A stretch of 64,000 bases of DNA from Eukaryota sp. TZLM1-RC (lineage: Eukaryota > Protista > Metamonada: BaSk clade). This document shows, in pieces, positions 1 to 64,000 of this stretch. The stretch lies in contig JAUPSS010000008.1 of NCBI GenBank assembly GCA_040285825.1, forward strand, positions 558,001-622,000, given 5' to 3'. The translations under genes were made by a program, and so were the position numbers. The first letter of the stretch is position 1, and each line of letters begins with the position of its first letter. The notes beneath the pieces were generated by a model. That model was not told the DNA's origin. It searched no databases and was given only the letters and a program-made list of their open reading frames with translations.

Positions 1-96
1 CTGATTATGGGGAGGAATGCACATAAAGGAAGAGAGTGGTGAGGTTTAGGTAAAAAAAACGGAAACTTTTTATAATACCTACGGATTTTACCTACG

Positions 97-250
97 GTAA
101 AACTAATTTCTGATTCACTTTCTTCTTTTGGAAAATTTTCTGAATCTGTAGTAATTAACTGTTTCGATGTAGGAGATGCAGGTTTTGAAATTGTGGAGTT
201 TTAGTTGTGTATTTTATGTTTTCATATTCCTTATTAGATAAATAAAAAAA
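97..250 (+). mobile_element. 3' tip of RLE non-LTR retrotransposon (family ending ...GFEIVEF*)
   Basis: Translates to LISDSLSSFGKFSESVVINCFDVGDAGFEIVEF*, near-identical to the reverse complement of 20850-20960 and to the C-terminus of ORF 61419..62066; followed by AATAAA and A-rich sequence. Confidence 0.85.
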
Positions 251-267
251 TGTTAAAAAAAGCTGTG

Positions 268-332
268 AAAAGATCTTGATTCATTTCATATTCCAGTATT
301 TGACATTTTTGTGTTATTAGCTGATGTCGGAT
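268..332 (+). ncRNA. Putative Fanzor right end / omegaRNA 3' hairpin (family 2) overlapping the ZNF277 start codon
   Basis: 297-328 matches 47234-47265 at 27/32 nt, and that copy follows a Fanzor C-terminal relic; ATTTGACAT (298-306) can pair with ATGTCGGAT (324-332). Confidence 0.55.
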
Positions 333-1430
333 CTCACTGAACAGCAAGTATTAGAACTAGTCCAAGAAGATCCAGCAAAGACCAACGACGTTGCAAGCTG
401 CTTTTTCTGCTGTTACACAAATGACTCTCCTCATGAAGTCGTCAATCACCTTGAATCAACTCATTTCTTCTCTATAGAGAATCCTGAAGCTATCAATGAC
501 TTACCTAGATACCTCCGCATCTACTCAAAGATTCTCACTGACAAACCCTCACCCTTCTTCCTCTCTACAGACCTCCCTAACGATGATCTGATTCGCAAAA
601 CCATCAACAAAGATAAGCTGAAAGTTATGCTCAACCTTCAACATCAAGAAAGAGCTGACGACACCACTGTAAGAACATGTATCTTTTGTCGCCAGGAGTT
701 CACTGGAGACCGCTCTCAAGTCTTTCAGCATATGTTTACCACTCACAACCTCAACCTTGGAAGAGCAGATGGGTTAGTCAATGTAGATAAGCTCTTGACA
801 ATTCTGCATTCAAAGATGGATGCTCTTGAGTGTTTGTTTTGTAATAGAGTTTTTCGAAATAGGGAAGCTTTAAAGAACCACATGAAGAAGAAGAATCATA
901 TTAAAGTTCATCCAAGCGACAAACTTTATGATCAATTCTATATAATTAATTATTCCAATCCTGGAATTGGTTGGCAGAAACTTGATAAGGAAGTTGATGA
1001 TGAGCTGTACACGTCAACTGCTGAGAGTCTTGCGGAATCAATGATCGATAATTGGTCTGATTGGACTGACGATTTCGAGCAGGAGGTAAATTGTCTTTAT
1101 TGCGATGAAGTGTTTCCTAATGTGGAAAAGGTTCTCAGCCACTTTAAATCAGTTGAAGACGTAGATTTTATTAATATTGTTGAAAATTGCACGTTAATGG
1201 AGTTTGTGCAGTTAGTTAATTTTTTGAGAATTTGTGCTTCAAAGCTAAGGTGTCCGGCTTGCAATGAAACCTTTGATTGTAAAGCTGATTATCAATCACA
1301 CGTAATCAATCAAGGTCATCAGTTGCCCTTGGAAAATGAACACATTTCTCCACAGTATTTAATTCCTTTCGATTCGAATGATCCTCTTCTTTTTTCTTTA
1401 GAAGGATTTAAGGATGATGATTTGAATTAG
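324..1430 (+). CDS. ZNF277: C2H2 zinc-finger protein, ZNF277-like
   Basis: CIFCRQEF..HMFTTHNLNLG, CLFCNRVFRNREALKNHMKKKNH, YDQFYIINY, WSDW..CLYC, YLIP...DPLL: the ZNF277 motif order. Confidence 0.85.
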   Translation: MSDLTEQQVLELVQEDPAKTNDVASCFFCCYTNDSPHEVVNHLESTHFFSIENPEAINDLPRYLRIYSKILTDKPSPFFLSTDLPNDDLIRKTINKDKLKVMLNLQHQERADDTTVRTCIFCRQEFTGDRSQVFQHMFTTHNLNLGRADGLVNVDKLLTILHSKMDALECLFCNRVFRNREALKNHMKKKNHIKVHPSDKLYDQFYIINYSNPGIGWQKLDKEVDDELYTSTAESLAESMIDNWSDWTDDFEQEVNCLYCDEVFPNVEKVLSHFKSVEDVDFINIVENCTLMEFVQLVNFLRICASKLRCPACNETFDCKADYQSHVINQGHQLPLENEHISPQYLIPFDSNDPLLFSLEGFKDDDLN

Positions 1431-1508
1431 AATAGTATTTTACAAATAAATAATCGATAAAGTTATCATTAAAAATGTTTACAAACGAATTGAATTTACA
1501 ATCAAAAT

Positions 1509-2393
1509 CTAATCAGCATCTAGTCGGAAAGCCAACTTCTTTCCACGGTGACCTTTCAACAGATCATTCGCCACATACCTTACCAGATTAGAGCCTTGAA
1601 TTCCAATGTCTTCTTTAATCAAATTAACAGCTTCAACACGTGCAAACCGAATTGTCTTGGCTCCTTCAGCAGTAGCATTAGCATTAATGATATAAGAGTC
1701 AGCCAAAGCTCTTGCATTTCGGACGCGTACATCAGCTGCCCTAATGGTTTGATCCAATTCTGTATCCTTTTCAGTGAGTCTATTATCTCTTTGGCTTCTG
1801 GCAACATCAATGTCTCTTTCTGCAGCCTGTCTGTTGCTAATAGCATCTTCAAACACAGACGGTAAATCAATGTCATGTAGTTGGAAAGCAGTGACTCTGG
1901 TCGAAATTGCTTGAAGTTTATCACGAAGAGTATCTTCCATATGGTTCTGTACAATAGACCGTTCAGAAAAGAATTGAATAGCAGTGTAATTGCTGGCGAC
2001 ATCGCGGCAAATAGAACGGATGAGACAACGTATAACTGGTCTGTATTCGGTAATGAATCTGTCAAAAATGTAGTTAATGTCTTCAATGGCAAGTCTGTAC
2101 TGGAGCTCCACCTCCATGGTGACTTCTAAGCCATCATATGAGCGGAGATCTAGAGGGTTGTTCTCTTCTTTGGTAAAATCTTCAGTGATTTCAGTAGTGG
2201 GATATTTGTAAAAGGAAAAGCCCGGTCCAAGAAAGTATCGACCTGATACCAGTGGTACTTCACGAACCTTCCCGGTCCATCCATTGAGAACAAGAGCAAC
2301 ATGAGCAGGTTCAACAGTATAAAAGGAAGACATAAGAATGACTCCTAACACAACGATTATAAAGATAACAACATGAGCTACTGGACGCCCCAT
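1509..2393 (-). CDS. SPFH/Band-7/prohibitin-domain membrane protein
   Basis: N-terminal TM helix, SFYTVEPAHVAL, SYDGLEVTMEVELQYR, IDLPSVFEDAI, C-terminal coiled coil. Confidence 0.9.
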   Translation of the reverse strand: MGRPVAHVVIFIIVVLGVILMSSFYTVEPAHVALVLNGWTGKVREVPLVSGRYFLGPGFSFYKYPTTEITEDFTKEENNPLDLRSYDGLEVTMEVELQYRLAIEDINYIFDRFITEYRPVIRCLIRSICRDVASNYTAIQFFSERSIVQNHMEDTLRDKLQAISTRVTAFQLHDIDLPSVFEDAISNRQAAERDIDVARSQRDNRLTEKDTELDQTIRAADVRVRNARALADSYIINANATAEGAKTIRFARVEAVNLIKEDIGIQGSNLVRYVANDLLKGHRGKKLAFRLDAD

Positions 2394-2475
2394 TCTTACT
2401 GATATTATCTATAACAATGAAATAAGTGACCTTTTTACAGTGACCTAAGATATTGTAAGTTGAACTGTAAGTCCA
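2386..2475 (-). ncRNA. Putative Fanzor right end / omegaRNA (family 1) abutting the SPFH ATG
   Basis: Minus strand GTAAAAAGGTCACTTATTTCATTGTTATAGATAATATCAGTAAGA-ATG matches 33165-33211 and the minus strand of 20716-20763; directly downstream of a Fanzor ORF. Confidence 0.7.
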
Positions 2476-5150
2476 AATCCAAATGCATTTACCAAACCTA
2501 CATTGGAAATCCATACTTCATTTCAACTCCAGGCACTATTGAGCTGCCACATAGTTTAAGATGGACTGATATTTTCTTCTACAGAGATCTTCTTGACTAC
2601 TCTCTTTTTAGTTCCTCCCTGTCTTCCTTTAGCACCCGATGAGGATGTGCTTGTTTCAGGAACTTGCGATGGACAGTTTCTTCTGTTGTGGTCTTCTCCG
2701 CGACATAAACCACATCTTCTCGGTTTTTTGTCCTTCTCAGCAGTCTTCTTTTTCTGATCTCTCTGCGAAGTAGATGATCCATTTTCGAATTCTTTTGTTT
2801 GAGTTTTTGGTCTCTCGAAAATGGATGGTTCCAGTGAATCCTTCTGTTCACGCCATTCTTGTTGAAAATCTCTTTTTCTAGTAGGATTGTTTTGATTAAA
2901 TAAATCAATTTCTTGTTTTAATTTCTTTGCTTTTCTTTTTAGTTGTCGTTTGCCCTTAGGACCTAACACTTTAATACTAGAATCGTTGACACATTCTCCA
3001 AAATTTCCCTTGGCAGCACAACTGGAACAAGATTTACTCGTTCTATATTCATCAACTAGGAAAATTCGATAACCAAATCTTCTTAATAGTTTGCGGATTT
3101 CGGTTCCTCTAGTGGTTGTCCCTTTTCCCTTCCTTGTGTTTCCATTCGAGCTCCAGTCACCATAACCAATAACTACGTCTTCAGGGGAGCCAAAGGTCAA
3201 TTTGAATCTTTTCAACATGTTTCTTCACTTCTTTGATTATTCGAATACGTTTGAAATTTTCTTTTTCTAATCCATATTTCTTGGTAAAAAATATTCATAT
3301 GAACATTGTATCGCTCAAATTCCTTGATGTAATCATCAAAATGTTGACTGAAAAAAGATCTTTGTTGTCTGTTTGATACAGATAAAGAACATTGATTTAA
3401 AATATCCTGACATAAGTAATCACTATCAGGTAATTGTACTTTCCAATTTTTTTCAATTTTCTTTTTCCGTTCAACGATATTTGGTACTTTTTCTGTCAAA
3501 GTGTTATATTTGACCGTTTTCCACCAGTGTGTGGGTTTAAGTTGTGCATAATCAGAGTCAGACTTGGAATAGATTGATATATTTTGTAATTGTTTCTCTC
3601 TTCTTTTAATGCCTTTGCTTTTTTGCTCCTGATTTCTGGTAGTTTTCTTTTTTTATAAAACACATTTTGTGAAATTTGTTCTGGGGTAATAGTTACAGCA
3701 GGATTTGGAGAAACACAGTGCATTAAATCGTACTCGTTAGGGTCAATATCAACTATTCTTTTATCTTTTAACTTCAACTTTTCGTCATTTTCAGCAGACA
3801 AGGACTGTATGCATCGCTCTGGGTGCGCTTAAGTCTTGGAAATAGAATTTTTAAAAACATTTCCATTTTCATCAGCCATGTCTTTACGAATTAAGACCAC
3901 TGAACAAGCAATCCCGTCTGTTACAATTGAGGAGAATTTTAATTGAAAGCAACCTTTAGTCTCCCGTTTGTAGGAATCTAATACCTTATCAGTTAGTATT
4001 TCGGTAAAAACTGATTTTCTAATTTCATTTGCTCTCCCTTTGAACTTGCCAAATCTTTCATTGAGCCAATGACTATAGAGTCTTATATGCCGTGGAATCA
4101 ATGTAGTTGTCAATGGAAAAGGATTACTGACTGACAAAGGTTTGCCATCCTGGGAACAAAATGATTGAATGGTTCTGTTAATACTTAAAGCTTGAGAGAG
4201 AAATTTCAATGGCTTGGCTGATTGAGTATAATAAAGATTTTTACCCTTAATAAAAGTGGGAATTAAACAATGTTTCATTTTAGCAAAAAACTTTAAAGTC
4301 AAGTCTGACTGGGGAAAGGGAAAAACAATGTGATCATTGATAAAAAGTTTATCAAAGTTTCCACTGATAATGGCTTCCCTGAGTTTGTTGAAATTAGTTA
4401 ATAACTCTTTCTTCAGATGTTGTTCCTAAATTTGTTCTAGTCTGAACTTCTTCAAGGGGATAATGTTTAACCAGCGCAAAACGTATTCATGAAAGTGTTT
4501 GCTGAGATTATTGCCATAATTAATGGCAAGTTGTTTGGCTGTGTAGTGCGAAACTCGATTCATTGATGTATTACCTGGAAATTGAGTCCTTCTTTGAATA
4601 AGCTCATTATCAAGATTTTGTAGAATTGGATAAAAGAAATTCAGGTAGTTAAAACTAATTTTTTGTTTCAAAGTGTAATTCGAAATACCCTTATCTTCAA
4701 TTACTTTTTCGCTTCAATCTTTGATAGTTCCAGTTCTGAATTATTTGCGTTTGACTTCGCGACAAACATCCGCCTTAAAACTAATTTATTTGATGCTAAT
4801 TTAATTGATTCGGCTTAAATCTGGTAGTTGAATTGAGAAATCATTAAAATCGAAATACGCATCATAGTCGTATTCATGCATTGAATGCGCAGTTTCGATT
4901 GGGTAAAATGTTTCTTCAATCTGAAGGGCATCAAAATCATAACCATTCATCAAATCAATCTCTAACTTCCTTTACTCAGTATTTTCATATTGACACAGTA
5001 AGAAAAATTTAAAGAAGGATGTTCCTCTGATAGTAGCTAATTGGTTATTGTGAACACACTTACAAGTCAAAGTACGCTTGTCATGGTCGTTGATTGTTTT
5101 ATTTATTCTTCTTTTTACAACTGTTATTGTAGGTTTTTCGACAATTAATT
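2440..5150 (-). pseudogene. Fanzor1 (TnpB-like RuvC nuclease) pseudogene, frameshifted, with an inserted CCHC knuckle
   Basis: Fragments in the expected order: TVVKRRINKTI..IRGTSFFKFFLL; NYGNNLSKHFHEYVLRWLN; PRHIRL; FSSIVTDGIACSV; RuvC-I IVDIDPNEYDL; RKRKFQTYSNNQRSE; VVIGYGDWS; FLVDEYRTSKSCSSC; degenerate RuvC-III (CIWIWTYSSTYNIL). Confidence 0.9.
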
Positions 5151-5789
5151 GAAAATGATGATGAAAGAAGGAATTAGCCGTTGATCAGTCCGCCGCTATT
5201 TTAGAGGCGTTCGTAACCGAAGGTGGCCGCGGCCTGCGATCAGCGGTGTTCATGGCTATGCAGACAGCCCTGCAATGGAACAGTCTCATTTCATCAAGAA
5301 TACGGATTACTTGATGTAGATGTTCAGCCAGAATTCTGTATTATCATTTCCCCACAATTCAGTAGTTTTGATTTGTTCTGACAGTTGAGTATTTTTTTTT
5401 CTTTCAATAGAAACTTTAGACGACCCACCTTTATTTACAATTTTCTATAAAAATTTCAAGTTCTACTCTTGAAACGAAATTGTTGATTTCATTTTGAAAC
5501 AGTTTAGAAATAACATTTTCAATGCTATTGATTCCCTTTTTGACAATACACAAAGACTGAATTACCTTTCTTAAATCTATAGTCATAAAAGATTCTAATA
5601 CAGTCTCGCTTAACCATCTTTTAAACCACAGAGGGCTGTGAGGAATATAGTTGGTTAATTGGAAATCTGTTTCAATTTGCAACAATTTACAGCGTTGAAT
5701 AAAAAAAGAAAAAAATAATTCGTCTGTGATGTAGCCAATAAGTAACTCGGGCTTAACCTCCAGGTTTAACCTTACTTGATATTTTTTGG

Positions 5790-6165
5790 CAAAATATTTT
5801 TATTTTCAACGAACAAAGCATTAAAAGAACTAGAACTCAATATCCTCAATATACGCATCAACATCATCAAACCTCTTATGCGCGCTATTTTCATACTCTA
5901 TTCCTAACTGTAACAGTGCTTTGGTCAGCATTTCTGGAATTGATTTAAGAATACTGAAAACAATTCTATTGTGCCAAAAATTGAAGTTCAATTCTTTTCC
6001 TGCTCTTTCTTTTATTAAACATCTGAAACCTTCGAGAAATTTAATGCCAGATACTCCAATGTTACCATATAGAGAAACAGCAAAAGGAACCAGCTGGTAC
6101 TTTACATGCTCAACTCGTCCTAGACATTGTTTAATTTTATTTTTGGAAGACACATTTCTAAATTA
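5790..6165 (-). mobile_element. 5'-truncated RLE non-LTR retrotransposon (family ending ...IEDIEF*)
   Basis: VPFAVSLYGNIG..FWHNRIVFSILK; homologous to 62975-63330 and 38470-38838. Confidence 0.85.
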
Positions 6166-6229
6166 AACCAAAAACCTTAACTAATACTTTTACCTACTAA
6201 AAACCCCATGAACTGAATGACGGGAGATT

Positions 6230-6760
6230 TTCGTCATTCACTTGCACAAAGAAAACGTTTATTCAGAGAGTTCTACAACATTTTAATCTAGGTCATTAAC
6301 CTGACCAATCACTTTGTTTAAGTGGTCTGGGAGAGATTTATGTGTGGATACAGATTCTTGAACAAATACATCTACTACAGTAGTTGCAACTTGCAATAGG
6401 GGTTCGGGAAAACGTTTTCGAACAGAACCTTGATGACACGTATCCATGAACAAAAACCAGTACGGCCGAACGTTCGGAAGGGGTGCGAATGTTCAGAATT
6501 CTAACATTGCTTCTTGATAGCTTGTTCTTTGGACCTTCATCAACCTTGCCTTACTGACAGTTATGACTTTTTAGTCAGTTTGAATAATATCCTTTTTGAA
6601 AAATTAGAAGTCTGATTATCCTGGATGAGGAACAACAATAATAATAGGAATTATTCCTTGATATTGAGGAGGATTAATGTCAATGTCATCAATCGATTGT
6701 TCCGTACCTTGAATTTTTGTGCGGCGACCTTTTATTTCAAGTGATGAACTAGTAGGATTA
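6230..6760 (-). pseudogene. Highly decayed Fanzor relic
   Basis: Minus strand 6601-6720 reads EQSIDDIDINPPQYQG..PHPG*SDF, aligning with EKYIDDRSINPSEFQD..ADPGKSDL of the 32-kb Fanzor. Confidence 0.55.
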
Positions 6761-7497
6761 GTTTGCGACAGTGTTCCTTAATAAAAAGTAATTTTAATGC
6801 GTAGGCAAAAGAGTTTCCTTCAATTTGAGCGCTAGAGCTCGAATTTATATAAACTATAATAGACTATTATATAGAGCTAATCAAGGCTTACACAAGTCGA
6901 TCCTTGTTACCATTTTGTTATCGGTCCTCCTCCTTAGTTTTGATGCTAGAAATGGTGCACTCTGTATTCTCTGAAACAAGTATGGTGTTTTTGAGCTTGG
7001 TCATTTTTAAAAGTATGTTTTACGCTTCAACAAAGATGAGTCAAGACATTTTCCTTAAACTTTTTGTCAGAGTTTATGATAAATGAAATTTTAAACATCG
7101 AAAAGTTAATAAAAGAAGGGTGTCAAATACCAGCTACTTTTCTTTACTTTTAGCTGCCTTTTTTGACTTGAATTAATTTTGAGCGTCATTCATGGAAACC
7201 AATAGTGAAATCATGACTTATATTTAGAAATTACTATCAAAACGATATTAAAATATATCCAACAACAGACCAAGAAGACCGTGATGTCCAAAAAGTAGAG
7301 TGGCTGTGATTTATAACTGCAACAAACATCTCTACTATACCTGGCTTCCAAATGCACTGTAGCAACATCTTCTTCTTGGTCATCTCTTGATCTCATGAAG
7401 AGAATCTTCAGTTGATGAATTTTGGGTTTGTAATTCAAAGTTTGTTTCCAAAAAATTGTTCTGTAAGTTCTTGTTAATCAATTCTTCAGGTTCAGCT

Positions 7498-8610
7498 ATG
7501 AATCATACAATGTATATAACTCTACGTTGGATAATGGATTTCTCCTTTCTTGTTGCTCCTATTATCTTTGGTGTAAACAGTCTCTCTAAGGCCATGTATT
7601 TACCTCTTTTGTTCCTTCTCTTTGACAATGTTTATTCCCCACATAGAGTGCCGTCCATTTCAACCACCGATCAACTGTTCAAATCATTCGTTCAGCTGTT
7701 TACCACTCTGTGTATTCTAGCTGTTGATTTTCCTTCTTTTGTTCAAACATTTGCCAAGTCGTCCTTCCGAGGAAACTCTCTCATGGATCTTGGTATTGGA
7801 AGTACTGTGTTTATCAAAGGGTTTACCTCCAAGCAGAATAATAGCAATAGGACAGTTTTTTATCTTGCTTGTTTTCTTTCAAGATGTATTTTAATTCATT
7901 TGTTTTATTCACAGGGGGTAATTACTATGGGGGAATACGGCACTTTTTGGAATTTCTTCCTGTCAATGTTTATTTTAGAACTTTTCTGGAGTTTGCTGGA
8001 CCACACGTTTGTCGTTCAGTATTCTTTTTTTTCTTGTTTATGTTTATCCTTCATTAGTTTTCATTTCCTCAGAGATTCGTCTTTCTTGACGACCTTATAC
8101 CACACCAAACAATCAAGTAGTTCAAACCTTTTTTTCCAAAATTATTCTGGAATTGTTGGATTATTTGGTCTTTTCTCCATTAGACTTGGATCTCATTCCT
8201 TGTTTAAATCCAGAAACAATTTTTCTAGTTTGATATTAAAACAATCTCTATTCACCTTCATTTACCTCATATTCTCTCTTAGGTTTAAACCATCTGTGAA
8301 GTTGGTTGATGGGGTTTATGTTACATGGGTGCTTTCTGTTTGTGGCTGGTTATGGTTGGGCTGTTTTCTTTTATCTGGATGGATTGATATCACCAAGCAC
8401 CCCCTAATCACCTCGCTTGGTAGGAACATGACCTCTGTATTTGTCTTTTCCAACCTTCTAACTGGAGTCTTTAATGTTGTTTTCCTCAAAAGGGGAGTTT
8501 TTTTCAATAGGATGGGGGCAATCTCAGTTTTGACTATTTATATGTTTTTAGTTTGTGTATTTGCTCTACTTAAGTGCACTCGGTTAAGAGTTACCTTTGG
8601 CTTCTTTTAG
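7498..8610 (+). CDS. PIGW: GPI inositol acyltransferase PIG-W/GWT1
   Basis: CILAVDFPSF, FAKS..GNSLMDLGIG, EYGTFWNFF, F(VF)SNLLTG; multi-pass membrane protein; start codon uncertain. Confidence 0.9.
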   Translation: MNHTMYITLRWIMDFSFLVAPIIFGVNSLSKAMYLPLLFLLFDNVYSPHRVPSISTTDQLFKSFVQLFTTLCILAVDFPSFVQTFAKSSFRGNSLMDLGIGSTVFIKGFTSKQNNSNRTVFYLACFLSRCILIHLFYSQGVITMGEYGTFWNFFLSMFILELFWSLLDHTFVVQYSFFSCLCLSFISFHFLRDSSFLTTLYHTKQSSSSNLFFQNYSGIVGLFGLFSIRLGSHSLFKSRNNFSSLILKQSLFTFIYLIFSLRFKPSVKLVDGVYVTWVLSVCGWLWLGCFLLSGWIDITKHPLITSLGRNMTSVFVFSNLLTGVFNVVFLKRGVFFNRMGAISVLTIYMFLVCVFALLKCTRLRVTFGFF

Positions 8611-9109
8611 TTGTTTTTGATCTTCATATTTCAACCCTAACTTGAACCCTAACCGTAACATTCACTTACGATAGACACAATATTTCAACACTTTATGTTT
8701 GTCAAGAATTGATTTAATTGCAAAGTAACCCTTTGCCGACAGTCACATCTTTTTGTTTAGCTCATTCAAGTTCATCGTGTAGTTTCCTAATTACCAATAA
8801 AATTAAACAAGAAATTAAAATTATTCATTATTTGTTACGTTGTGCCTTTCTATAAAAATTGTCCTCAGTTTATTGCTTTGCTTGTGAAAGTGTAGCCTAT
8901 TTACTGCAAAGCATTCTTCCAAGCCAAACCTATTTACAAATTGATCAACTTTCGTTTGTTCAAATTTGGAACTTTGGTACTGTGTGTGAAATATCATCAT
9001 CAGAATTGCTTTCAATTCAATCAAAAATGATAGTTCTATGCTAAAGGACTTATTTTTCCTTTTTCCCTCGGCTTTTGACTTCAACTTTGATGGTAAACTG
9101 AAATGCCTA

Positions 9110-9835
9110 ATTGCGCACTTATAACTTGCAATATTCTGTTTTAACCAAAAAAAGGCAGGGATTCTTGTTATATTTGAGGTGATTTGAAAATGTCACAATT
9201 GATTCTTTGATTACCATAACATTAGTAATTAAGCTAAACCAAAATGTGTTCATCTACATCCAAGGGAACACCAATAAGTTGAAAGCTAATTTCAGAATTG
9301 GTTATTCTATACTATCCAGTAATAAAATCAAACTTTTTATCATCAATCAAAGTCTTGGACTGATTACCTAGCAATACTAATGCTGATCCCAATTTATCAG
9401 TAGTCCTGGACTTTACTACTGTTCATCCCTGCAACAATTATGTATTTTTCAGTCAATGAAATGAGATTTGTATCATTTAGAAAACACTGAAAACGCTAAA
9501 GTTGAGAAGTATAAGGCTTAATTATTAGTTAAGGTTTGAATTGTCGTCCAATGTAGTTCAAACGGAAAACTATCACTAGAAGCAGGAACTTCTTTGAATG
9601 ATTTCCAAAAAATGGTTCAAGAAACAACAATGAAAAGATTTGCTAATTTTTTCATGGCGCTCTCGAATTCAATTTGCCATAATTAATAGATTGCCTCGGT
9701 GTTTCAATCGAACTAGAGAAGTTTTAGCGAGACATCAAGCACATTGAAATTTTGTAGAGGAAATCTTGGTTCAATGATTTTCGTCCCATTAGTTATGAAT
9801 TTATTTTGTTAAGTGTAAAAGTTTATTAAATATAA
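9110..9835 (+). mobile_element. Decayed RLE non-LTR fragments, including the 3' end of the ...EEILVQ* family
   Basis: 9556-9830 is homologous to 25600-25870. Confidence 0.7.
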
Positions 9836-9939
9836 TTCTTAAATTTTTCACGAATTCTGTGTTCGAAACTTCTGGATTCCTTTTCAAGACAAATTTTTAT
9901 TAATAAATTTATATAATTAATATTTCATGAATTTATTAA

Positions 9940-10130
9940 GCAACTTATAAATCAACATCAAAATAATCCTTGTCTCTGAAACAAAAACAATTAGAAGCAA
10001 CTCCCTCAAAAAGATCCAAGATACAGCAATGCATCAGAAACCGTCTTCAACATTCTTTTAAAAATAGAAAACCCAATTCCATTCTGCCAAAGTAATGCAT
10101 TGAGATTCTTACTGATCATTTTGTCAATAT
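9940..10130 (-). mobile_element. Decayed RLE non-LTR 3' end (same family as 52230-52550)
   Basis: Nucleotide similarity to 52245-52420. Confidence 0.65.
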
Positions 10131-10451
10131 TCAAAAAGTGCCAAATGGCGTAATGAACTAAGATTGCCTCTACAAAATATTCTTGTTTTCACGCCATTGA
10201 TTCTCTTATTCGATCCATAAACCAAGGTAATCTATTGATTGTGGCGATTAGGATTCGAGAACGCCATCAAGAGCTATCAACTCTCATTATTGTTATTTCT
10301 TGAACCAATTTTTGGACCTAGTTCAAAAAAATTCCTGTATCTACTGATAGCCTTCTGTTTATAAAGAATGGGCAAACAATAAAAAAAGTTTTCTTCTATC
10401 AGCATTGAAATCTAGAAACTCAATAGGAGAAATAAATTGAAATTGGATCCA

Positions 10452-11261
10452 ATGTTCTGCTCTATCAAGTTAATATTCAGGTGGGATATCAATTACTTAG
10501 CCCTTTGTTCGGTCTTCTTGTTGCATTTCTTGGGAACCACCCTCCATGTGTATCTTGGGGAAACAACTCCTTCTATTTTCTTTGTTCAACTCGCATTTTC
10601 TTTGGTTTTTTTCTGTCTTTGTAGTCTTACTTCCGTCCGTTCGGAACCTGCTGATGTTGAATCTTGTCCCTTATCAACTGGAGCTCCTCCTCTAAGGTTT
10701 TGCAATAAGTGTCAACACTACCAAGTGTACAGATGCAAGCATTGTATCCATTGTAACAAGTGTATAGACAAGTATGACCATCATTGCATGTGGCTAGGTA
10801 CTTGCATTGGAAGAAGAAATCATCTTTATTTTCTAGTTTTTCTGGTGTTTGAGTTCCTTATACTAAAAGAATTTGTTAAGAGATGTTTGGTGAGTGCTCT
10901 AGAAGGACCTGATTTATTTAATTTCTCGTTTCGTTTTCTTAATTTTATTCTATATCTTGGTTTTTTGTTGGTTTGTATTATTTCATCATTTTTGCTCATG
11001 ATGGTAGCTGGCCTTTTTTTCTTCAATCTTTTTCTGATTGTCACCAATCAAACCTCATGGGAATTATTTAAGCGTGATAGAATCACTTATCTGAAGGATT
11101 TAGCTTTTTCTGTCCGGCCCTTTGATCGTGGGGTTTTAAGAAATGTTCTAGAATTCTTAGTGGTTAATTTTAAAAGAAAAATTTGGGATATAACAAATTA
11201 TGATTCACTAAAGAAAAAGGATGATGTAGATGAAGATTCTAGTTGGTTTTCTTGGTTTTAA
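10452..11261 (+). CDS. DHHC palmitoyltransferase
   Basis: CNKC..RCKHCIHCNKCIDKYDHHCMWLGTCIGRRNH, TNQTSWE, PFDRGVLRN. Confidence 0.95.
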   Translation: MFCSIKLIFRWDINYLALCSVFLLHFLGTTLHVYLGETTPSIFFVQLAFSLVFFCLCSLTSVRSEPADVESCPLSTGAPPLRFCNKCQHYQVYRCKHCIHCNKCIDKYDHHCMWLGTCIGRRNHLYFLVFLVFEFLILKEFVKRCLVSALEGPDLFNFSFRFLNFILYLGFLLVCIISSFLLMMVAGLFFFNLFLIVTNQTSWELFKRDRITYLKDLAFSVRPFDRGVLRNVLEFLVVNFKRKIWDITNYDSLKKKDDVDEDSSWFSWF

Positions 11262-11519
11262 ATGTACAACTTTGGTCAATGTTCTTTTTTGGGTTTTTCA
11301 TTAATTTTTGTTTACTGTATCTTTTAATGGAATTAGAGAATTGAATTAATTATTTTGGAACAATACCAATGTTTCTCGTACTTAGCTTCTCATTTTGTGG
11401 ATGCTGCAAATCACAAACAAATTAGAAATAAAAATCATTAATATATGTTATTATTAATTCAATTATTATTATCAATTCCCTGGAAGTACCATTAAATGAT
11501 TATACTTCAACTAGTTTCT

Positions 11520-12170
11520 TCTTTCTTGGATGTTACCTAGGTTCTGCTGAAAAGAGGCTTAATAGGCTTAATTATTATTTGAATTCAATTAAGAAAGAGC
11601 TTGAAGTCATTGAGACCCTTGAATTGAAAAAGCATCTTCAATTTTTTCTTTTGAAAATGTGTTATTCCGGAAAATTACCCATTTACTTCGATCCATCATC
11701 GCTTTACGAATTTTGTAGACAATTCAGCAACATACGTTCAGTTGTTTTGGCTTTTTTAATGTCTGCTGATCCAACAATTTTGAAAATTCATATTTTTTCT
11801 GCTGTTCAAGTTAGCGGTGTTGTTTTAAAATCATCAAAGTATTTGACCAAAGCTGCAGAGACATCTTTTGAAAAATTTGAAAGTAAAGGTTTTATTGTTC
11901 GACTTAGTACGGCTAAGCAAGAAAATCCTACCGTTGCAAATTTTTTGATTGATCTAAAGGAGAGTTCATCTGAAGTTTTGTTGAACCAAATTCCCCAAAT
12001 TTATGGGTTATTTTTAAATGATGACCAATGACCTACTGCTATGAGAATGCGTTGCAATTTATGACCTTGCAATTTGTCCAACGATCATAAATGTAAATGC
12101 AAAACTCAACTGACATTACCACTTTTATTCAATTGCAACAGATTTATTACTTATCGTTCCATTTAATAGT
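11520..12170 (+). mobile_element. Decayed non-LTR retrotransposon fragment (post-RT region and zinc finger)
   Basis: KKHLQFFLLKMCYSGK resembles KHIKFIIIKLCFS at 24480; CKC..T..H..NC..FITYRS at about 12090-12160. Confidence 0.65.
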
Positions 12171-12369
12171 AATAGTTGAATCACCGTTATGTGACACAAC
12201 ACTACTTTTATGATTATTACTACTATATTCATCTATAATGAAAAGTACTTTGACTTTACACCACAGTATTCTAATTTAGTATTAAATTGAATATATTTTT
12301 AAAAATACAATCTAGAAATCACTACCTTCAAAACAAGCTTCCACACCATCAAACCGTACAACAGAATAG

Positions 12370-13480
12370 ACTTATAACTAATGGGAAAAAATTAATTGAA
12401 CCAAGATTTCCTCTACAAAATCTTGATCTGCTTGCTGTCTAGCTAAAGCTTCTGTTATTCGATTGAAAAACCTAGGTAATCTATTAATAATGGCAAATTG
12501 AATCCGAGGACGCCATAAAAATTATCAAATCTTTTCATTGTTTTTTCTTGAACCATTTTTTTGAAGTCATTCAAAAAAGTTTCTGCTTCTACTGATAGTC
12601 TTCCGTTTATCGAAAATGAGAAAGCAATAAAAACAAGCTGTGTATTTCTACTAGCATTAGCTTCTTCAATATCTTTATCATATTTTCTATGTTTTTCCTT
12701 TGCTTTAAAATCAAGAGCACTTACAGGATTAAGCTTTCTCCTTTGAACCAAAATGTCATTTGCAACATTAAAGGAGACAAAGTCAACACTAGCTTCAGAG
12801 TTCTCAATCCAATCACAGTATATATCACCTCTATCATCAGAACCAAAATTATTCAATGACAATGTTTCCTTCAGCGGAGGCTCTTTGATACACGATATTC
12901 TTGCAGTTTGTGCCATATTGAAAACAGTGTCTCCAGCAGCATCATGTAATGAAGAACGATCAGTTATCAATTTAGAACAATTCAGAGCATGGCGTAAATT
13001 GAGCTGAGGTGAATTCGAACAAATACATTTTTCTTTTGATAATAATTGATTAATGGCATTATTCAAATATAATCTCATTTTTGTTACAAATGCTTCATTA
13101 ATAGCACACAAGCCAAATCTTGGTGGTACAATGGTTACAAAAAATGAAGAATCTGATGACTTATTTTCACCAACACCCCTTTCCAATAACAATGAGTGAA
13201 GATCTTGATTTAAAACAGCCGAGCTGCATATATTTTCATAAAGATCATTTTCATACATTCCAGTCAATCGTTTCTGTAATGTTCGAAGAGTGTATTTTAA
13301 ATTTAAAAGATTCTTTTCTGGAATATTACCATTGAATGATTGGGGAAAGCATCGACTCCATTTTTCTACATTAATTTTTGAAATTTCTTTATTTAATGCA
13401 AAAATAGTCGAACTTTTTGTTGTTATCAATAAATCTTCTCAATCTGCAAATCTTTCAGAAAACTTCAGATTGAAATTCTA
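12370..13480 (-). mobile_element. RLE non-LTR retrotransposon (...EEILVQ* family), 5'-truncated
   Basis: CCHC CICSNSPQLNLRHALNC, RSSLHDA, EP, RGD..D, KAKEKHRKYD: zinc finger plus PD-(D/E)xK-type restriction-like endonuclease. Confidence 0.9.
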
Positions 13481-14119
13481 ATTTTGGGTGGTTCTTTAAT
13501 ACAAAACCAAACCAATGCAAACAAAACAAAAAGCAAATAAAAAGAGGATTAAACCAAAACAAATTAAAAAACAAACCGTTTTGCATTCTTAAATCTCATT
13601 TGTCTGACCCATATTGCTTAGTGTTTTGAGCTAATTTCCCAAATCAAATCTTCTCAAAAATTATCGGTACTGTGAACCATTTCTCTGCTCAATGTTTTCT
13701 ATTGTTTGCAACAGAGGTGAAAAGTAAATGTATTGTGACCAGTAGTGGAAAAATACAGAGTGTACACTGATTGCAGATATCTCCTTTGAATTTTGTGTAA
13801 AATGTTCCCATACAACCCAACGCCGGGAACGTGTCGTCAACAACCTGGACGACTGCTTGGCTTTGTTGAAGATTGTCCATAAGGAAGAAGTTGATGAAGA
13901 TTTGTGTATTAGATAGCAATCCAATTGTACATTTCAATTAGATTTTCAGTAAAAAGGTGAACTGACAAAAAGATACTATTTTGGTTCGATTTCGGTTTTG
14001 TCTACAAGAAAACAAAAAACCAATAAAGGAAAACTATTTACAACCCTATTTAATAAACAGCATTGTTAGAGGCCCCGAATTAAGTCGTTCAACCGACCTA
14101 GATCGCTGGTTGGTCGGCC

Positions 14120-14640
14120 GAAAATGTTAAGCCCGTTTTCGCTTATTTCCTGTTAGATGCCCAAAACAGTTCCTCTTAGTGATTAATTACTCAAAGTCGT
14201 CAAATTTATGGTTTACTGTAAAATGATAAAACCTTTTTTGTGAAATGTATCTTCAATGTTTTATTTGGCCTGATGACGTGTCTCATTATTTGATTGGTAA
14301 ATGTGGATCAAAAATTTCTCCAAATCATCCTTTTAATTGTAAACACTTTATTGCTTTCCGATGCAAAGTTCATGATGGATTAGGGGTACAACTCCATTGT
14401 GAGTCAAAGTCACACAGAATGGTTTCTTCTTTAGAACCATTGCTCTCTTGTTTGCTTGATGAAGACACTGTGAATTCTATTGGTCAAATAGTGGTGATTT
14501 AATACTTGAAGGTCTTGAAGGGACGACCATCATTACTGATATGAGATCCACTGATGTGTGTAATAATTCTTTTGCACCATTATCTCAAAGGAAATGAAAG
14601 GACTCCTTATCTGGTGCCAAAAAAACTAAATCAGCAAAAT
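14120..14640 (+). mobile_element. RLE non-LTR fragment (family of 63340-64000)
   Basis: KCGSKISPNHPFNCKHFIAFRCKVHD..EPLL; homologous to ORF 63487..63846; duplicated at about 17690-18210 on the minus strand. Confidence 0.8.
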
Positions 14641-14703
14641 TGCTATAGTTTTCGATCTTTGCACCCAGGCCTACTTCTAACATTGTATTTTCAATACATG
14701 TGA

Positions 14704-15504
14704 ATGATACTGTTGTTATGTACATTGCTTTTCACATACTGCTTCACATTTTCCACTGACGTTTCTACTTTTGCATTGATAATAGACACTTCCAGAACAT
14801 GGACTAATTACCGCCACTTCTGCAATGCTCTTTTCATTTATCAGTTGCTAGACCTACATAAGGATCATGTCATCTTCATTGCAGCTGATGAGTACTTAAC
14901 AGACCCTAAATTTAGAAGGCATTTGTCATTGGACGATATTAAATTTCTTCCTAAAGTTGATTACCAACAGTTTGAGGTTACGAGCAGTTTGATACATGAT
15001 CTGTTCACAAATTCCACTGACAGTCACTTGAAGAAGCGAATCCAACCATCTGACAGACTCTTTATCTATATCACTGGCCATTCCGGACCAAATTTTTTAA
15101 AGATTGCAGGGAAGGACCAGATGACCAGTGGTCAAATAGGCAAACTTCTCTGTTCCCTACACCAGTCCGATCCTCATAGGGAACTTCTTGTCATTTTTGA
15201 TACTTGCCATGGAGCCTCCCTCTTTGCTTCAATTCCATGTACTCTTCGTAATTCAGTTATGATTTCATCAAGTAATATGGGAGAAGATTCGTTTTCCTAC
15301 GAATACGATTACAATATTGGGACTCATGTAAGTGATAAATTCACAAAAAACTTTTTTATTTTACTTAAAAAACATCCCCAATTGAAATTAAATGATATTA
15401 AAGTGCTAGACAAAACTAAAATTGGAAGTACTATTGTTATTAAAAAGACTGAATTAGATAGAAATAATTGGAAATTCAGTGATTTCTTCAATAATAAAGA
15501 CTAA
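14704..15504 (+). CDS. GPI8: GPI transamidase catalytic subunit GPI8/PIG-K (peptidase C13), no C-terminal TM helix
   Basis: Signal peptide, DTSRTWTNYRH..NA, YITGHSG, IFDTC, GEDSFS, IGTHVSDKFT. Confidence 0.9.
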   Translation: MILLLCTLLFTYCFTFSTDVSTFALIIDTSRTWTNYRHFCNALFIYQLLDLHKDHVIFIAADEYLTDPKFRRHLSLDDIKFLPKVDYQQFEVTSSLIHDLFTNSTDSHLKKRIQPSDRLFIYITGHSGPNFLKIAGKDQMTSGQIGKLLCSLHQSDPHRELLVIFDTCHGASLFASIPCTLRNSVMISSSNMGEDSFSYEYDYNIGTHVSDKFTKNFFILLKKHPQLKLNDIKVLDKTKIGSTIVIKKTELDRNNWKFSDFFNNKD

Positions 15505-15515
15505 TTTCACGCTAA

Positions 15516-16058
15516 TCAATGTTCATAATCATCATATTGAGATTGATATTTGGCAATATGCTGACGATACTTGGATCCCTGAGTCCAAGTTATTGAATCT
15601 TCTAAATGCCGCGGTACTAAAAAAGCAGGGTCCATAATGGTATCTGTACCGACACGGATATGTCCATGTTCAATCATTTGGGTGGCAATTCGAGGGGAGT
15701 TGGCCATCTTGAGGCGGACCATGACGATAGGGAGACGACGTCTGCAGAATGCGGAAGCAGTGACCTTTTTGGCCACAAGTAGTGATTCCTTGTTTGTGAT
15801 AACTCCCATTGAGAAGAGCTTTGATAGAAGAGTAGTGGTCATTTTGATTCTGTGTTCATCTGTCTGTGGCATGAGTTCTAATTTGTTGGCAAGTTTAGTG
15901 ACCATACCGACTATTCTGTTATAATGTTCATAGTCAGCGCGATCCTGAATGTGGTACCTCCTCAAAATCTGGATTTCTCGAACACTGTTGTCCTTGCGGT
16001 AGTTGAAGAAGTCAACCTTTTTTAGAAGTTTTTGTTCATGATGCTTGAGAGTACGCAT
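15516..16058 (-). CDS. IMP3: U3 snoRNP protein IMP3
   Basis: MRTLKHHEQKLLKKVDF, SAFCRRRLP, IEHGHIRVG, DPAFLV (S4 domain). Confidence 0.97.
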   Translation of the reverse strand: MRTLKHHEQKLLKKVDFFNYRKDNSVREIQILRRYHIQDRADYEHYNRIVGMVTKLANKLELMPQTDEHRIKMTTTLLSKLFSMGVITNKESLLVAKKVTASAFCRRRLPIVMVRLKMANSPRIATQMIEHGHIRVGTDTIMDPAFLVPRHLEDSITWTQGSKYRQHIAKYQSQYDDYEH

Positions 16059-16107
16059 TTTGGGTTGATGGGGTGAAAACAATTCAAATTTCTTAGAAAA
16101 TCCAAAT

Positions 16108-16610
16108 TCATGTGCTTTTATCGGCGGATGCAGAAATGCAATATTTGAGTTTTCTGAAAGATTTGCCGATTGGGAAGATTTATTAATGACAACGCAAAGA
16201 TCTACTATCTTTGTATCATTTGAAGAAATTTCAATAATTGATGTAGAAAATTAGAGTCAATGCTTTCCCCAATCATTCAATGATAATATTCCTGAAAAGA
16301 ATTTATTTAATTTCAAAATACACTCTTCGAAAATTACAGAAACGATTGACTGGAATGTATGAAAATGATCTTTATAAAAATATATGCAGCTAGGCTGTTT
16401 TAAATCAAGATCTTCACTCACTGCTATTGGAAAAAGGTGTTTGTGAAAATCATTCATCAGATTCTTCACTGATTGTGACCATTGTACCATGAAGATTTGG
16501 ACTGTGTGCTAATAATGAAGCGTTTGTAACAAAAATGAGATTATATTTGAATATTCCCATTAATCAATTATTATTAAAAGAAAATTGTATTTGTTTGAAT
16601 TCACCTCAAC
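16108..16610 (+). mobile_element. 5' part of an RLE non-LTR copy, broken at the inverted-duplication junction
   Basis: Homologous to 24705-25210; ends at tcacctcaac. Confidence 0.85.
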
Positions 16611-16612
16611 TC

Positions 16613-16819
16613 ATGGTCCGCCTCAAGATGGCCAACTCCCCTCGAATTGCCACCCAAATGATTGAACATGGACATATCCGTGTCGGTACAGATACCATTA
16701 TGGACCCTGCTTTTTTAGTACCGCGGCATTTAGAAGATTCAATAACTTGGACTCAGGGATCCAAGTATCGTCAGCATATTGCCAAATATCAATCTCAATA
16801 TGATGATTATGAACATTGA
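16613..16819 (+). pseudogene. IMP3: 3' fragment of IMP3 (duplicate), fused in frame to retroelement codons
   Basis: MVRLKMANSPR..YDDYEH is identical to the IMP3 C-terminus. Confidence 0.9.
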
Positions 16820-16830
16820 TTAGCGTGAAA

Positions 16831-17628
16831 TTAGTCTTTATTATTGAAGAAATCACTGAATTTCCAATTATTTCTATCTAATTCAGTCTTTTTAATAACA
16901 ATAGTACTTCCAATTTTAGTTTTGTCTAGCACTTTAATATCATTTAATTTCAATTGGGGATGTTTTTTAAGTAAAATAAAAAAGTTTTTTGTGAATTTAT
17001 CACTTACATGAGTCCCAATATTGTAATCGTATTCGTAGGAAAACGAATCTTCTCCCATATTACTTGATGAAATCATAACTGAATTACGAAGAGTACATGG
17101 AATTGAAGCAAGAGGGAGGCTCCATGGCAAGTATCAAAATGACAAGAAGTTCCCTATGAGGATCGGACTGGTGTAGGGAACAGAGAAGTTTGCCTATTTG
17201 ACCACTGGTCATCTGGTCCTTCCTGCAATCTTTAAAAAATTTGGTCCGGAATGGCCAGTGATATAGATAAAGAGTCTGTCAGATGGTTGGATTCGCTTCT
17301 TCAAGTGACTGTCAGTGGAATTTGTGAACAGATCATGTATCAAACTGCTCGTAACCTCAAACTGTTGGTAATCAACTTTAGGAAGAAATTTAATATCGTC
17401 CAATGACAAATGCCTTCTAAATTTAGGGTCTGTTAAGTACTCATCAGCTGCAATGAAGATGACATGATCCTTATGTAGGTCTAGCAACTGATAAATGAAA
17501 AGAGCATTGCAGAAGTGGCGGTAATTAGTCCATGTTCTGGAAGTGTCTATTATCAATGCAAAAGTAGAAACGTCAGTGGAAAATGTGAAGCAGTATGTGA
17601 AAAGCAATGTACATAACAACAGTATCAT
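16831..17628 (-). pseudogene. GPI8: Second GPI8 copy with homopolymer frameshifts (real pseudogene or consensus errors)
   Basis: Matches 14704..15504 except for single-base losses in G/T runs around 17110-17225. Confidence 0.85.
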
Positions 17629-18849
17629 TCACATGTATTGAAAATACAATGTTAGAAGTAGGCCTGGGTGCAAAGATCGAAAACTATAGCAATTTTGCTG
17701 ATTTAGTTTTTTGGCACCAGATAAGGAGTCCTTTCATTTCCTTTGAGATAATGGTGCAAAAGAATTATTACACACATCAGTGGATCTCATATCAGTAATG
17801 ATGGTCGTCCCTTCAAGACCTTCAAGTATTAAATCACCACTATTTGACCAATAGAATTCACAGTGTCTTCATCAAGCAAACAAGAGAGCAATGGTTCTAA
17901 AGAAGAAACCATTCTGTGTGACTTTGACTCACAATGGAGTTGTACCCCTAATCCATCATGAACTTTGCATCGGAAAGCAATAAAGTGTTTACAATTAAAA
18001 AGGATGATTTGGAGAAATTTTTGATCCACATTTACCAATCAAATAATGAGACACGTCATCAGGCCAAATAAAACATTGAAGATACATTTCACAAAAAAGG
18101 TTTTATCATTTTACAGTAAACCATAAATTTGACGACTTTGAGTAATTAATCACTAAGAGGAACTGTTTTGGGCATCTAACAGGAAATAAGCGAAAACGGG
18201 CTTAACATTTTCGGCCGACCAACCAGCGATCTAGGTCGGTTGAACGACTTAATTCGGGGCCTCTAACAATGCTGTTTATTAAATAGGGTTGTAAATAGTT
18301 TTCCTTTATTGGTTTTTTGTTTTCTTGTAGACAAAAACCGAAATCGAACCAAAATAGTATCTTTTGTCAGTTCACCTTTTACTGAAAATCTAATTGAAAT
18401 GTACAATTGGATTGCTATCTAATACACAAATCTTCATCAACTTCTTCCTTATGGACAATCTTCAACAAAGCCAAGCAGTCGTCCAGGTTGTTGACGACAC
18501 GTTCCCGGCGTTGGGTTGTATGGGAACATTTTACACAAAATTCAAAGGAGATATCTGCAATCAGTGTACACTCTGTATTTTTCCACTACTGGTCACAATA
18601 CATTTACTTTTCACCTCTGTTGCAAACAATAGAAAACATTGAGCAGAGAAATGGTTCACAGTACCGATAATTTTTTGAGAAGATTTGATTTGGGAAATTA
18701 GCTCAAAACACTAAGCAATATGGGTCAGACAAATGAGATTTAAGAATGCAAAACGGTTTGTTTTTTAATTTGTTTTGGTTTAATCCTCTTTTTATTTGCT
18801 TTTTGTTTTGTTTGCATTGGTTTGGTTTTGTATTAAAGAACCACCCATA

Positions 18850-19985
18850 ATTAGAATTTCAATCTGAAGTTTTCTGAAAGATTTGCAGATTGAGAAGATT
18901 TATTGATAACAACAAAAAGTTCGACTATTTTTGCATTAAATAAAGAAATTTCAAAAATTAATGTAGAAAAATGGAGTCGATGCTTTCCCCAATCATTCAA
19001 TGGTAATATTCCAGAAAAGAATCTTTTAAATTTAAAATACACTCTTCGAACATTACAGAAACGATTGACTGGAATGTATGAAAATGATTTTTATGAAAAT
19101 ATATGCAGCTCGGCTGTTTTAAATCAAGATCTTCACTCATTGTTATTGGAAAGGGGTGTTGGTGAAAATAAGTCATCAGATTCTTCATTTTTTGTAACCA
19201 TTGTACCACCAAGATTTGGCTTGTGTGCTATTAATGAAGCATTTGTAACAAAAATGAGATTATATTTGAATAATGCCATTAATCAATTATTATCAAAAGA
19301 AAAATGTATTTGTTCGAATTCACCTCAGCTCAATTTACGCCATGCTCTGAATTGTTCTAAATTGATAACTTATCGTTCTTCATTACATGATGCTGTTAGA
19401 GACACTGTTTTCGATATGGCACGAACTGCAAGAATCTCGTGTATTAAAGAGCGTCTGCTGAAAGAAACATTGTCATTGAATAATTTTTGTTCTGATGACA
19501 GAAGTGATGTATACTGTGATTGGATTGAGAACTCTGAAGCTTTTGTTGACTTTGTCTCCTGCAATGTTGCAAATGACACTTTGGTTTAAAGAAGAAAACT
19601 TAATCCTGTAAGCGCTCTTGAATTTAAAGCTAAAGAAAAACATAGAAAATATGACAAAGATAACGAAGAAGCCAATGCTGATAGAAATAGACCACTTGTT
19701 TCTATTGCTTTCCCATTTTCTATAAACGGAAGACTATCAGTTGAAGCAGGAACTTTTTTGAATGATTTCCAAAAAATGGTTCAAGAAAAAACAATGAAAA
19801 GATTTGATAGTTTTTTATGGCGCTCTCGAATTCCATATGCCATTATTAATAGATTACTTCGGTTTTTCAATCGATTAGAGAAGCTTTAGCTAGACAGCAA
19901 GTAGATCAAGATTTTGTAGAGGAAATTTTGGTTCAATGAATTTCGTCCCATTAGTTATGATTTTATTTTGTTAAGTGTGTAAGTT
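18850..19985 (+). mobile_element. RLE non-LTR retrotransposon (...EEILVQ* family), chimeric
   Basis: 5' half mirrors 12965-13480; 3' half diverges from 12370-12965. Confidence 0.9.
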
Positions 19986-20349
19986 GTACCTGATCTTCAC
20001 TTCAGAAGTAAACTAAATCCACCAGATGCTCTCAAAATCTAGGTTTATTTTGTTTAGTGTTAAAGTTGAATATTAAAATTGGATCCAATATCAAAATTTG
20101 GTCGAATATCAATAGCAGAGTTTTTTATCAAACATAATCCGTTGACCTCACACTCACTGGAATCTGAAAATAAGATCATTGTTTTACAATTTATTTTCCA
20201 CAAAAACCAAAAAAAATTTGAACAGTACTTTATCAACTATGGAAAATATAGCCAAAAGTGAAAACAATATAAACAAAGCAGTAAAACTACAACGCTTAAT
20301 AAGATAGTGTACAAAAGTATAGATTAATGAAAATAACTAAATTAATAAT

Positions 20350-20718
20350 CTATTTAGAGAGTTTAAACGTAGGAATGCTGAGAGGCTCTTGACCGAGAAC
20401 ATCCCTTTTTAAAGGAACATCTGGTATTTCAGGCAAAACAAGGTCCTTCAAGACTTCAATCTCTGGTGTAATGATGTCCACTGGAGGCAAAGGTATGACA
20501 TAATCACCGTTGGATTGAGGAACAGGCTCCGGACATGAAACAGGTGAAGAATGGTCATGGTGAGGGTTAGTTAGTGCGGAAGAGGCGTGTATTGCGTTTC
20601 GAACAGCTGTATCATCTTCATTCATTGCAACAGCTAGTTGGGAAGTCCATAGTGATGTAAGGGAAAAGTCATGTGTATCAAAACAAGCAGTGTGGGGGCT
20701 AAGACGATCGACACCCAT
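20350..20718 (-). CDS. Hypothetical protein (122 aa)
   Basis: Clean ATG ORF, higher GC than its flanks, no recognised domain. Confidence 0.6.
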   Translation of the reverse strand: MGVDRLSPHTACFDTHDFSLTSLWTSQLAVAMNEDDTAVRNAIHASSALTNPHHDHSSPVSCPEPVPQSNGDYVIPLPPVDIITPEIEVLKDLVLPEIPDVPLKRDVLGQEPLSIPTFKLSK

Positions 20719-20800
20719 TCTTATAGATATTGTCTATTACAATGAAATAAGTGTCCTTTTTACACCAACGCAGAGGGACTGAGTTTTTAAGTGGAAGACT
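20710..20800 (-). ncRNA. Putative Fanzor right end / omegaRNA (family 1) abutting the ATG of the 122-aa gene
   Basis: About 90 nt similar to 33125-33216; GACACTTATTT can pair with GAATGGGTGTC, which contains the ATG. Confidence 0.75.
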
Positions 20801-20819
20801 TTCACCCTCAAAGTTTAAC

Positions 20820-21555
20820 CATTATATTTATTAAATTGGAACAATCAAATACACAACTAAAGCTCCACAACCTCAAAACCTGCATCTCCCACATCGAAAC
20901 AGTTAATTACTACAGATTCAGAAAATTTCCCAAAAGAAGAAAGTGAGTCAGAAATTAGTTTCACTACTCCCTTGTAAATGAAAATACAATCCTGTTTTGC
21001 CAGTAAACTCGATGGAAAATTCTGTCAGTCCTTTCCTTTAAAACTTCATTATAATCCTCGAGGAAAGCCATAGCAGCCTTACCTAAAGAACCAAGCAAAG
21101 AAAAAACAAAGGGACATAAATTATACTAGGTATGACAATTTTCATTGACAGAAGAAATAGGTTTCGCGTATTGAGCAATTTTGTAATGTTATTCAAAAAG
21201 AAGAGGGATATTGACATAAGAATTAATGAATGTTCATTAAAAGAATTACAAGGGTCAACAGACATGGCATTTAAAATGGTGAAACTTCCATTTAAGCCAG
21301 GAACAAACATCTCACCCCCTGTCAGAATCAACAAAGCTCTATTAAAGCGTGTACTGTCAATATTGGGGTTTTCACGAATTTGACAAAGATTTGGTCCCTG
21401 ACATTATTACGTACTTTACATCTAAATGTAATAAAATGTTTACAGTTAAGATGATCAAAATCAAGATTTTGTAGAGGAAATCTTGGTTTAATGATAGTCG
21501 TCCCATTAGTTATGATTTAATTTAATCAAGTGTGCAAATTCAATAAATTAATAAG
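20820..21555. mobile_element. Two RLE non-LTR fragments (minus-strand ...VEL* copy, plus-strand 3' tip) inserted between a Fanzor ORF and its right end
   Basis: 20850-21455 is homologous to 61419-62070; 21457-21550 is homologous to 25785-25870. Confidence 0.85.
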
Positions 21556-21579
21556 ATAGTTAAGATGATGAGTAAACAA

Positions 21580-22790
21580 AAATTTTCTCCTTGATACCCG
21601 TTTTTTTAAACCTTCATCTACCTTGCCTCTATCCAAGTATACTGGTCTATCTTCACCATTTACACGTGCTTCTATCACGGTCGACATATTTAGCGAAGCT
21701 TTTCGATCCCTATTGCACAAACTTTCGCATTATGTACACATGGTAAGCCCGTGACGAATAGACACCTCATGCCTCTTCCATGGCCTTGAATTTCTCGACC
21801 ATCGGAATGTTTCAACTGTTTTCTCCGCTTTCTTACAATTGACACAGCAACAATAACTGGTTCGAAACTCATCAATTAAAAGATCTGATAACCAGCCTTT
21901 TTAAATATAATTCTTAAATCTTTGGTTTTTTTAGGTTCTTTGAATTTCATGTGTTGTCGTTGTTCCCAGTCGCCAATTCCAATAACTACTTGACCTGGAT
22001 CACCAATTACTGATTTGAATCTCTTCATCATCTTCGCCTCAGATCTTGTGCGATCGATCTCAGCCCACCATCTTAGTTTCCTAAATATTTTTTGATAATA
22101 GACTTCACCAACAATACTATTCACAAAATTCTTTTGTTTGATATACTCCATATATCTATCAAACCTGCAGCTTTTGGAATTGAATTAGGATAAAGTTGCT
22201 TCCCAATTTGTTTCAGAATTAGTCGTGTGATCATTATTTCTCAAATTTAATGAGTAATCAATTTCGTGGGGAATATTAATTTCTTGAGGTACTTCACCTC
22301 TTAATAAACTAATTGTTCTTTCAGTCATTTGATTAATTATACTGCTGTTTAAATCCATCCTTTGTTGCTGCTCTTCAGATGGTTCATAATTGGATAGATC
22401 AATCACTCTACCAGTAGATTCACTTAATGTGATAAGAGTGTCATTCCGTATGCTGTCTCTTATTCTTTTGAATTTGGAACTTTTCGACTCAAATCTTTGT
22501 TGATTTTGAGTGTACATAAAATAAACATATTTATCTCTCTCAGGTTTTTTGAATGAGTCATTCCAGTAGCTAAATTGGCAGAAAAATAGAGTAGATCAGA
22601 TTTTCCTGGATCAGCAGCAGCAAGGGTCATATCTTGAAATTCAGAAGGATTAATGGTGCGGTCATCAATCCATTTTTCTTTTTCCTTCAATTCTTTTGCA
22701 GTTACCTTGTATTGTTTCAAGTTCATTCTGGATTGAATGAATGATACTGCTATTCCTTCAGTCTCGATGCTAGACATGATGTACTTTTTT
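21580..22790 (-). pseudogene. Fanzor1 pseudogene, 5'-truncated close relative of 31920-33130
   Basis: SIETEGIAVSF, RuvC-I LAAADPGKSDL, RKLRWW, VVIGIGDWEQ, RuvC-III NRDRKASLNM, GEDRPVYL. Confidence 0.92.
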
Positions 22791-23318
22791 GTCTTAACTG
22801 ATACAATATTTGAAATAATCAATTGAGTAATATTTTAAACGGCTTTAACCTAACCTCTTATACAGAGTAACCCTCAGCAGCCGAAGTAGAAAACAATTTT
22901 TACCTCCTTTGGTGAAGCATAAATTCTACATTTTGATTATCTACCGAAACAAAACCAGATTTATCAAAATAAATGAAGTGCCTCAATTTCCCATCACCGT
23001 TATCCACCTTTTCAAAAAAAGGCGATTAATTGAGACAGAGGACAATAACAAACCAAATAAATTAAAATAAATTTAGCACATGTATGAATTGAATTTTATC
23101 GAACTACAAATTTAATTGAACGAATTTATATTTTTACCCGAGTCAACTGTCCATGTTTTAATTCGGACTAAACAAATCCAGAAACAGCCATTTTTGTGCA
23201 AGAATGAAATAAACTGATGAAGTTCAAAAAAACCTACATACATATATGAGCTTGAAAGCATGTGGCCAATTGATACAAAACTACAATTCCATTGCATAAA
23301 ACAATATCAACAATAATA

Positions 23319-24053
23319 CTATACATCTTCTGGTGTTGGGCACACTGATTGTTGACTTATTTCTTCCATTTCAACCTCCTTTGCTGTACTTACCAGAGAT
23401 TGTCTCACGTATCTAGTAAAAAAAGCACAAATAATGAAAAATACAATAGTGCCTAAAATTATAAAAATCAAAGGTAGATTTGACTCGTTCGGATTCAACA
23501 GTGCACCTGAATTATTCCCAATCAACACCCAAGAAGAAATGGATGGAATGGAGCCAACAAATGTTGAGACAATGAAAGTCAAACTTTTCAAAGGAGTGAT
23601 TGAAAGGCAAACATTCAGAACATTCCATGGGAACACTGCAACTAATCGTAGCAGAAATGCCAAAAGGAATCCCCTACTAGTGAATGCGAAATTTAGTGTC
23701 TTCAATCTATCAGATTTCTCAATCGCTTTGCCTGCTCGAGGCCTTATAAGAATTCGACCCAAAAGGAAATTCATAAATGCTCCTATAGTATATCCAACGC
23801 ACGAAAACAATAAACCAAGGACAAAATTATAGACAAATCCAAAGGTCAAATACCAAGGTAAACTTGGAAGGAACAGTGAAACTCCTGCAATATGTGTGGC
23901 TATCAAGAACAACGCCCCTCTTATGCGGTACTTTTCGGCTACTCCTCCTAAGATTTCAACAAGATCATTCAATGGAATATGGCTGAGTAGCAGAGCAATG
24001 AGACCAACAACAATTATGACGGATAAGAGTTGAAGGAGTCGAATAATGTTCAT
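23319..24053 (-). CDS. TVP38/TMEM64 (VTT/DedA) family membrane protein
   Basis: GAFMNFLLGR, FLLRLVAVFPWNVLN, FIVSTFVGSIP. Confidence 0.9.
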   Translation of the reverse strand: MNIIRLLQLLSVIIVVGLIALLLSHIPLNDLVEILGGVAEKYRIRGALFLIATHIAGVSLFLPSLPWYLTFGFVYNFVLGLLFSCVGYTIGAFMNFLLGRILIRPRAGKAIEKSDRLKTLNFAFTSRGFLLAFLLRLVAVFPWNVLNVCLSITPLKSLTFIVSTFVGSIPSISSWVLIGNNSGALLNPNESNLPLIFIILGTIVFFIICAFFTRYVRQSLVSTAKEVEMEEISQQSVCPTPEDV

Positions 24054-24089
24054 ATAGTTTTATTCAAAAGTACTAACTTTAGTTTTTCT

Positions 24090-25875
24090 GCAATAAAACA
24101 GAAGAGTTAGTAAACAGATGCGAAGTTTTGGTAAATCATTAAATCTATTTTTGGACATAAACAAATTGAATAATTTTTAACAATTCAATATTAGTTGATC
24201 ACTATTAATGCTATTGTGAAAAAAGCAACTGTATGTTTTAAAGAATTATTTACCAAAATTGGCATCCGACTTAACTTACTCAAATGTTTTGTTATCGAAT
24301 TCTGCAGTTTCTACAATAGTTGATGGTATTGAAATTTAAGTTAAATTACATTCAATTGATGCTATCCGTCATTTGGGTTCTTTTTTAGGAAATAATGAAG
24401 AAATTACCAAAGAATTGTTTCAAAAGTTGAACTCAATTTCCGATAAAATTGACCGAATGATGACTTTGGATATACAGAAACATATCAAATTTATCATTAT
24501 AAAACTGTGTTTTAGTTCCAACTTCAATCATATATTTCGATCTACAAATCCTCTCGTCACTAGGCCTTTGGCTCAAAAGTTTAATGAGTTGAGTGCAAAA
24601 GTTTTGTCACAATTACTATGATGTAAAATGTTCCAAATTCCAGACCATGCTTATCTTAGTCCATATTATGGCGGTTTAGGTTGGACGAAGGCTTCTATTC
24701 TCACTTCGTGTGCTTTTATTGGTGGATGCAGAAATAGAGTCTCTGAGTTTTCTGAAAGAATTGCCGATTGGGAAGATTTATTAATGACAAAGCAAAGTTC
24801 CACTGTTTTTGCATTAAATGAAGAAATTTCAAAAATTGATGTAGAAAAATGGAGTCGATGTTTTCCCCAATCATTCACTGGCAATATTTCAGAAAAGAAT
24901 CTTTTAAATTTAAAATACACTCTTCGAACATTACAGAAACGATTGACTGGAATGTATGAAAATGATCTTTATAATAATATATGCAGCTCGGCTGTTTTAA
25001 ATCAAGATCTTCACTCATTGTTATTGGAAAAGGGTGTTTGTGAAACCAAGTCATCAGATTCTTCACTTTTTGTAACCATTGTATCACGAAGATTTGAATT
25101 GCGTGCCACTAATGAAACATTTGTAACAAAAATGAGATCATATTTGAATGTCCCCATTAATCAATTATTATCAAAAGAAAAATGTATTTGTTCGAATTCA
25201 CCTCAACTCACTTTGCGCCATGTTCTGAATTGTTCTAAATTGATAACTTATCGTTCTTCATTACATGATGCTGTTAGACAGACTGTTTTCAATATGGCAC
25301 AAACTGCAAGGATATCGTGTATCAAAGAGCCCCTGCTGAAGGAAACACTTTCTCTGAATAATTTTGGATCTGATGATAGAGGTGATGTATACTGTGATTG
25401 GATTGATAATTCTGAAGCTATTGTTGACTTTGTCCCATGTAATGTTGCAAATGATACTTTGGTTCACAGAAGAAAACTTAATCCTGTGGCTGCTCTGGAT
25501 TTTAAAGCAAAAGAGAAACATAGAAAATATGATAAAGATATTGAGGAGGCTAATGTCAATAGAAATACACAGCTGGTTTTTATTGCTTTCCCATTTTCGA
25601 TAAACGGAAGACTATCAGTAGAAGCAGAAACTTTTTTGAATGATTTCCAAAAAATGGTTCAAGGAAAAACAACGAAAAGACTTGATATTTTTTTATGGCG
25701 TTCTCGGATTCAATTTGTCATTATTAATAAATTACCTCGGTTTTTCAATCGGATAAGAGAAGCTTTAGCTAGACAGCAAGCAGATCAAGATTATGTAGAG
25801 GAAATCTTGGTTCAATGATTTTCGTCCCATTAGTTATGAGTTTATTTTCTTAAGTGTGCAAGTTCAATAAATATT
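24090..25875 (+). mobile_element. Longest RLE non-LTR retrotransposon copy (end of RT, GGLG, CCHC, RLE)
   Basis: IGIRLNLLKC, RHLGSFLG, SPYYGGLG, CICSNSPQLTLRHVLNC, RGD, KEKHRKYD, AATAAA at the 3' end. Confidence 0.92.
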
Positions 25876-25991
25876 TATTAATGCTAGTGATTAAATTAGT
25901 TCCACTATTATAATCAATACCTAACCCTGGCTGGGTAAAGTTCAAAAAAGTGGCAACTTTGATAAAAAAGTTTGATCCTCCTTGTTTGTTA

Positions 25992-26504
25992 ATGGCACAA
26001 TGTGAATCTCATCCAATTAGTCATAATCGACGCTTCTTTCTTGAGCTATCTAAGGGAACAGTTGCGTCTTTGATTGCTTCAGTTGTGGACTATCTTGTCT
26101 ACTTGCTCATCTACTTTGTTTTTGATGCAGTCAGGTGGGCTGCTATCATCGGTTTCATTTGTGGTGCTCTTGTTCACTTCTGTCTTTGTTTTCGGTTTGT
26201 TTTTCAAGAAGATACTGAAACAACTGTTATTTCCAAATTGCTTTTATACACCAGTGTATCTTTTAGCACATTGGTCATTCATTCAAATTTGGTCGTGTTC
26301 TACGTGGCATTAGTTGGACCGTTTGTTGCTTGGCCTCTTTGCCGTAGCTTTCTATTCCTTACGTTTACATTTCCTCTATACAAATATGTTGTATTTGGGC
26401 GTTTTGGCTTGTTTCTAGAAGGTTTCGTTGTTTCTTGTTTCACAAGATCTTCAAAAAGTAAGCCTCCAGGTGATGATCACAGTCACTTTCCAGCTGATTT
26501 GTAA
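25992..26504 (+). CDS. GtrA-family small multi-pass membrane protein
   Basis: SLIASVVDY..Y, A.IIGFICGALVHF.L..RFVF, F.LYKYVVF. Confidence 0.75.
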   Translation: MAQCESHPISHNRRFFLELSKGTVASLIASVVDYLVYLLIYFVFDAVRWAAIIGFICGALVHFCLCFRFVFQEDTETTVISKLLLYTSVSFSTLVIHSNLVVFYVALVGPFVAWPLCRSFLFLTFTFPLYKYVVFGRFGLFLEGFVVSCFTRSSKSKPPGDDHSHFPADL

Positions 26505-26799
26505 AAATAGACATTCTATAGTGCAGTTTAAATCTATGTATTCACTTATTTTTGTATACTTTTCGATGTTTGTCAATTTGTTTTTAAATAGTTTTATCTT
26601 TGATTTATTTCAAACAAGTTCAATTGTGAAACTGAAAGTTAAAGTGTCAGTATATGGTTCTCATTACTGTAGATTAATGGCATCCAAAAAGCGAAAAACA
26701 TATATAGGAAAAGACATTCCAGAAAAAGGAAAGTTTGGTTGAATTGCAAAATCAACTTATAAACGATAACGCAGCTTTTTCAGTCATTTGTCCCTTTCA

Positions 26800-27070
26800 T
26801 CTCAGATATAAAGCTGGCAGTGGGCTCTCACAAGGTACTGTTGATGGCTTGTCGTGGCCGAGATCGATTTGCTAAACGGAATGCTGGTTTTACTTATTTC
26901 TTCTTGGTTTTTTTGGAAGCGTTGGATATCGGGTGTGAAGTTTCTTGAAAATTTCATATGTTTGATAAAAGAAGACATACACAGGAAAGAAGTAGGTGAT
27001 TGAGCAACAATAATGAAGAAGACAAAACAGCATTGTGAATTTTCAATCCTACAGTAGTTGATTGCAAGCA
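26800..27070 (-). mobile_element. Decayed RLE non-LTR 3' fragment
   Basis: Resembles the VKFLE.F..LIK region of 63050-63150. Confidence 0.4.
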
Positions 27071-27129
27071 CTTTTTGTTCATTTACATCTTTTTATGGTC
27101 ATTTTAACAACATGAATACAAACATCGCA

Positions 27130-27714
27130 ATATATTTAGAAAACTTAAAATACATCAGGTTAACATTAAGACTGATTCAGAAGCAATCTTATATACAATA
27201 TAGAATGGACTAGAAACAAAATAGGGTGACTGCAAAAGAATATATATTGATAACTCTGATATTAATCCTTCTGTCAAAAAATTGCCCTTGCTGCTACTAC
27301 TTCAGGTAAGTCTTAATTATTCAATTCTTCTGCAGATTTACATACTGGATTAATTCATTCAATGAAACTTTAAAGGGATAAATGAGTTCATTTCAGGTAC
27401 CATCAAAATCAACAAAGTTTTCATTATAAAAGTACCAATTGTAAAAAAATAAGGAATAGTGTTCGGAAGACACACATTTCACAGTAACTAGGTCTACTGG
27501 AAGGGTAATTGATCCATCAACTATGAATTACCCCAAGCACAACAACAAAGGATGGATTTAAACAGCAGTGTAATTGATCAAATGACTTAGAGAACGATTA
27601 GTTTATTAAGAGGAAACGTACCTCAAAGAATTAATCCTTGCTCTTTAAAATTGGAAAACAACCTTCCACATCCGTATTGAATTGTTATAGACAATATCTT
27701 TAACATGAGTGCTA
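27130..27714 (+). pseudogene. Decayed, internally deleted Fanzor relic with retained right-end tip
   Basis: 27140-27635 aligns with 31910-32440 (e.g. caacaacaaaggatggatttaaacagcagt); 27681-27714 is identical to 33185-33218. Confidence 0.85.
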
Positions 27715-28524
27715 TAATATATTGACAAGTGCAAAATTTGATAAATAAGCTCATTATTTTCACTACATGTCAGACACACCCCCTGGTCCAAATAAAATTC
27801 AGAATTATATGGATTCGCTGCTGAGTGAAACCATCCAGGAGCAAGCTTGCATTGAGCCCTACTGGGAGCTCATTTCCAGCCCTCCTGAGATTCCACCTTC
27901 ACAGGTGAGTTCTTGTTCAACCAAATGTAACAAGGGAACTTTTTCTCATGAAGACTCTCCTTCCCATTTGGTTGAAAATAGACTACTTGGTCAGATTGTC
28001 TCTTCCTCTTTTTTAATTGAGAAGGGTCGATGTGTCCAAGTAGTCCATCATGAAGTTTTTAAAAATTGTTTTTTAATTAATTATTCCACATTTTTGATTA
28101 ATAAACATTTTTTAAATCCTTCAAGAAAACACACTATCTATGAATTTGCTGGTCGTGTCTGGGGCACGAACCTGGAAGCTGTTTGTGTTTCACACATCAG
28201 TCTTTCCACCCACAGCCTCTTTATAGAAAAGAGCAAGTCATTTTGTGTTTATTTTGGAAAGATTGATGATCCATCTGATAAAATCTTTTTTAATTTTTTT
28301 ATTAAAAATTATATAAATTTAATTCCTTTTTATAATAACAATATATATTTTAAAAAAATTAATTTATCAGGTGGAGGGCAACAAAGTGATGATTTCAAAG
28401 ACAGGTGGTTAGATGATGAACAAATCACTGATTCGATCAACAACTTTATCAATCAGTCATCAACTCCACTGTCACATCACAAAATACTTGTTTGGTCCAT
28501 CGCATCAGCCCTATTGTTTTTTAG

Positions 28525-29352
28525 TGTTGTTGTCGAACTTAAATTGATTTAGTAGGTATCTTTGTATTTTGACTGATGACGTGATACTCGTTTATGAATC
28601 AGTTTTATTAATAAACTTAGATTTCTCTCTCTCCTTCGTGTGTTCATCTGCCTAACGGCATCAATAATTATTGGCCCTTCTTATTTCAGATGACTGTTCC
28701 CTCTGTTAACCTGACGTCTCTTTCTTCCATGAAAGTTGAAAGTGTTCTTCTGTTCCTATAGGAGTGAAAGATTTATTCTTCGGTGACTCCTAAGAAAGAG
28801 CTTGTTCCAGCAAGACTCTTGGTCGATTCTTTTCTGTTAGAGTCCCTATCTCTCCAGAAATGCGACGTCTCATCCAGTGACGATGTTCTTCTCAGACATC
28901 TACAATCTGTCGTATCGTTCGTCACGTACGAAGATTTTAGTCTGGCTATGTCAGAACTGAAGCTTGATGTCCGTATTGGTGACGTCCGAGAACGCATGTC
29001 CTGTTACCTGCGACGTTTCCTCCAGGTAAAGAGTAGGGCTTCCGGACTGAAGTTGCCAGACATAGCTTTTCTGAACCGATTTGCCAGAGGAATTCTTCCC
29101 GTAGGTCTCCAACGTTCTCATACCAACGATGCACCGGAGTATTTAACAAACCCCATATCTTCCCTCTATTGAGCCAGTACTGTATTTGTCCTCAGAAAAA
29201 TGGGAAAAAGTAGTGTTGTTGTCGAACTTAAATTGAATTAGTAGGTATCTTTGTATTTTGACTGATGACGTGATACTCGTTTATGAATCAGTTTTATTAA
29301 TAAACTTAGATTTCTCTCTCTCCTTCGTGTGTTCATCTGCCTAACGGCATCA
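28525..29352 (+). mobile_element. Non-autonomous short-LTR retroelement (139-bp LTRs at 28525-28663 and 29214-29352) with a gag-like internal fragment
   Basis: TG...CA LTRs differing at about 1 nt, TTAG target-site duplication, polypurine tract before the 3' LTR, internal ORF 28783..29172. Confidence 0.92.
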
Positions 29353-31038
29353 TTAGGGGATTTGTTCAAGAGGATTTTTGCTCACAATTTATCAATTCTG
29401 ACGATGGAGAAAATACATTGATTCTTCTACCCTATAATGATGCATTTCATCAATCAAATTTGATTGCATCGGTTGACGGACAATTTACCATTGGGCAACA
29501 TTGGGTACTTGTTGCATTTTGGATCAAATCCAGAACAGTAAAAGCTTTTCTTTTTGATAGTCTTCGTCATAATGAAGAACAACATCAAAAAATTAATTCA
29601 GTAATTTTTGAAAACTTGGAATCAATATCAGTCAGAATTTATCAGAATTTTTTCAATCTAATTTGTATGATTGTGGAATATTCACCATATTGTTTGCAAA
29701 AAAGAATGATCAATTTGTTTTTGTCAAATCAGCTCAATTCAATTGATTCAGCTCATGTTAAACATTTTGTCAATCAAGACAAAAGTTGTTTTTATAGCTG
29801 TGTTGACAATGAACGAAAATCATTTGAGACAAAGAAATGCTCCTCTGTACAAAAAACCATCAGAAAAAGACGAGCTGATGTATTGAAAAGACCTTGGAAA
29901 CGTTTAAAAACACTTTTCAATGAGAATCCACTGACTCAATTTAAATACCCTTTAGTGACATTATCAAATGTCAAAACACAATTTATTCTCAAAATTCTAC
30001 ATTTTGATATTGAAACTTTGGTGTTGGGTAAAAAGCTCAGTGATGAGGATGAAATAATTGTCATTGCTGCAAGAGAACATTCCATCTCTTACTGTCAATC
30101 TACAAGAAAGATTGTTGCAAATTCTGTTTCTCATATTTTTACTCGAGAACAGATTGAACTAAATCTTTGTTTTTGTGATCTTGTAGAAAAATCAACAAGC
30201 AGAAATGAACATTATTGCAAAGTTGATGATAAAGATATCACTTTATATCATCATTCCTCTGAAAAAGAATTGCTGAGTTCATTTGAAAAATTATTAGAAA
30301 CTTATAATCCTCATATAATATGTGGTTTTAATATTCTCAATTTTGACATCCCACATATTATGAAACGTTCTGAAAATGAGGACTTTTTTAAGGGCGAAAT
30401 CGGTGCTACTGAATGGGTTCAATTCTATAACTCAAATTTAATAGAATTGAATCATAAACACTTGAACCCCTGAATTGCTGGTCGATTTGTTGTTGATACT
30501 TGTAGTATTTACACAAATTATTACCAACCACGCAAACTAAACACAGTTTCTAAAATTTTATTAGGGGAAAGTAAAATTGACCTTGATCCTCAATATATTG
30601 CAAAGTATTGGAAGGTTCATGAAGATGATCCCTTCTCAGATTTTTCCTTATCCCAAAGAAGAACTGCAGTTGTAGTTTATTGTTTAAGGGATACAGATTT
30701 AACCATGAAATTATTTAATTTCTTTAACAATGACCAATTCATGGAAACTGTTAAACATAAACCTTATGATGGTTATAAAGACAGTCTAAAAAATGTCATC
30801 AGAGATCCGAAAATGATTGACGTGATCGATGAGGCAGTAATTAGGTGTCAGGAAATTTCTATTGTTGGTATAGAATTCATTTGTGGTTATTATTTGCATC
30901 TTTTTGACTTGAACCCAAATGCTATTTTACCAAAAATTGAAACCCAATTATTTCGTGACGCTTTTCTTGTGGTCACGTCCCAAAGCGATGAGGAAAGTTC
31001 CCTTAACGCAAACACAAAAACAGCTTTGCAAAATTCTC

Positions 31039-31408
31039 GTTGTGCCCCGTTGTTGGAATTCTATCACCAACACTTTAAAGAAAAACTTGTTCCAAAAGTT
31101 TTATCAAAAAAAGGAATCAGTAATATTTTGTATTACACAATTGACAAACTGATTGTGAATTTCAAAAATAACATCCAAGAGCATTACTTTGATTACTTGG
31201 ATCGGTTTGTCGATGTTTTTTATGTTGTGCCCCGTTGTTGGAATTCTATCACCAACACTTTAAAGAAAAACTTGTTCCAAAAGTTTTATCAAAAAAAGGA
31301 ATCAGTAATATTTTGTATTACACAATTGACAAACTGATTGTGAATTTCAAAAATAACATCCAAGAGCATTACTTTGATTACTTGGATCGGTTTGTCGATG
31401 TTTTTTAT
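31039..31408 (+). repeat. 185-bp tandem duplication inside the Fanzor ORF (frameshifting)
   Basis: 31039-31223 is repeated at 31224-31408. Confidence 0.95.
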
Positions 31409-33124
31409 GATGTTAAGAGAAACAACAATGTTCTGAAAAACAGGATAAGAAAAACTTCTCATCATTCATCAGCAAAGTTAAATCCCTCCTTCTAGAAGTA
31501 TGTAGAGATATTGATGGCGAAACTTCTACAATGAGAAACAAAGTCTCATCAATTACTTCGCTTTTCATTAATGACTAGATCCCTCTTTTACTTCCCAGTA
31601 ATTCTAAAAGGGAAAAGTATTCAAAATTGATTTTTCGTCAAAATCAAATTATTATTTGAGGGCAATGTTTTATATTAATAATTATTTAGAAGATGAGGAG
31701 AGTAAACTCTTTCATGCTCTGTCTTTGAATAATTCTTGTATTCCCTCGTATATCAGAATTGACAAGACAAGTTTATTGGACATGTTCTTTGTCCAATTCA
31801 AAGGCATTCTTGGTCCAAGGTCGTCTTATCAATGCAATAATCAAGCTGCTGATTTGGTTTTATGGGACACCATTTTAAAAATGGACGAGATTAAAAACAC
31901 TAAACTTTATGCAGAAAATTCCAAGTACATCATGTCTAGTATTGAGACTGATGGAATAGCAGTATCATTCATTCAATCTAGAATGGACTTGAAAAAGTAC
32001 AAAGTAACTGCAAAAGAATTAAAAGATAAAGAAAAATATATTGATGACCGCAGCATCAATCCTTCTGAATTTCAAGATATGACCCTTGCTGCTGCTGATC
32101 CAGGAAAATCTGATCTACTCTATTTTTCTGCCAATTTAGCTACTGGAATGACTCATTCAAAAAAAACCTGAGAGAGATAAATATGTTCATTTCAGGTACA
32201 CTCAAAATCAACAAAGATTTGATTCGAAAAGTTCCAAATTCAAAAGAATAAGAGACAGCATACGTAATGACACTCTTATCACAATAAGTGACTCCACTGG
32301 TAGAGTGATTGATCTATCCAATTATGAACCATCTGAAGAACAACAACAAAGGATGGATTTAAACAGCAGTATAATTAATCAAATGACTGAAAGAACAATT
32401 AGTTTATTAAGAGGTGAAGTACCTCAAGAAATCAATATTCCCCACGAAATTGATTACTCATTAAATTTGAGAAATAATGATCACACGACTAATTCTGAAA
32501 CAAATTGGGAAGCAACTTTATCCCAATTCAATTCCAAAAGCTGCAGGTTTGATAGATATATGGAGTATATCAAACAAAAGAATTTTGTGAATAGTATTGT
32601 TGGTCAAGTCTATCATCAAAAAATATTTAGGAAACTAAGATGGTGGACTGAGATTAATCGCACAAGATCTGAGGCAAAAATGATTCAGAGATTCAAATCA
32701 GTAATTGGTGATCCCAGCCAAGTAGTTATTGGAATCGGAGACTGGGAACAACGAAAACACATAAAATTCAAAGAACCTACCAAGGGAAAAGGTTTGAGAA
32801 TTCTATTTAAAAAGGCTGGTTATAAAGTCTTTTTGATTGATGAGTTTCGAACCAGTTGCTGTTGTTTCAACTGTAAGAAAGCGGAGAAGACAGTTGAAAC
32901 ATTCCAGTGGTGCAAAAATCCTTAGCCATGGAAGAGGCATGAGGTGTCTATTCGTCACGGGCTTACCATGTGTACATAATGCGAAAGTTTGTGGAATAGA
33001 GATCGAAATGCTTCGCTGAATATGTTGGCAGTTTTGAAAGCACATGTAAATGGTGGAGATAGACAGGAATACCTGCAGAGAGTCAAGGTTGACAGTGGTT
33101 CAAAGAAAAAGGTATTGAGAAGAA

Positions 33125-33218
33125 AATCTTCCACTTCCCAAAAACTCAGTCCCTCTACATCGGCGTAAAAAGGACACTTATTTCATTGTTATAGACAATA
33201 TCTTTAACATGAGTGCTA
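33125..33218 (+). ncRNA. Putative Fanzor omegaRNA / right end (family 1), overlapping the Fanzor stop and the HD-gene ATG
   Basis: Conserved with 20710-20800 and 2386-2445; predicted stems GTCC/GGAC, ATTGT/ACAAT, CACTTA/TGAGTG. Confidence 0.75.
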
Positions 33219-33775
33219 ACTTAAGTGCAATCATCTCATTTCTTTCACAAGTAGGAACATTGAAAAGGGTAAAACGAACAGGTTGGCTTTTAAGTGGGAT
33301 CAGCTCCTCACAAACGGAAAGCGTTGCTGATCATTGTTTTAGAATGAGTCTGATGGCTCTATCTCTTGGTCACCTGTTTCCTTCCATCGATCTTTCACGA
33401 GCTATCACAATGTCTATTGTCCATGACATTGCCGAATCTATAATTGGTGACATTACCCCTGGTTCGCCTGAATCTGTTGACAAGAGAGCCAGGGAACTTG
33501 CAGCATTACAAACCTTAATAATTGATCTTCCTCTCAACCTACAACAACTGATTCGGGATTTATTTTGTGAATATGAAGATCAAAATACTCCTACCAGTCG
33601 ATTCTGTAAGGCTATGGATAAACTTGAGATGGTTTTGCAAGCTGCTGAGTACGAAAACAGCCAAGACTTGCCCCTTCCCCAGTTCTTTGACTCGGTGAAA
33701 GAGCACGTGAAAGAGTGGGATGACGAAACTATTTCTAATGTGTTTGATATTATTATAAAAATGAGGAAGTTTTGA
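33209..33775 (+). CDS. HDDC2: HD-domain 5'-deoxynucleotidase, HDDC2-like
   Basis: LKRVKRTGW, ESVADHCFRM, VHDIAESIIGDITP, EYE, DKLEMVLQAAEYE. Confidence 0.93.
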   Translation: MSANLSAIISFLSQVGTLKRVKRTGWLLSGISSSQTESVADHCFRMSLMALSLGHLFPSIDLSRAITMSIVHDIAESIIGDITPGSPESVDKRARELAALQTLIIDLPLNLQQLIRDLFCEYEDQNTPTSRFCKAMDKLEMVLQAAEYENSQDLPLPQFFDSVKEHVKEWDDETISNVFDIIIKMRKF

Positions 33776-33786
33776 ATTTATTTAAC

Positions 33787-34932
33787 TTATATTCTCAAGT
33801 TGAAAAGTTTTCCTTCTTTTGATAGCAAGAAAATGTCATGATTTGTCTTTGCTATGCTAGAAATTTCAAACTCAATAGGAATACACGAGGACCTAATCCA
33901 TTTGTACTCTCCTGGGTCAACACTTTTATTATAAAGAAATGATCTACAAGGTCCAACAAATACAATATACAAATAGGAACAGTCCCAACAAAGCAAGCAA
34001 TCAAAGTCAATCCAAGAATGACCAATCAGACTTTTGGAGACCAAATTGTCAACTTCCTCATGCAAAGTAAATGTGGTAGCTGAGGTCTGTTTTCTTATTT
34101 TCAGATTGTGGGGAGAAAGAACTGTGGTACCAATGACCTTATTAAAAATAAAATCATACAAAATTAAAGAATGTTTAGAAACTAGCAAAAGACTTGTTTT
34201 TGTTGGAGAACAAAGGACCGCATCAAGCATGAAATCATGTGGTAATGCTAAGGTAAAGGAAGAAACACCACCATCAATGGGGTTGACTTGAACAATTAAA
34301 TGGGATGAAAAAACGACAAATAAGGACTTTGAATTGGGAGAAAAAAACATATTAATAGGAAAATTGAAGCAAAGATTAACAGAGGTAATTGATCTCAAAT
34401 GTCTTTTAATATCCACTATAACGTAGGGTTTAGTTGACTTCGCTGGAGAGAACAAAAACAGCTGTTGACTTCTGCACAGTAAACCTATTAAAAGTTCCCT
34501 TGTATTATCTGAGCTTGCTAAAAGAAGGGGATGTTGAGACTTGGGGTTGGTAATGGTTAAAAATGACACAACTGCTTTCTTAAGAGGGGAGTAGATCAGA
34601 ACAGCAGGAGAAAGAGAAGGAAATGTAGTTACGAAGAGTGGAGAATTGTGAAACATAGTAAAGTGAGAGTGTTGTGGATGACCCCATTGAAATGAAAAAG
34701 ATGAATGAAAGACTAAGGAATGGCTCGAGAGGAAAATATCGAATTTCGATTGATCAACAACAGCTACATAATGCGATGAGGAAGAAGCGGACAAGCACGA
34801 TGTAGAATGAACTGCCAAATCATCAACAAGTGTTAAACTCGGATTAAAAGGAAGGAATGTTTTGCGATCTTCTAGCACGTCAGCTGAACTGTCATTTAAA
34901 TGAGATAGCTCTGATAGAAAGTCGTGAAGCAT
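33787..34932 (-). CDS. Hypothetical protein, possibly a beta-propeller
   Basis: Long ORF; first ATG at 34932; beta-strand-like periodicity. Confidence 0.65.
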   Translation of the reverse strand: MLHDFLSELSHLNDSSADVLEDRKTFLPFNPSLTLVDDLAVHSTSCLSASSSSHYVAVVDQSKFDIFLSSHSLVFHSSFSFQWGHPQHSHFTMFHNSPLFVTTFPSLSPAVLIYSPLKKAVVSFLTITNPKSQHPLLLASSDNTRELLIGLLCRSQQLFLFSPAKSTKPYVIVDIKRHLRSITSVNLCFNFPINMFFSPNSKSLFVVFSSHLIVQVNPIDGGVSSFTLALPHDFMLDAVLCSPTKTSLLLVSKHSLILYDFIFNKVIGTTVLSPHNLKIRKQTSATTFTLHEEVDNLVSKSLIGHSWIDFDCLLCWDCSYLYIVFVGPCRSFLYNKSVDPGEYKWIRSSCIPIEFEISSIAKTNHDIFLLSKEGKLFNLRI

Positions 34933-35029
34933 GATGAAAACATGATCCAATGAATCAAGTCTAATAATCCTCTTTTGAAGAAAAAACAAAAGATAACATT
35001 TGCCCAAACCTTTCTCTTTGCAACATTAA

Positions 35030-35640
35030 TGGTCAACGATCGTGAAGGTTCTGCTCTTTGCCTTGAATAGGTGAATAAGTGATGTTGCACTATTGGTATC
35101 CTTGTTCCAGCAGATACCACATTTACACTTCTGACAGCGTAACAATACCTGATATGGAACCCTTTTTACCTTCTCCTTCTTTTGGAAGCTCTTTTTTTTC
35201 ATTTTTTTGAGTGGGACCAGTTGTTTCCTCAGTTTCCATTCTTATTCTTTCCTCTTTTTCTCATATTTCTCACTCCACCAATCGAATTGTCCAGACATTC
35301 TGATTTCTCTTATTAGTACACGAACATCATCCTTAATTTTCTATTTAGTTCCGTTTTTTTCTTGTATCACCATACCCACATGCTACACATCTAGCAATTG
35401 TTCTAAATTCATCCACTAACATTTTTCTCTAATTTCCACTTTACAGAAGGATTTTTTTCCTTTACGATTTTTCCCAGGATTCCAATAACCAAAAGCTATT
35501 ATAGTGCCTTTTGGGACAGCATCTTTATCATGATGTAGATTTAGTAAATTCTTTTTTTAACAAATGTAATTATTTTTTTCCACTTTTTTGTACTTTTACG
35601 CTGCTTGATAATTTGGTGCTTATGTAGCACAAAAATCTGT
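35030..35640 (-). pseudogene. Fanzor C-terminal relic (not in the ORF track)
   Basis: Minus strand: TIIAFGYWNPGKNRKGKK..VEIR, LVDEFRTIARCVAC, VLLRCQKCKCGICWNKDTNSA. Confidence 0.85.
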
Positions 35641-36453
35641 TTCAAAATAAAGAATCTGGTGATTTTGATAGACTGGGAGTAAACGAAAAATGAAGAAGTA
35701 GCTTCATGACCAAGGGGAAGCGTCTGTCATACAGTGTGAATAATGCCCTCATCTATCAAGTTTTACAGCTGTCACCTTGTTTCCGACTTCTAGGTGCCCA
35801 TTCTGAGAAGTTCTTTCTAATTCTAACCCCTGGTTATCATTTTTTGCCATATTTGACTCATTGACTAGCTTACACTTAGAGCTGCTTAAGTAACAATATA
35901 TGCTAACTCATAAAGAAGTTAGGCCATCCTGTTTGGGTTCCTTGGTTGGTTTATATGGATTAGTTTTGACTCCATTACCAATGAGTCTTGCGACTTCAAC
36001 TATACCCTTTGAATGTCTTTTTCTACTCTTCTCTCTTTTGTTGCTACCTTATTCACGAAGTTAAACTCTGCTACTCTCTTTTTCTATGTTCATTCCTCTC
36101 CCTACTGAACTCCTTCCTAGACCGTTGCGCCTCTTCTATTTATTGTCTATACCATACTACTGATAGCTTTTGTTAAATAAATATTAACTTTTTATTTATT
36201 TGTTAAAAGATACACACACTTTTAAAACCTATAGATATAACAGGGAAGTTTTTCGGAATGATTGTTACGTATTTATGATCATTCTTAACCATTAGTTCAC
36301 GGTAGAACAGATCAGGAGACTCATGGACAGGTCAGAGTAAGTGGTGTCTTCACAGGCTTTCAGTTTTAGGGAAGAAAGATCGAACAGAGATAATCAGTGA
36401 AGATCCAATTTTTTTGCCTGCAGAATTAGCAAGTGTTTAACTTGTCCTTCCCA

Positions 36454-37359
36454 ATGGGGACATTTGATATTAGCACGTTTTTATCAACCCCATTGTCAAA
36501 TACAAACGTAACTAAACTAGTTTCTCTACTTAGTGAAGCCACTAGCTTACCTTCTCATGGATCCTCACTGAATCAAGTTTTGACAAAAATGGAAAGCATT
36601 TTAACTACATTTGTGGACAGATCCTCCATCCATATAAGAGCAGCTGTTTGTCGTTGCCTGGTGATCATAGCAGAACAAAGAAGTTTTGAGGCAGCACGTG
36701 CTATAGACCTTCTTACTGCTGCAGTGATTTCCTCGGACGACCATTGTCGAGTTGCAATTCTCCATCTGGTGGTAGAACTCTTCTTTGCATCAAGCTCTGG
36801 CATTTTAAACCAATTTTCTGGTGTGGCTGCCAGGAAAATCCTGACACACATTGCCCAAAGTCTAAATAATTCAGAATCATTTGTGAATCTGTTTGTTTCC
36901 CTGTTGGTTGAGTTAATTTCTCCATCAGTTCTCAAAGAGAAACATTCTGAATTGGTTAGTTTCATCACTTTCATTTTGTCGAAGTGTCCACGAGAACCTA
37001 CAGTAGCAGCAGGGGTGGATCCTCTTCATCTGCTTAGTTCAACTGTTCTCAACTGCCTGGCAAAGGAGCTTTTTAACTACCAATCAAATGATGATGTGCT
37101 AAATTTGGAATATGATAATTCTATTGCCAATGACAATGCAAAGTCTGTCATCCTTTCAATTTTACCAAAAGTGTCACCCCTTTGCCTAATGGATTTTACA
37201 GATTCTTTGGTTAAGCACTTGGAGACAGTCACCGAAACATTACTTTTTAACGACTATGGAAAGATTGTTTCTTGTATATTTGAATTGTTAGATGTCATCA
37301 AAACTTTGACTCCAGTGTCTGTTTTTCAGGACAGTTGGGAGAAAGCTTATTTGGCATAA
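36454..37359 (+). CDS. Hypothetical alpha-helical (HEAT-like) protein
   Basis: About 300-aa ORF; DRSSIHIRAAVCRCL resembles a HEAT repeat. Confidence 0.65.
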   Translation: MGTFDISTFLSTPLSNTNVTKLVSLLSEATSLPSHGSSLNQVLTKMESILTTFVDRSSIHIRAAVCRCLVIIAEQRSFEAARAIDLLTAAVISSDDHCRVAILHLVVELFFASSSGILNQFSGVAARKILTHIAQSLNNSESFVNLFVSLLVELISPSVLKEKHSELVSFITFILSKCPREPTVAAGVDPLHLLSSTVLNCLAKELFNYQSNDDVLNLEYDNSIANDNAKSVILSILPKVSPLCLMDFTDSLVKHLETVTETLLFNDYGKIVSCIFELLDVIKTLTPVSVFQDSWEKAYLA

Positions 37360-37449
37360 AAGGGTGCCCAGTAAATCTATTGGATTTGATTATTTTCAGT
37401 TATTTTGCTTCATAATTTTGAAAGAATTCCTAAAATTGCATAAATTCCA

Positions 37450-38200
37450 TTTTTAGTTCACTATAAACTTTCTGGTCTTGCGTCTCCTACAATAGTAACA
37501 ACCACAACAGCCCAAAAACAAAGATTTTGTAGATCTCATCGTATCACTTTGTCTCCTCTTGAATGAGGAAAAGCACATGAAATAACCACAGTTGGAGTCG
37601 TTTAAGCCCTTTTCGTATGCTAGTAGCCCATGGTAGAAATAATAATCTGTAACTATTTTTGATTTGTCTAGTCATTGTTAAGGTTTATTCCAGGATGGTA
37701 AACAAGCAAACTATAAAAGACTACAATCCAAAGCAAGACTCAAATTAAGTGATCATTAACTGAATGAAGGAATATTCTCACAATTTACAGGTTCATGAGC
37801 ACAACTGTTCTGAAACTCAGTGATAGTAGAAAATATTGGGTCAAAATAATGGTAGATAATATGGCAGAGCCTTAAAGAGCGAGAAAAACAATTCTGCTCT
37901 TCCAGATAAGTTGATCAAAAGAAGCTCCGAAGTCTTTCAAGAAACTGTATAAATCATTCGGGAATGATAGTTCTTCCTTGCCTAAAGTACCGCAAAGAGA
38001 AATTGCAATAGGAACAAAAACAAAGTCAATGTTGTAACAAAAGCAATTGTGTAAATCAAACTTAATTCTTTATTATAACATTTCGGATACACAAAATTTG
38101 ATAGTACTAGTGCAATAGACAAAGAAGAAAGGTGTGTTGTAAACAAACCAAACGATTTGATGAATTCAGTATTAGTTGTATTAGTACTAGTCAAGAGTGT
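37450..38200 (-). pseudogene. Possible decayed membrane-protein gene
   Basis: Hydrophobic reading frame with scattered stops continuing past ORF 37982..38239. Confidence 0.3.
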
Positions 38201-38239
38201 TGTTACGCTTTCCCATATTTTAAACTGTAAGTATTTCAT

Positions 38240-38880
38240 AACTTATCGCTCAATTGTTCATGACTCTGTTCGTGATCAATTATATGCCATGTGCAAAAGT
38301 TTCAATATAGAGGTTTATTGAGCCATTAGTACGTAAGCTGTCTTCAGATCAAACTGATGATTCCTATGGTAAAAGAAGGGCAGATTGAGTAGCTCCAGGG
38401 ATCGATGGTGTTCTAAATGTTGTAGATGTTGTCTCAGTTGATGTTTGCAAAAATTCTGCTGCTCGTTTAGTGTATTCCGCTGATTCGCCGTTATCTACCG
38501 CCGAAAAAAAGAAGATTAAAAAATATGAGGAACCTTTGGCACAGTTAGGTAGAGTGGAACATGTGAAATATCAGTTTGTGCCGTTTGCAATTTCTCTTTT
38601 TGGCAATATTGGACCTTCAGGGTTGCACTTTTTTGAAAATTTCAAAAAAGTGTTACTAAATAGGTCTAGTAAAACAATGAATTCCACTTTCTGGTTAAAT
38701 AGAATTGTTTTTTGCATTTTCAAGTCTATTCCAACAATGATTTCAAAGGCACTTTTAGCTATTGGTGTAGAATATGAACGTAATGCTGTGAGTAGGTTTA
38801 GTAATAGTGACGCTTGTTTGGAGGATATTGAATTCTAGATAGATTTTTCTTATCTCAATAAATATTTCAGTTAAAAAAAA
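38240..38880 (+). mobile_element. RLE non-LTR 3' fragment (...LEDIEF*)
   Basis: TYRSIVHDSVRDQ, RRAD, VVDVVSVD, AEKKKIKKY; AATAAA and an A-run. Confidence 0.88.
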
Positions 38881-39055
38881 GTATTAGTTGTGAGTTTATT
38901 TGATATTAATTGACAAGTAATTATTGTTTAGCAGATGGAAGACCAACTGTGTTTTACTTGTCTCAAAAGCACCTTGCTATGATATTATCAACTATCACTA
39001 AATTTATTCAATTCAATTAATTTGAATAAAGGTGTTTTGACTCAACACAAACATT

Positions 39056-42000
39056 ATGTCCGAAGGAGGGTTCTCCTCATCCTCCGATACAAACAGTCAT
39101 GACCATACTCCTCTTTCTACCAAACCCCATCACAGTCCAGAAATTCGTACTATATTCCGACCATCGTTTGCACCTAATTCTCATAGCAGAAGCCAAATAT
39201 CTCGTTCAAATTCTCCTTTGAAATACCAAGGCAGTGTTCTTTCCTCTCCCAACTTATTAAAAGAACCCCATAGATACATTAAACTTCATCCAAGGGACTC
39301 GAGTCCCCTCTCTCCTCTGTCAGAACTTAATTCACGTCCCTCTTCTCCATGTTCTCCTACATCTCAATCAGCTTCTCCACCTGCTCTCCTTTCAGCTCTA
39401 TCACCTCCCCCAAATCCTTCTGCTCACCACCCTAAGTCCAAGCTATCTAAAAAATCCTCTATTGGCACCAAATCAACGGCCTCCTTAGCAACAGTTTCTT
39501 CACTTACATCAGATAGATTTGATTCGGTTGTTCGACGTGTAAGCAATGATCCTGATCTTTCCCGTATGCATAGTATTGCCAAACTGCCACGTGCCGGTCG
39601 TCTCTGTTCTTCTTTAGCAGATGTTGACGGAGCATTCGATAGGACTGAATCAAATAAAGAAATTTTATCATTATTAAGCAATCAATCAGTCGACAATGGA
39701 AACTGGTCGCTCTTAGTCAAGATTTTTGACAGTCAGATTGTTCCAAGGCTTCGATCAATCAATTCCAAGTCAAATGAACATTTGTTGTGTAATCACCTCA
39801 GATTAGATTCTGACAAGACCAATCATAGTTGGGTTACTTTTTTCGATGATGCTGGCTTGTTTTCACCAGTAAAGCACAAAAAAGGTCATAAACAAGGCCA
39901 GAAAAGTCAAGAAAGTCAAGAACAGTCTTTTCTTGATCTAGAACTGACCAGATTGGAACTGAAAAGTCAATATGATTCTGCATATTCAGCTGGGTTGAGC
40001 CTTTCTCCCTCTGATTTGATTGGAGTCACGGTCAGTCACGTGGGAGAAGATCATAATTCACATGAAGTCGCAGCAAGTCAAGTTAATATTGGTCTGCTGT
40101 ATTTTGCCAGAGTTGCAACCATTATTAATGTTAACCAACGTTTTCTCTCCCAATTTTTGAATTGTGGCGAAGTAGAATTTGGGCTTGATCTGTTATACGA
40201 ATGTTTTGTCTTGTCCAGACTTTTGTTGACTAGTCTTGGGAATTCTGACCTAGATGACGTGATTATCGACTCTCCACCTGTCGGTTTTACATATTCTGAT
40301 CCTACCTTGGAAAAACTGTTTTCTTCATTTAGTGATTTCTCTACAGAATTGCAACATCAAGCTGCGTTTTATTTCAAATATTTAGTTTCCATTCTTAAAA
40401 CAATAAGTGAACGTACTTCTAATTTATCTTATTTATTATTGTTAAATTCTCAAATTGAAAATGTTTTATTCAATATTGAGACCTTTTCTATTAGTGAACT
40501 ATCTGTGGAATTTGTTGAATTAATTCAGCTGAAGACGGAAATTTGCTGCAAACTTACATCTAATAATTTGTCCATTGGGAATTCATATGAAGATTCATTG
40601 ATTTTATTGAAAGCGGATTTGATTAGGTATTCAAATTTTTTAAATCACATTAATAAGGATTTTGTAATTAGCGGTGTGACTCAATCATTAAATCATTTAA
40701 TCAGTTTCTTGCTTGGTCAGCTTGACCTCGAAAGAATTCATGATTTTGATCCTTGTAAACTTTATTCGGATAACTCCTTCCAAAGTATTTCGTCAGAGTA
40801 TTTTCTTGATAGCAATGGTGAGGTTGATTCAGTTGATATGAATGAAGTTGTCAGTGGCTTGAATATTTCCAATGTTATCCCTACTGAGCTGATCCCGTGG
40901 TTTTGTGATCTTTTTGATTGTCTTTTACCAATCAAATCTCCTATTTTGGCTGTGTGCGGAATGAAATTATCAGCCCATTTCCTCATCAATTTGGATTTTC
41001 CTAAAACCCTTTATTATTTGTTAAATTCTCTCAAGTGTTGTACGTTTGTTTCCCCTTCAATCATTTCCATTAATCAATTAGTCAATTTTTTGATCTGGTT
41101 CTTTGCTTGTTTCCACAGTGTTCATGAAACTCTGCAATTTCTTTCCAATTTGTCGAATCCAATTGAGACCAACTTCACCACTAGAAATCAATCAAATTAC
41201 ATCACGTCTCGCAATCAAAACTCCAATCAATCATTTGTCAGTTGGTTTGATAGTTTCCTTTCTCAACTTGATGAAGGGATCAAAATCGGGTCTTTTTGGT
41301 CTGATATGTCCGCCATTGACTCATTTCAAACGTGTTTTTCTTCTATAACTCACAAAATTTCCAATCTTCGAACGGTTCATCATCGGCAGCAGCTAATCAA
41401 TCAAATCAAAAGAATTTTAAAGACTTTTTACTCTTCAACAGAACTCTGTATCTCTTACACTGATGTCTATTCGTCACTTGAAGAATGTTTAGAGGATCTT
41501 GCAGATTACGATGAAATTAAGTGTAGAAAAGAAGAAGACTTGATGTTTACTTGGATCGAGTTAATTAAGGTGGTGGATTATAATATGAGGTATGTGACGT
41601 CTTTGTTTAGTAGAATTGTCAGTGAAAGAAGGCGCTTGGGCTTTTGTAATAAAAAGAAGAAACACAATTTAATCAAACAAAAGAATTGTTTTTCGTTAAT
41701 TCAACTCTTGCATGAATCTAAATTGGTTCTCACTGATTCGCTGAAAATTTCAAAGGTTTTGGCTAAATCAGTGCTATTTGGATCAAAAGCAGCTCAAGAA
41801 GAGATCACTCGATCAAAGTTTATGCCACCATTGAAAATTTTGTCACAGTATTCCATAAAGGATCAAAATTTGTCAGTTTTTGACAAATTAAGCAGTCTTC
41901 TCTGGTCAAGATTAGTCAAGATCACTGTAGATCTTTCTGACACTCTTTTGCAAATATTTGCCTTTCATCATTCCTGGAAAAGACTTTGTAATTCAGTCAC

Positions 42001-45000
42001 AATGCTTACTTTTGTTTATCACCAACGTCCTCTCTTCCTCTCTCCCTTTTCTTCCAGCGTTTGTCTGCTCTGGAACGAAATTCAGAGATACCCAACAGAA
42101 TTAGTTAAAGATATAGGAGAAGGTGTTTGTTTCGACTACAAGGAGAGTTATTGTAAAATGTCGGTAGTAGCTCATAACGATGACGTGGTCGTCCAAAATG
42201 ATGACGTGTTTGATTCAGATCCTGAAGATTTGGTTGAATTTGATGATCACTCTATCACTGAAGTCCGGGTTTCAAAAAGTGTTGCAGGAGTATCTTCTCT
42301 TCCCAAAGTACAACTTGCTGTTCCTAATAAAGAAATAGAATTCATCAGAAGACAATGTTCTTGCCATCATCCTTTTGCCATTCAATCTTTGCTGTATTTA
42401 GGAACTCAATATTATAAAGAAGGTTTTTTTGATCATTCCAAGATATTACTACTGGAATGTCTAGAAGTTTGTTTGAATAGTCCAGATATCCCAATCAATG
42501 TTCTTGTCACTGTTTGGAACGACCTATTTAAAATTGCAAAGCAGACTGAGAATCCTTATGAACTGTTATCTTGGTTAAATGAACAAGAAAGTTATTACAA
42601 GCATCTTAAGTCAGAGTCAAATGAGGCTGTTTCGAAGTATTTAGAACTTTTAGGTGAGGCTTCCTTGCTTGTTCGCCAAGATAAGGTCTCCCACACACGT
42701 TACCTCTACCAACTACGATACTCAGAGGAGGTCAGCTCATCAGTCACTACTGCTTCTGTGGCGCGAATCCTTCACTTAAATAGGGAATATGCCTTTCTTT
42801 TCCTTAAAGAGAACGCTCATGCAGAAGTTTCTACAGTTTTGGAAAATTCCCTATCCCTACACTCAAATTATTCCAATCCCGCTGATGTCGGCTTTCTCTC
42901 TGATTGGCATCTTTATTCTAAGACCAAGCTGGTCTTGGCCAAGAACTTCGAAGGTGAAGGTAGATACGTGGATGGGTCCGTGGAATTGGAAAAGGCACTG
43001 GCAAAGAGACCTTCTGTTGTTCCTCTTCACGACAACTTGTCAAGTCGTCTGTTTGATGAAATTTTCCGCTTGAGGTCACTTGATGTCGACCAACAAAAAG
43101 AACCTGCACCGCCTACTGAGACACACGTTTTTGCTTTTGTCTTTGGCGAGTACAGAGCTGCTATTAGTCTTGTAAAAGCAAGATTTCCAAGTTTCTCTGA
43201 AAAGTTTACGTCATTCAGTAACCCTGAGAATCTTTCTGAATTTAAATCATTATTAAAATCAGTTCCACATTTTTCCAATATTTGTGGGTCTCTAGCTAAG
43301 TTGCTAGCTGCTGGTACCAGGTTTTCTGAGTCAATTACTGTTTATAAGTTTCAACTTTTTTGTATGTCATGCTTACTTCCAACTGATCATCATTCATTTT
43401 CTGCGGTTTGGAAGAAGTTGTTGTTCGCCTACTCCCAACAGCTCAGAAGTACACGTGATTTGATAGAGTTTATCGACTCGGAAAGGCAAAATTTCGGGTC
43501 TTTTCTACCTCCTTCCCACTGCTTAATCACTCTTTTGGATTCTGAATCAAAGAAGTTAACAGAAAGAATGGCAAGATTGGAAAAGTGGCTGGCCGTTGGA
43601 GGGTTCTATACTCTGTACTTTGTTATTGGCATTTTCTTTTTTTTCTTTGCACCCCCAATCAACCAGATACTTTCTTTTTGGAATAGAAACACTTCTTGGA
43701 CCTATTTTTTGCTTTGGTCGGTGGAGTTTGTTTTATTAGTTTTGGCTCTTTACCTCGTCAGATGGCCTCAATTGCCTAACGACTCTGCTGACCAACGGAG
43801 AATTTCCCGGATACAACGAAGCAAGACGATTAACAAATGCTGTCTGGTTATTACAACCCACAGATCTGCTGATATTATAGCGCAAACTTTGAAAAGTGCT
43901 CTGAAAATATTTCCAGCTAACAAAATCTATATTGCTGATAATGGCAACTCTACCAACCCTTTAGATAATACAAGGGAAGTAGTTGCCCAGTGTGATCCTT
44001 CTATCAATTACCATTGGATCTCTACTGGCAATAAGACATTGGCTACATGGTGGACTGTTAGTTATTGTGTTCAAGAGGACTTTGTCATGACCATCGATGA
44101 CGACGTCCTTCTCCCCCAGGACTTAGTCATTCCCCTTGATGAATTTGAAGATGGTCAAACAAAGTGCCTTGCTTTCACAATCAGGGCAGATAATCTTTGT
44201 AAAGCTAATGGTAAGCTTAATATTATTGCACACTTCCAAGACGTTGAATACAAGCTTGCTGGACTTTTCAAGCTCTTCCAGTCCAAGATCCAGTCCTCAC
44301 TTTGTCCACATGGAGCAATCAGCATGTGGGAAAGAGAAACATTCATGAAGGTGCTCAAACGGCATAACTGCACCTTTCACGGAGAAGATCTCCAGTGCGG
44401 TTTAGTGTTGCATGAACTAAACAAGAACTACAGAATTGCCACAGTCGGAAGGGTTTGCGTACCCACCACTGTACCAGATCATTTGCTTTGTAGAAAGCTC
44501 TTTAAATGTAAATGTGCATCTGGCTACAGTCTCCTGGTTCAGAGAATCAAAAGCTGGGACATCACGGCCCATAGGTTTAGTATTCGTCTAATAGGTTTAT
44601 TATTGTTTTATTGGAAACGAAATACTTTTGTTTTAAAGCCGTTCATAATCTTTGAGTTATGGACCGTCATTATGGATTGGATCAGAGTTTCCTTGCTTAT
44701 TTACATTATTATGCAAAATCCTTTTGTGTTTCTTCTGGGGATGACAGTAACCCATGCTATTTACACTATATTTTTGGTTTTTTTCAATTACTGGGTTCTT
44801 AGGGACCGGCACGACCTTAGATCCCCTATTCTAGTAGTTTTGTTGTTCCCCTTTTACAGATATTTGTTGCTTCTTTTCAGGGCCATCGCCTTGGTTCACA
44901 ACTTGCTTTATTATACTCCTTTTGTTCGTAATAGAATAGCAATTAAGGATCGGAACGATCTTCCTTTACCCCCAAAATTTGAAGAAGAGATCAGTCTGTT

Positions 45001-46216
45001 ATCTACTGTCGAGGAAGGTGACTTTGACATTGTCTCATGTGAAAAATTCAACTTTTTAGTTAAGCCCAAACTGCCAGCTTTTGTATTGAATCATTTCAAT
45101 TCACCTAGATCCAAAATTTTCAAACCCGTCAATAGCTGGTTTTCAGACATTTTTGTTCCCGCCAATCATCTCAATACTCCCGCATTGCATTTAGCTTTTC
45201 TTCCCCCAGAATTCAATCTCTATAATGGTATTGAGGATCTTTGTCATTTGACTTATCCTTTCAATGCAATGTTACCTAATCATGTTTTACTAGCCAACCT
45301 AGTTTGCTTTCTGAGTTCTACACCTCTTGCGCTCTCTAATGATTGTTCTGTGGCAATTAAAGTTTTGGAGCTAATGTATGTCGTTGGTTTGAAAAAAATG
45401 AATGAAGCAAATTTTGCTGATGTCAGGAAAAACAAGGCAGTCTTCCGTGGCCTTGGAGAAAAGGTTTCTATTAGTCAACTTCGTTCTATTATCACAGAGT
45501 ATATTTTGCATATGCTTACGTCTATCAATTCACATTCTTTGTTCTCTTCATTAGACACATCTGTTTTCTTCTGTCAACCATTAGAGGTGTTCAGTATTGA
45601 AGTTGGTTGCTTGACCACAGAGAAGACTTTTACTATTGATCAATCAAATCCACTCTCCAGTCTGGTTCTTCTTGATTCAAGAGACCCTCTTGTGCTTATT
45701 GTTCCTCTCTCTGGATCCTTTAGTGTGCCAGGAGTTTTTGGGTTGGTTGTAGTGAATTGTTCCAAGTCCATCGTTTGCATTAGTGCTCCCAGTGGTTTTG
45801 ATTCATCGAACTTATACAAAATTGTACTACTTCTGGATAGTATTGAACCTCAATTATTTATTAGGCAATGGAACATTCTCCGAGTACGAGATCACTCTTG
45901 TGAGTATCTAAGTTGGTCTTCTGTAGTCAAACGCGCTGAGCATAAGAAAAACTCCACAATTAGTGATGTCAATGATTCCTTAACATTGTCTCTGGATTTG
46001 GATCTCTCTCAATCTGGTGAAGAGATTACTTTTAATGGATTGTGGCTTGATCCCCTCGTTGACTTGTTACAAACTCCTATTGTTTTTGGAGAGATGAAGT
46101 CAGAACCTAAACTTGTTGGTAAAGAGTTTATAGAAACATGTGACCAGTTTGTGTTGCTAATTGAACACGGGCCTGGTAACGTGGAGTTGCATTTGCAAGG
46201 CTCTTGTTCTCAATAA
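39056..46216 (+). CDS. Giant GT2-family processive glycosyltransferase (2386 aa) with a long N-terminal extension
   Basis: TM helices, IADNGN, GNKT, TIDDD, QDVEY, GAISMW, GEDL, QRIKSW, further TM helices. Confidence 0.8.
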   Translation: MSEGGFSSSSDTNSHDHTPLSTKPHHSPEIRTIFRPSFAPNSHSRSQISRSNSPLKYQGSVLSSPNLLKEPHRYIKLHPRDSSPLSPLSELNSRPSSPCSPTSQSASPPALLSALSPPPNPSAHHPKSKLSKKSSIGTKSTASLATVSSLTSDRFDSVVRRVSNDPDLSRMHSIAKLPRAGRLCSSLADVDGAFDRTESNKEILSLLSNQSVDNGNWSLLVKIFDSQIVPRLRSINSKSNEHLLCNHLRLDSDKTNHSWVTFFDDAGLFSPVKHKKGHKQGQKSQESQEQSFLDLELTRLELKSQYDSAYSAGLSLSPSDLIGVTVSHVGEDHNSHEVAASQVNIGLLYFARVATIINVNQRFLSQFLNCGEVEFGLDLLYECFVLSRLLLTSLGNSDLDDVIIDSPPVGFTYSDPTLEKLFSSFSDFSTELQHQAAFYFKYLVSILKTISERTSNLSYLLLLNSQIENVLFNIETFSISELSVEFVELIQLKTEICCKLTSNNLSIGNSYEDSLILLKADLIRYSNFLNHINKDFVISGVTQSLNHLISFLLGQLDLERIHDFDPCKLYSDNSFQSISSEYFLDSNGEVDSVDMNEVVSGLNISNVIPTELIPWFCDLFDCLLPIKSPILAVCGMKLSAHFLINLDFPKTLYYLLNSLKCCTFVSPSIISINQLVNFLIWFFACFHSVHETLQFLSNLSNPIETNFTTRNQSNYITSRNQNSNQSFVSWFDSFLSQLDEGIKIGSFWSDMSAIDSFQTCFSSITHKISNLRTVHHRQQLINQIKRILKTFYSSTELCISYTDVYSSLEECLEDLADYDEIKCRKEEDLMFTWIELIKVVDYNMRYVTSLFSRIVSERRRLGFCNKKKKHNLIKQKNCFSLIQLLHESKLVLTDSLKISKVLAKSVLFGSKAAQEEITRSKFMPPLKILSQYSIKDQNLSVFDKLSSLLWSRLVKITVDLSDTLLQIFAFHHSWKRLCNSVTMLTFVYHQRPLFLSPFSSSVCLLWNEIQRYPTELVKDIGEGVCFDYKESYCKMSVVAHNDDVVVQNDDVFDSDPEDLVEFDDHSITEVRVSKSVAGVSSLPKVQLAVPNKEIEFIRRQCSCHHPFAIQSLLYLGTQYYKEGFFDHSKILLLECLEVCLNSPDIPINVLVTVWNDLFKIAKQTENPYELLSWLNEQESYYKHLKSESNEAVSKYLELLGEASLLVRQDKVSHTRYLYQLRYSEEVSSSVTTASVARILHLNREYAFLFLKENAHAEVSTVLENSLSLHSNYSNPADVGFLSDWHLYSKTKLVLAKNFEGEGRYVDGSVELEKALAKRPSVVPLHDNLSSRLFDEIFRLRSLDVDQQKEPAPPTETHVFAFVFGEYRAAISLVKARFPSFSEKFTSFSNPENLSEFKSLLKSVPHFSNICGSLAKLLAAGTRFSESITVYKFQLFCMSCLLPTDHHSFSAVWKKLLFAYSQQLRSTRDLIEFIDSERQNFGSFLPPSHCLITLLDSESKKLTERMARLEKWLAVGGFYTLYFVIGIFFFFFAPPINQILSFWNRNTSWTYFLLWSVEFVLLVLALYLVRWPQLPNDSADQRRISRIQRSKTINKCCLVITTHRSADIIAQTLKSALKIFPANKIYIADNGNSTNPLDNTREVVAQCDPSINYHWISTGNKTLATWWTVSYCVQEDFVMTIDDDVLLPQDLVIPLDEFEDGQTKCLAFTIRADNLCKANGKLNIIAHFQDVEYKLAGLFKLFQSKIQSSLCPHGAISMWERETFMKVLKRHNCTFHGEDLQCGLVLHELNKNYRIATVGRVCVPTTVPDHLLCRKLFKCKCASGYSLLVQRIKSWDITAHRFSIRLIGLLLFYWKRNTFVLKPFIIFELWTVIMDWIRVSLLIYIIMQNPFVFLLGMTVTHAIYTIFLVFFNYWVLRDRHDLRSPILVVLLFPFYRYLLLLFRAIALVHNLLYYTPFVRNRIAIKDRNDLPLPPKFEEEISLLSTVEEGDFDIVSCEKFNFLVKPKLPAFVLNHFNSPRSKIFKPVNSWFSDIFVPANHLNTPALHLAFLPPEFNLYNGIEDLCHLTYPFNAMLPNHVLLANLVCFLSSTPLALSNDCSVAIKVLELMYVVGLKKMNEANFADVRKNKAVFRGLGEKVSISQLRSIITEYILHMLTSINSHSLFSSLDTSVFFCQPLEVFSIEVGCLTTEKTFTIDQSNPLSSLVLLDSRDPLVLIVPLSGSFSVPGVFGLVVVNCSKSIVCISAPSGFDSSNLYKIVLLLDSIEPQLFIRQWNILRVRDHSCEYLSWSSVVKRAEHKKNSTISDVNDSLTLSLDLDLSQSGEEITFNGLWLDPLVDLLQTPIVFGEMKSEPKLVGKEFIETCDQFVLLIEHGPGNVELHLQGSCSQ

Positions 46217-46734
46217 ATCTTTGTCCTTTGTTTTTTTGAACTTACATCTTAGATATTCAGTGAACTCAACTATAAGTGAATAACCCTTATTTACTGGGTC
46301 ATTTACGAAACTGTTGGTTACCCCTAGAAAAGACTGTATCACTGTTTATTGTATATAATTACGAATGCAGCGAATGAGACTTACTGAGGAAAGGGCCTGA
46401 GAGACAAGCACTGTTGTGAAATCTGATGAAACAAGCATCACATAATAATAACAATTGTAGACCAACGGTATTGTAAAGGCTAGTGAGTGATTGAAGCGAA
46501 AGTTTAGAGTGGTGTTTAATCAATAATCATCTATAGAAACACGCATTGTTTGAGTTAGCAAAATTGAAACAAAATATTTATAAAACTATCCAACACTGAG
46601 GAATTGGATCCCTATTCGTTATAACTACTATTAATTTGATAATAAATTAGCTATAATTCTTTGCTATTATTGAGCCATAGAGAGATTTGAAGTAAAATTA
46701 ATAAATAATGGATAAATAAGTTTCACAAAATAGC

Positions 46735-47040
46735 ATTGTAGTGATGGGTGATAAAAGCAAACCAATTTTTAAGCGTAAAGCAGCTACAAAAAAGATTGGT
46801 TATCGAAAAATGTTTAAAAAACGTAACTTCCGACTATTGCTGCTGGGTAATTAAATAGAACAAGTTGTCGATGTCATGCATGTGTACACAAGGGGAAAGA
46901 AGGTGAGAAAGTAAAGAAATATCGCGTACCTAATGGAAGACCATACAGGAGAGCAGAGACATCAACGGCCCTGAGACATGAATTACTCACTTGCAAGAAG
47001 TGTGGATCAGTATATTAAAGGAAAGAAAGACCTCCTGTCA
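46735..47040 (+). pseudogene. Fanzor C-terminal relic (not in the ORF track)
   Basis: IVVMGDKSKPIFKRKAATKKIGYRKMFKKRNFRLLL / RTSCRCHAC..PNGRPYRR..LRHELLTCKKCG. Confidence 0.85.
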
Positions 47041-47177
47041 GTGTTGGAAATCTGATCGGGTAATATAACCATTTAAATATAGTGAAATCCGATCTAAAAA
47101 CAACATCCACCTAGCAGCCCAACAGTCAGCGACCCAAGTCGGCATAAATCAAAGGTTCTGATACAACTTCAAGTTTT

Positions 47178-47268
47178 GGAAAGATCAACTTGATTTGTTT
47201 CATCTTCATATTACACCAAGCTCAACAGGTTACTATTTGACATTTCTGTGCTGCTAGCCGATGTCAGT
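47178..47268 (+). ncRNA. Putative Fanzor right end / omegaRNA hairpin (family 2) overlapping the ATG of the RING-ARM gene
   Basis: Shared with 268-332; TTGACAT (47237-47243) can pair with ATGTCAG (47261-47267). Confidence 0.6.
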
Positions 47269-49987
47269 CTGTAGTTTATGTAAGGCCACCAGCTGCACAC
47301 TACGGTTTCCTTCTCCTTGTACCCATTCTTTTTGTTCTTCTCATACATCTTCCATACTTTTTGCTCTTGAATTAGATCTTATCAACTCTTGTCCTCTCTG
47401 TACTGCTGATCCATCTACCATCAATAATGCAATCTCTTCCATCACCCAAAAACTAGATTCTCTGCACTTATCTATTCAAGCGCTACGAAACGACCTATCT
47501 TCTAATGAACTTCTTGCACTTAAATACTCCTCCCTACTTGAAGTCCTTACAAATCTATCCACTTCCACTAAATCTCTCACGTCTCCTCTTGCTTCTACCC
47601 ACTCTTTCTCTCAGCTTTTAACCCTTCAACATCATGAGAATATTCTCTGCAATATGGACAAGCTTTCGGAGGAGGATTTTGTTGCGTTTGAACAGTTTCT
47701 TTTAACTTTAGTTTCAAAAGATCTTTTTTTCAAGTATTTGTTTGCCATGATTAAGATGTTTCCTGAGAAAAATTCTATTATTTCTTTGTTAATCCCTTTT
47801 AGCTCTTCTAATATTGATCACGTCATCAACTCTGATGATGACGTCATTTGTCAACTGTCAAGATCACTTTCCAGTTATATAATACCTCAAGTTTTAAGTA
47901 TTATTGATTCTTCTGCAGAAAACAAGCGAAACGAATGTCTAACTGATTCTACATTTTTTATATCTATTTTTATCACTTGTTTGAATTCTCAATCTTCAAA
48001 GCAAGCAAAGTCTAGATATAGGGCAATTCTATTTCCCTCACTTATTACAAAAGATTTCAGTCAAATGGTTTTTAAAATTCTAAGCCTAGAGCCTAGCCAA
48101 GAATTTTTACCTATTTTTAAAAATTGTTTCAATACCCTTTATCCCTGCACAGTTTATGAAAAGTTTGGTAAATTCTTTGCTAATTTTGATCTGATTAGCC
48201 GACTTTTAAGTCTCTTAGCTCAATTTTCAGATTCAAATTCTTTTGCTCTTAGCTTTACTCTCACTTTGGTTGAACCTTTAACAATTGCTCTTGGATATCT
48301 AACCAGAATTGACACTGTTAAAAGAATGTTGCCCTCGATTGAGCCCTCCAATGGATTCACATTGCTTGTTGAGACATTATCCAGGTTGGAAAAGGAAAGA
48401 ACGGGTGATCTGACTCCTAAAGTTACTTCTTGTATAGCCAAAATTGCTGGAATCTTGTGGAATGGTTCTTCTGATACTAAGAATAGAGAATTTATTGGTA
48501 AATTGGGTCTTGACATCATCACAACTCTTGTTTCAACTCTAACAAAATTTTCTACACATGATTTGAAAAGTCCAGAAAATGACGTGGTGATTGAGAATGT
48601 TGTAGGATTTCTTTGGAATATAGTTGTTCTTCCTGAAAACAAGCTTCTCATGCTTAAAAGCAATGTTATACCTTTATTAGTCCAGTTTTTTCAACACAAA
48701 AAGCTAAACATTCTCAAAAACTCAACTGGATGCCTGTGGGTTCTATCTTCTGACGGACAAGTACGAGATTATATTCAACGAGAATTATCAGGAGTTTTTC
48801 TTCAAAATTGTTTCAATATCTTCAGTTACATCTTCAATAATTCAAAGTCTCAGTTAGGTGACGTTACTGAACATGTTGCAGGCATTTTGAGAAACTGCGT
48901 TCTAAATGATGGTTTCAAAAGAGATTTGATTAAGTTTCCCAATGGTTTACTAACTTTGTTTAAGGTTTTGGATATGGGTTCTTCACCATCAATTTCCCCC
49001 AACTTGCTTGATAAGGTTCTATCAGTCTTGTGGATTATTTCAGGAATTTCCGAATCAAGCAGTGTTTTTGGTACCATTGATCAACAGTTGATTGAGGTTT
49101 TGATTTCATACACTCATCCCCAACAAGATCCCAATATTAATGAAAAAGTTTTGGGAATTCTTCGGAATATCACGTCATATTCTGATGTAAGACCTGTCTT
49201 CTCAAATACATCCCTAATCAAGATTTGCTTGCTCTTTCTATCGTCTTGTACCCATGCAGATGAAACGTCTCATGACGTGTTACAATCAGAAATGATTGCC
49301 TCTAACGACAGTTCTCCTTGTGACTTTGCATGTGTTATTCTTGCCAATTTAGCCAGAGATGCAAGCTTCAGAACCAAACTAATTGAATCAGATCTGATCA
49401 ATCACCTTATTTCTCATCTTACATCGACGGTGGTGAGCTGCAGTCTTGCTGAAAATGTACTCATTGCTATTCAGTCAATTTTGATTGCCGAAGATGAATC
49501 TTTCAATGTTGTCATTGATGAACCTTTACTCAATCTATTGTACTCTTGCTTGTTTTCAGTCCTCTCCTATCCTGATACCCCCAGATTTGTCACAGAGAAT
49601 GCTCTCGCTGCCATCTTATCCAGTCTGAAGTATAGCTCCAGGACACATAAGGGACTTCGAATAAGGAATCTTGAATTGTTTTTAAAATTGTTATTTGATT
49701 CAGAAGCAAATAACTTGGACCCTTTCACCACTTTCTTGCTTCAAAGCCAACATGAACATGTTGTCCGTGATGTCTGCCGTCTACTTAACATTCTCCTCAA
49801 CCTTGATGATGATATAACACGTCGAATATGTACTAGGGATGTGCTGTTTGAGTTGGTACAGTTGAGCGGTTGTGACTCGCAGGTTATAAGAAAAGCATCT
49901 GCTTCATGCTTGGCAGCTGTGGCAAGGGTACCTGAATTGAAGGAAAAACTAAAGGAAATTGCTCTAGATCAATCTTCGTGTAATTAA
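47261..49987 (+). CDS. RING-like finger + coiled coil + armadillo-repeat protein (possible E3 ligase)
   Basis: CSLC..CTHSFCSSH..CPLC; repeated AGILWN, VGFLWNI, TGCLWVLS, AGILRN, LGILRNI ARM signatures. Confidence 0.8.
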   Translation: MSVCSLCKATSCTLRFPSPCTHSFCSSHTSSILFALELDLINSCPLCTADPSTINNAISSITQKLDSLHLSIQALRNDLSSNELLALKYSSLLEVLTNLSTSTKSLTSPLASTHSFSQLLTLQHHENILCNMDKLSEEDFVAFEQFLLTLVSKDLFFKYLFAMIKMFPEKNSIISLLIPFSSSNIDHVINSDDDVICQLSRSLSSYIIPQVLSIIDSSAENKRNECLTDSTFFISIFITCLNSQSSKQAKSRYRAILFPSLITKDFSQMVFKILSLEPSQEFLPIFKNCFNTLYPCTVYEKFGKFFANFDLISRLLSLLAQFSDSNSFALSFTLTLVEPLTIALGYLTRIDTVKRMLPSIEPSNGFTLLVETLSRLEKERTGDLTPKVTSCIAKIAGILWNGSSDTKNREFIGKLGLDIITTLVSTLTKFSTHDLKSPENDVVIENVVGFLWNIVVLPENKLLMLKSNVIPLLVQFFQHKKLNILKNSTGCLWVLSSDGQVRDYIQRELSGVFLQNCFNIFSYIFNNSKSQLGDVTEHVAGILRNCVLNDGFKRDLIKFPNGLLTLFKVLDMGSSPSISPNLLDKVLSVLWIISGISESSSVFGTIDQQLIEVLISYTHPQQDPNINEKVLGILRNITSYSDVRPVFSNTSLIKICLLFLSSCTHADETSHDVLQSEMIASNDSSPCDFACVILANLARDASFRTKLIESDLINHLISHLTSTVVSCSLAENVLIAIQSILIAEDESFNVVIDEPLLNLLYSCLFSVLSYPDTPRFVTENALAAILSSLKYSSRTHKGLRIRNLELFLKLLFDSEANNLDPFTTFLLQSQHEHVVRDVCRLLNILLNLDDDITRRICTRDVLFELVQLSGCDSQVIRKASASCLAAVARVPELKEKLKEIALDQSSCN

Positions 49988-50079
49988 TTAATTATTTAAT
50001 TTATTTAGTCTTGATTAGTTGGTCCCAATTGTAGTAAAAAAAGAGAATAAAGTGTAACATTAGAATATTCTTCATCTTA

Positions 50080-50628
50080 TCAACAAAAGGTCCAGTGTTG
50101 TTGCATTTTTTCATTACGTTTTTGATTCAATTGTGAATTAAACTCTACGCATTTTTTAACAAGAACAGATTCGTCAACCTTAACAGAACCTTTAGATGCT
50201 GGAATCCTGTAACATTTGAACAAAACCTTGAGGTCTGGTCTTTCATTCAATCCTTCCTCAGCGAACAAATGAGCTATTTGTTCTCGCAAGGCAACTGATG
50301 AACCAGGTGGTGTTGACATTAATGATGCTGTGATGGTTAAGATGTTGTCATTAATGCTATGTTGGGCATTCCAAGCAATCAAAGTTCTAGGAACGGGGGA
50401 TTTGACAGTCTCTTCTTCGTCAACTAATATAGAGGGGGCTGTGGCACCTAGACGTTGGGAAACAAACAACTCAGCTTTGAGTGTGGGATCTTCATTTATG
50501 GAGAAATCTGTAGCATGACAGGCTGCAATAATAGACTTATTACGTCCTTGGATAGATTTTGAGAGATCAACCGTTAGAGTAAGAGTTGAATTGACAAGTT
50601 TTGCAGTTACGTTTGTATTGTCCGTCAT
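50080..50628 (-). CDS. Hypothetical protein with an internal repeat (LTLTVDL / LTITASL)
   Basis: Clean 182-aa ATG ORF. Confidence 0.65.
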   Translation of the reverse strand: MTDNTNVTAKLVNSTLTLTVDLSKSIQGRNKSIIAACHATDFSINEDPTLKAELFVSQRLGATAPSILVDEEETVKSPVPRTLIAWNAQHSINDNILTITASLMSTPPGSSVALREQIAHLFAEEGLNERPDLKVLFKCYRIPASKGSVKVDESVLVKKCVEFNSQLNQKRNEKMQQHWTFC

Positions 50629-51142
50629 TCAATTGAAGTGAACCAGCTGGAGAAGTGGCACGCCTGTGTTATTGTGTAATTGGTGGCAAACAATGAAATA
50701 CATACCAAAAAGCTTCACATCCCACTTTTAGGCCTTTTTTTGGCTTGGTCAAAATCGTCCCCAATAACGAAAATTTGACTATTGAACTTCCTCAATTAAT
50801 TCTCTTTTGAACAACAACTGTTATTTAAGCAAAATATTGTATTTCTTAATTGAGTCTCTCATTAGCAAAACTTCAGAAACTTGATTAGTTGAACAAGTTG
50901 TGAAATAAGGAAGTTGTGTAAACAAGTTGTGAATGTAGGTACACGTGTACCTTTGTTATACGGCGTAATAAACAGTAGTATTTTTTGTAAATCCAACAAG
51001 TAATTGCCATTATTTGTCAATTAATTCAACTAATTGCAATAATTGATTGGTGACGATTTATCTTTATGAATTAATTACCAATTCAATTTTGAAGACCACT
51101 GTCGATGGTTTTACTAAAATTTCTACAAAGAAGTCCAGAAAT

Positions 51143-52123
51143 ACGTCAAGCTCTTTGATAAGTCAATAAAAAGGAAGACGACACTTTGTGGAATGGAAGT
51201 ATACACTTTCTGAAATGTAAATAATTCTGATCTTTTGCTGAAAAATCTATACAGAATTGGTGATAGAATCATATTGAGCTACTCTGTTGAACCTGAAAAA
51301 GACAACACTTCTATCTACTATTATTGACCTTATTTGTGATTTGCACTTGTGTGATCAAAACCCACTTATTATTCAGAATTAACATATTTTTACAAAATAA
51401 TTCCACAAAATTTGTTCAATGCCCAGTGCCCAAAAGGAAAGAAGACAGCCTACTCGAGTGTCTACTCGTGTTAAGACGCAGCCAAAGTTGTGGGCTCCTG
51501 TAATTGGCCAACCAAAGCCAAGATCTCTCAGCATTGAAATTTATGAAGGACAAGGAACTCCTCTCGGAAATCTTGAGCAGGTTGTCGAAGCTCTCACCAG
51601 TTACGAAGGTACTCCTTTTATTGTAGATCTCCACGAAATTCTCTTCAACAGACGTGCAAAGGCATATCCTCATCTTGAGAATGTTCTCCAGTTTTCGGGC
51701 TTCCCTATGGAAGATGAAGAAACTGAAGAAGAAGCAATTGAAAGAATCGAGTTAGACCTTCACCGCTACAAGACCAACCTTCTTAAGCAGTGTGTGGCAG
51801 CTTTTGGTCTCAATGCGGAGAAACGCAAGGATGACATTGTTTCCATCCTTGCCCATTTTCTTTTTAAGCCATCCAATGATGCGATCGTCACAGAACCATC
51901 ACATGCAGCAAGACGTACCGGTCTCAAGCGTAATACCAAGGACAGGACCATCACTAACATAAAGAAATCAGTCAGAGATCAAGGTGCAAGTCCTGTTCAA
52001 CCAAGAAGAAAACGTCGCAATGTTAATAACTGATTTTTTTGTATATAATGTACTTTTATTATAAATTGTTTTACAATAATTAATTTTTCAAAATTGGAGG
52101 TTTGTATTGTTATTCAGATTATT
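51143..52123 (+). repeat. Direct duplication unit carrying DEK (second copy at 53518-54503)
   Basis: Near-identical ~980-bp segments. Confidence 0.92.
51419..52033 (+). CDS. DEK: DEK-like chromatin protein (pseudo-SAP/SAP region), copy 1
   Basis: GQGTPL, LHEILFNR, NVLQFSGFP, LKQC...GL, KDDIV..L..FL.KP. Confidence 0.8.
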   Translation: MPSAQKERRQPTRVSTRVKTQPKLWAPVIGQPKPRSLSIEIYEGQGTPLGNLEQVVEALTSYEGTPFIVDLHEILFNRRAKAYPHLENVLQFSGFPMEDEETEEEAIERIELDLHRYKTNLLKQCVAAFGLNAEKRKDDIVSILAHFLFKPSNDAIVTEPSHAARRTGLKRNTKDRTITNIKKSVRDQGASPVQPRRKRRNVNN

Positions 52124-52229
52124 TGTTGAGCGTCTTGGTAAGGTAAAGTTAACAAACATTCTTTTACGAAATTGATTTATGTTAATAAACATTTTACTAC
52201 ACCACATATCTGTTATTTTAAACAATATG

Positions 52230-52550
52230 TATTTATTTATTAAAAAACTTATAAATCAACATCTGATTAATCCATCTCTCCCAAAACAAAACAACTGATT
52301 GTGAGATCCAAGAGAAAGCAAAGCATCAGAAACCAACTTCAACATTCCCTTCAAAATAGAAAACACAATTCTATTTTGCCAAAACAATCTGTTGGAAATT
52401 CTGTTGGTTCTTCTGTTAACAATCATTTCAAAATCTTCCAAAAAGCGTATAGCCGTGGGAGCAAGTGAACCAAATAGAGAAAATACAAATTGATAAAAAT
52501 TGTATTTTGCATGCTGTTGGGTGGACAATTTGGACAAAGGTTCACCATCT
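52230..52550 (-). mobile_element. RLE non-LTR 3' fragment
   Basis: FVFSLFGSLAPTAIRFLEDF..FWQNRIVFSILK. Confidence 0.85.
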
Positions 52551-52640
52551 ATGAGAGAGCAGCTTTCAGTTAATTCTTTTTGTCTGATTTTGGATATGAA
52601 GATAAAGAGTTTTAGGTTTGTTGCTTAGTTTATTGAATTA

Positions 52641-52777
52641 TGTTCTTGTTGAACTTGAATTGAATTAGTAGGTTTTTTTGTATTTCGACTGATGACGTGA
52701 TACTCGTTTATGAATCTGTTTTATTAATAAACTTAGATTTCTCTCTCCTTCGTGTGTTCATCTGCTTAACGGCATCA
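52641..52777 (+). mobile_element. Solo LTR of the 28525-29352 family
   Basis: TG..CA ends, strong similarity to 28525-28663, ATTA target-site duplication on both sides. Confidence 0.9.
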
Positions 52778-53798
52778 ATTAGATGGAACTTTGTTGAAAA
52801 ATTCTTAGAAATTTCTTAAATTTGGTTTTCATTTTATTAAGACGATGCAAGTCTTAAGTTATTTGGGCACATGATCATTTGAACACACTGGTGATCACAC
52901 AACTTCTTATTACTACATGTCAATTATTAGTTGATGTCCCAAAACCCTTGAAACCATCGATACCTCTTTTATAAATGATTAGTGTGGACATTTTTACTAA
53001 AGTTCATTTTGTCATCTGAATGATGAAAACTGTTCAAATATTTATATTATTTGGATGGATTTGTTTTAGAATTTTTCATTAGTTTTTAAAAGAGGATGTT
53101 ATTGAAGTGATTCAATGTCGCAATTGCCCAATTTGATCTTGCTTGCGTCATATATTCAAGATTTTCAACTCAACTGAAAAGTTCAAAATTAGGAATGTTT
53201 GAACAATATGCATATTGTTTATCAATAGAAATTTCTTAAAATTGGGAATCCTAGATTGTGGTTCAATTCTATCACATAACAACGTTGATTCATAAGACAC
53301 AATAAACAGTTTGAAATGCCAGATGATAATTCTTTTCAGGAATTCAATCCATTTAAGTTACGATAGAATTCTAATAGAGTTCTGAGTAAATTTTCAATTT
53401 TTAAACCCTGTTTCATCATAAGTGCTACTTTACCTAAGGGTTTGTTGGGCCAGAGGTAAATGCTATTGTCAATTGATACACATCAATTTTGTTTTGAAGA
53501 TTAGGATTTCATATAACACGTCAAGCTCTTTGATAAGTCAATAAAAAGGAAGACGACACTTTGTGGAATGGAAGTATATACTTTCTGAAATGTAAATTAT
53601 TCTGATCTTTTGCTGAAAAATCTATACAGAATTGGTTATAGAATCATATTGAGCTACTCTGTTGAACCTGAAAAAGACAACACTTCTATCTACTATATTA
53701 ACCTTATTTGTGATTTGCCCTTGTTTGATCAAAACCCAGATCCACTTATTGTCCGGAATTAACATATTTTTACAAAATAATTCCACAAAATTTGTTCA

Positions 53799-54413
53799 AT
53801 GCCTAGTGCCCAAAAGGAAAGAAGACAGCCTACTCGAGTGTCTACTCGTGTTAAGACGCAGCCAAAGTTGTGGGCTCCTGTAATTGGCCAACCAAAGCCA
53901 AGATCTCTCAGCATTGAAATTTATGAAGGACAAGGAACTCCTCTCGGAAATCTTGAGCAGGTTGTCGAAGCTCTCACCAGTTACGAAGGTACTCCTTTTA
54001 TTGTAGATCTCCACGAAATTCTCTTCAACAGACGTGCAAAGGCATATCCTCATCTTGAGAATGTTCTCCAGTTTTCGGGCTTCCCTATGGAAGATGAAGA
54101 AACTGAAGAAGAAGCAATTGAAAGAATCGAGTTAGACCTTCACCGCTACAAGACCAACCTTCTTAAGCAGTGTGTGGCAGCTTTTGGTCTCAATGCGGAG
54201 AAACGCAAGGATGACATTGTTTCCATCCTTGCCCATTTTCTTTTTAAGCCATCCAATGATGCGATCGTCACAGAACCATCACATGCAGCAAGACGTACCG
54301 GTCTCAAGCGTAATACCAAGGACAGGACCATCACTAACATAAAGAAATCAGTCAGAGATCAAGGTGCAAGTCCTGTTCAACCAAGAAGAAAACGTCGCAA
54401 TGTTAATAACTGA
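53799..54413 (+). CDS. DEK: DEK-like chromatin protein, copy 2 (identical protein)
   Basis: Same 204-aa translation as 51419..52033. Confidence 0.8.
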   Translation: MPSAQKERRQPTRVSTRVKTQPKLWAPVIGQPKPRSLSIEIYEGQGTPLGNLEQVVEALTSYEGTPFIVDLHEILFNRRAKAYPHLENVLQFSGFPMEDEETEEEAIERIELDLHRYKTNLLKQCVAAFGLNAEKRKDDIVSILAHFLFKPSNDAIVTEPSHAARRTGLKRNTKDRTITNIKKSVRDQGASPVQPRRKRRNVNN

Positions 54414-54787
54414 TTTTTTTGTATATAATGTACTTTTATTATAAATTGTTTTTCAATAATTAGTTTTTCAAAATTGGAGGTTTGTATTGTTATTCAGATT
54501 ATTGGTTCATGGGGAATCAGATTTTCTTGAAAAAAGTGGACACTTGACTGCAAAGCTATTTTACATTATATCTTATTGTTTTGTTATCTTGAAATATATC
54601 CAATTAATCGATTGATTCAGACAATATTAGGAAGAATTCTACATTCCAAACAGCGTTGTGTCAACTGAAATTTGATCGATGTTCCTTACCAAAATCTAAC
54701 AATATAGCAAAATGCAAAAATCAAGCTCTAATGTTGTTTAACAATCTACTGAACACTTCTAGAAAATGCTCAATTTACACCAAAATG

Positions 54788-55945
54788 TTATATCTTCAAA
54801 CAACCAACTGGCTTGTTTTCTTCCTCTCCCTTTATTCTACTCAAAACATAAGTCATTGCAGGCCCTGTTCTAATCTTTAAAAATGCTTCATCTTCACCAA
54901 AAGAGAACTTTCGGACTTGTTCAGGGAATTTCCTACTAACTTCCAAAACTTCATTTTCATCAGTAATTACCAGGAAACTGTTAGCCATGGCAGAGATCAT
55001 AACTGCTGAGTACTGATTAACCGAGTCCTCGCCAATGACGGTATCAGGTTCTAACAACTGCTCTGAACACAATTCTTTGTCCCAATGCCAACACCTGACA
55101 GAACCACAGTCTAGCAGCACTGCCCCGCAGTACCAGCTAATAGAAACAGCAGCAACACGGACCTTGTCGAAAACTTCCAAGTGAGAGGGGGTAGCAATAG
55201 AGTCAGTGATACCAGGAAGTTGGGATTTGTGATTGGAACCAAACCCAAAGACCCTCCCAAAGGTGGTTGCAAGTAAAGAGGTTGATTCACCACAAGCAAT
55301 GTGGGTAATGTGTTCACCATCTTCCAAGGTTAAAGGAACAATGCTTGGTTTGGGATAAATTCCAAGTGAGGTCATGCCACATTGACCATGTTTATTATCC
55401 CCAAAACAGATTAGTTCACCTGAAGAAGTTAAAACGAGTGTGTAATCTCCACCACAAGCAACCATCGTGGCTTTTCTTGGTCCAATATTGATTTTGGTGG
55501 GTAGAGAGAATGGGGAACATGAACCAACTCCACATTGACCCTTAGTGTTCATGCCAAAAGTCCATACGTTTCCATCAGTTGAGACACAAGCACTGTGAAA
55601 GAGTCCGCAGGCAACATCCTTGATAGGCTCAGAGATGGGAAGTTTTTGCGGGGAGGAGGCAAAGTTGATGTTCTCTATGCCGAGCTGGGTGTTATCGTTT
55701 CTACCATATGCATAGACATTACCGGATGAAGAGAGGAAAAGGACAAAATCTAGAGAACAAGAAATGTCTGAAACTGATATGTACTGAGAATCTAAATGTT
55801 TTACAAGTTCGGGAACCTCACGTTTGCGACCAGAAACTCCAGTGCCATAAATGTAGACACGTTCGGCACGTACTGCATCATGACTGGAGCGTGTGCGAGA
55901 AAGCGACTCTGACCTGTCTGCTGGTAGCGAGAAATTTTGTCCCAT
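54788..55945 (-). CDS. RCC1-repeat protein with a putative N-myristoylation motif
   Basis: First ATG gives MGQNFS; repeats GNVYAYGRNDNTQLG, VACGLFHS, VWTFGMNTKGQCG, VACGGDYT. Confidence 0.9.
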   Translation of the reverse strand: MGQNFSLPADRSESLSRTRSSHDAVRAERVYIYGTGVSGRKREVPELVKHLDSQYISVSDISCSLDFVLFLSSSGNVYAYGRNDNTQLGIENINFASSPQKLPISEPIKDVACGLFHSACVSTDGNVWTFGMNTKGQCGVGSCSPFSLPTKINIGPRKATMVACGGDYTLVLTSSGELICFGDNKHGQCGMTSLGIYPKPSIVPLTLEDGEHITHIACGESTSLLATTFGRVFGFGSNHKSQLPGITDSIATPSHLEVFDKVRVAAVSISWYCGAVLLDCGSVRCWHWDKELCSEQLLEPDTVIGEDSVNQYSAVMISAMANSFLVITDENEVLEVSRKFPEQVRKFSFGEDEAFLKIRTGPAMTYVLSRIKGEEENKPVGCLKI

Positions 55946-56049
55946 AAAGATAGGTAGGGTTGGGTTGAAATCAAACTGGGAATTTCCCACCAAATCGATA
56001 TTGAATCGATATCGCCACAACAATGATGTAAACTTCTCAGTACCAAGGG

Positions 56050-56790
56050 TTAGTATACACTAAACACCTTGGAAATACGTTGATGAAAACAGCTACTGCT
56101 GTCTCTTTAATAAAACTAGTTAGTCTCTTTTGTCTTCTTATGAAAAAATCAAACTTATTTCTTTTAAGTTTTTTTTCTTGCACCACGCTGCAAGTTTCTA
56201 CACATAATTGAAGAATATTCAGGCTCTTTATCAGATTCAGAAACATAAGGTAAACTTATTTCAATCAGATACTCTTGAAAGCTCTGAGCGGAATAAGTAT
56301 TAGGATTTGCTTGAGTGAGAGGAGGAGGGTGATTTGATTTTCGCTCTTTTGGGTTTAGCAGCAGGCCAGAACCCTCAAACACAGGTGCAGAATTTCGGAA
56401 AGAACCAGCAGTCCAACCACAAAGATTGCTGTGGTTGGGATCAATGGCTACAAAAAACAAATTTTCATCAGGATCACTGTAATTGGGCTGTTCATTCGTG
56501 GTCTTCGCTGTGTATTTGCTTTTTTATGGACATTACAATTTCTTTTCCTTTCAGAGTTATGGAAATCATAATTTCCAGAGACGCGTTTCGACTCAAGTTA
56601 CGCTTTAGTTGGCCGACTATATGTTTTCCATGCCTTATGGGTGAACAAAAACCGCAAATATTTACCATCTGAACATATGGTAAAGTTCATAAATTGAGAT
56701 TTATAAAAAAACCGATAAGAGTTGTTCACAAACTTTTTGGTTTCATTTAGCTTTGTGAAATAAGCTATGGCTTTTTTATCCAAACTACAG
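56050..56790 (-). pseudogene. Fanzor relic (TDG motif, RuvC-I, bridge helix; C-terminus missing)
   Basis: FTICSDGKYLRFLF; LFFVAIDPNHSNL; SFQEYL; NKFDFFIRRQKR, in the same order as in the other Fanzors. Confidence 0.7.
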
Positions 56791-57029
56791 AGGCATCAAG
56801 ACCAACTGGGCAACGGCGAGAGAAAGTGTTTTTTCATAACATCAGGGCAGTTATCTTCTAGAAAGGATAAAAATTTTATCATAAATTATTCAGTCCTGAT
56901 TGAAAAAATTGTGGCCACAGGTTCCATATGTAAAATCAATCAGTCTTATAGTTGTCAATTCAAAGTAAAGTTAGTTTCAAACGTTTATTAATGATACATA
57001 TCGCTCAAGGTTACATCTTGAATGTTTTC

Positions 57030-57620
57030 CTTTCATCAAATAAGACAGTTGTTTTAGACAGTTTAGTTGTTTTCGAATATCATTTGCATCATACTCAGAA
57101 AAACTGATGGGATATTTTTCAAGTTGAAGGGAGATCTAAGAAATGAAATCTAAGATCGAAGATAATGAATGCATCGTCCGGGGACCGACAATGTAGTATT
57201 GACATTTTCCTCTGCTAATGGAAATTGATACTACGCTTATGGAAGATATGAAATTGCGATGAAGTTTGCTGCTTCGATCTTGCGAAAAATTTCATGAGAT
57301 TTAGGGAGGTCGATGGACTCGGATCTTGTTTTTCCATTGAACTTTGTGTAGTTTACACAAAGTCTGGGGTTTTAGTACAGTATTTAATCAAAACAGCTGG
57401 AGCAGAGAATTGTTTGTTAAACGATGAAGAAGTATAGCGAGCAACACCCCTCTCAACTAGGTCGTCCATAATGTTTTGAGCAATTTTGAGTTTCTTTAAA
57501 GGAGAAATTTTCGCAGAAGTAGTGCTTGAGAGTAGTGGAAATTTTGCAGGCTTTTGGCGACTCTCTGCATGAAGTGCTCTTCCGGTAAATCTAGTAGCGA
57601 GCAACGTTTTTTCAATAGCA
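57030..57620 (-). mobile_element. Decayed Ty3/gypsy reverse transcriptase fragment
   Basis: DDLVERGVAR..S..FSAPAVLI, KVNGKT..DLPK..EIF, YQFPL, PFNLKNIPSVF..MM. Confidence 0.8.
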
Positions 57621-58237
57621 GGAATCGTGAAGCCTAACTGGCTAGGTGTTCGCGGGTTACCATAACGCCAGCTTTTTCAGTAATAGAAAACATTTTGAGA
57701 ATTCTGTGAGCATCCTCTTACCCTTCTGAATTTAGTCCTCTTAAGTAGGAGGTTCAACAAGGCTCTCTGTGATTTAAAAGACCTCTTGTGGAACTTATAG
57801 ATAGTTCAGGACTTCTTTTGAGAGATAACGAGCGATGTTGGGATCTATTGGGTAGATTTCGTCAGTATCCTTAAAGATGAGGAATTCAACCAATTTTGGT
57901 TATCCGCAAACAACACGGTACTTTTTTCCATTGAACCTTGACACTGGATGTGTAATTGGCTTAACCAAGTGTGATAAAATCAATAATCTTACTTGCTTCA
58001 TCTTGTAGTCAGTGGTTAGTAAGGTTTAAGAAAATGTATTGTGTGGGGGCTACTGTTTCCACATGAAGGGATAGTTGTAGGAAGGGATTGTCAGAATGTT
58101 TTATCTCAGACTACTTCAACCGACAGCTCCTTTTGCAATTAATATTAAGGATGACGTGTTGTTCTTTGCAATTTTGACCTTCATAGATCTTGATTTTGAG
58201 AGATGAAAATATAAATCCATGCCATAAATCTGTGAAT

Positions 58238-59494
58238 ATGAGCTACATCCCAGCCGTCAATACTGGACTCAGTTTAGGTCTCATTATTGTCATCGGGTAT
58301 GTTCTCGGTGCTACCAAGCGTATTAAGTCTCACTTTTATACAGGACTAAACCAATACGTTTTCAATTTGGCTCTCCCATCCGCAGTATGTATGCAGATAT
58401 GGGGCGCTTCTTTGGATCAATGGGGTGACATGGTTTGGCGATTCATCAATGTTTGGATTGTGTTTCGATTAACTATGTTGACTCTGTCATCTATTTTTGC
58501 TCGCTTCAAGAAACAGCATCTCGGAAATGTTTGTGTACATTGGTTGGGTACTACATGGGCCAGTACAATCTTAATCGGTGGTCCTTTTTTGAAAGCCTTG
58601 TATGGTCAGCCCCAGTGGGGACTGTTTGCCGCCGTGTCTTCCTGGATCTGTCAATTGCCTCCCATGCTCATTATGTTCGAATTGTACAAAGTTCAACGTG
58701 ATTACTCCATCGAAGTTGATGAGAAGAAAAAACTCGAAAAAGAAAAGGTAGTCGAAACCAAGAGTGACTCTGAAGAAGAAACCAAGGAAATCGAAAATAC
58801 TAACGACAATGATGACAACAATGATGGGGTGCAACCAGAAGTCTCCTCTCAATCCAATGAAGAAGGTTCTCCAGAAAAAGAAGTATCTATTGAAGTTGCC
58901 GATGAAGCCACTTCATTACTCCCAGAGTTTATTCCATTCAAGGTAGCTCTTCGTAAGGTCTCTTACAAAAAGATTTTATTCAAAATTCTCACCAACCCTG
59001 TAATTATTGCTTTAGTTTTGGGATGGTCTCTCAACCTGTTGAATATTGACAGACCCGGCATTAACGATCAGGGATCAGATGACACTGATCCCTTGTTTTG
59101 GATTATGCAGTTTCTCCAGACGGTTGGACCAACTGCTACTCCTGTTGCCATGTTTGCTATCGGTATGTTCGCTGCTTCTAAAGGAAGTGTCAAAAAGATT
59201 GTAAGTTGCGGCTGGAAGAAACTTGCCATCTATCTCTGTATCAAGATGCTTGTTACTCCTTTCATCATCATGCCTGTTGTTGCTCTTTTTGGTTTGACCG
59301 GTGTTCCTGCAAGGGCCGCTGTACATGTCGTCGCTACTCCTATTTCTATGGCCTCATTTGCCTTGACTACCCAATATGGAATCGGCAATGATCTCATGTC
59401 TGCAATGATTACTTTTGGCGCAATCATCATCATGCCTGTGATTGTGTTTTTTGAATTCTTCATGGATACTTTCAACATTTTTACTTTACCTTAA
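58238..59494 (+). CDS. Auxin efflux carrier (AEC/PIN-like) family transporter
   Basis: LNQYVFNLALP, acidic central loop, ILTNPVIIA, ATPVAMFAIG, IKMLVTP. Confidence 0.88.
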   Translation: MSYIPAVNTGLSLGLIIVIGYVLGATKRIKSHFYTGLNQYVFNLALPSAVCMQIWGASLDQWGDMVWRFINVWIVFRLTMLTLSSIFARFKKQHLGNVCVHWLGTTWASTILIGGPFLKALYGQPQWGLFAAVSSWICQLPPMLIMFELYKVQRDYSIEVDEKKKLEKEKVVETKSDSEEETKEIENTNDNDDNNDGVQPEVSSQSNEEGSPEKEVSIEVADEATSLLPEFIPFKVALRKVSYKKILFKILTNPVIIALVLGWSLNLLNIDRPGINDQGSDDTDPLFWIMQFLQTVGPTATPVAMFAIGMFAASKGSVKKIVSCGWKKLAIYLCIKMLVTPFIIMPVVALFGLTGVPARAAVHVVATPISMASFALTTQYGIGNDLMSAMITFGAIIIMPVIVFFEFFMDTFNIFTLP

Positions 59495-59574
59495 TGTATT
59501 TGTATTTTTTATTATATAATGAGATTATTGACTTAAAATAAAACTTTGAGTTTCAGTTATTGCTTTGTCTTAGA

Positions 59575-59900
59575 GCAGAGGATTTTGGTTCAAAAGAAGG
59601 AAACTTAATAATGTAGAATGTCCGAAATTTAAAGCGAATGAAAAACATAGAAAATATGACAAAGATACCGAAGAAGCTAATTCTGATAGAAACAGATCAC
59701 TTGTTTTTATTGCTTTTTATTTTCTATAAACGGAAGACTATCGGCAGAAGGAGGAACTTTTTTGAATGATTTCCAAAAATAGGTTCAAGAAAAACAAAGA
59801 GATTATGATGTCTTTTGTGGCGGTCGCGAATTCAAATTGCTATACTTAATGGATTACCTCCGTTTTTTATCGGATAAGACAAGCAATGGCGAGAAAACAA
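59575..59900 (+). mobile_element. Decayed RLE non-LTR 3' fragment
   Basis: Similar to 19580-19900. Confidence 0.75.
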
Positions 59901-60339
59901 ACAAGAAAAAATTTGGGTAGATATGCTAAAAATAGTTGACTTCTTTAGTTACCAATTCTGTTGAATGGTTCCCGGTATAGCTCCACAACTTTGGTTCAGC
60001 TAAAAGTTAAGCAAAACCTTATGTCAATTTGACCATTATCTCATAAACCGATTCCCGATTTTGAGATTTTCAAAGAAAATTACTGAAAATAACGGTATTT
60101 CATTCCTCCAAGGATCAAATTCGTTGAGTTCTTTTTAATCCTCAAAAAACCCAATTCTACTCTTTCATCTGAGTTATATATCTTGTATTTAGTTGAACCA
60201 GTAACAGAAGATTTTGTTTATGTTGATCGTATTATGGGCTCAACAGTATTCTAGTTTTCCCTATTTTTGGAACAAAAAGGAATTTGAGTAGTATAAGGAA
60301 AATCTGGAATTTGAGGAATTATAAATATTCAAAAGCATT

Positions 60340-62310
60340 CTTCATACAGTCCAATCAAACGTTTTTGTCAGGTTCACAGAGTATATATAAAATGCGTTTT
60401 AATAATAACAGAACAAAATTTTTCCTACTAACAATCAACAAAAAAAACTGAGCTTTCATCACTTTCAAGTCACCGCCTATTGTGTTTACGTTATTCTAGT
60501 CCCCCAAACGTCCAAACATGAGATTATCTTACTGAAAACATGCGGTATGAGCTTTTGAGTGGCTGAAATCCTGAATTCTTTACAAGTGGTTTTCATTTTA
60601 GACTTTGGAAAGAGTAAACTTTTCATCAATGGAATAAAGCCATAAGCAACTATTCCCCCTGCAGATCCTTCAAATACAATGTTTCATAATTAACTATATT
60701 GGACAATCACAACTCAAGGCTCTGGCATTTCATTTTTTAATATATGTCCACTAAATATATACTAAAGATGTCTAATAACTAAATCTGTGAGATGTTACCT
60801 CAAATATCAAGACTGTTTTTCTTTTTATTTCATCTGTTTCTCTTGTGATAAGAACAACATCAAATCCCAACTCAGTTGCAAAAAGAGTGGAAAATTTACT
60901 TATTCATTGGTTTAATAAATTAAAATACTGTATACATCAGAATAATTAAACGAATGAAGTAGGAGGTTAACAAAAAAGTTTCAAATTGGATCACCACAAA
61001 AAGGTAAATTCCTACTATTCTTTTCTGGTTCATTTTTCGGAATATTGATCACATTTTTTCATCAATTGTTAAAATTTCTTTATTTAGTGCAGTAATAGAT
61101 GACCTTTAGGTAGTCATTGGCAAATCTTCTTAGGCTAAAAAATGTTTCAGAAAACTTATAATTGACATATCTGCATTCACCATAGAAAGCAAACCAAACA
61201 AAAATTGAGGCTATGGTCCAGTTCAAACCACCATAGTGTGGACTAACTTAAGCATGATTAGGGATCTGCTACATTCTACACCCTGACAGTTGAGGCAAAA
61301 CTTCAGCACGTATCATCTAAGCCCCATGATTTAGAGATAAAAAGCATAATAGATTGGAATTTATGATCAAATACTTAACTTATTAATTTTTATTCAACAA
61401 CAAATATGAAATACACAATTAAAACTCCACATCCTCAAAACCTGCCTCCCCTACATCAAAACAATTAATCGCTAAAGATTCAGAAAATTTCCCAAAAGAA
61501 GATAGTGAATCAGAAATTGGTGTTACCATTCCCTTAAAAATAGAAAATACAATCCTGTTTTGCCAGTAAACACGATTGAAAATTCTTCCAGTTCTTTCCT
61601 TTACAACTACAACAAAATCCTCAAGGAAAGCCATAGCAGCCTTACCTAGAGATCCAAGCAAAGAAAAAACAAATGGACATAAATTATATTGGGCATGAGA
61701 ATTTTCATTAACCGAGGAAATGGGTTTCGCATATTTAGCAATTTTATATTTTTCGCCTGCAAGAAGAGGATTATTTACATCCGAGTTAATGAAATGTTCG
61801 TTAGAGGAATTACAAGGGTCAATAGACATGGCGTCCAAAATAGTAAAACTACCATTTAAACCAGGAACAACTAGATCACCTCTAGTCAGACCCATAGAAG
61901 CTCTGTTGTAACGCGTACTATCAATATTGGGATCATCAAGAATTAATTTTGATAACAGCGGTTCTAAAAAGGAATCTACACGATATGATTTGCACATTAC
62001 ATAAATTTGGTCCCTGACGTTATTATGCACTTTGCTTCTAAACGTAATGAAATGTTTACAGTTCAAAAGATGAGTAACTTATTAATTGAGATATAAACAC
62101 AAGATTTGGATTGGTGGGGACTGTTTTCATAGAAAATTGCTCAAAAAACTAGCGAAAGCAAAATTATCATTTTTGGCCGAGGCAAGACGGTCATTAAAAT
62201 CCTAGCCTTCAACAATACCTCAAATTTACTAGTGTTCTAGGTGGTATCTCCTGCACATTTTCTGGAAACATTTACACCAAATGTGAAGGACCAAACAGTC
62301 AAGAGCATTT
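60340..62310 (-). mobile_element. Stack of minus-strand RLE non-LTR fragments, including the ...GFEDVEF* copy (61419..62066)
   Basis: NCKHFITFRSKVHN, EPLL, RGDL, LDAMSIDP, EKYKIAKY; PDHA..SP.YGGL at about 61230-61270. Confidence 0.85.
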
Positions 62311-62319
62311 TAACGGATG

Positions 62320-64000
62320 CTTTTCGTTTCCTAGGATGCTGGCTTGGAAATGTTCCAAAAATTACTGAAGAATTGAATAATTTTTAATGAAATTGGGTTC
62401 TAAACTTGACACAATTTCGTCAATTGAAGTTGGGAAACATATTAAGTTTTTTATCTTAAAAATTCGCTACTCCCGTAAAATTACTCACATTTTAAGAACA
62501 ACATCTCCTGATATTTCACGTGAGTTTTGCCGCTCATTTAACTTTTTGAAAACAAAATTTTTTGCATCTTTACTTGATGTCAATTCTGAACTAATTCGAA
62601 GGAAGTCATGTATTTTCATCATCTAATTTTGGTGGAATTAATTTCACTTAATCGTCTTTTCTCTGTCAGGCTGCTTTTCTTGGTGGGGGCAAAAATTTTG
62701 TTTTTGAATTTTGCAACCGTTTTCCCAATGATGTTAATTTATTGAATTTTTCAAGCAATAAATTTCTTAGAGACCTACAAAATGCTCTTGATTGTTTGCC
62801 CTCTAAAATTTGGAGAAAATGTTTTCCCGACAACGTACAGGAAATACCATCTAGAACAGTAGTTGATTTGAGGTATTGTGTTAAAAAATTGCAACAAAAG
62901 TTAACAATAATATTTGAAGGCACTTTGCTTTGCTGAAAAGAGCAAAATCAAAAAATACAATGAACCCTTATCTCAGCGAGGACGTGTTTAGCATGTCAAG
63001 TATCAGTTGGTTCCATTTGCTGTTTCTCTTTTTGGTAACATTGGATTATCTGGCATTAAATTTCTTGAAGGTTTCAGAAGTTTAATAAAAGAAAGAGCAG
63101 GAAAAGAATTGAACTTCAATTTCTGGCACAATAGAATTGTTTTTAGTATTCTTAAAGCAATTCCAGAAATGTTGACCAAAGCACTGTGACAATTAGGATT
63201 AGAGTATGAAAATCGCGCGCTTAAAAGATTTGATGATGTTGATCCATATATTGAGGATATTGAGTTCTAGTTTTTTTTGTTTAATGTTATGTTAGCGTTC
63301 AAAATAAATTTCAAATTAAATAAAAATATTTGAAGGCTTAAATTTTAATGTTCGTCTTGGCTCGGTCAAAAAAGATAATCCCGCTTTCTCAAATTTTTTG
63401 TTTGAATCCCAAAACAGTTCCTCTTCGTGTTTAGTTACTCAGAGTCCTCAAATTTATGGTCTTCTTTTAAATGATACCGAATTTTCTTGTACAATGCGCC
63501 TTCGTTGTTTATTTGGCCTGATAACGTGTCTCATAATTTGATTTGTAAATGTGGATCAAAAGTTTCTCCAAATCATTTATTCAATTGTAAACATTTTATT
63601 ACTTTCCGATCAAAAGTTCATGATGCAATAAGAGATCAACTCTGTTGTATGTCAAAATCACATAGAATTGTTTCCTATTTAGAACCATTACTTTCCCGTT
63701 TGGTTGATGAAGATACTTTGAATTCGTTTGGTCGAATCAGAGGTGATTTAATGCTTGAAGGTCTTGAAGGTACAACCATTATTACAGATGTGAGATCCAC
63801 TGATGTATGTAATGATTCTTTTATTCCAATTGTTCAATCAAAATAAAGGGACCCCTTAAATGTTTCCGAAAAAACCAAAATTGACAAATATAAAGCAAAA
63901 TTATTATCCTTGAATGCAGAATCGTATACTCATTATGTCCTCTGTCCATTTGCAGTTTCCCTTCATGGCACGCTTGGACCTCTTGCTTTATCTTTTCTGG
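62320..64000 (+). mobile_element. Stack of plus-strand RLE non-LTR fragments (about three pieces)
   Basis: FLGCWLG..KHIKFFILK; VPFAVSLFGNIG..IEDIEF*; CKCGSKVSPNHLFNC..RGDL..TDVRSTD. Confidence 0.88.

Follow-up and report, generated by a model that had tools for sequence, protein, structure and literature searches.

The natural targets and the biological role of the RNA-guided Fanzor nucleases of eukaryotes are largely unknown. Among elements with well-defined targets, Ty3 inserts at RNA polymerase III start sites and certain Dictyostelium elements target tRNA genes, these being retrotransposons tethered to Pol III factors. IS200/IS605 elements reportedly lack terminal inverted repeats and have hairpins at subterminal positions instead. 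They are said (in the account attributed to Barabas et al. 2008) to select their site by pairing a 4–5 nt target with a few internal nucleotides next to the hairpin, this target being also the TnpB TAM. Copies of Replitron-1 have ‘fuzzy' right ends, which may include a few nucleotides that flanked the donor on its right, and short duplications of variable length accompany them (Craig 2023, PMC10288648). CryptonS bears TATGG at both termini, and Fanzors are known inside Cryptons (PMC13565253).

The elements described here resemble Fanzor1/OMEGA (SpuFz1, PpFz1; Saito et al. 2023, PMC10432273; Jiang et al. 2023) in carrying a gene for a TnpB-like RuvC nuclease on the element's 3′ side, in a conserved non-coding tail that reaches the right end (the site, in OMEGA, of the omegaRNA with its guide from the flank), and in 3′ ends that are conserved among copies with variable 5′ parts. 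They differ from it in that the nuclease is joined to a PolB-type exonuclease in one protein and that neither an associated transposase nor a terminal inverted repeat was found. The source is Skoliomonas litria TZLM1-RC (GCA_040285825.1), a free-living protist with a compact metamonad genome, of which a stretch of 64,000 nucleotides (the window) was analysed. Decaying Fanzor copies here repeatedly end exactly at the start codons of unrelated genes, and the element therefore seems to aim at gene starts. For one family of elements (family 1), 16 right ends were compared (from the window and 10 other loci; 8 contigs), most of the loci having been chosen via Fanzor protein matches.

Fanzor coding sequences and element content

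A near full-length family-1 element (27723–33168, plus strand) encodes one broken polyprotein, composed of an N-terminal part without assignment, a PolB-type exonuclease (PF03104; E=1e-14) and Fanzor1, and holds a nested insertion at 28524–29352. Its segment 32305–32922 matched PpFz1 (9cf0; E=6.5e-16) and SpuFz1 (8gkh; E=1.4e-10), and relatives carry Pfam PF07282; by homology, the family-1 element is thereby identified as a Fanzor1. The RuvC motifs AADPG, IDEFRTS (with a Cys cluster directly after it) and WNRDRNA are legible in the window copy and at loci L002, L007 and L010, and the IDEFRTS-Cys arrangement matches that of Fanzor1, where the RuvC-II Glu lies a few residues before the zinc finger (PMC13565253). 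All sampled Fanzor ORFs are interrupted by frameshifts or stops, with no intact Fanzor gene among them. No transposase domain, HUH (Y1) included, was detected in any element ORF, and an Atlas search was likewise empty; a transposase may act in trans. The element encodes no reverse transcriptase either. Its left end is not definable to the nucleotide: full-length copies have neither a target duplication nor a common left-flank motif, and in a TAM comparison the left flanks of three of them gave no clear shared motif, the left boundary being uncertain.

The sequence-only reading had placed Fanzor ORFs or relics upstream of, and co-oriented with, six genes. Searches by tblastn and a custom HMM sustained this for SPFH, the 122-aa ORF, HDDC2, the gene starting at 34932 and RING-ARM, and failed to do so for RCC1 (ATG at 55945), where the proposed relic (55946–56790, minus strand) had no HMM match and a best tblastn E of 0.055. 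Before SPFH, a divergent relic (2559–3828, minus strand; HMM E=2e-23) retains an intact RuvC-II DEYRTS, and the relic body before the 122-aa ORF (21529–22834, minus strand) is of family 1 and 91% identical to 31923–33130. The relic before the 381-aa host gene (33787–34932, minus strand) is a weak one, spanning the Zn-finger and RuvC-III region of the Fanzor C terminus (35029–35428, minus strand; collinear HMM matches at E=2e-4 and 1e-3); it stops ~97 nt from the ATG, and no other copy in the sample marks its end. In the window, five host genes adjoin a right end, and this further one has its relic ~97 nt upstream.

Right ends at host start codons

An ATG lies 40–43 nt past the Fanzor stop codon in all 16 family-1 right ends, and in 13 of them it starts an unrelated, co-oriented host ORF of 122–1073 aa. 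By comparison, 6.5% of the ATGs in the same DNA open at least 100 codons (P value=1.6e-13 for 13 of 16), and AATG sites open a long ORF in only 6.6% of cases. The downstream genes are mutually unrelated, encoding HD phosphohydrolase, Band_7, Acyl_transf_3, GHMP kinase, TPH-domain, WD40, NPL4-like, Metallophos and CPSF_A proteins, the last of which surfaced in a control set picked without regard to Fanzor. Two of the other ends are older ones, displaced upstream by a younger copy and retaining 10–12 nt of the same gene start, and one has no gene (L007:6449); one copy, at L014, lacks a right end.

The family-1 end motif occurs three times in the window, as against 0.01 expected by chance, and stops 1–2 nt short of the ATGs at 2393 (minus strand), 20718 (minus strand) and 33209 (plus strand), as had been read from the sequence for three unrelated genes. 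The first is a solo right end of 46 nt without a family-1 body upstream (2394–2439, minus strand), after which the SPFH/Band_7 gene begins (1509–2393, minus strand); the second comprises the last 85 nt of an element (20719–20803, minus strand), at which the 122-aa ORF begins (20350–20718, minus strand); the third consists of the Fanzor stop codon plus 40 nt, with a predicted hairpin inside (33166–33208, plus strand), and is followed by HDDC2 (33209–33775, plus strand). A fourth window copy, partly deleted, ends at 27702–27714. Every further family-1 right end examined elsewhere in the genome has its ATG at the same place.

Ends of a second family (family 2) are conserved through ATGTC, and all three copies lie at gene starts (P value=2.7e-4). 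One (268–323, plus strand) adjoins the ATG at 324 of a ZNF277-like gene (324–1430, plus strand; zf-C2H2_2), another (47181–47260, plus strand, or to 47265 with the conserved ATGTC) adjoins that at 47261 of an armadillo-repeat (RING/ARM) gene (47261–49987, plus strand) and has a family-2 relic upstream (46720–47015, plus strand; HMM E=4e-7), and the third is L014:1700–1797. The 32-nt block that had been said to include the ATG in two unrelated genes was recovered, 27 of its 32 positions being identical across the ATGs at 324 and 47261, with two matches in the window and none expected. The end before ZNF277 had been taken for an orphan; this was rejected, as a Fanzor relic lies ~2 kb upstream, outside the window (L008:4300–4960), with other repeats between. 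That relic reads NRN at the expected position of the RuvC-III Asp.

Concentration at start codons far above chance and fixed orientation (13 of 16 family-1 and 3 of 3 family-2 ends adjoin real gene starts) are what a site-specific element should show, and they support the proposal that the elements sit at translation starts, accurate almost to the nucleotide and in a single orientation. Regarding the starts themselves, conserved N-terminal motifs begin 1–10 residues past the docked ATG in HDDC2, the GHMP kinase and the Metallophos phosphatase: in HDDC2 the invariant residues run from residue 11 and the position of the start codon matches that of short homologues, and in the GHMP kinase the motif runs from residue 10. 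Gene calls at the docked loci begin at the docked ATGs, with the exception of L005, where the call is 81 nt downstream.

The end motif is located where a metamonad initiator would be expected from the biology of Giardia and Trichomonas, and one might take it for a common promoter or initiator motif of the host with a chance likeness to the Fanzor tail. Among 44 other gene starts, however, it was absent from 42, and the two exceptions are one clear and one probable further docked end; no shared native motif was found among these starts. Moreover, in most copies the motif runs on from at least the last 40 nt of the Fanzor coding sequence. Both the absence and this continuity contradict a generic promoter, which we regard as highly improbable.

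Survivorship in place of aiming would be another route to the same distribution: a weak preference for an ATG tetramer or pentamer, followed by loss of copies elsewhere through excision or deletion, would leave those at start codons, where the gene has come to rely on the element end and loss is no longer tolerated. Consistent with this, the genome is very compact, with convergent genes 11–78 nt apart; old relics retain just the last 26–46 nt (at least 90% identical, with bodies 71–81% identical or lost); and other repeats keep a distance of 80 nt or more from the ATG, those in three docked copies coming never nearer than ~80–100 nt. Yet 11 of the 12 young family-1 copies (bodies 86–96% identical) are already docked, and the same DNA contains kilobases of neutrally decaying repeats, among which undocked copies of that age should be visible. 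The position of the family-1 junction, constant within 0–4 nt, is also not predicted by retention alone. Survivorship is therefore considered unlikely.

End structure, re-use of sites and placement

The element/host boundary behaves as lying at or just after the ATG rather than before it, because the ATG is present in all 16 copies, gene-less ones included, and can pair with an internal CAT. In this the analysis departs from the earlier picture of the family-1 end, which had the element stop before the ATG: the ATG itself behaves as part of the conserved end. A terminal hairpin is predicted for both families. In family 1 its 3′ arm, (N)AATGR, can pair with a conserved internal YCATTG, and in family 2 the arm ATGTC can pair with a conserved internal GACAT. 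The family-1 hairpin forms in 93.6% of cells, against 29–54% with one arm slid; its covariation does not reach significance (as much or more arose in 81 of 500 shuffles, and a single copy contributes both compensatory changes), and a search of the right end against Rfam gave no match.

Start sites appear to have been re-used. Immediately to the left of the younger element before HDDC2 lies an older family-1 relic (27235–27714, plus strand), with 12 nt of the HDDC2 start repeated (27703–27714) behind its right end, and the gene-start duplication behind the other older end measures 10 nt; one start site was thus probably hit repeatedly. Furthermore, a 775-nt fragment of a repeat, X, lies within the Fanzor 3′ region before the 122-aa ORF (20804–21578, minus strand), and the composite of X and right end precedes the CPSF_A gene too (L008:103–918), being 93% identical at the two different gene starts, with homology breaking off at the G of the ATG. 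Judging from this composite, the right end can be mobilized without a Fanzor body.

Copies share constant 3′ ends but are truncated to different degrees at the 5′ side, the shortest being 26 nt and the longest full-length, and one 5′ junction contains 8 filler nucleotides. Both features would fit RNA-guided placement, in which a guide from at or just after the ATG would let Fanzor cut gene starts and the element would be copied from its 3′ end inward, by repair synthesis or reverse transcription, to give docked and often 5′-truncated copies. Known Fanzor omegaRNAs do cross the right end into flanking DNA, and the duplicated gene starts end 10–15 nt beyond the conserved end, near the Fanzor guide length of 14–15 nt (PMC13565253). 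However, the flanks of related copies are alike only in ATG plus one purine, and because they share nothing past this, a guide match cannot have picked the new sites. The lack of an encoded reverse transcriptase also counts against such placement, as does the fact that the stacked younger and older copies in the window are of different lineages (76% identical), and we give it little credence. Inspection of the X1/X2 contigs yielded two additional flanks, both beginning GAATG, and no empty-site joints; a protein search with HDDC2 found no genome of a close relative.

Alternatively, the retained ends could be domesticated as guide-RNA genes, in which case a Fanzor made elsewhere in the genome, perhaps with a dead nuclease, would bind the start of the neighbouring gene and tune its expression. 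Ends kept without bodies and the NRN in the family-2 relic would agree with this, and TnpB-derived RNA-guided repressors are reportedly known in bacteria. The retained 26–46 nt are, however, far shorter than known Fanzor scaffolds, and the sample holds no intact Fanzor gene, which makes domesticated regulation more doubtful still than guided placement.

Our preferred explanation, probable on balance, is that Fanzor1 mobile elements of Skoliomonas litria integrate one-way, immediately 5′ of or overlapping host start codons. Complementarity between the ATG motif and the internal CAT motif would specify the target, as DNA or as the end of an omegaRNA scaffold. A further property of active gene starts would confine insertion to real start codons, and such a feature is required because a motif of 4–6 nt alone is far too common. 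After insertion, the last 30–90 nt would be the gene's only proximal upstream sequence and may act as core promoter or leader, being kept by selection while the remainder decays, as the preserved last 26–46 nt of old relics and the distance of foreign repeats from the ATG would suggest; the docked element would in this way supply the upstream control region of the host gene. A new copy striking the same ATG would shift the older end upstream, and the putative omegaRNA would have host codons 2–6 as its guide. A bolder version, which we think improbable, holds that docked ends are working omegaRNA genes, with the scaffold ending on the host ATG and the next few codons as guide, and that a Fanzor in trans takes the start-codon context as TAM, resulting in drive into empty alleles or in gene regulation. 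If true, this would be a natural start-codon gene drive or mode of regulation, with RNA guides directing it to translation starts across the genome.

Comparison with known systems

A full-text literature search for Fanzor and ‘start codon' returned no report of a Fanzor or TnpB element at start codons. The flank that would be read as guide always consists here of a host gene's opening codons, and homing, safe-harbour and regulatory models are therefore directly testable. A targeting rule, if worked out, could inform start-codon-adjacent knock-in strategies.

The predicted hairpin, with its ATG motif complementary to an internal CATT, may be compared with IS200/IS605, although the covariation is not significant. 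The target of IS200/IS605 is at the left end, whereas the ATG motif is at the right end, an HUH transposase was not found here, and a tetranucleotide fails to explain the restriction to real gene starts. With CryptonS these elements have in common a short ATG-containing core shared by element terminus and target; in contrast, no tyrosine recombinase was found, a left-end repeat of the core is not demonstrable, and a start-codon preference is unreported for Cryptons. The donor-flank nucleotides and short duplications of Replitron-1 resemble the two stacked ends, but Replitron ends have no link to start codons. Ty3 and the Dictyostelium elements are alike in nucleotide-precise, orientation-aware insertion at gene starts, a safe harbour in a compact genome, yet here it is protein-coding genes that are targeted, with the ATG as landmark. 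The Fanzor elements of Skoliomonas litria would be among the few mobile elements positioned to the nucleotide at protein-coding gene starts, and would also show a transposon tail taking the place of the proximal promoter or leader in many unrelated genes.

Fanzor relics and docked ends in the window

The end motif of family 1, that is, the conserved right (3′) end of one of the two Fanzor element families, matched three times in the window against 0.01 expected, and all three matches stop 1-2 nt 5′ of an ATG, as the sequence-only reading had described. These ends precede SPFH/Band_7 (ATG 2393, minus strand), a 122-aa ORF (ATG 20718, minus strand) and HDDC2 (ATG 33209, plus strand). The Fanzor frame at HDDC2 closes with a TAA at 33166-33168; therefore the intervening tail is only 40 nt long. 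A fourth family-1 copy, partly deleted, ends at 27702-27714. For family 2, the similarity reported between 297-328 and 47234-47265 was likewise recovered (27 of 32 positions identical, ATG included; two matches against 0 expected).

The ORF piece at 32305-32922 matched the solved Fanzor1 proteins of Parasitella (9cf0; E 6.5e-16) and Spizellomyces (8gkh; E 1.4e-10). RuvC motifs are readable in the family-1 Fanzor, with a Glu directly before the zinc finger, a feature described for Fanzors (PMC13565253), and the same element has, upstream of the Fanzor part, an exonuclease domain of PolB type (PF03104, E 1e-14). The family-1 element encodes a single long broken polyprotein consisting of an N-terminal part without known identity, a PolB-type 3′-5′ exonuclease and Fanzor1, with copies at 27767-33168 of the window and at three other loci of the genome (L007:2201-6451, L009:5385-8094 and L010:3323-8130). 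It has no separate transposase gene. Domain searches of the element turned up no transposase and no reverse transcriptase; Pfam and Atlas searches of the N-terminal part for a transposase were blank. Every sampled Fanzor ORF is broken.

Using a profile built from relatives of 180 aa or more, co-oriented Fanzor relics were found upstream of SPFH, the 122-aa ORF, HDDC2, the 34932 gene and RING-ARM, but nothing was found before RCC1, where a relic had formerly been placed. That before the 34932 gene is a weak profile match and stops about 97 nt short of the ATG. The family-2 end before ZNF277 had been taken for an orphan, yet some 2 kb upstream of it, beyond the edge of the window (L008:4300-4960), there is a family-2 relic, with other repeats in between. 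This relic (L008:4579-4962) reads WNRNVNA at the expected RuvC-III Asp, with Asn replacing Asp. In the divergent Fanzor before SPFH (2559-3224, minus strand), the RuvC-II/zinc-finger region is followed by a stretch of basic residues and a CCHC-like knuckle, with no readable RuvC-III motif ahead of the stop.

The window derives from contig JAUPSS010000008.1 (GCA_040285825.1) of Eukaryota sp. TZLM1-RC, the type strain of Skoliomonas litria, an anaerobic free-living metamonad from a soda lake (PMC11603281). Its DNA is 32-40% G+C and its genes are tightly packed (11-78 nt between convergent genes). A 3.37-kb inverted duplication (12360-15724 and 16611-19972; 97.8% identity) belongs to a repeat family with parts also at 24742-25864, 9560-9836 and 59582-59884, which encodes a 396-aa ORF (24628-25818) with no recognised domain. 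Other repeats include a 994-bp direct duplication (51140-52127 and 53515-54507; 97.9% identity) with a 204-aa ORF in each copy, 142-bp direct repeats (28522-28663 and 29211-29352; 99.3%) that flank a nested insertion and have a third copy at 52638-52779, and a 190-bp tandem duplication (31039-31228 and 31224-31413; 99.5%) within the family-1 element. One 2,386-aa ORF (39056-46216) carries a glycosyltransferase family 2 domain in its C-terminal third.

The start codon at the right end

In the predicted fold of the family-1 consensus, TCATTG pairs with CAATGR, flanking an inner 5-bp stem; thus the start codon falls in the 3′ arm of a predicted terminal hairpin. Across 10 gap-free copies, 93.6% of cells are paired, against 29-54% with one arm slid. 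The covariation earlier ascribed to this hairpin is not significant, as both compensatory changes sit in a single copy. Position +4 is a purine in 15 of 15 aligned copies versus 59% among other genes, and beyond it no sequence is common to the aligned family-1 copies. In three family-2 copies, before ZNF277, RING-ARM and a 471-aa gene (L014:1793), conservation continues to the end of ATGTC, and a GACAT further upstream is its complement, the same design as in family 1. Free-energy folding did not single out the GACAT/ATGTC stem: z-scores were not significant and minimum-energy folds vary among copies. Judged from sequence, the ATG therefore behaves as part of the conserved end and simultaneously as the host's working start codon.

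An Rfam search of the right end gave no match. Two metagenome contigs with the end motif, considered as relatives, are unrelated AT-rich sequences with chance matches, and a 30-nt intron (GTAAAA...ATAG) considered in the tail was dropped for want of supporting data.

Docking at further loci of the genome

About 25 protein fragments of family 1 came up when the same assembly was searched for homologues; ten of their loci, plus the region upstream of ZNF277, were sampled. With those of the window, the family-1 right ends number 16, all distinct and spread over 8 contigs. Each has an ATG at the same aligned site, 40-43 nt downstream of the stop, and for 13 of them this ATG opens an ORF of 122-1073 aa (P = 1.6e-13), the background in the same 184 kb being 6.5% of 6,414 ATG triplets that open at least 100 codons. 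Among young copies (bodies 86-96% identical), 11 of 12 are docked, that is, abut a host ATG (P = 9e-13). The recognisable domains downstream are mutually unrelated (HD phosphohydrolase, Band_7, Acyl_transf_3, GHMP kinase, TPH-domain, WD40, NPL4-like, Metallophos and CPSF_A). Gene calls supplied with the loci begin at the docked ATGs except at L005, where the call starts 81 nt downstream and loses the kinase N-terminal motif. The HDDC2 start matches that of short homologues, with invariant residues from position 11. Loose ends of the X1/X2 contigs gave two further flanks starting GAATG. From contig depth, the Fanzor body compared with unique DNA, the number of similar copies is roughly estimated at 12-17; if so, the sample takes in a large share of the young family.

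The end did not prove to be a generic promoter, a check that the sequence-only reading had proposed: 42 of 44 other gene starts lack the motif. The exceptions are that of CPSF_A, whose docking was a chance find within this control set, and that of a ubiquitin-conjugating enzyme gene, which probably has a decayed end. No native promoter motif resembling the end was found among the 44. The decayed family-1-like tail (L002:11440-11487; TTCCATTG ... TAGAATG) lies directly 5′ of the ubiquitin-conjugating enzyme ATG, and no Fanzor body remains there.

Three of the 16 family-1 ends lack a gene of their own. Two of them (window 27705 and L002:5702) adjoin, on the 5′ side, a younger copy that is docked at a gene, and behind each older stacked end lies an exact copy of the gene start (12 nt or 10 nt); therefore the same ATG was struck twice, and a short duplication arose. 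In the third (L007:6449) the hairpin is mutated and the ORF runs to only 41 codons, and a further copy, at L014, has entirely lost its 3′ part. A general target-site duplication was rejected: the gene-start duplicate occurs only in the two stacked cases and is absent in seven other copies, and full-length copies have none. The best hits of an HDDC2 homologue search for relatives with empty sites reached at most 45% identity. Among short contigs from three runs of one sample (labelled "DNA?"), compared with 30600-36500 of the window (5,901 letters), none spans the element-gene junction, and no empty-site joint or usable ends were found.

Tail mobility and proposed choice of target

The 3′ end is constant among copies, and the 5′ cut-off varies widely, giving lengths between 26 nt and nearly the complete element. 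Three copies share sequence on the left that reaches 80-90 nt or more beyond TGACAAG; in these, whose left boundary is not fixed, no terminal inverted repeat, target duplication or common left-flank motif was found. Sequence left of TGACAAG in L007, considered as an older eroded right end, is placed by L009 and L010 in the element's own left region. At 27723-27775 of the window, the element's own start codon lies within ATGTCA, about 40 nt after TGACAAG, in a layout like that of the family-2 tail (GACAT ... ATGTC). The family-1 left region might contain a family-2 tail that docked long ago at the Fanzor gene.

Before two different genes stands a composite, 93% identical at the two sites, in which a 775-nt fragment of another repeat, X (window 20804-21578), is joined to the final 85 nt of the Fanzor tail, the homology ending at the G of the ATG; therefore the tail can reach a new gene start without an adjoining Fanzor body. 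In old relics the last 26-46 nt are at least 90% identical, with bodies down to 71-81% or gone, and foreign repeats in three docked copies come no nearer the ATG than about 80-100 nt. The preserved last part of the tail and the repeat-free zone both fit a functional constraint on that part. Either X, too, favours a set distance from the start of a gene, or nearer insertions are not tolerated. Repeats lie inside the Fanzor 3′ region, co-oriented with the host ATG, at window 20804-21578, L002:6962-8799 and L008:4960-6945. The 3′ part of X recurs beside both family-1 and family-2 tails, with further copies at window 97-220 and 61402-62063, L004:8376-8616 and L006:623-1161 (overlapping a 571-aa ORF).

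The placement is far from random, and since its precision is 0-4 nt and young copies are nearly all docked, retention alone is inadequate; on the same grounds, orientation-specific integration at start codons is favoured. One sequence feature alone could specify the site, namely the short motif with the ATG, to which an internal motif is complementary. As this motif occurs far too often to account for the confinement to real gene starts, a second determinant is needed, for example open DNA at promoters, an initiation factor or selection. From the anatomy and established Fanzor biology would follow a putative role of the tail as promoter or leader of the docked gene, and a putative omegaRNA with the first codons as guide.

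A full-text literature search, a Fanzor preprint and a 2026 review (PMC13565253) yielded no description of Fanzor/TnpB elements at start codons. Here a Fanzor1 element is described whose target landmark had gone unreported in these sources and whose tail is likely co-opted. A site specified by an ATG motif with an internal complement would recall how IS200/IS605 elements choose their target, and also the inclusion of a 3′ target copy in Fanzor scaffolds.

Follow-up and report, generated by a model that had tools for sequence, protein, structure and literature searches.

The omegaRNAs of characterized Fanzors overlap the end of the nuclease ORF and the right end of the transposon, and the 3′ flank of that end serves as the guide (Saito et al. 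2023, PMC10432273). These RNAs are predicted to form stem-loops that take in the flank, and the nuclease SpuFz1 cuts 16–21 nt from the TAM (PMC10432273). A second system of interest is IS608 of the IS200/IS605 family, in which cleavage and target tetranucleotides are read by pairing with bases 5′ of the foot of a hairpin, and which carries subterminal imperfect palindromes (PMC3201880, PMC5934647).

We examined a window of 64,000 nt from Eukaryota sp. TZLM1-RC (JAUPSS010000008.1:558001–622000, assembly GCA_040285825.1). The stretch 33125–33218 of this window resembles the Fanzor/TnpB (OMEGA) systems in that a TnpB-type nuclease with a TNB zinc ribbon is encoded directly upstream, and in that a conserved noncoding right end overlaps the stop codon of the nuclease and is followed at once by host-specific sequence. 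Unlike in the characterized Fanzors, every right end here is joined to the start codon of a host gene, with the last 4–5 bases (AATGR) common to element and gene. Further differences are that the nuclease genes examined here are pseudogenes, that no inverted-repeat left end was found, and that the system is known here from DNA alone. On the explanation that we prefer, and which we hold to be somewhat probable, a decayed family-1 Fanzor (a eukaryotic TnpB) has its right end at 33125–33218, and this end is joined base-precisely to the start of an HD-hydrolase gene. The parts of this right end (copy A, belonging to element A) are as follows.

33122–33168, plus strand: C-terminal coding tail of the decayed family-1 Fanzor; the translation ends ...KLSPSTSA*, with the stop codon TAA at 33166–33168.
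33165–33177, plus strand: nearly invariant 13-nt block GTAAAAAGGACAC, which includes the Fanzor stop; mean pairwise identity 0.98, compared to 0.90 for the coding tail.
33175–33180, plus strand: CACTTA, the 5′ arm of a stem proposed by a first-pass annotation of the window and said to pair with TGAGTG at 33210–33215.
33183–33195, plus strand: 5′ arm of the terminal palindrome, (T)CATTGTTATAGA; almost invariant in 18–20 copies, pairing with spacer and ATG in RNA and DNA folds.
33196–33200, plus strand: palindrome loop CAATA (CATCA or CATAA elsewhere), where the right end varies most.
33201–33212, plus strand: 3′ arm of the palindrome, consisting of TC, the spacer TTTAAC, the host ATG (33209–33211) and the +4 base A (33212), as established by ATG-anchored pair counts.
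33209–33775, plus strand: HD-domain (HDDC2-like) host gene, annotated in GCA_040285825.1 (Pfam HD_3, E = 4.5e-37).

The coding tail of element A is common to 14 A-type copies. A 206-aa fragment of the Fanzor retrieved 57 homologues with PF07282 (Cas12f1-like TNB), this domain was detected in the paralogue P0001 (E = 4e-6), and the C-terminal motif ...C..C...WNRDRNAS is readable in the Fanzor translation. The element therefore encodes a TnpB-type RuvC/zinc-ribbon nuclease, of which the window copy itself is a pseudogene. Its reading frame contains TGA at 32169–32171, TAG at 32923–32925 and TAA at 32968–32970. Since the T and A at 32923–4 are A and G in paralogue contigs, which yields a sense codon, these stops mark a pseudogene and give no evidence of a variant genetic code. 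The same ORF contains a perfect 185-nt tandem duplication (31039–31223 and 31224–31408). Element A also includes an ORF (29418–30473) with a DNA polymerase B exonuclease domain (E = 1e-14); a 787-aa gene at another locus of this genome (L012) combines the same domain with DUF8286.

The 13-nt block GTAAAAAGGACAC recurs in a second right end of the window (copy C, below), where it follows the tail of another Fanzor family. The stop codon lies within the invariant GTAAAAAGG (33165–33173), and the TAAA that overlaps it presumably resembles the Trichomonas polyadenylation signal; part of the block may be a 3′-end processing signal. From the Fanzor stop (33166–68) to the ATG of the HD gene (33209) there are 40 nt. 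The HD protein aligns with human HDDC2 from residue 7 onward, and since the N-terminus is variable, this comparison says nothing on the position of the start.

Shuffled sequences never contain the 28-nt core of the stretch, of which the window has three occurrences. Each of the three cores is located 6–7 nt 5′ of an ATG: that of the HD gene at 33209, that of a 122-aa ORF at 20718 (minus strand) and that of an SPFH gene at 2393 (minus strand). The two additional right ends are:

20715–20763, minus strand: right end of copy B (block, palindrome and spacer TATAAGA), fused to the ATG (20718–20716) of the 122-aa ORF.
2390–2438, minus strand: right end of copy C (spacer AGTAAGA), fused to the ATG (2393–2391) of the SPFH/Band-7 gene.

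Copies A and B have about 85 nt in common, which is the Fanzor tail, and copy C has the final 38 nt only. Upstream of copy C, an ORF on the minus strand (2556–3218) with a weak Cas12f-like TNB match and a CCHC knuckle represents another Fanzor-like family. That two Fanzor families have the same 38-nt end suggests that ends were exchanged, or are specially conserved, between families.

In copy B, a 775-nt insertion separates the Fanzor body (22786–21579) from the tail. Two other loci show insertions at a nearly identical place (equivalent to 33106–33130 of the window), so that three independent insertions split the Fanzor tail 75–100 nt 5′ of a host ATG, with short overlaps. The inserts are 10962–12799 in L002 (1.84 kb), 11184–13663 in L006 (2.5 kb, with an RVT_1 gene) and 20804–21578 in the window (775 nt). 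The region just 5′ of gene starts may be an insertion hot spot. The window also contains a second repeat family (9743–9831, 19905–19993, 21460–21548 and 25784–25872), likely the right end of yet another Fanzor family. No member of this family adjoins an ATG in the window (the GtrA gene begins about 140 nt past 25872), and the family provided no independent replication.

We extended the comparison within this genome by another 11 loci of 20 kb each, which were found by a Fanzor fragment search of a protein collection and which together with the window make 12 loci. A motif scan and an nhmmer profile detected 20 strong right-end copies in these loci (18 independent copies and 2 local duplicates) as well as 2 decayed ones. 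This sample of about 20 copies was reached through Fanzor protein fragments and is thus not a genome census. The controls were 83 other annotated gene starts from the same loci. A metagenome scan for the right-end motif and an Rfam search with the right-end stretch returned no match. Three small runs of one study, presumably of DNA and available as short contigs, showed over 5,001 bases a sharp drop of repeat depth near 33.2 kb, and a paralogue junction in these contigs reads ...TTTAAGAATGAATG.

All 20 strong matches have an ATG within 6–9 nt of the loop-proximal ATC. Annotated gene starts on the same strand hold 18 of the 18 independent copies, and the 2 decayed copies are also found at same-strand gene starts. 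Genes for XRN1, Tctex-1, a metallophosphatase, an acyltransferase, a GHMP kinase and UQ_con are among those docked in this way. The right-end block was also considered as a general leader motif of host genes and rejected: a right-end-like leader precedes only 1 of the 83 control genes.

Pairwise comparison of the copies locates the boundary between element and host. Identity is 0.98 in the block, 0.89–0.92 in the core and 0.69 in the spacer, and falls to 0.27 (random) over host positions +4 to +18. In the 20 copies the flanks diverge at a boundary between +4 and +5, as is characteristic of the conserved right end of a Fanzor/TnpB (OMEGA) element. Position +4 is a purine in 20 of 20 copies compared to 43 of the 83 controls (p = 1.7e-5). 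This bias holds in the 15 copies that the first-pass annotation had not seen (15/15, p = 2.8e-4) and in a comparison with 25 Pfam-bearing host genes (p about 3e-3). An A is found at –1 in 19 of 20 copies and in 38 of 83 controls. Inside each spacer subtype the +4 base is identical (15/15 concordant pairs, permutation p = 0.002), and positions +5 to +8 show no linkage to the subtype (p = 0.7–1.0). Different genes can have the same spacer: TGTTTCA was seen five times and TGTAACTA three times. Since identical spacers precede different genes, the spacer is borne by the element. The +4 rule and the subtype linkage, with none at +5 to +8, place the junction within the common A-ATG-R and leave host-only sequence from +5 onward. 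By these sequence comparisons, the element-linked sequence reaches one base past the ATG and ends between +4 and +5. Spacer subtype TGTTTCA was seen with three loop variants, so that the linkage between subtype and +4 could reflect recombination or target classes instead of inheritance.

Alternatively, the element could end at –1, and everything from the ATG onward would represent the first guide bases of an omegaRNA used for homing. The complementarity of CAT and ATG would then be a lucky coincidence at the level of the family, and the +4 purine would be a motif read by a protein or a bias to well-expressed genes. This proposal draws on the characterized Fanzors, in which the 3′ flank of the right end is the guide and SpuFz1 cleaves 16–21 nt from the TAM (PMC10432273). 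It is also consistent with the unconstrained host sequence beyond +4, and with two loci at which a younger element is preceded by a second copy of the right end and of exactly 15–16 nt of its flank (the ATG among them), which gives the impression that this unit or cut distance mattered. On the other hand, a +4 base that tracks the spacer subtype of the element (p = 0.002) is unexpected for a purely host base. In addition, pairing predicts what is seen opposite +4, where a T takes A or G and a C takes G only (2/2); the omegaRNA is, moreover, a putative one here. We consider it unlikely that the flank acts as guide only.

The proteins of the docked genes begin with native sequence. Residues 1–100 of the XRN1 homologue align one to one with solved XRN1 structures, and since the N-terminus MGVPKFFR is universal among these proteins, its first codons are host sequence and were not donated by the element. 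At locus L012, the annotated start of the GHMP-kinase gene is at 10611; translation from the Fanzor-docked ATG at 10530 lengthens the protein by 27 residues, among them SPARVNLIGEHTDY, which we take to be the galactokinase signature. Because the docked ATG restores this motif, the gene model of L012 looks 5′-truncated.

The right end might also have been exapted by the host. In this scenario, selection on the host keeps the palindrome as a core promoter or transcription factor site (inverted CATTGTT/AACAATG) together with the leader, and the exact docking results from survivorship of a few out of numerous random insertions instead of targeting. Solo tails of about 100 nt do persist in front of intact housekeeping genes, and the right end, above all its block, is much better conserved than the broken Fanzor ORFs. 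With only 40 nt from the Fanzor stop to the host ATG, any host promoter must be located in element DNA. Survivorship, however, predicts neither base-precise junctions nor the +4 purine rule nor the linkage to spacer subtypes, and as a full account of the docking this scenario seems to us improbable.

The right end closes with an imperfect palindrome of 12-nt arms (CATTGTTATAGA and TCTGTAACAATG) around the variable 5-nt loop. The 3′ arm is made up of the 6–9-nt spacer and finishes with A-ATG-R; that of copy A is degenerate, being one base shorter and having T in place of G. MAFFT leaves the variable spacer ungapped and RNAalifold is almost uninformative on such alignments, and pairing was therefore counted by a script that anchors each copy at its ATG. 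In ViennaRNA base-pair probabilities, the host ATG is opposite the CAT of TTTCATTG in 15 of 18 copies, mostly with P near 1 (G(+3) with the C of CAT). DNA folds gave CATT:AATG in 6 of the 6 copies tested. The ATG-anchored counts for 16 copies found –1 paired in 15, the three bases of the ATG in 16, 15 and 16, and +4 in 16; pairing declines to 11 at +5 and 3 at +6, and is random from there on. The inner 8 bp of the palindrome are paired in 84.7% of cells, compared to 25–51% when the arms are slid.

The predicted hairpins are modest. The best palindrome (L006) reaches 12–14 bp with a DNA fold z of –4.5, and the three degenerate palindromes of the window give DNA fold z values of –1.8 to –2.5. 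The base opposite +4 is C in two copies, both of which have G at +4, and T occurs with A or G; on these small numbers the pairing at +4 looks wobble-tolerant. Covariation in the inner helix is 0.054 compared to 0.051 in shuffled alignments, with no compensatory changes. Since the 5′ arm is nearly fixed and the 3′ arm varies (AAC/AAG/TTC, indels of 0–2 nt) without compensation, structural selection on the palindrome is undemonstrated. Given that all copies descend from a single family, the complementarity of CAT and ATG is in effect one evolutionary observation.

The first-pass annotation had arrived at a different structure. It proposed that the last stem of a family-1 omegaRNA pairs CACTTATTT with the host ATG and the first 2–3 codons, that this stem is kept by covariation, and that the element donates a start codon with a codon or two and gates host translation. 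The complementarities on which this proposal was built are literally present in copies A, B and C: CACTTA/TGAGTG at 33175–80/33210–15 (6–7 bp), GACACTTATTT/GAATGGGTGTC in copy B (11 bp with 3 G-U pairs) and CTTATTT/GAATGGG in copy C (7 bp). The genes begin with ATGAGTG, ATGGGTG and ATGGGGC, as the annotation gave them, and ATGRGTG opens 3 of 16 docked genes but only 1 of the 83 control genes. A 12-bp helix in this register appears again at XRN1, where it consists of the codons ATG GGT GTT CCT. These codons encode the start of the universal MGVPKFF and were not donated.

The independent copies argue against this structure. The proposed register is preferred in only 2 of 18 copies (copy B and XRN1), and in copy A, where CACTTA/TGAGTG is the minimum free energy fold, the ensemble nevertheless favors CAT:ATG (~0.6). 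The conserved terminal stem thus does hold the start codon, as had been claimed, but the partner of the ATG is the CAT at the foot of the 12-bp palindrome and not TTAT or CACTTA. In the three window copies, the proposed stem extends past the ATG by 4, 6 and 2 bases; an extension of at least 2 bases was found in 2 of the 15 unseen copies and in 11 of 83 controls (Fisher p = 1.0). True host sequences gave ensemble energies that did not improve on those of control hosts (mean percentile 0.40, p = 0.22; 0.55 compared to hosts matched for the +4 purine). The stems are AU/GU-rich and weak; stretches of 66–101 nt had folding z values of –1.1 to –2.0, with one copy at +0.1, and the RNAalifold consensus was –0.63 kcal/mol.

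The small ATTGT/AYAAT hairpin, which was said to be kept in all three copies, is intact in the window but loses 2 of its 5 pairs, uncompensated, in 9 of 18 aligned copies through a change from CAATATC to CATCATC or CATAATC. It is paired in 75.6% of cells. Nowhere in the right end is variation higher than at the two loop bases concerned, the same ones that this hairpin requires to be paired; their variation breaks the small hairpin and leaves the long palindrome intact. A compensatory swap had been read from an upstream stem of copies A and C, but the two upstream sequences are non-homologous, being tails of different Fanzor families, and this stem shows no covariation across 16 A-type copies. 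Covariation of the proposed helices amounts to 0.065 compared to 0.061 in shuffled alignments, with 138 of 500 shuffles as high, and none of the helices exceeds the shuffled or slid controls. Covariation read by eye from three copies in one window thus fails in an independent sample, and the proposed pairings and covariation are mostly chance.

As to which bases the element owns, the idea that it brings the ATG and a codon or two retains limited support for the ATG and +4, which are element-linked. It does not extend to +5 to +8, which are unlinked to the element, to the host sequence with its identity of 0.27, or to the native MGVPKFFR of XRN1. The opposite expectation, that conservation ends before the ATG with random sequence downstream, describes the copies from +5 onward but not at +4, which the linkage still reaches. 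The predicted probability of a paired ATG is 0.79 behind the element and 0.51 in native leaders, which does no more than suggest a hairpin that may sequester the start codon and gate translation. Taken as a whole, the first-pass structure is largely refuted at the level of sequence, and we judge it very improbable.

One further copy of the palindrome is located upstream of element A:

27675–27714, plus strand: upstream duplicate of palindrome, spacer and ATGAGTGCTA; 40 nt at 95% identity to 33179–33218, 34 of them perfect, ending 16 nt past the loop-proximal ATC.

This duplicate closes an older, diverged Fanzor tail (27138–27698). A similar arrangement was observed at L002, where 9670–9707 duplicates 12872–12909 upstream of a younger Fanzor insertion. 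At both loci the duplicate consists of the palindrome, the spacer and the first 8–10 nt of the host gene, and reaches 15–16 nt past the loop-proximal ATC. This length equals a typical guide or cut distance of a Fanzor, and the duplicates might record self-directed cleavage followed by repair, with two cases only to go by.

Of the three left ends that could be compared, one is truncated. In L004 and L005, homology begins about 22 nt before TGACAAG, and the flanks have no motif in common. No terminal inverted repeat was seen between left and right ends, and no hairpin comparable to that of the right end was identified in these few left ends. An IS608-like insertion 3′ of the host ATGR, with a copy at the left end, was rejected, as the left flanks of the two usable copies (L004 and L005) have no ATG. 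The 8-mer AAGTGCAA is found twice, at 27727–27734 (element A, truncated left end) and at 33223–33230 (HD gene, +15 to +22); it may be microhomology of the insertion event, or chance.

Several features of the right end recall IS200/IS605 elements, with which TnpB is ancestrally associated: the asymmetry of the element, the subterminal or terminal hairpin, and a junction site of 4–5 nt that is complementary to the 5′ foot of the hairpin (here TCATT:AATGR). Unlike in IS608, where the target tetranucleotide is at the left end, the complementary site extends the right-end hairpin, in which T may be opposite either A or G. Pfam scans of the element ORFs detected DNA_pol_B_exo1 and TNB only, and no Y1 HUH transposase (TnpA); the ORFs are degraded, so this absence is no proof. 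Helitrons end with a hairpin 10–12 nt before a CTRR terminus and insert between A and T, and some of them are reported to carry Fanzor1. The elements described here share with Helitrons the asymmetric ends and the position of the hairpin, some 10 nt before the 3′ junction, and differ in the junction motif, AATGR. A Helitron origin was rejected: the spacers end with AAGA, AACA, TTCA or ACTA, CTRR is possible only in the 3–4 copies ending with ACTA/ACTGA, and the element ORFs have no Rep/helicase match in Pfam. Elements that integrate into tRNA genes and similar sites carry a copy of the end of the target gene, which integration restores. They have in common with the present case a short identical core at the junction and a host gene that stays intact. 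Here, unlike in those elements, the core is 4–5 nt long and at the 5′ end (the start codon) of many different protein-coding genes, and no recombinase was identified. A search of the literature found no transposon described with an end joined base-precisely to start codons.

The explanation that we prefer combines three steps. The palindrome would be the cis-acting end of the element, as a DNA or RNA hairpin. Integration would occur via an overlap of 4–5 nt (AATGR) with native gene starts, such that the element replaces the leader of the gene and the protein remains unaltered. The surviving ends, which are often solo, would be kept because they now supply a leader or promoter. We regard this combination as somewhat more probable than not, and short of secure. 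An overlap of 4–5 nt cannot by itself explain why the element is located solely at true starts, and additional targeting or strong survivorship is needed. The host flank from +5 would, by analogy with the characterized Fanzors, be the guide part of a putative omegaRNA and not its scaffold. The U opposite +4, which takes A or G, raises the possibility that the overlap is read by RNA-type pairing. In a more detailed and more tentative version, which may be true but which we would sooner doubt than endorse, a Fanzor-bearing element that ends in its own A-ATG-R hairpin would integrate by the 4–5-nt overlap at native starts, possibly via RNA-type pairing, and swap promoter and leader of the gene; the flank from +5 on would act as guide, and self-directed cuts about 16 nt into it would explain the duplicates.

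If the AATGR overlap is the mode of integration, it would represent a new target rule for an element with an RNA-guided nuclease. The host bases from +5 to about +20 are concrete guide candidates and, together with a defined hairpin, provide an entry to the biology of metamonad Fanzors. If our explanation is true, these elements would offer a route for mobile DNA to take over housekeeping promoters in a compact genome.
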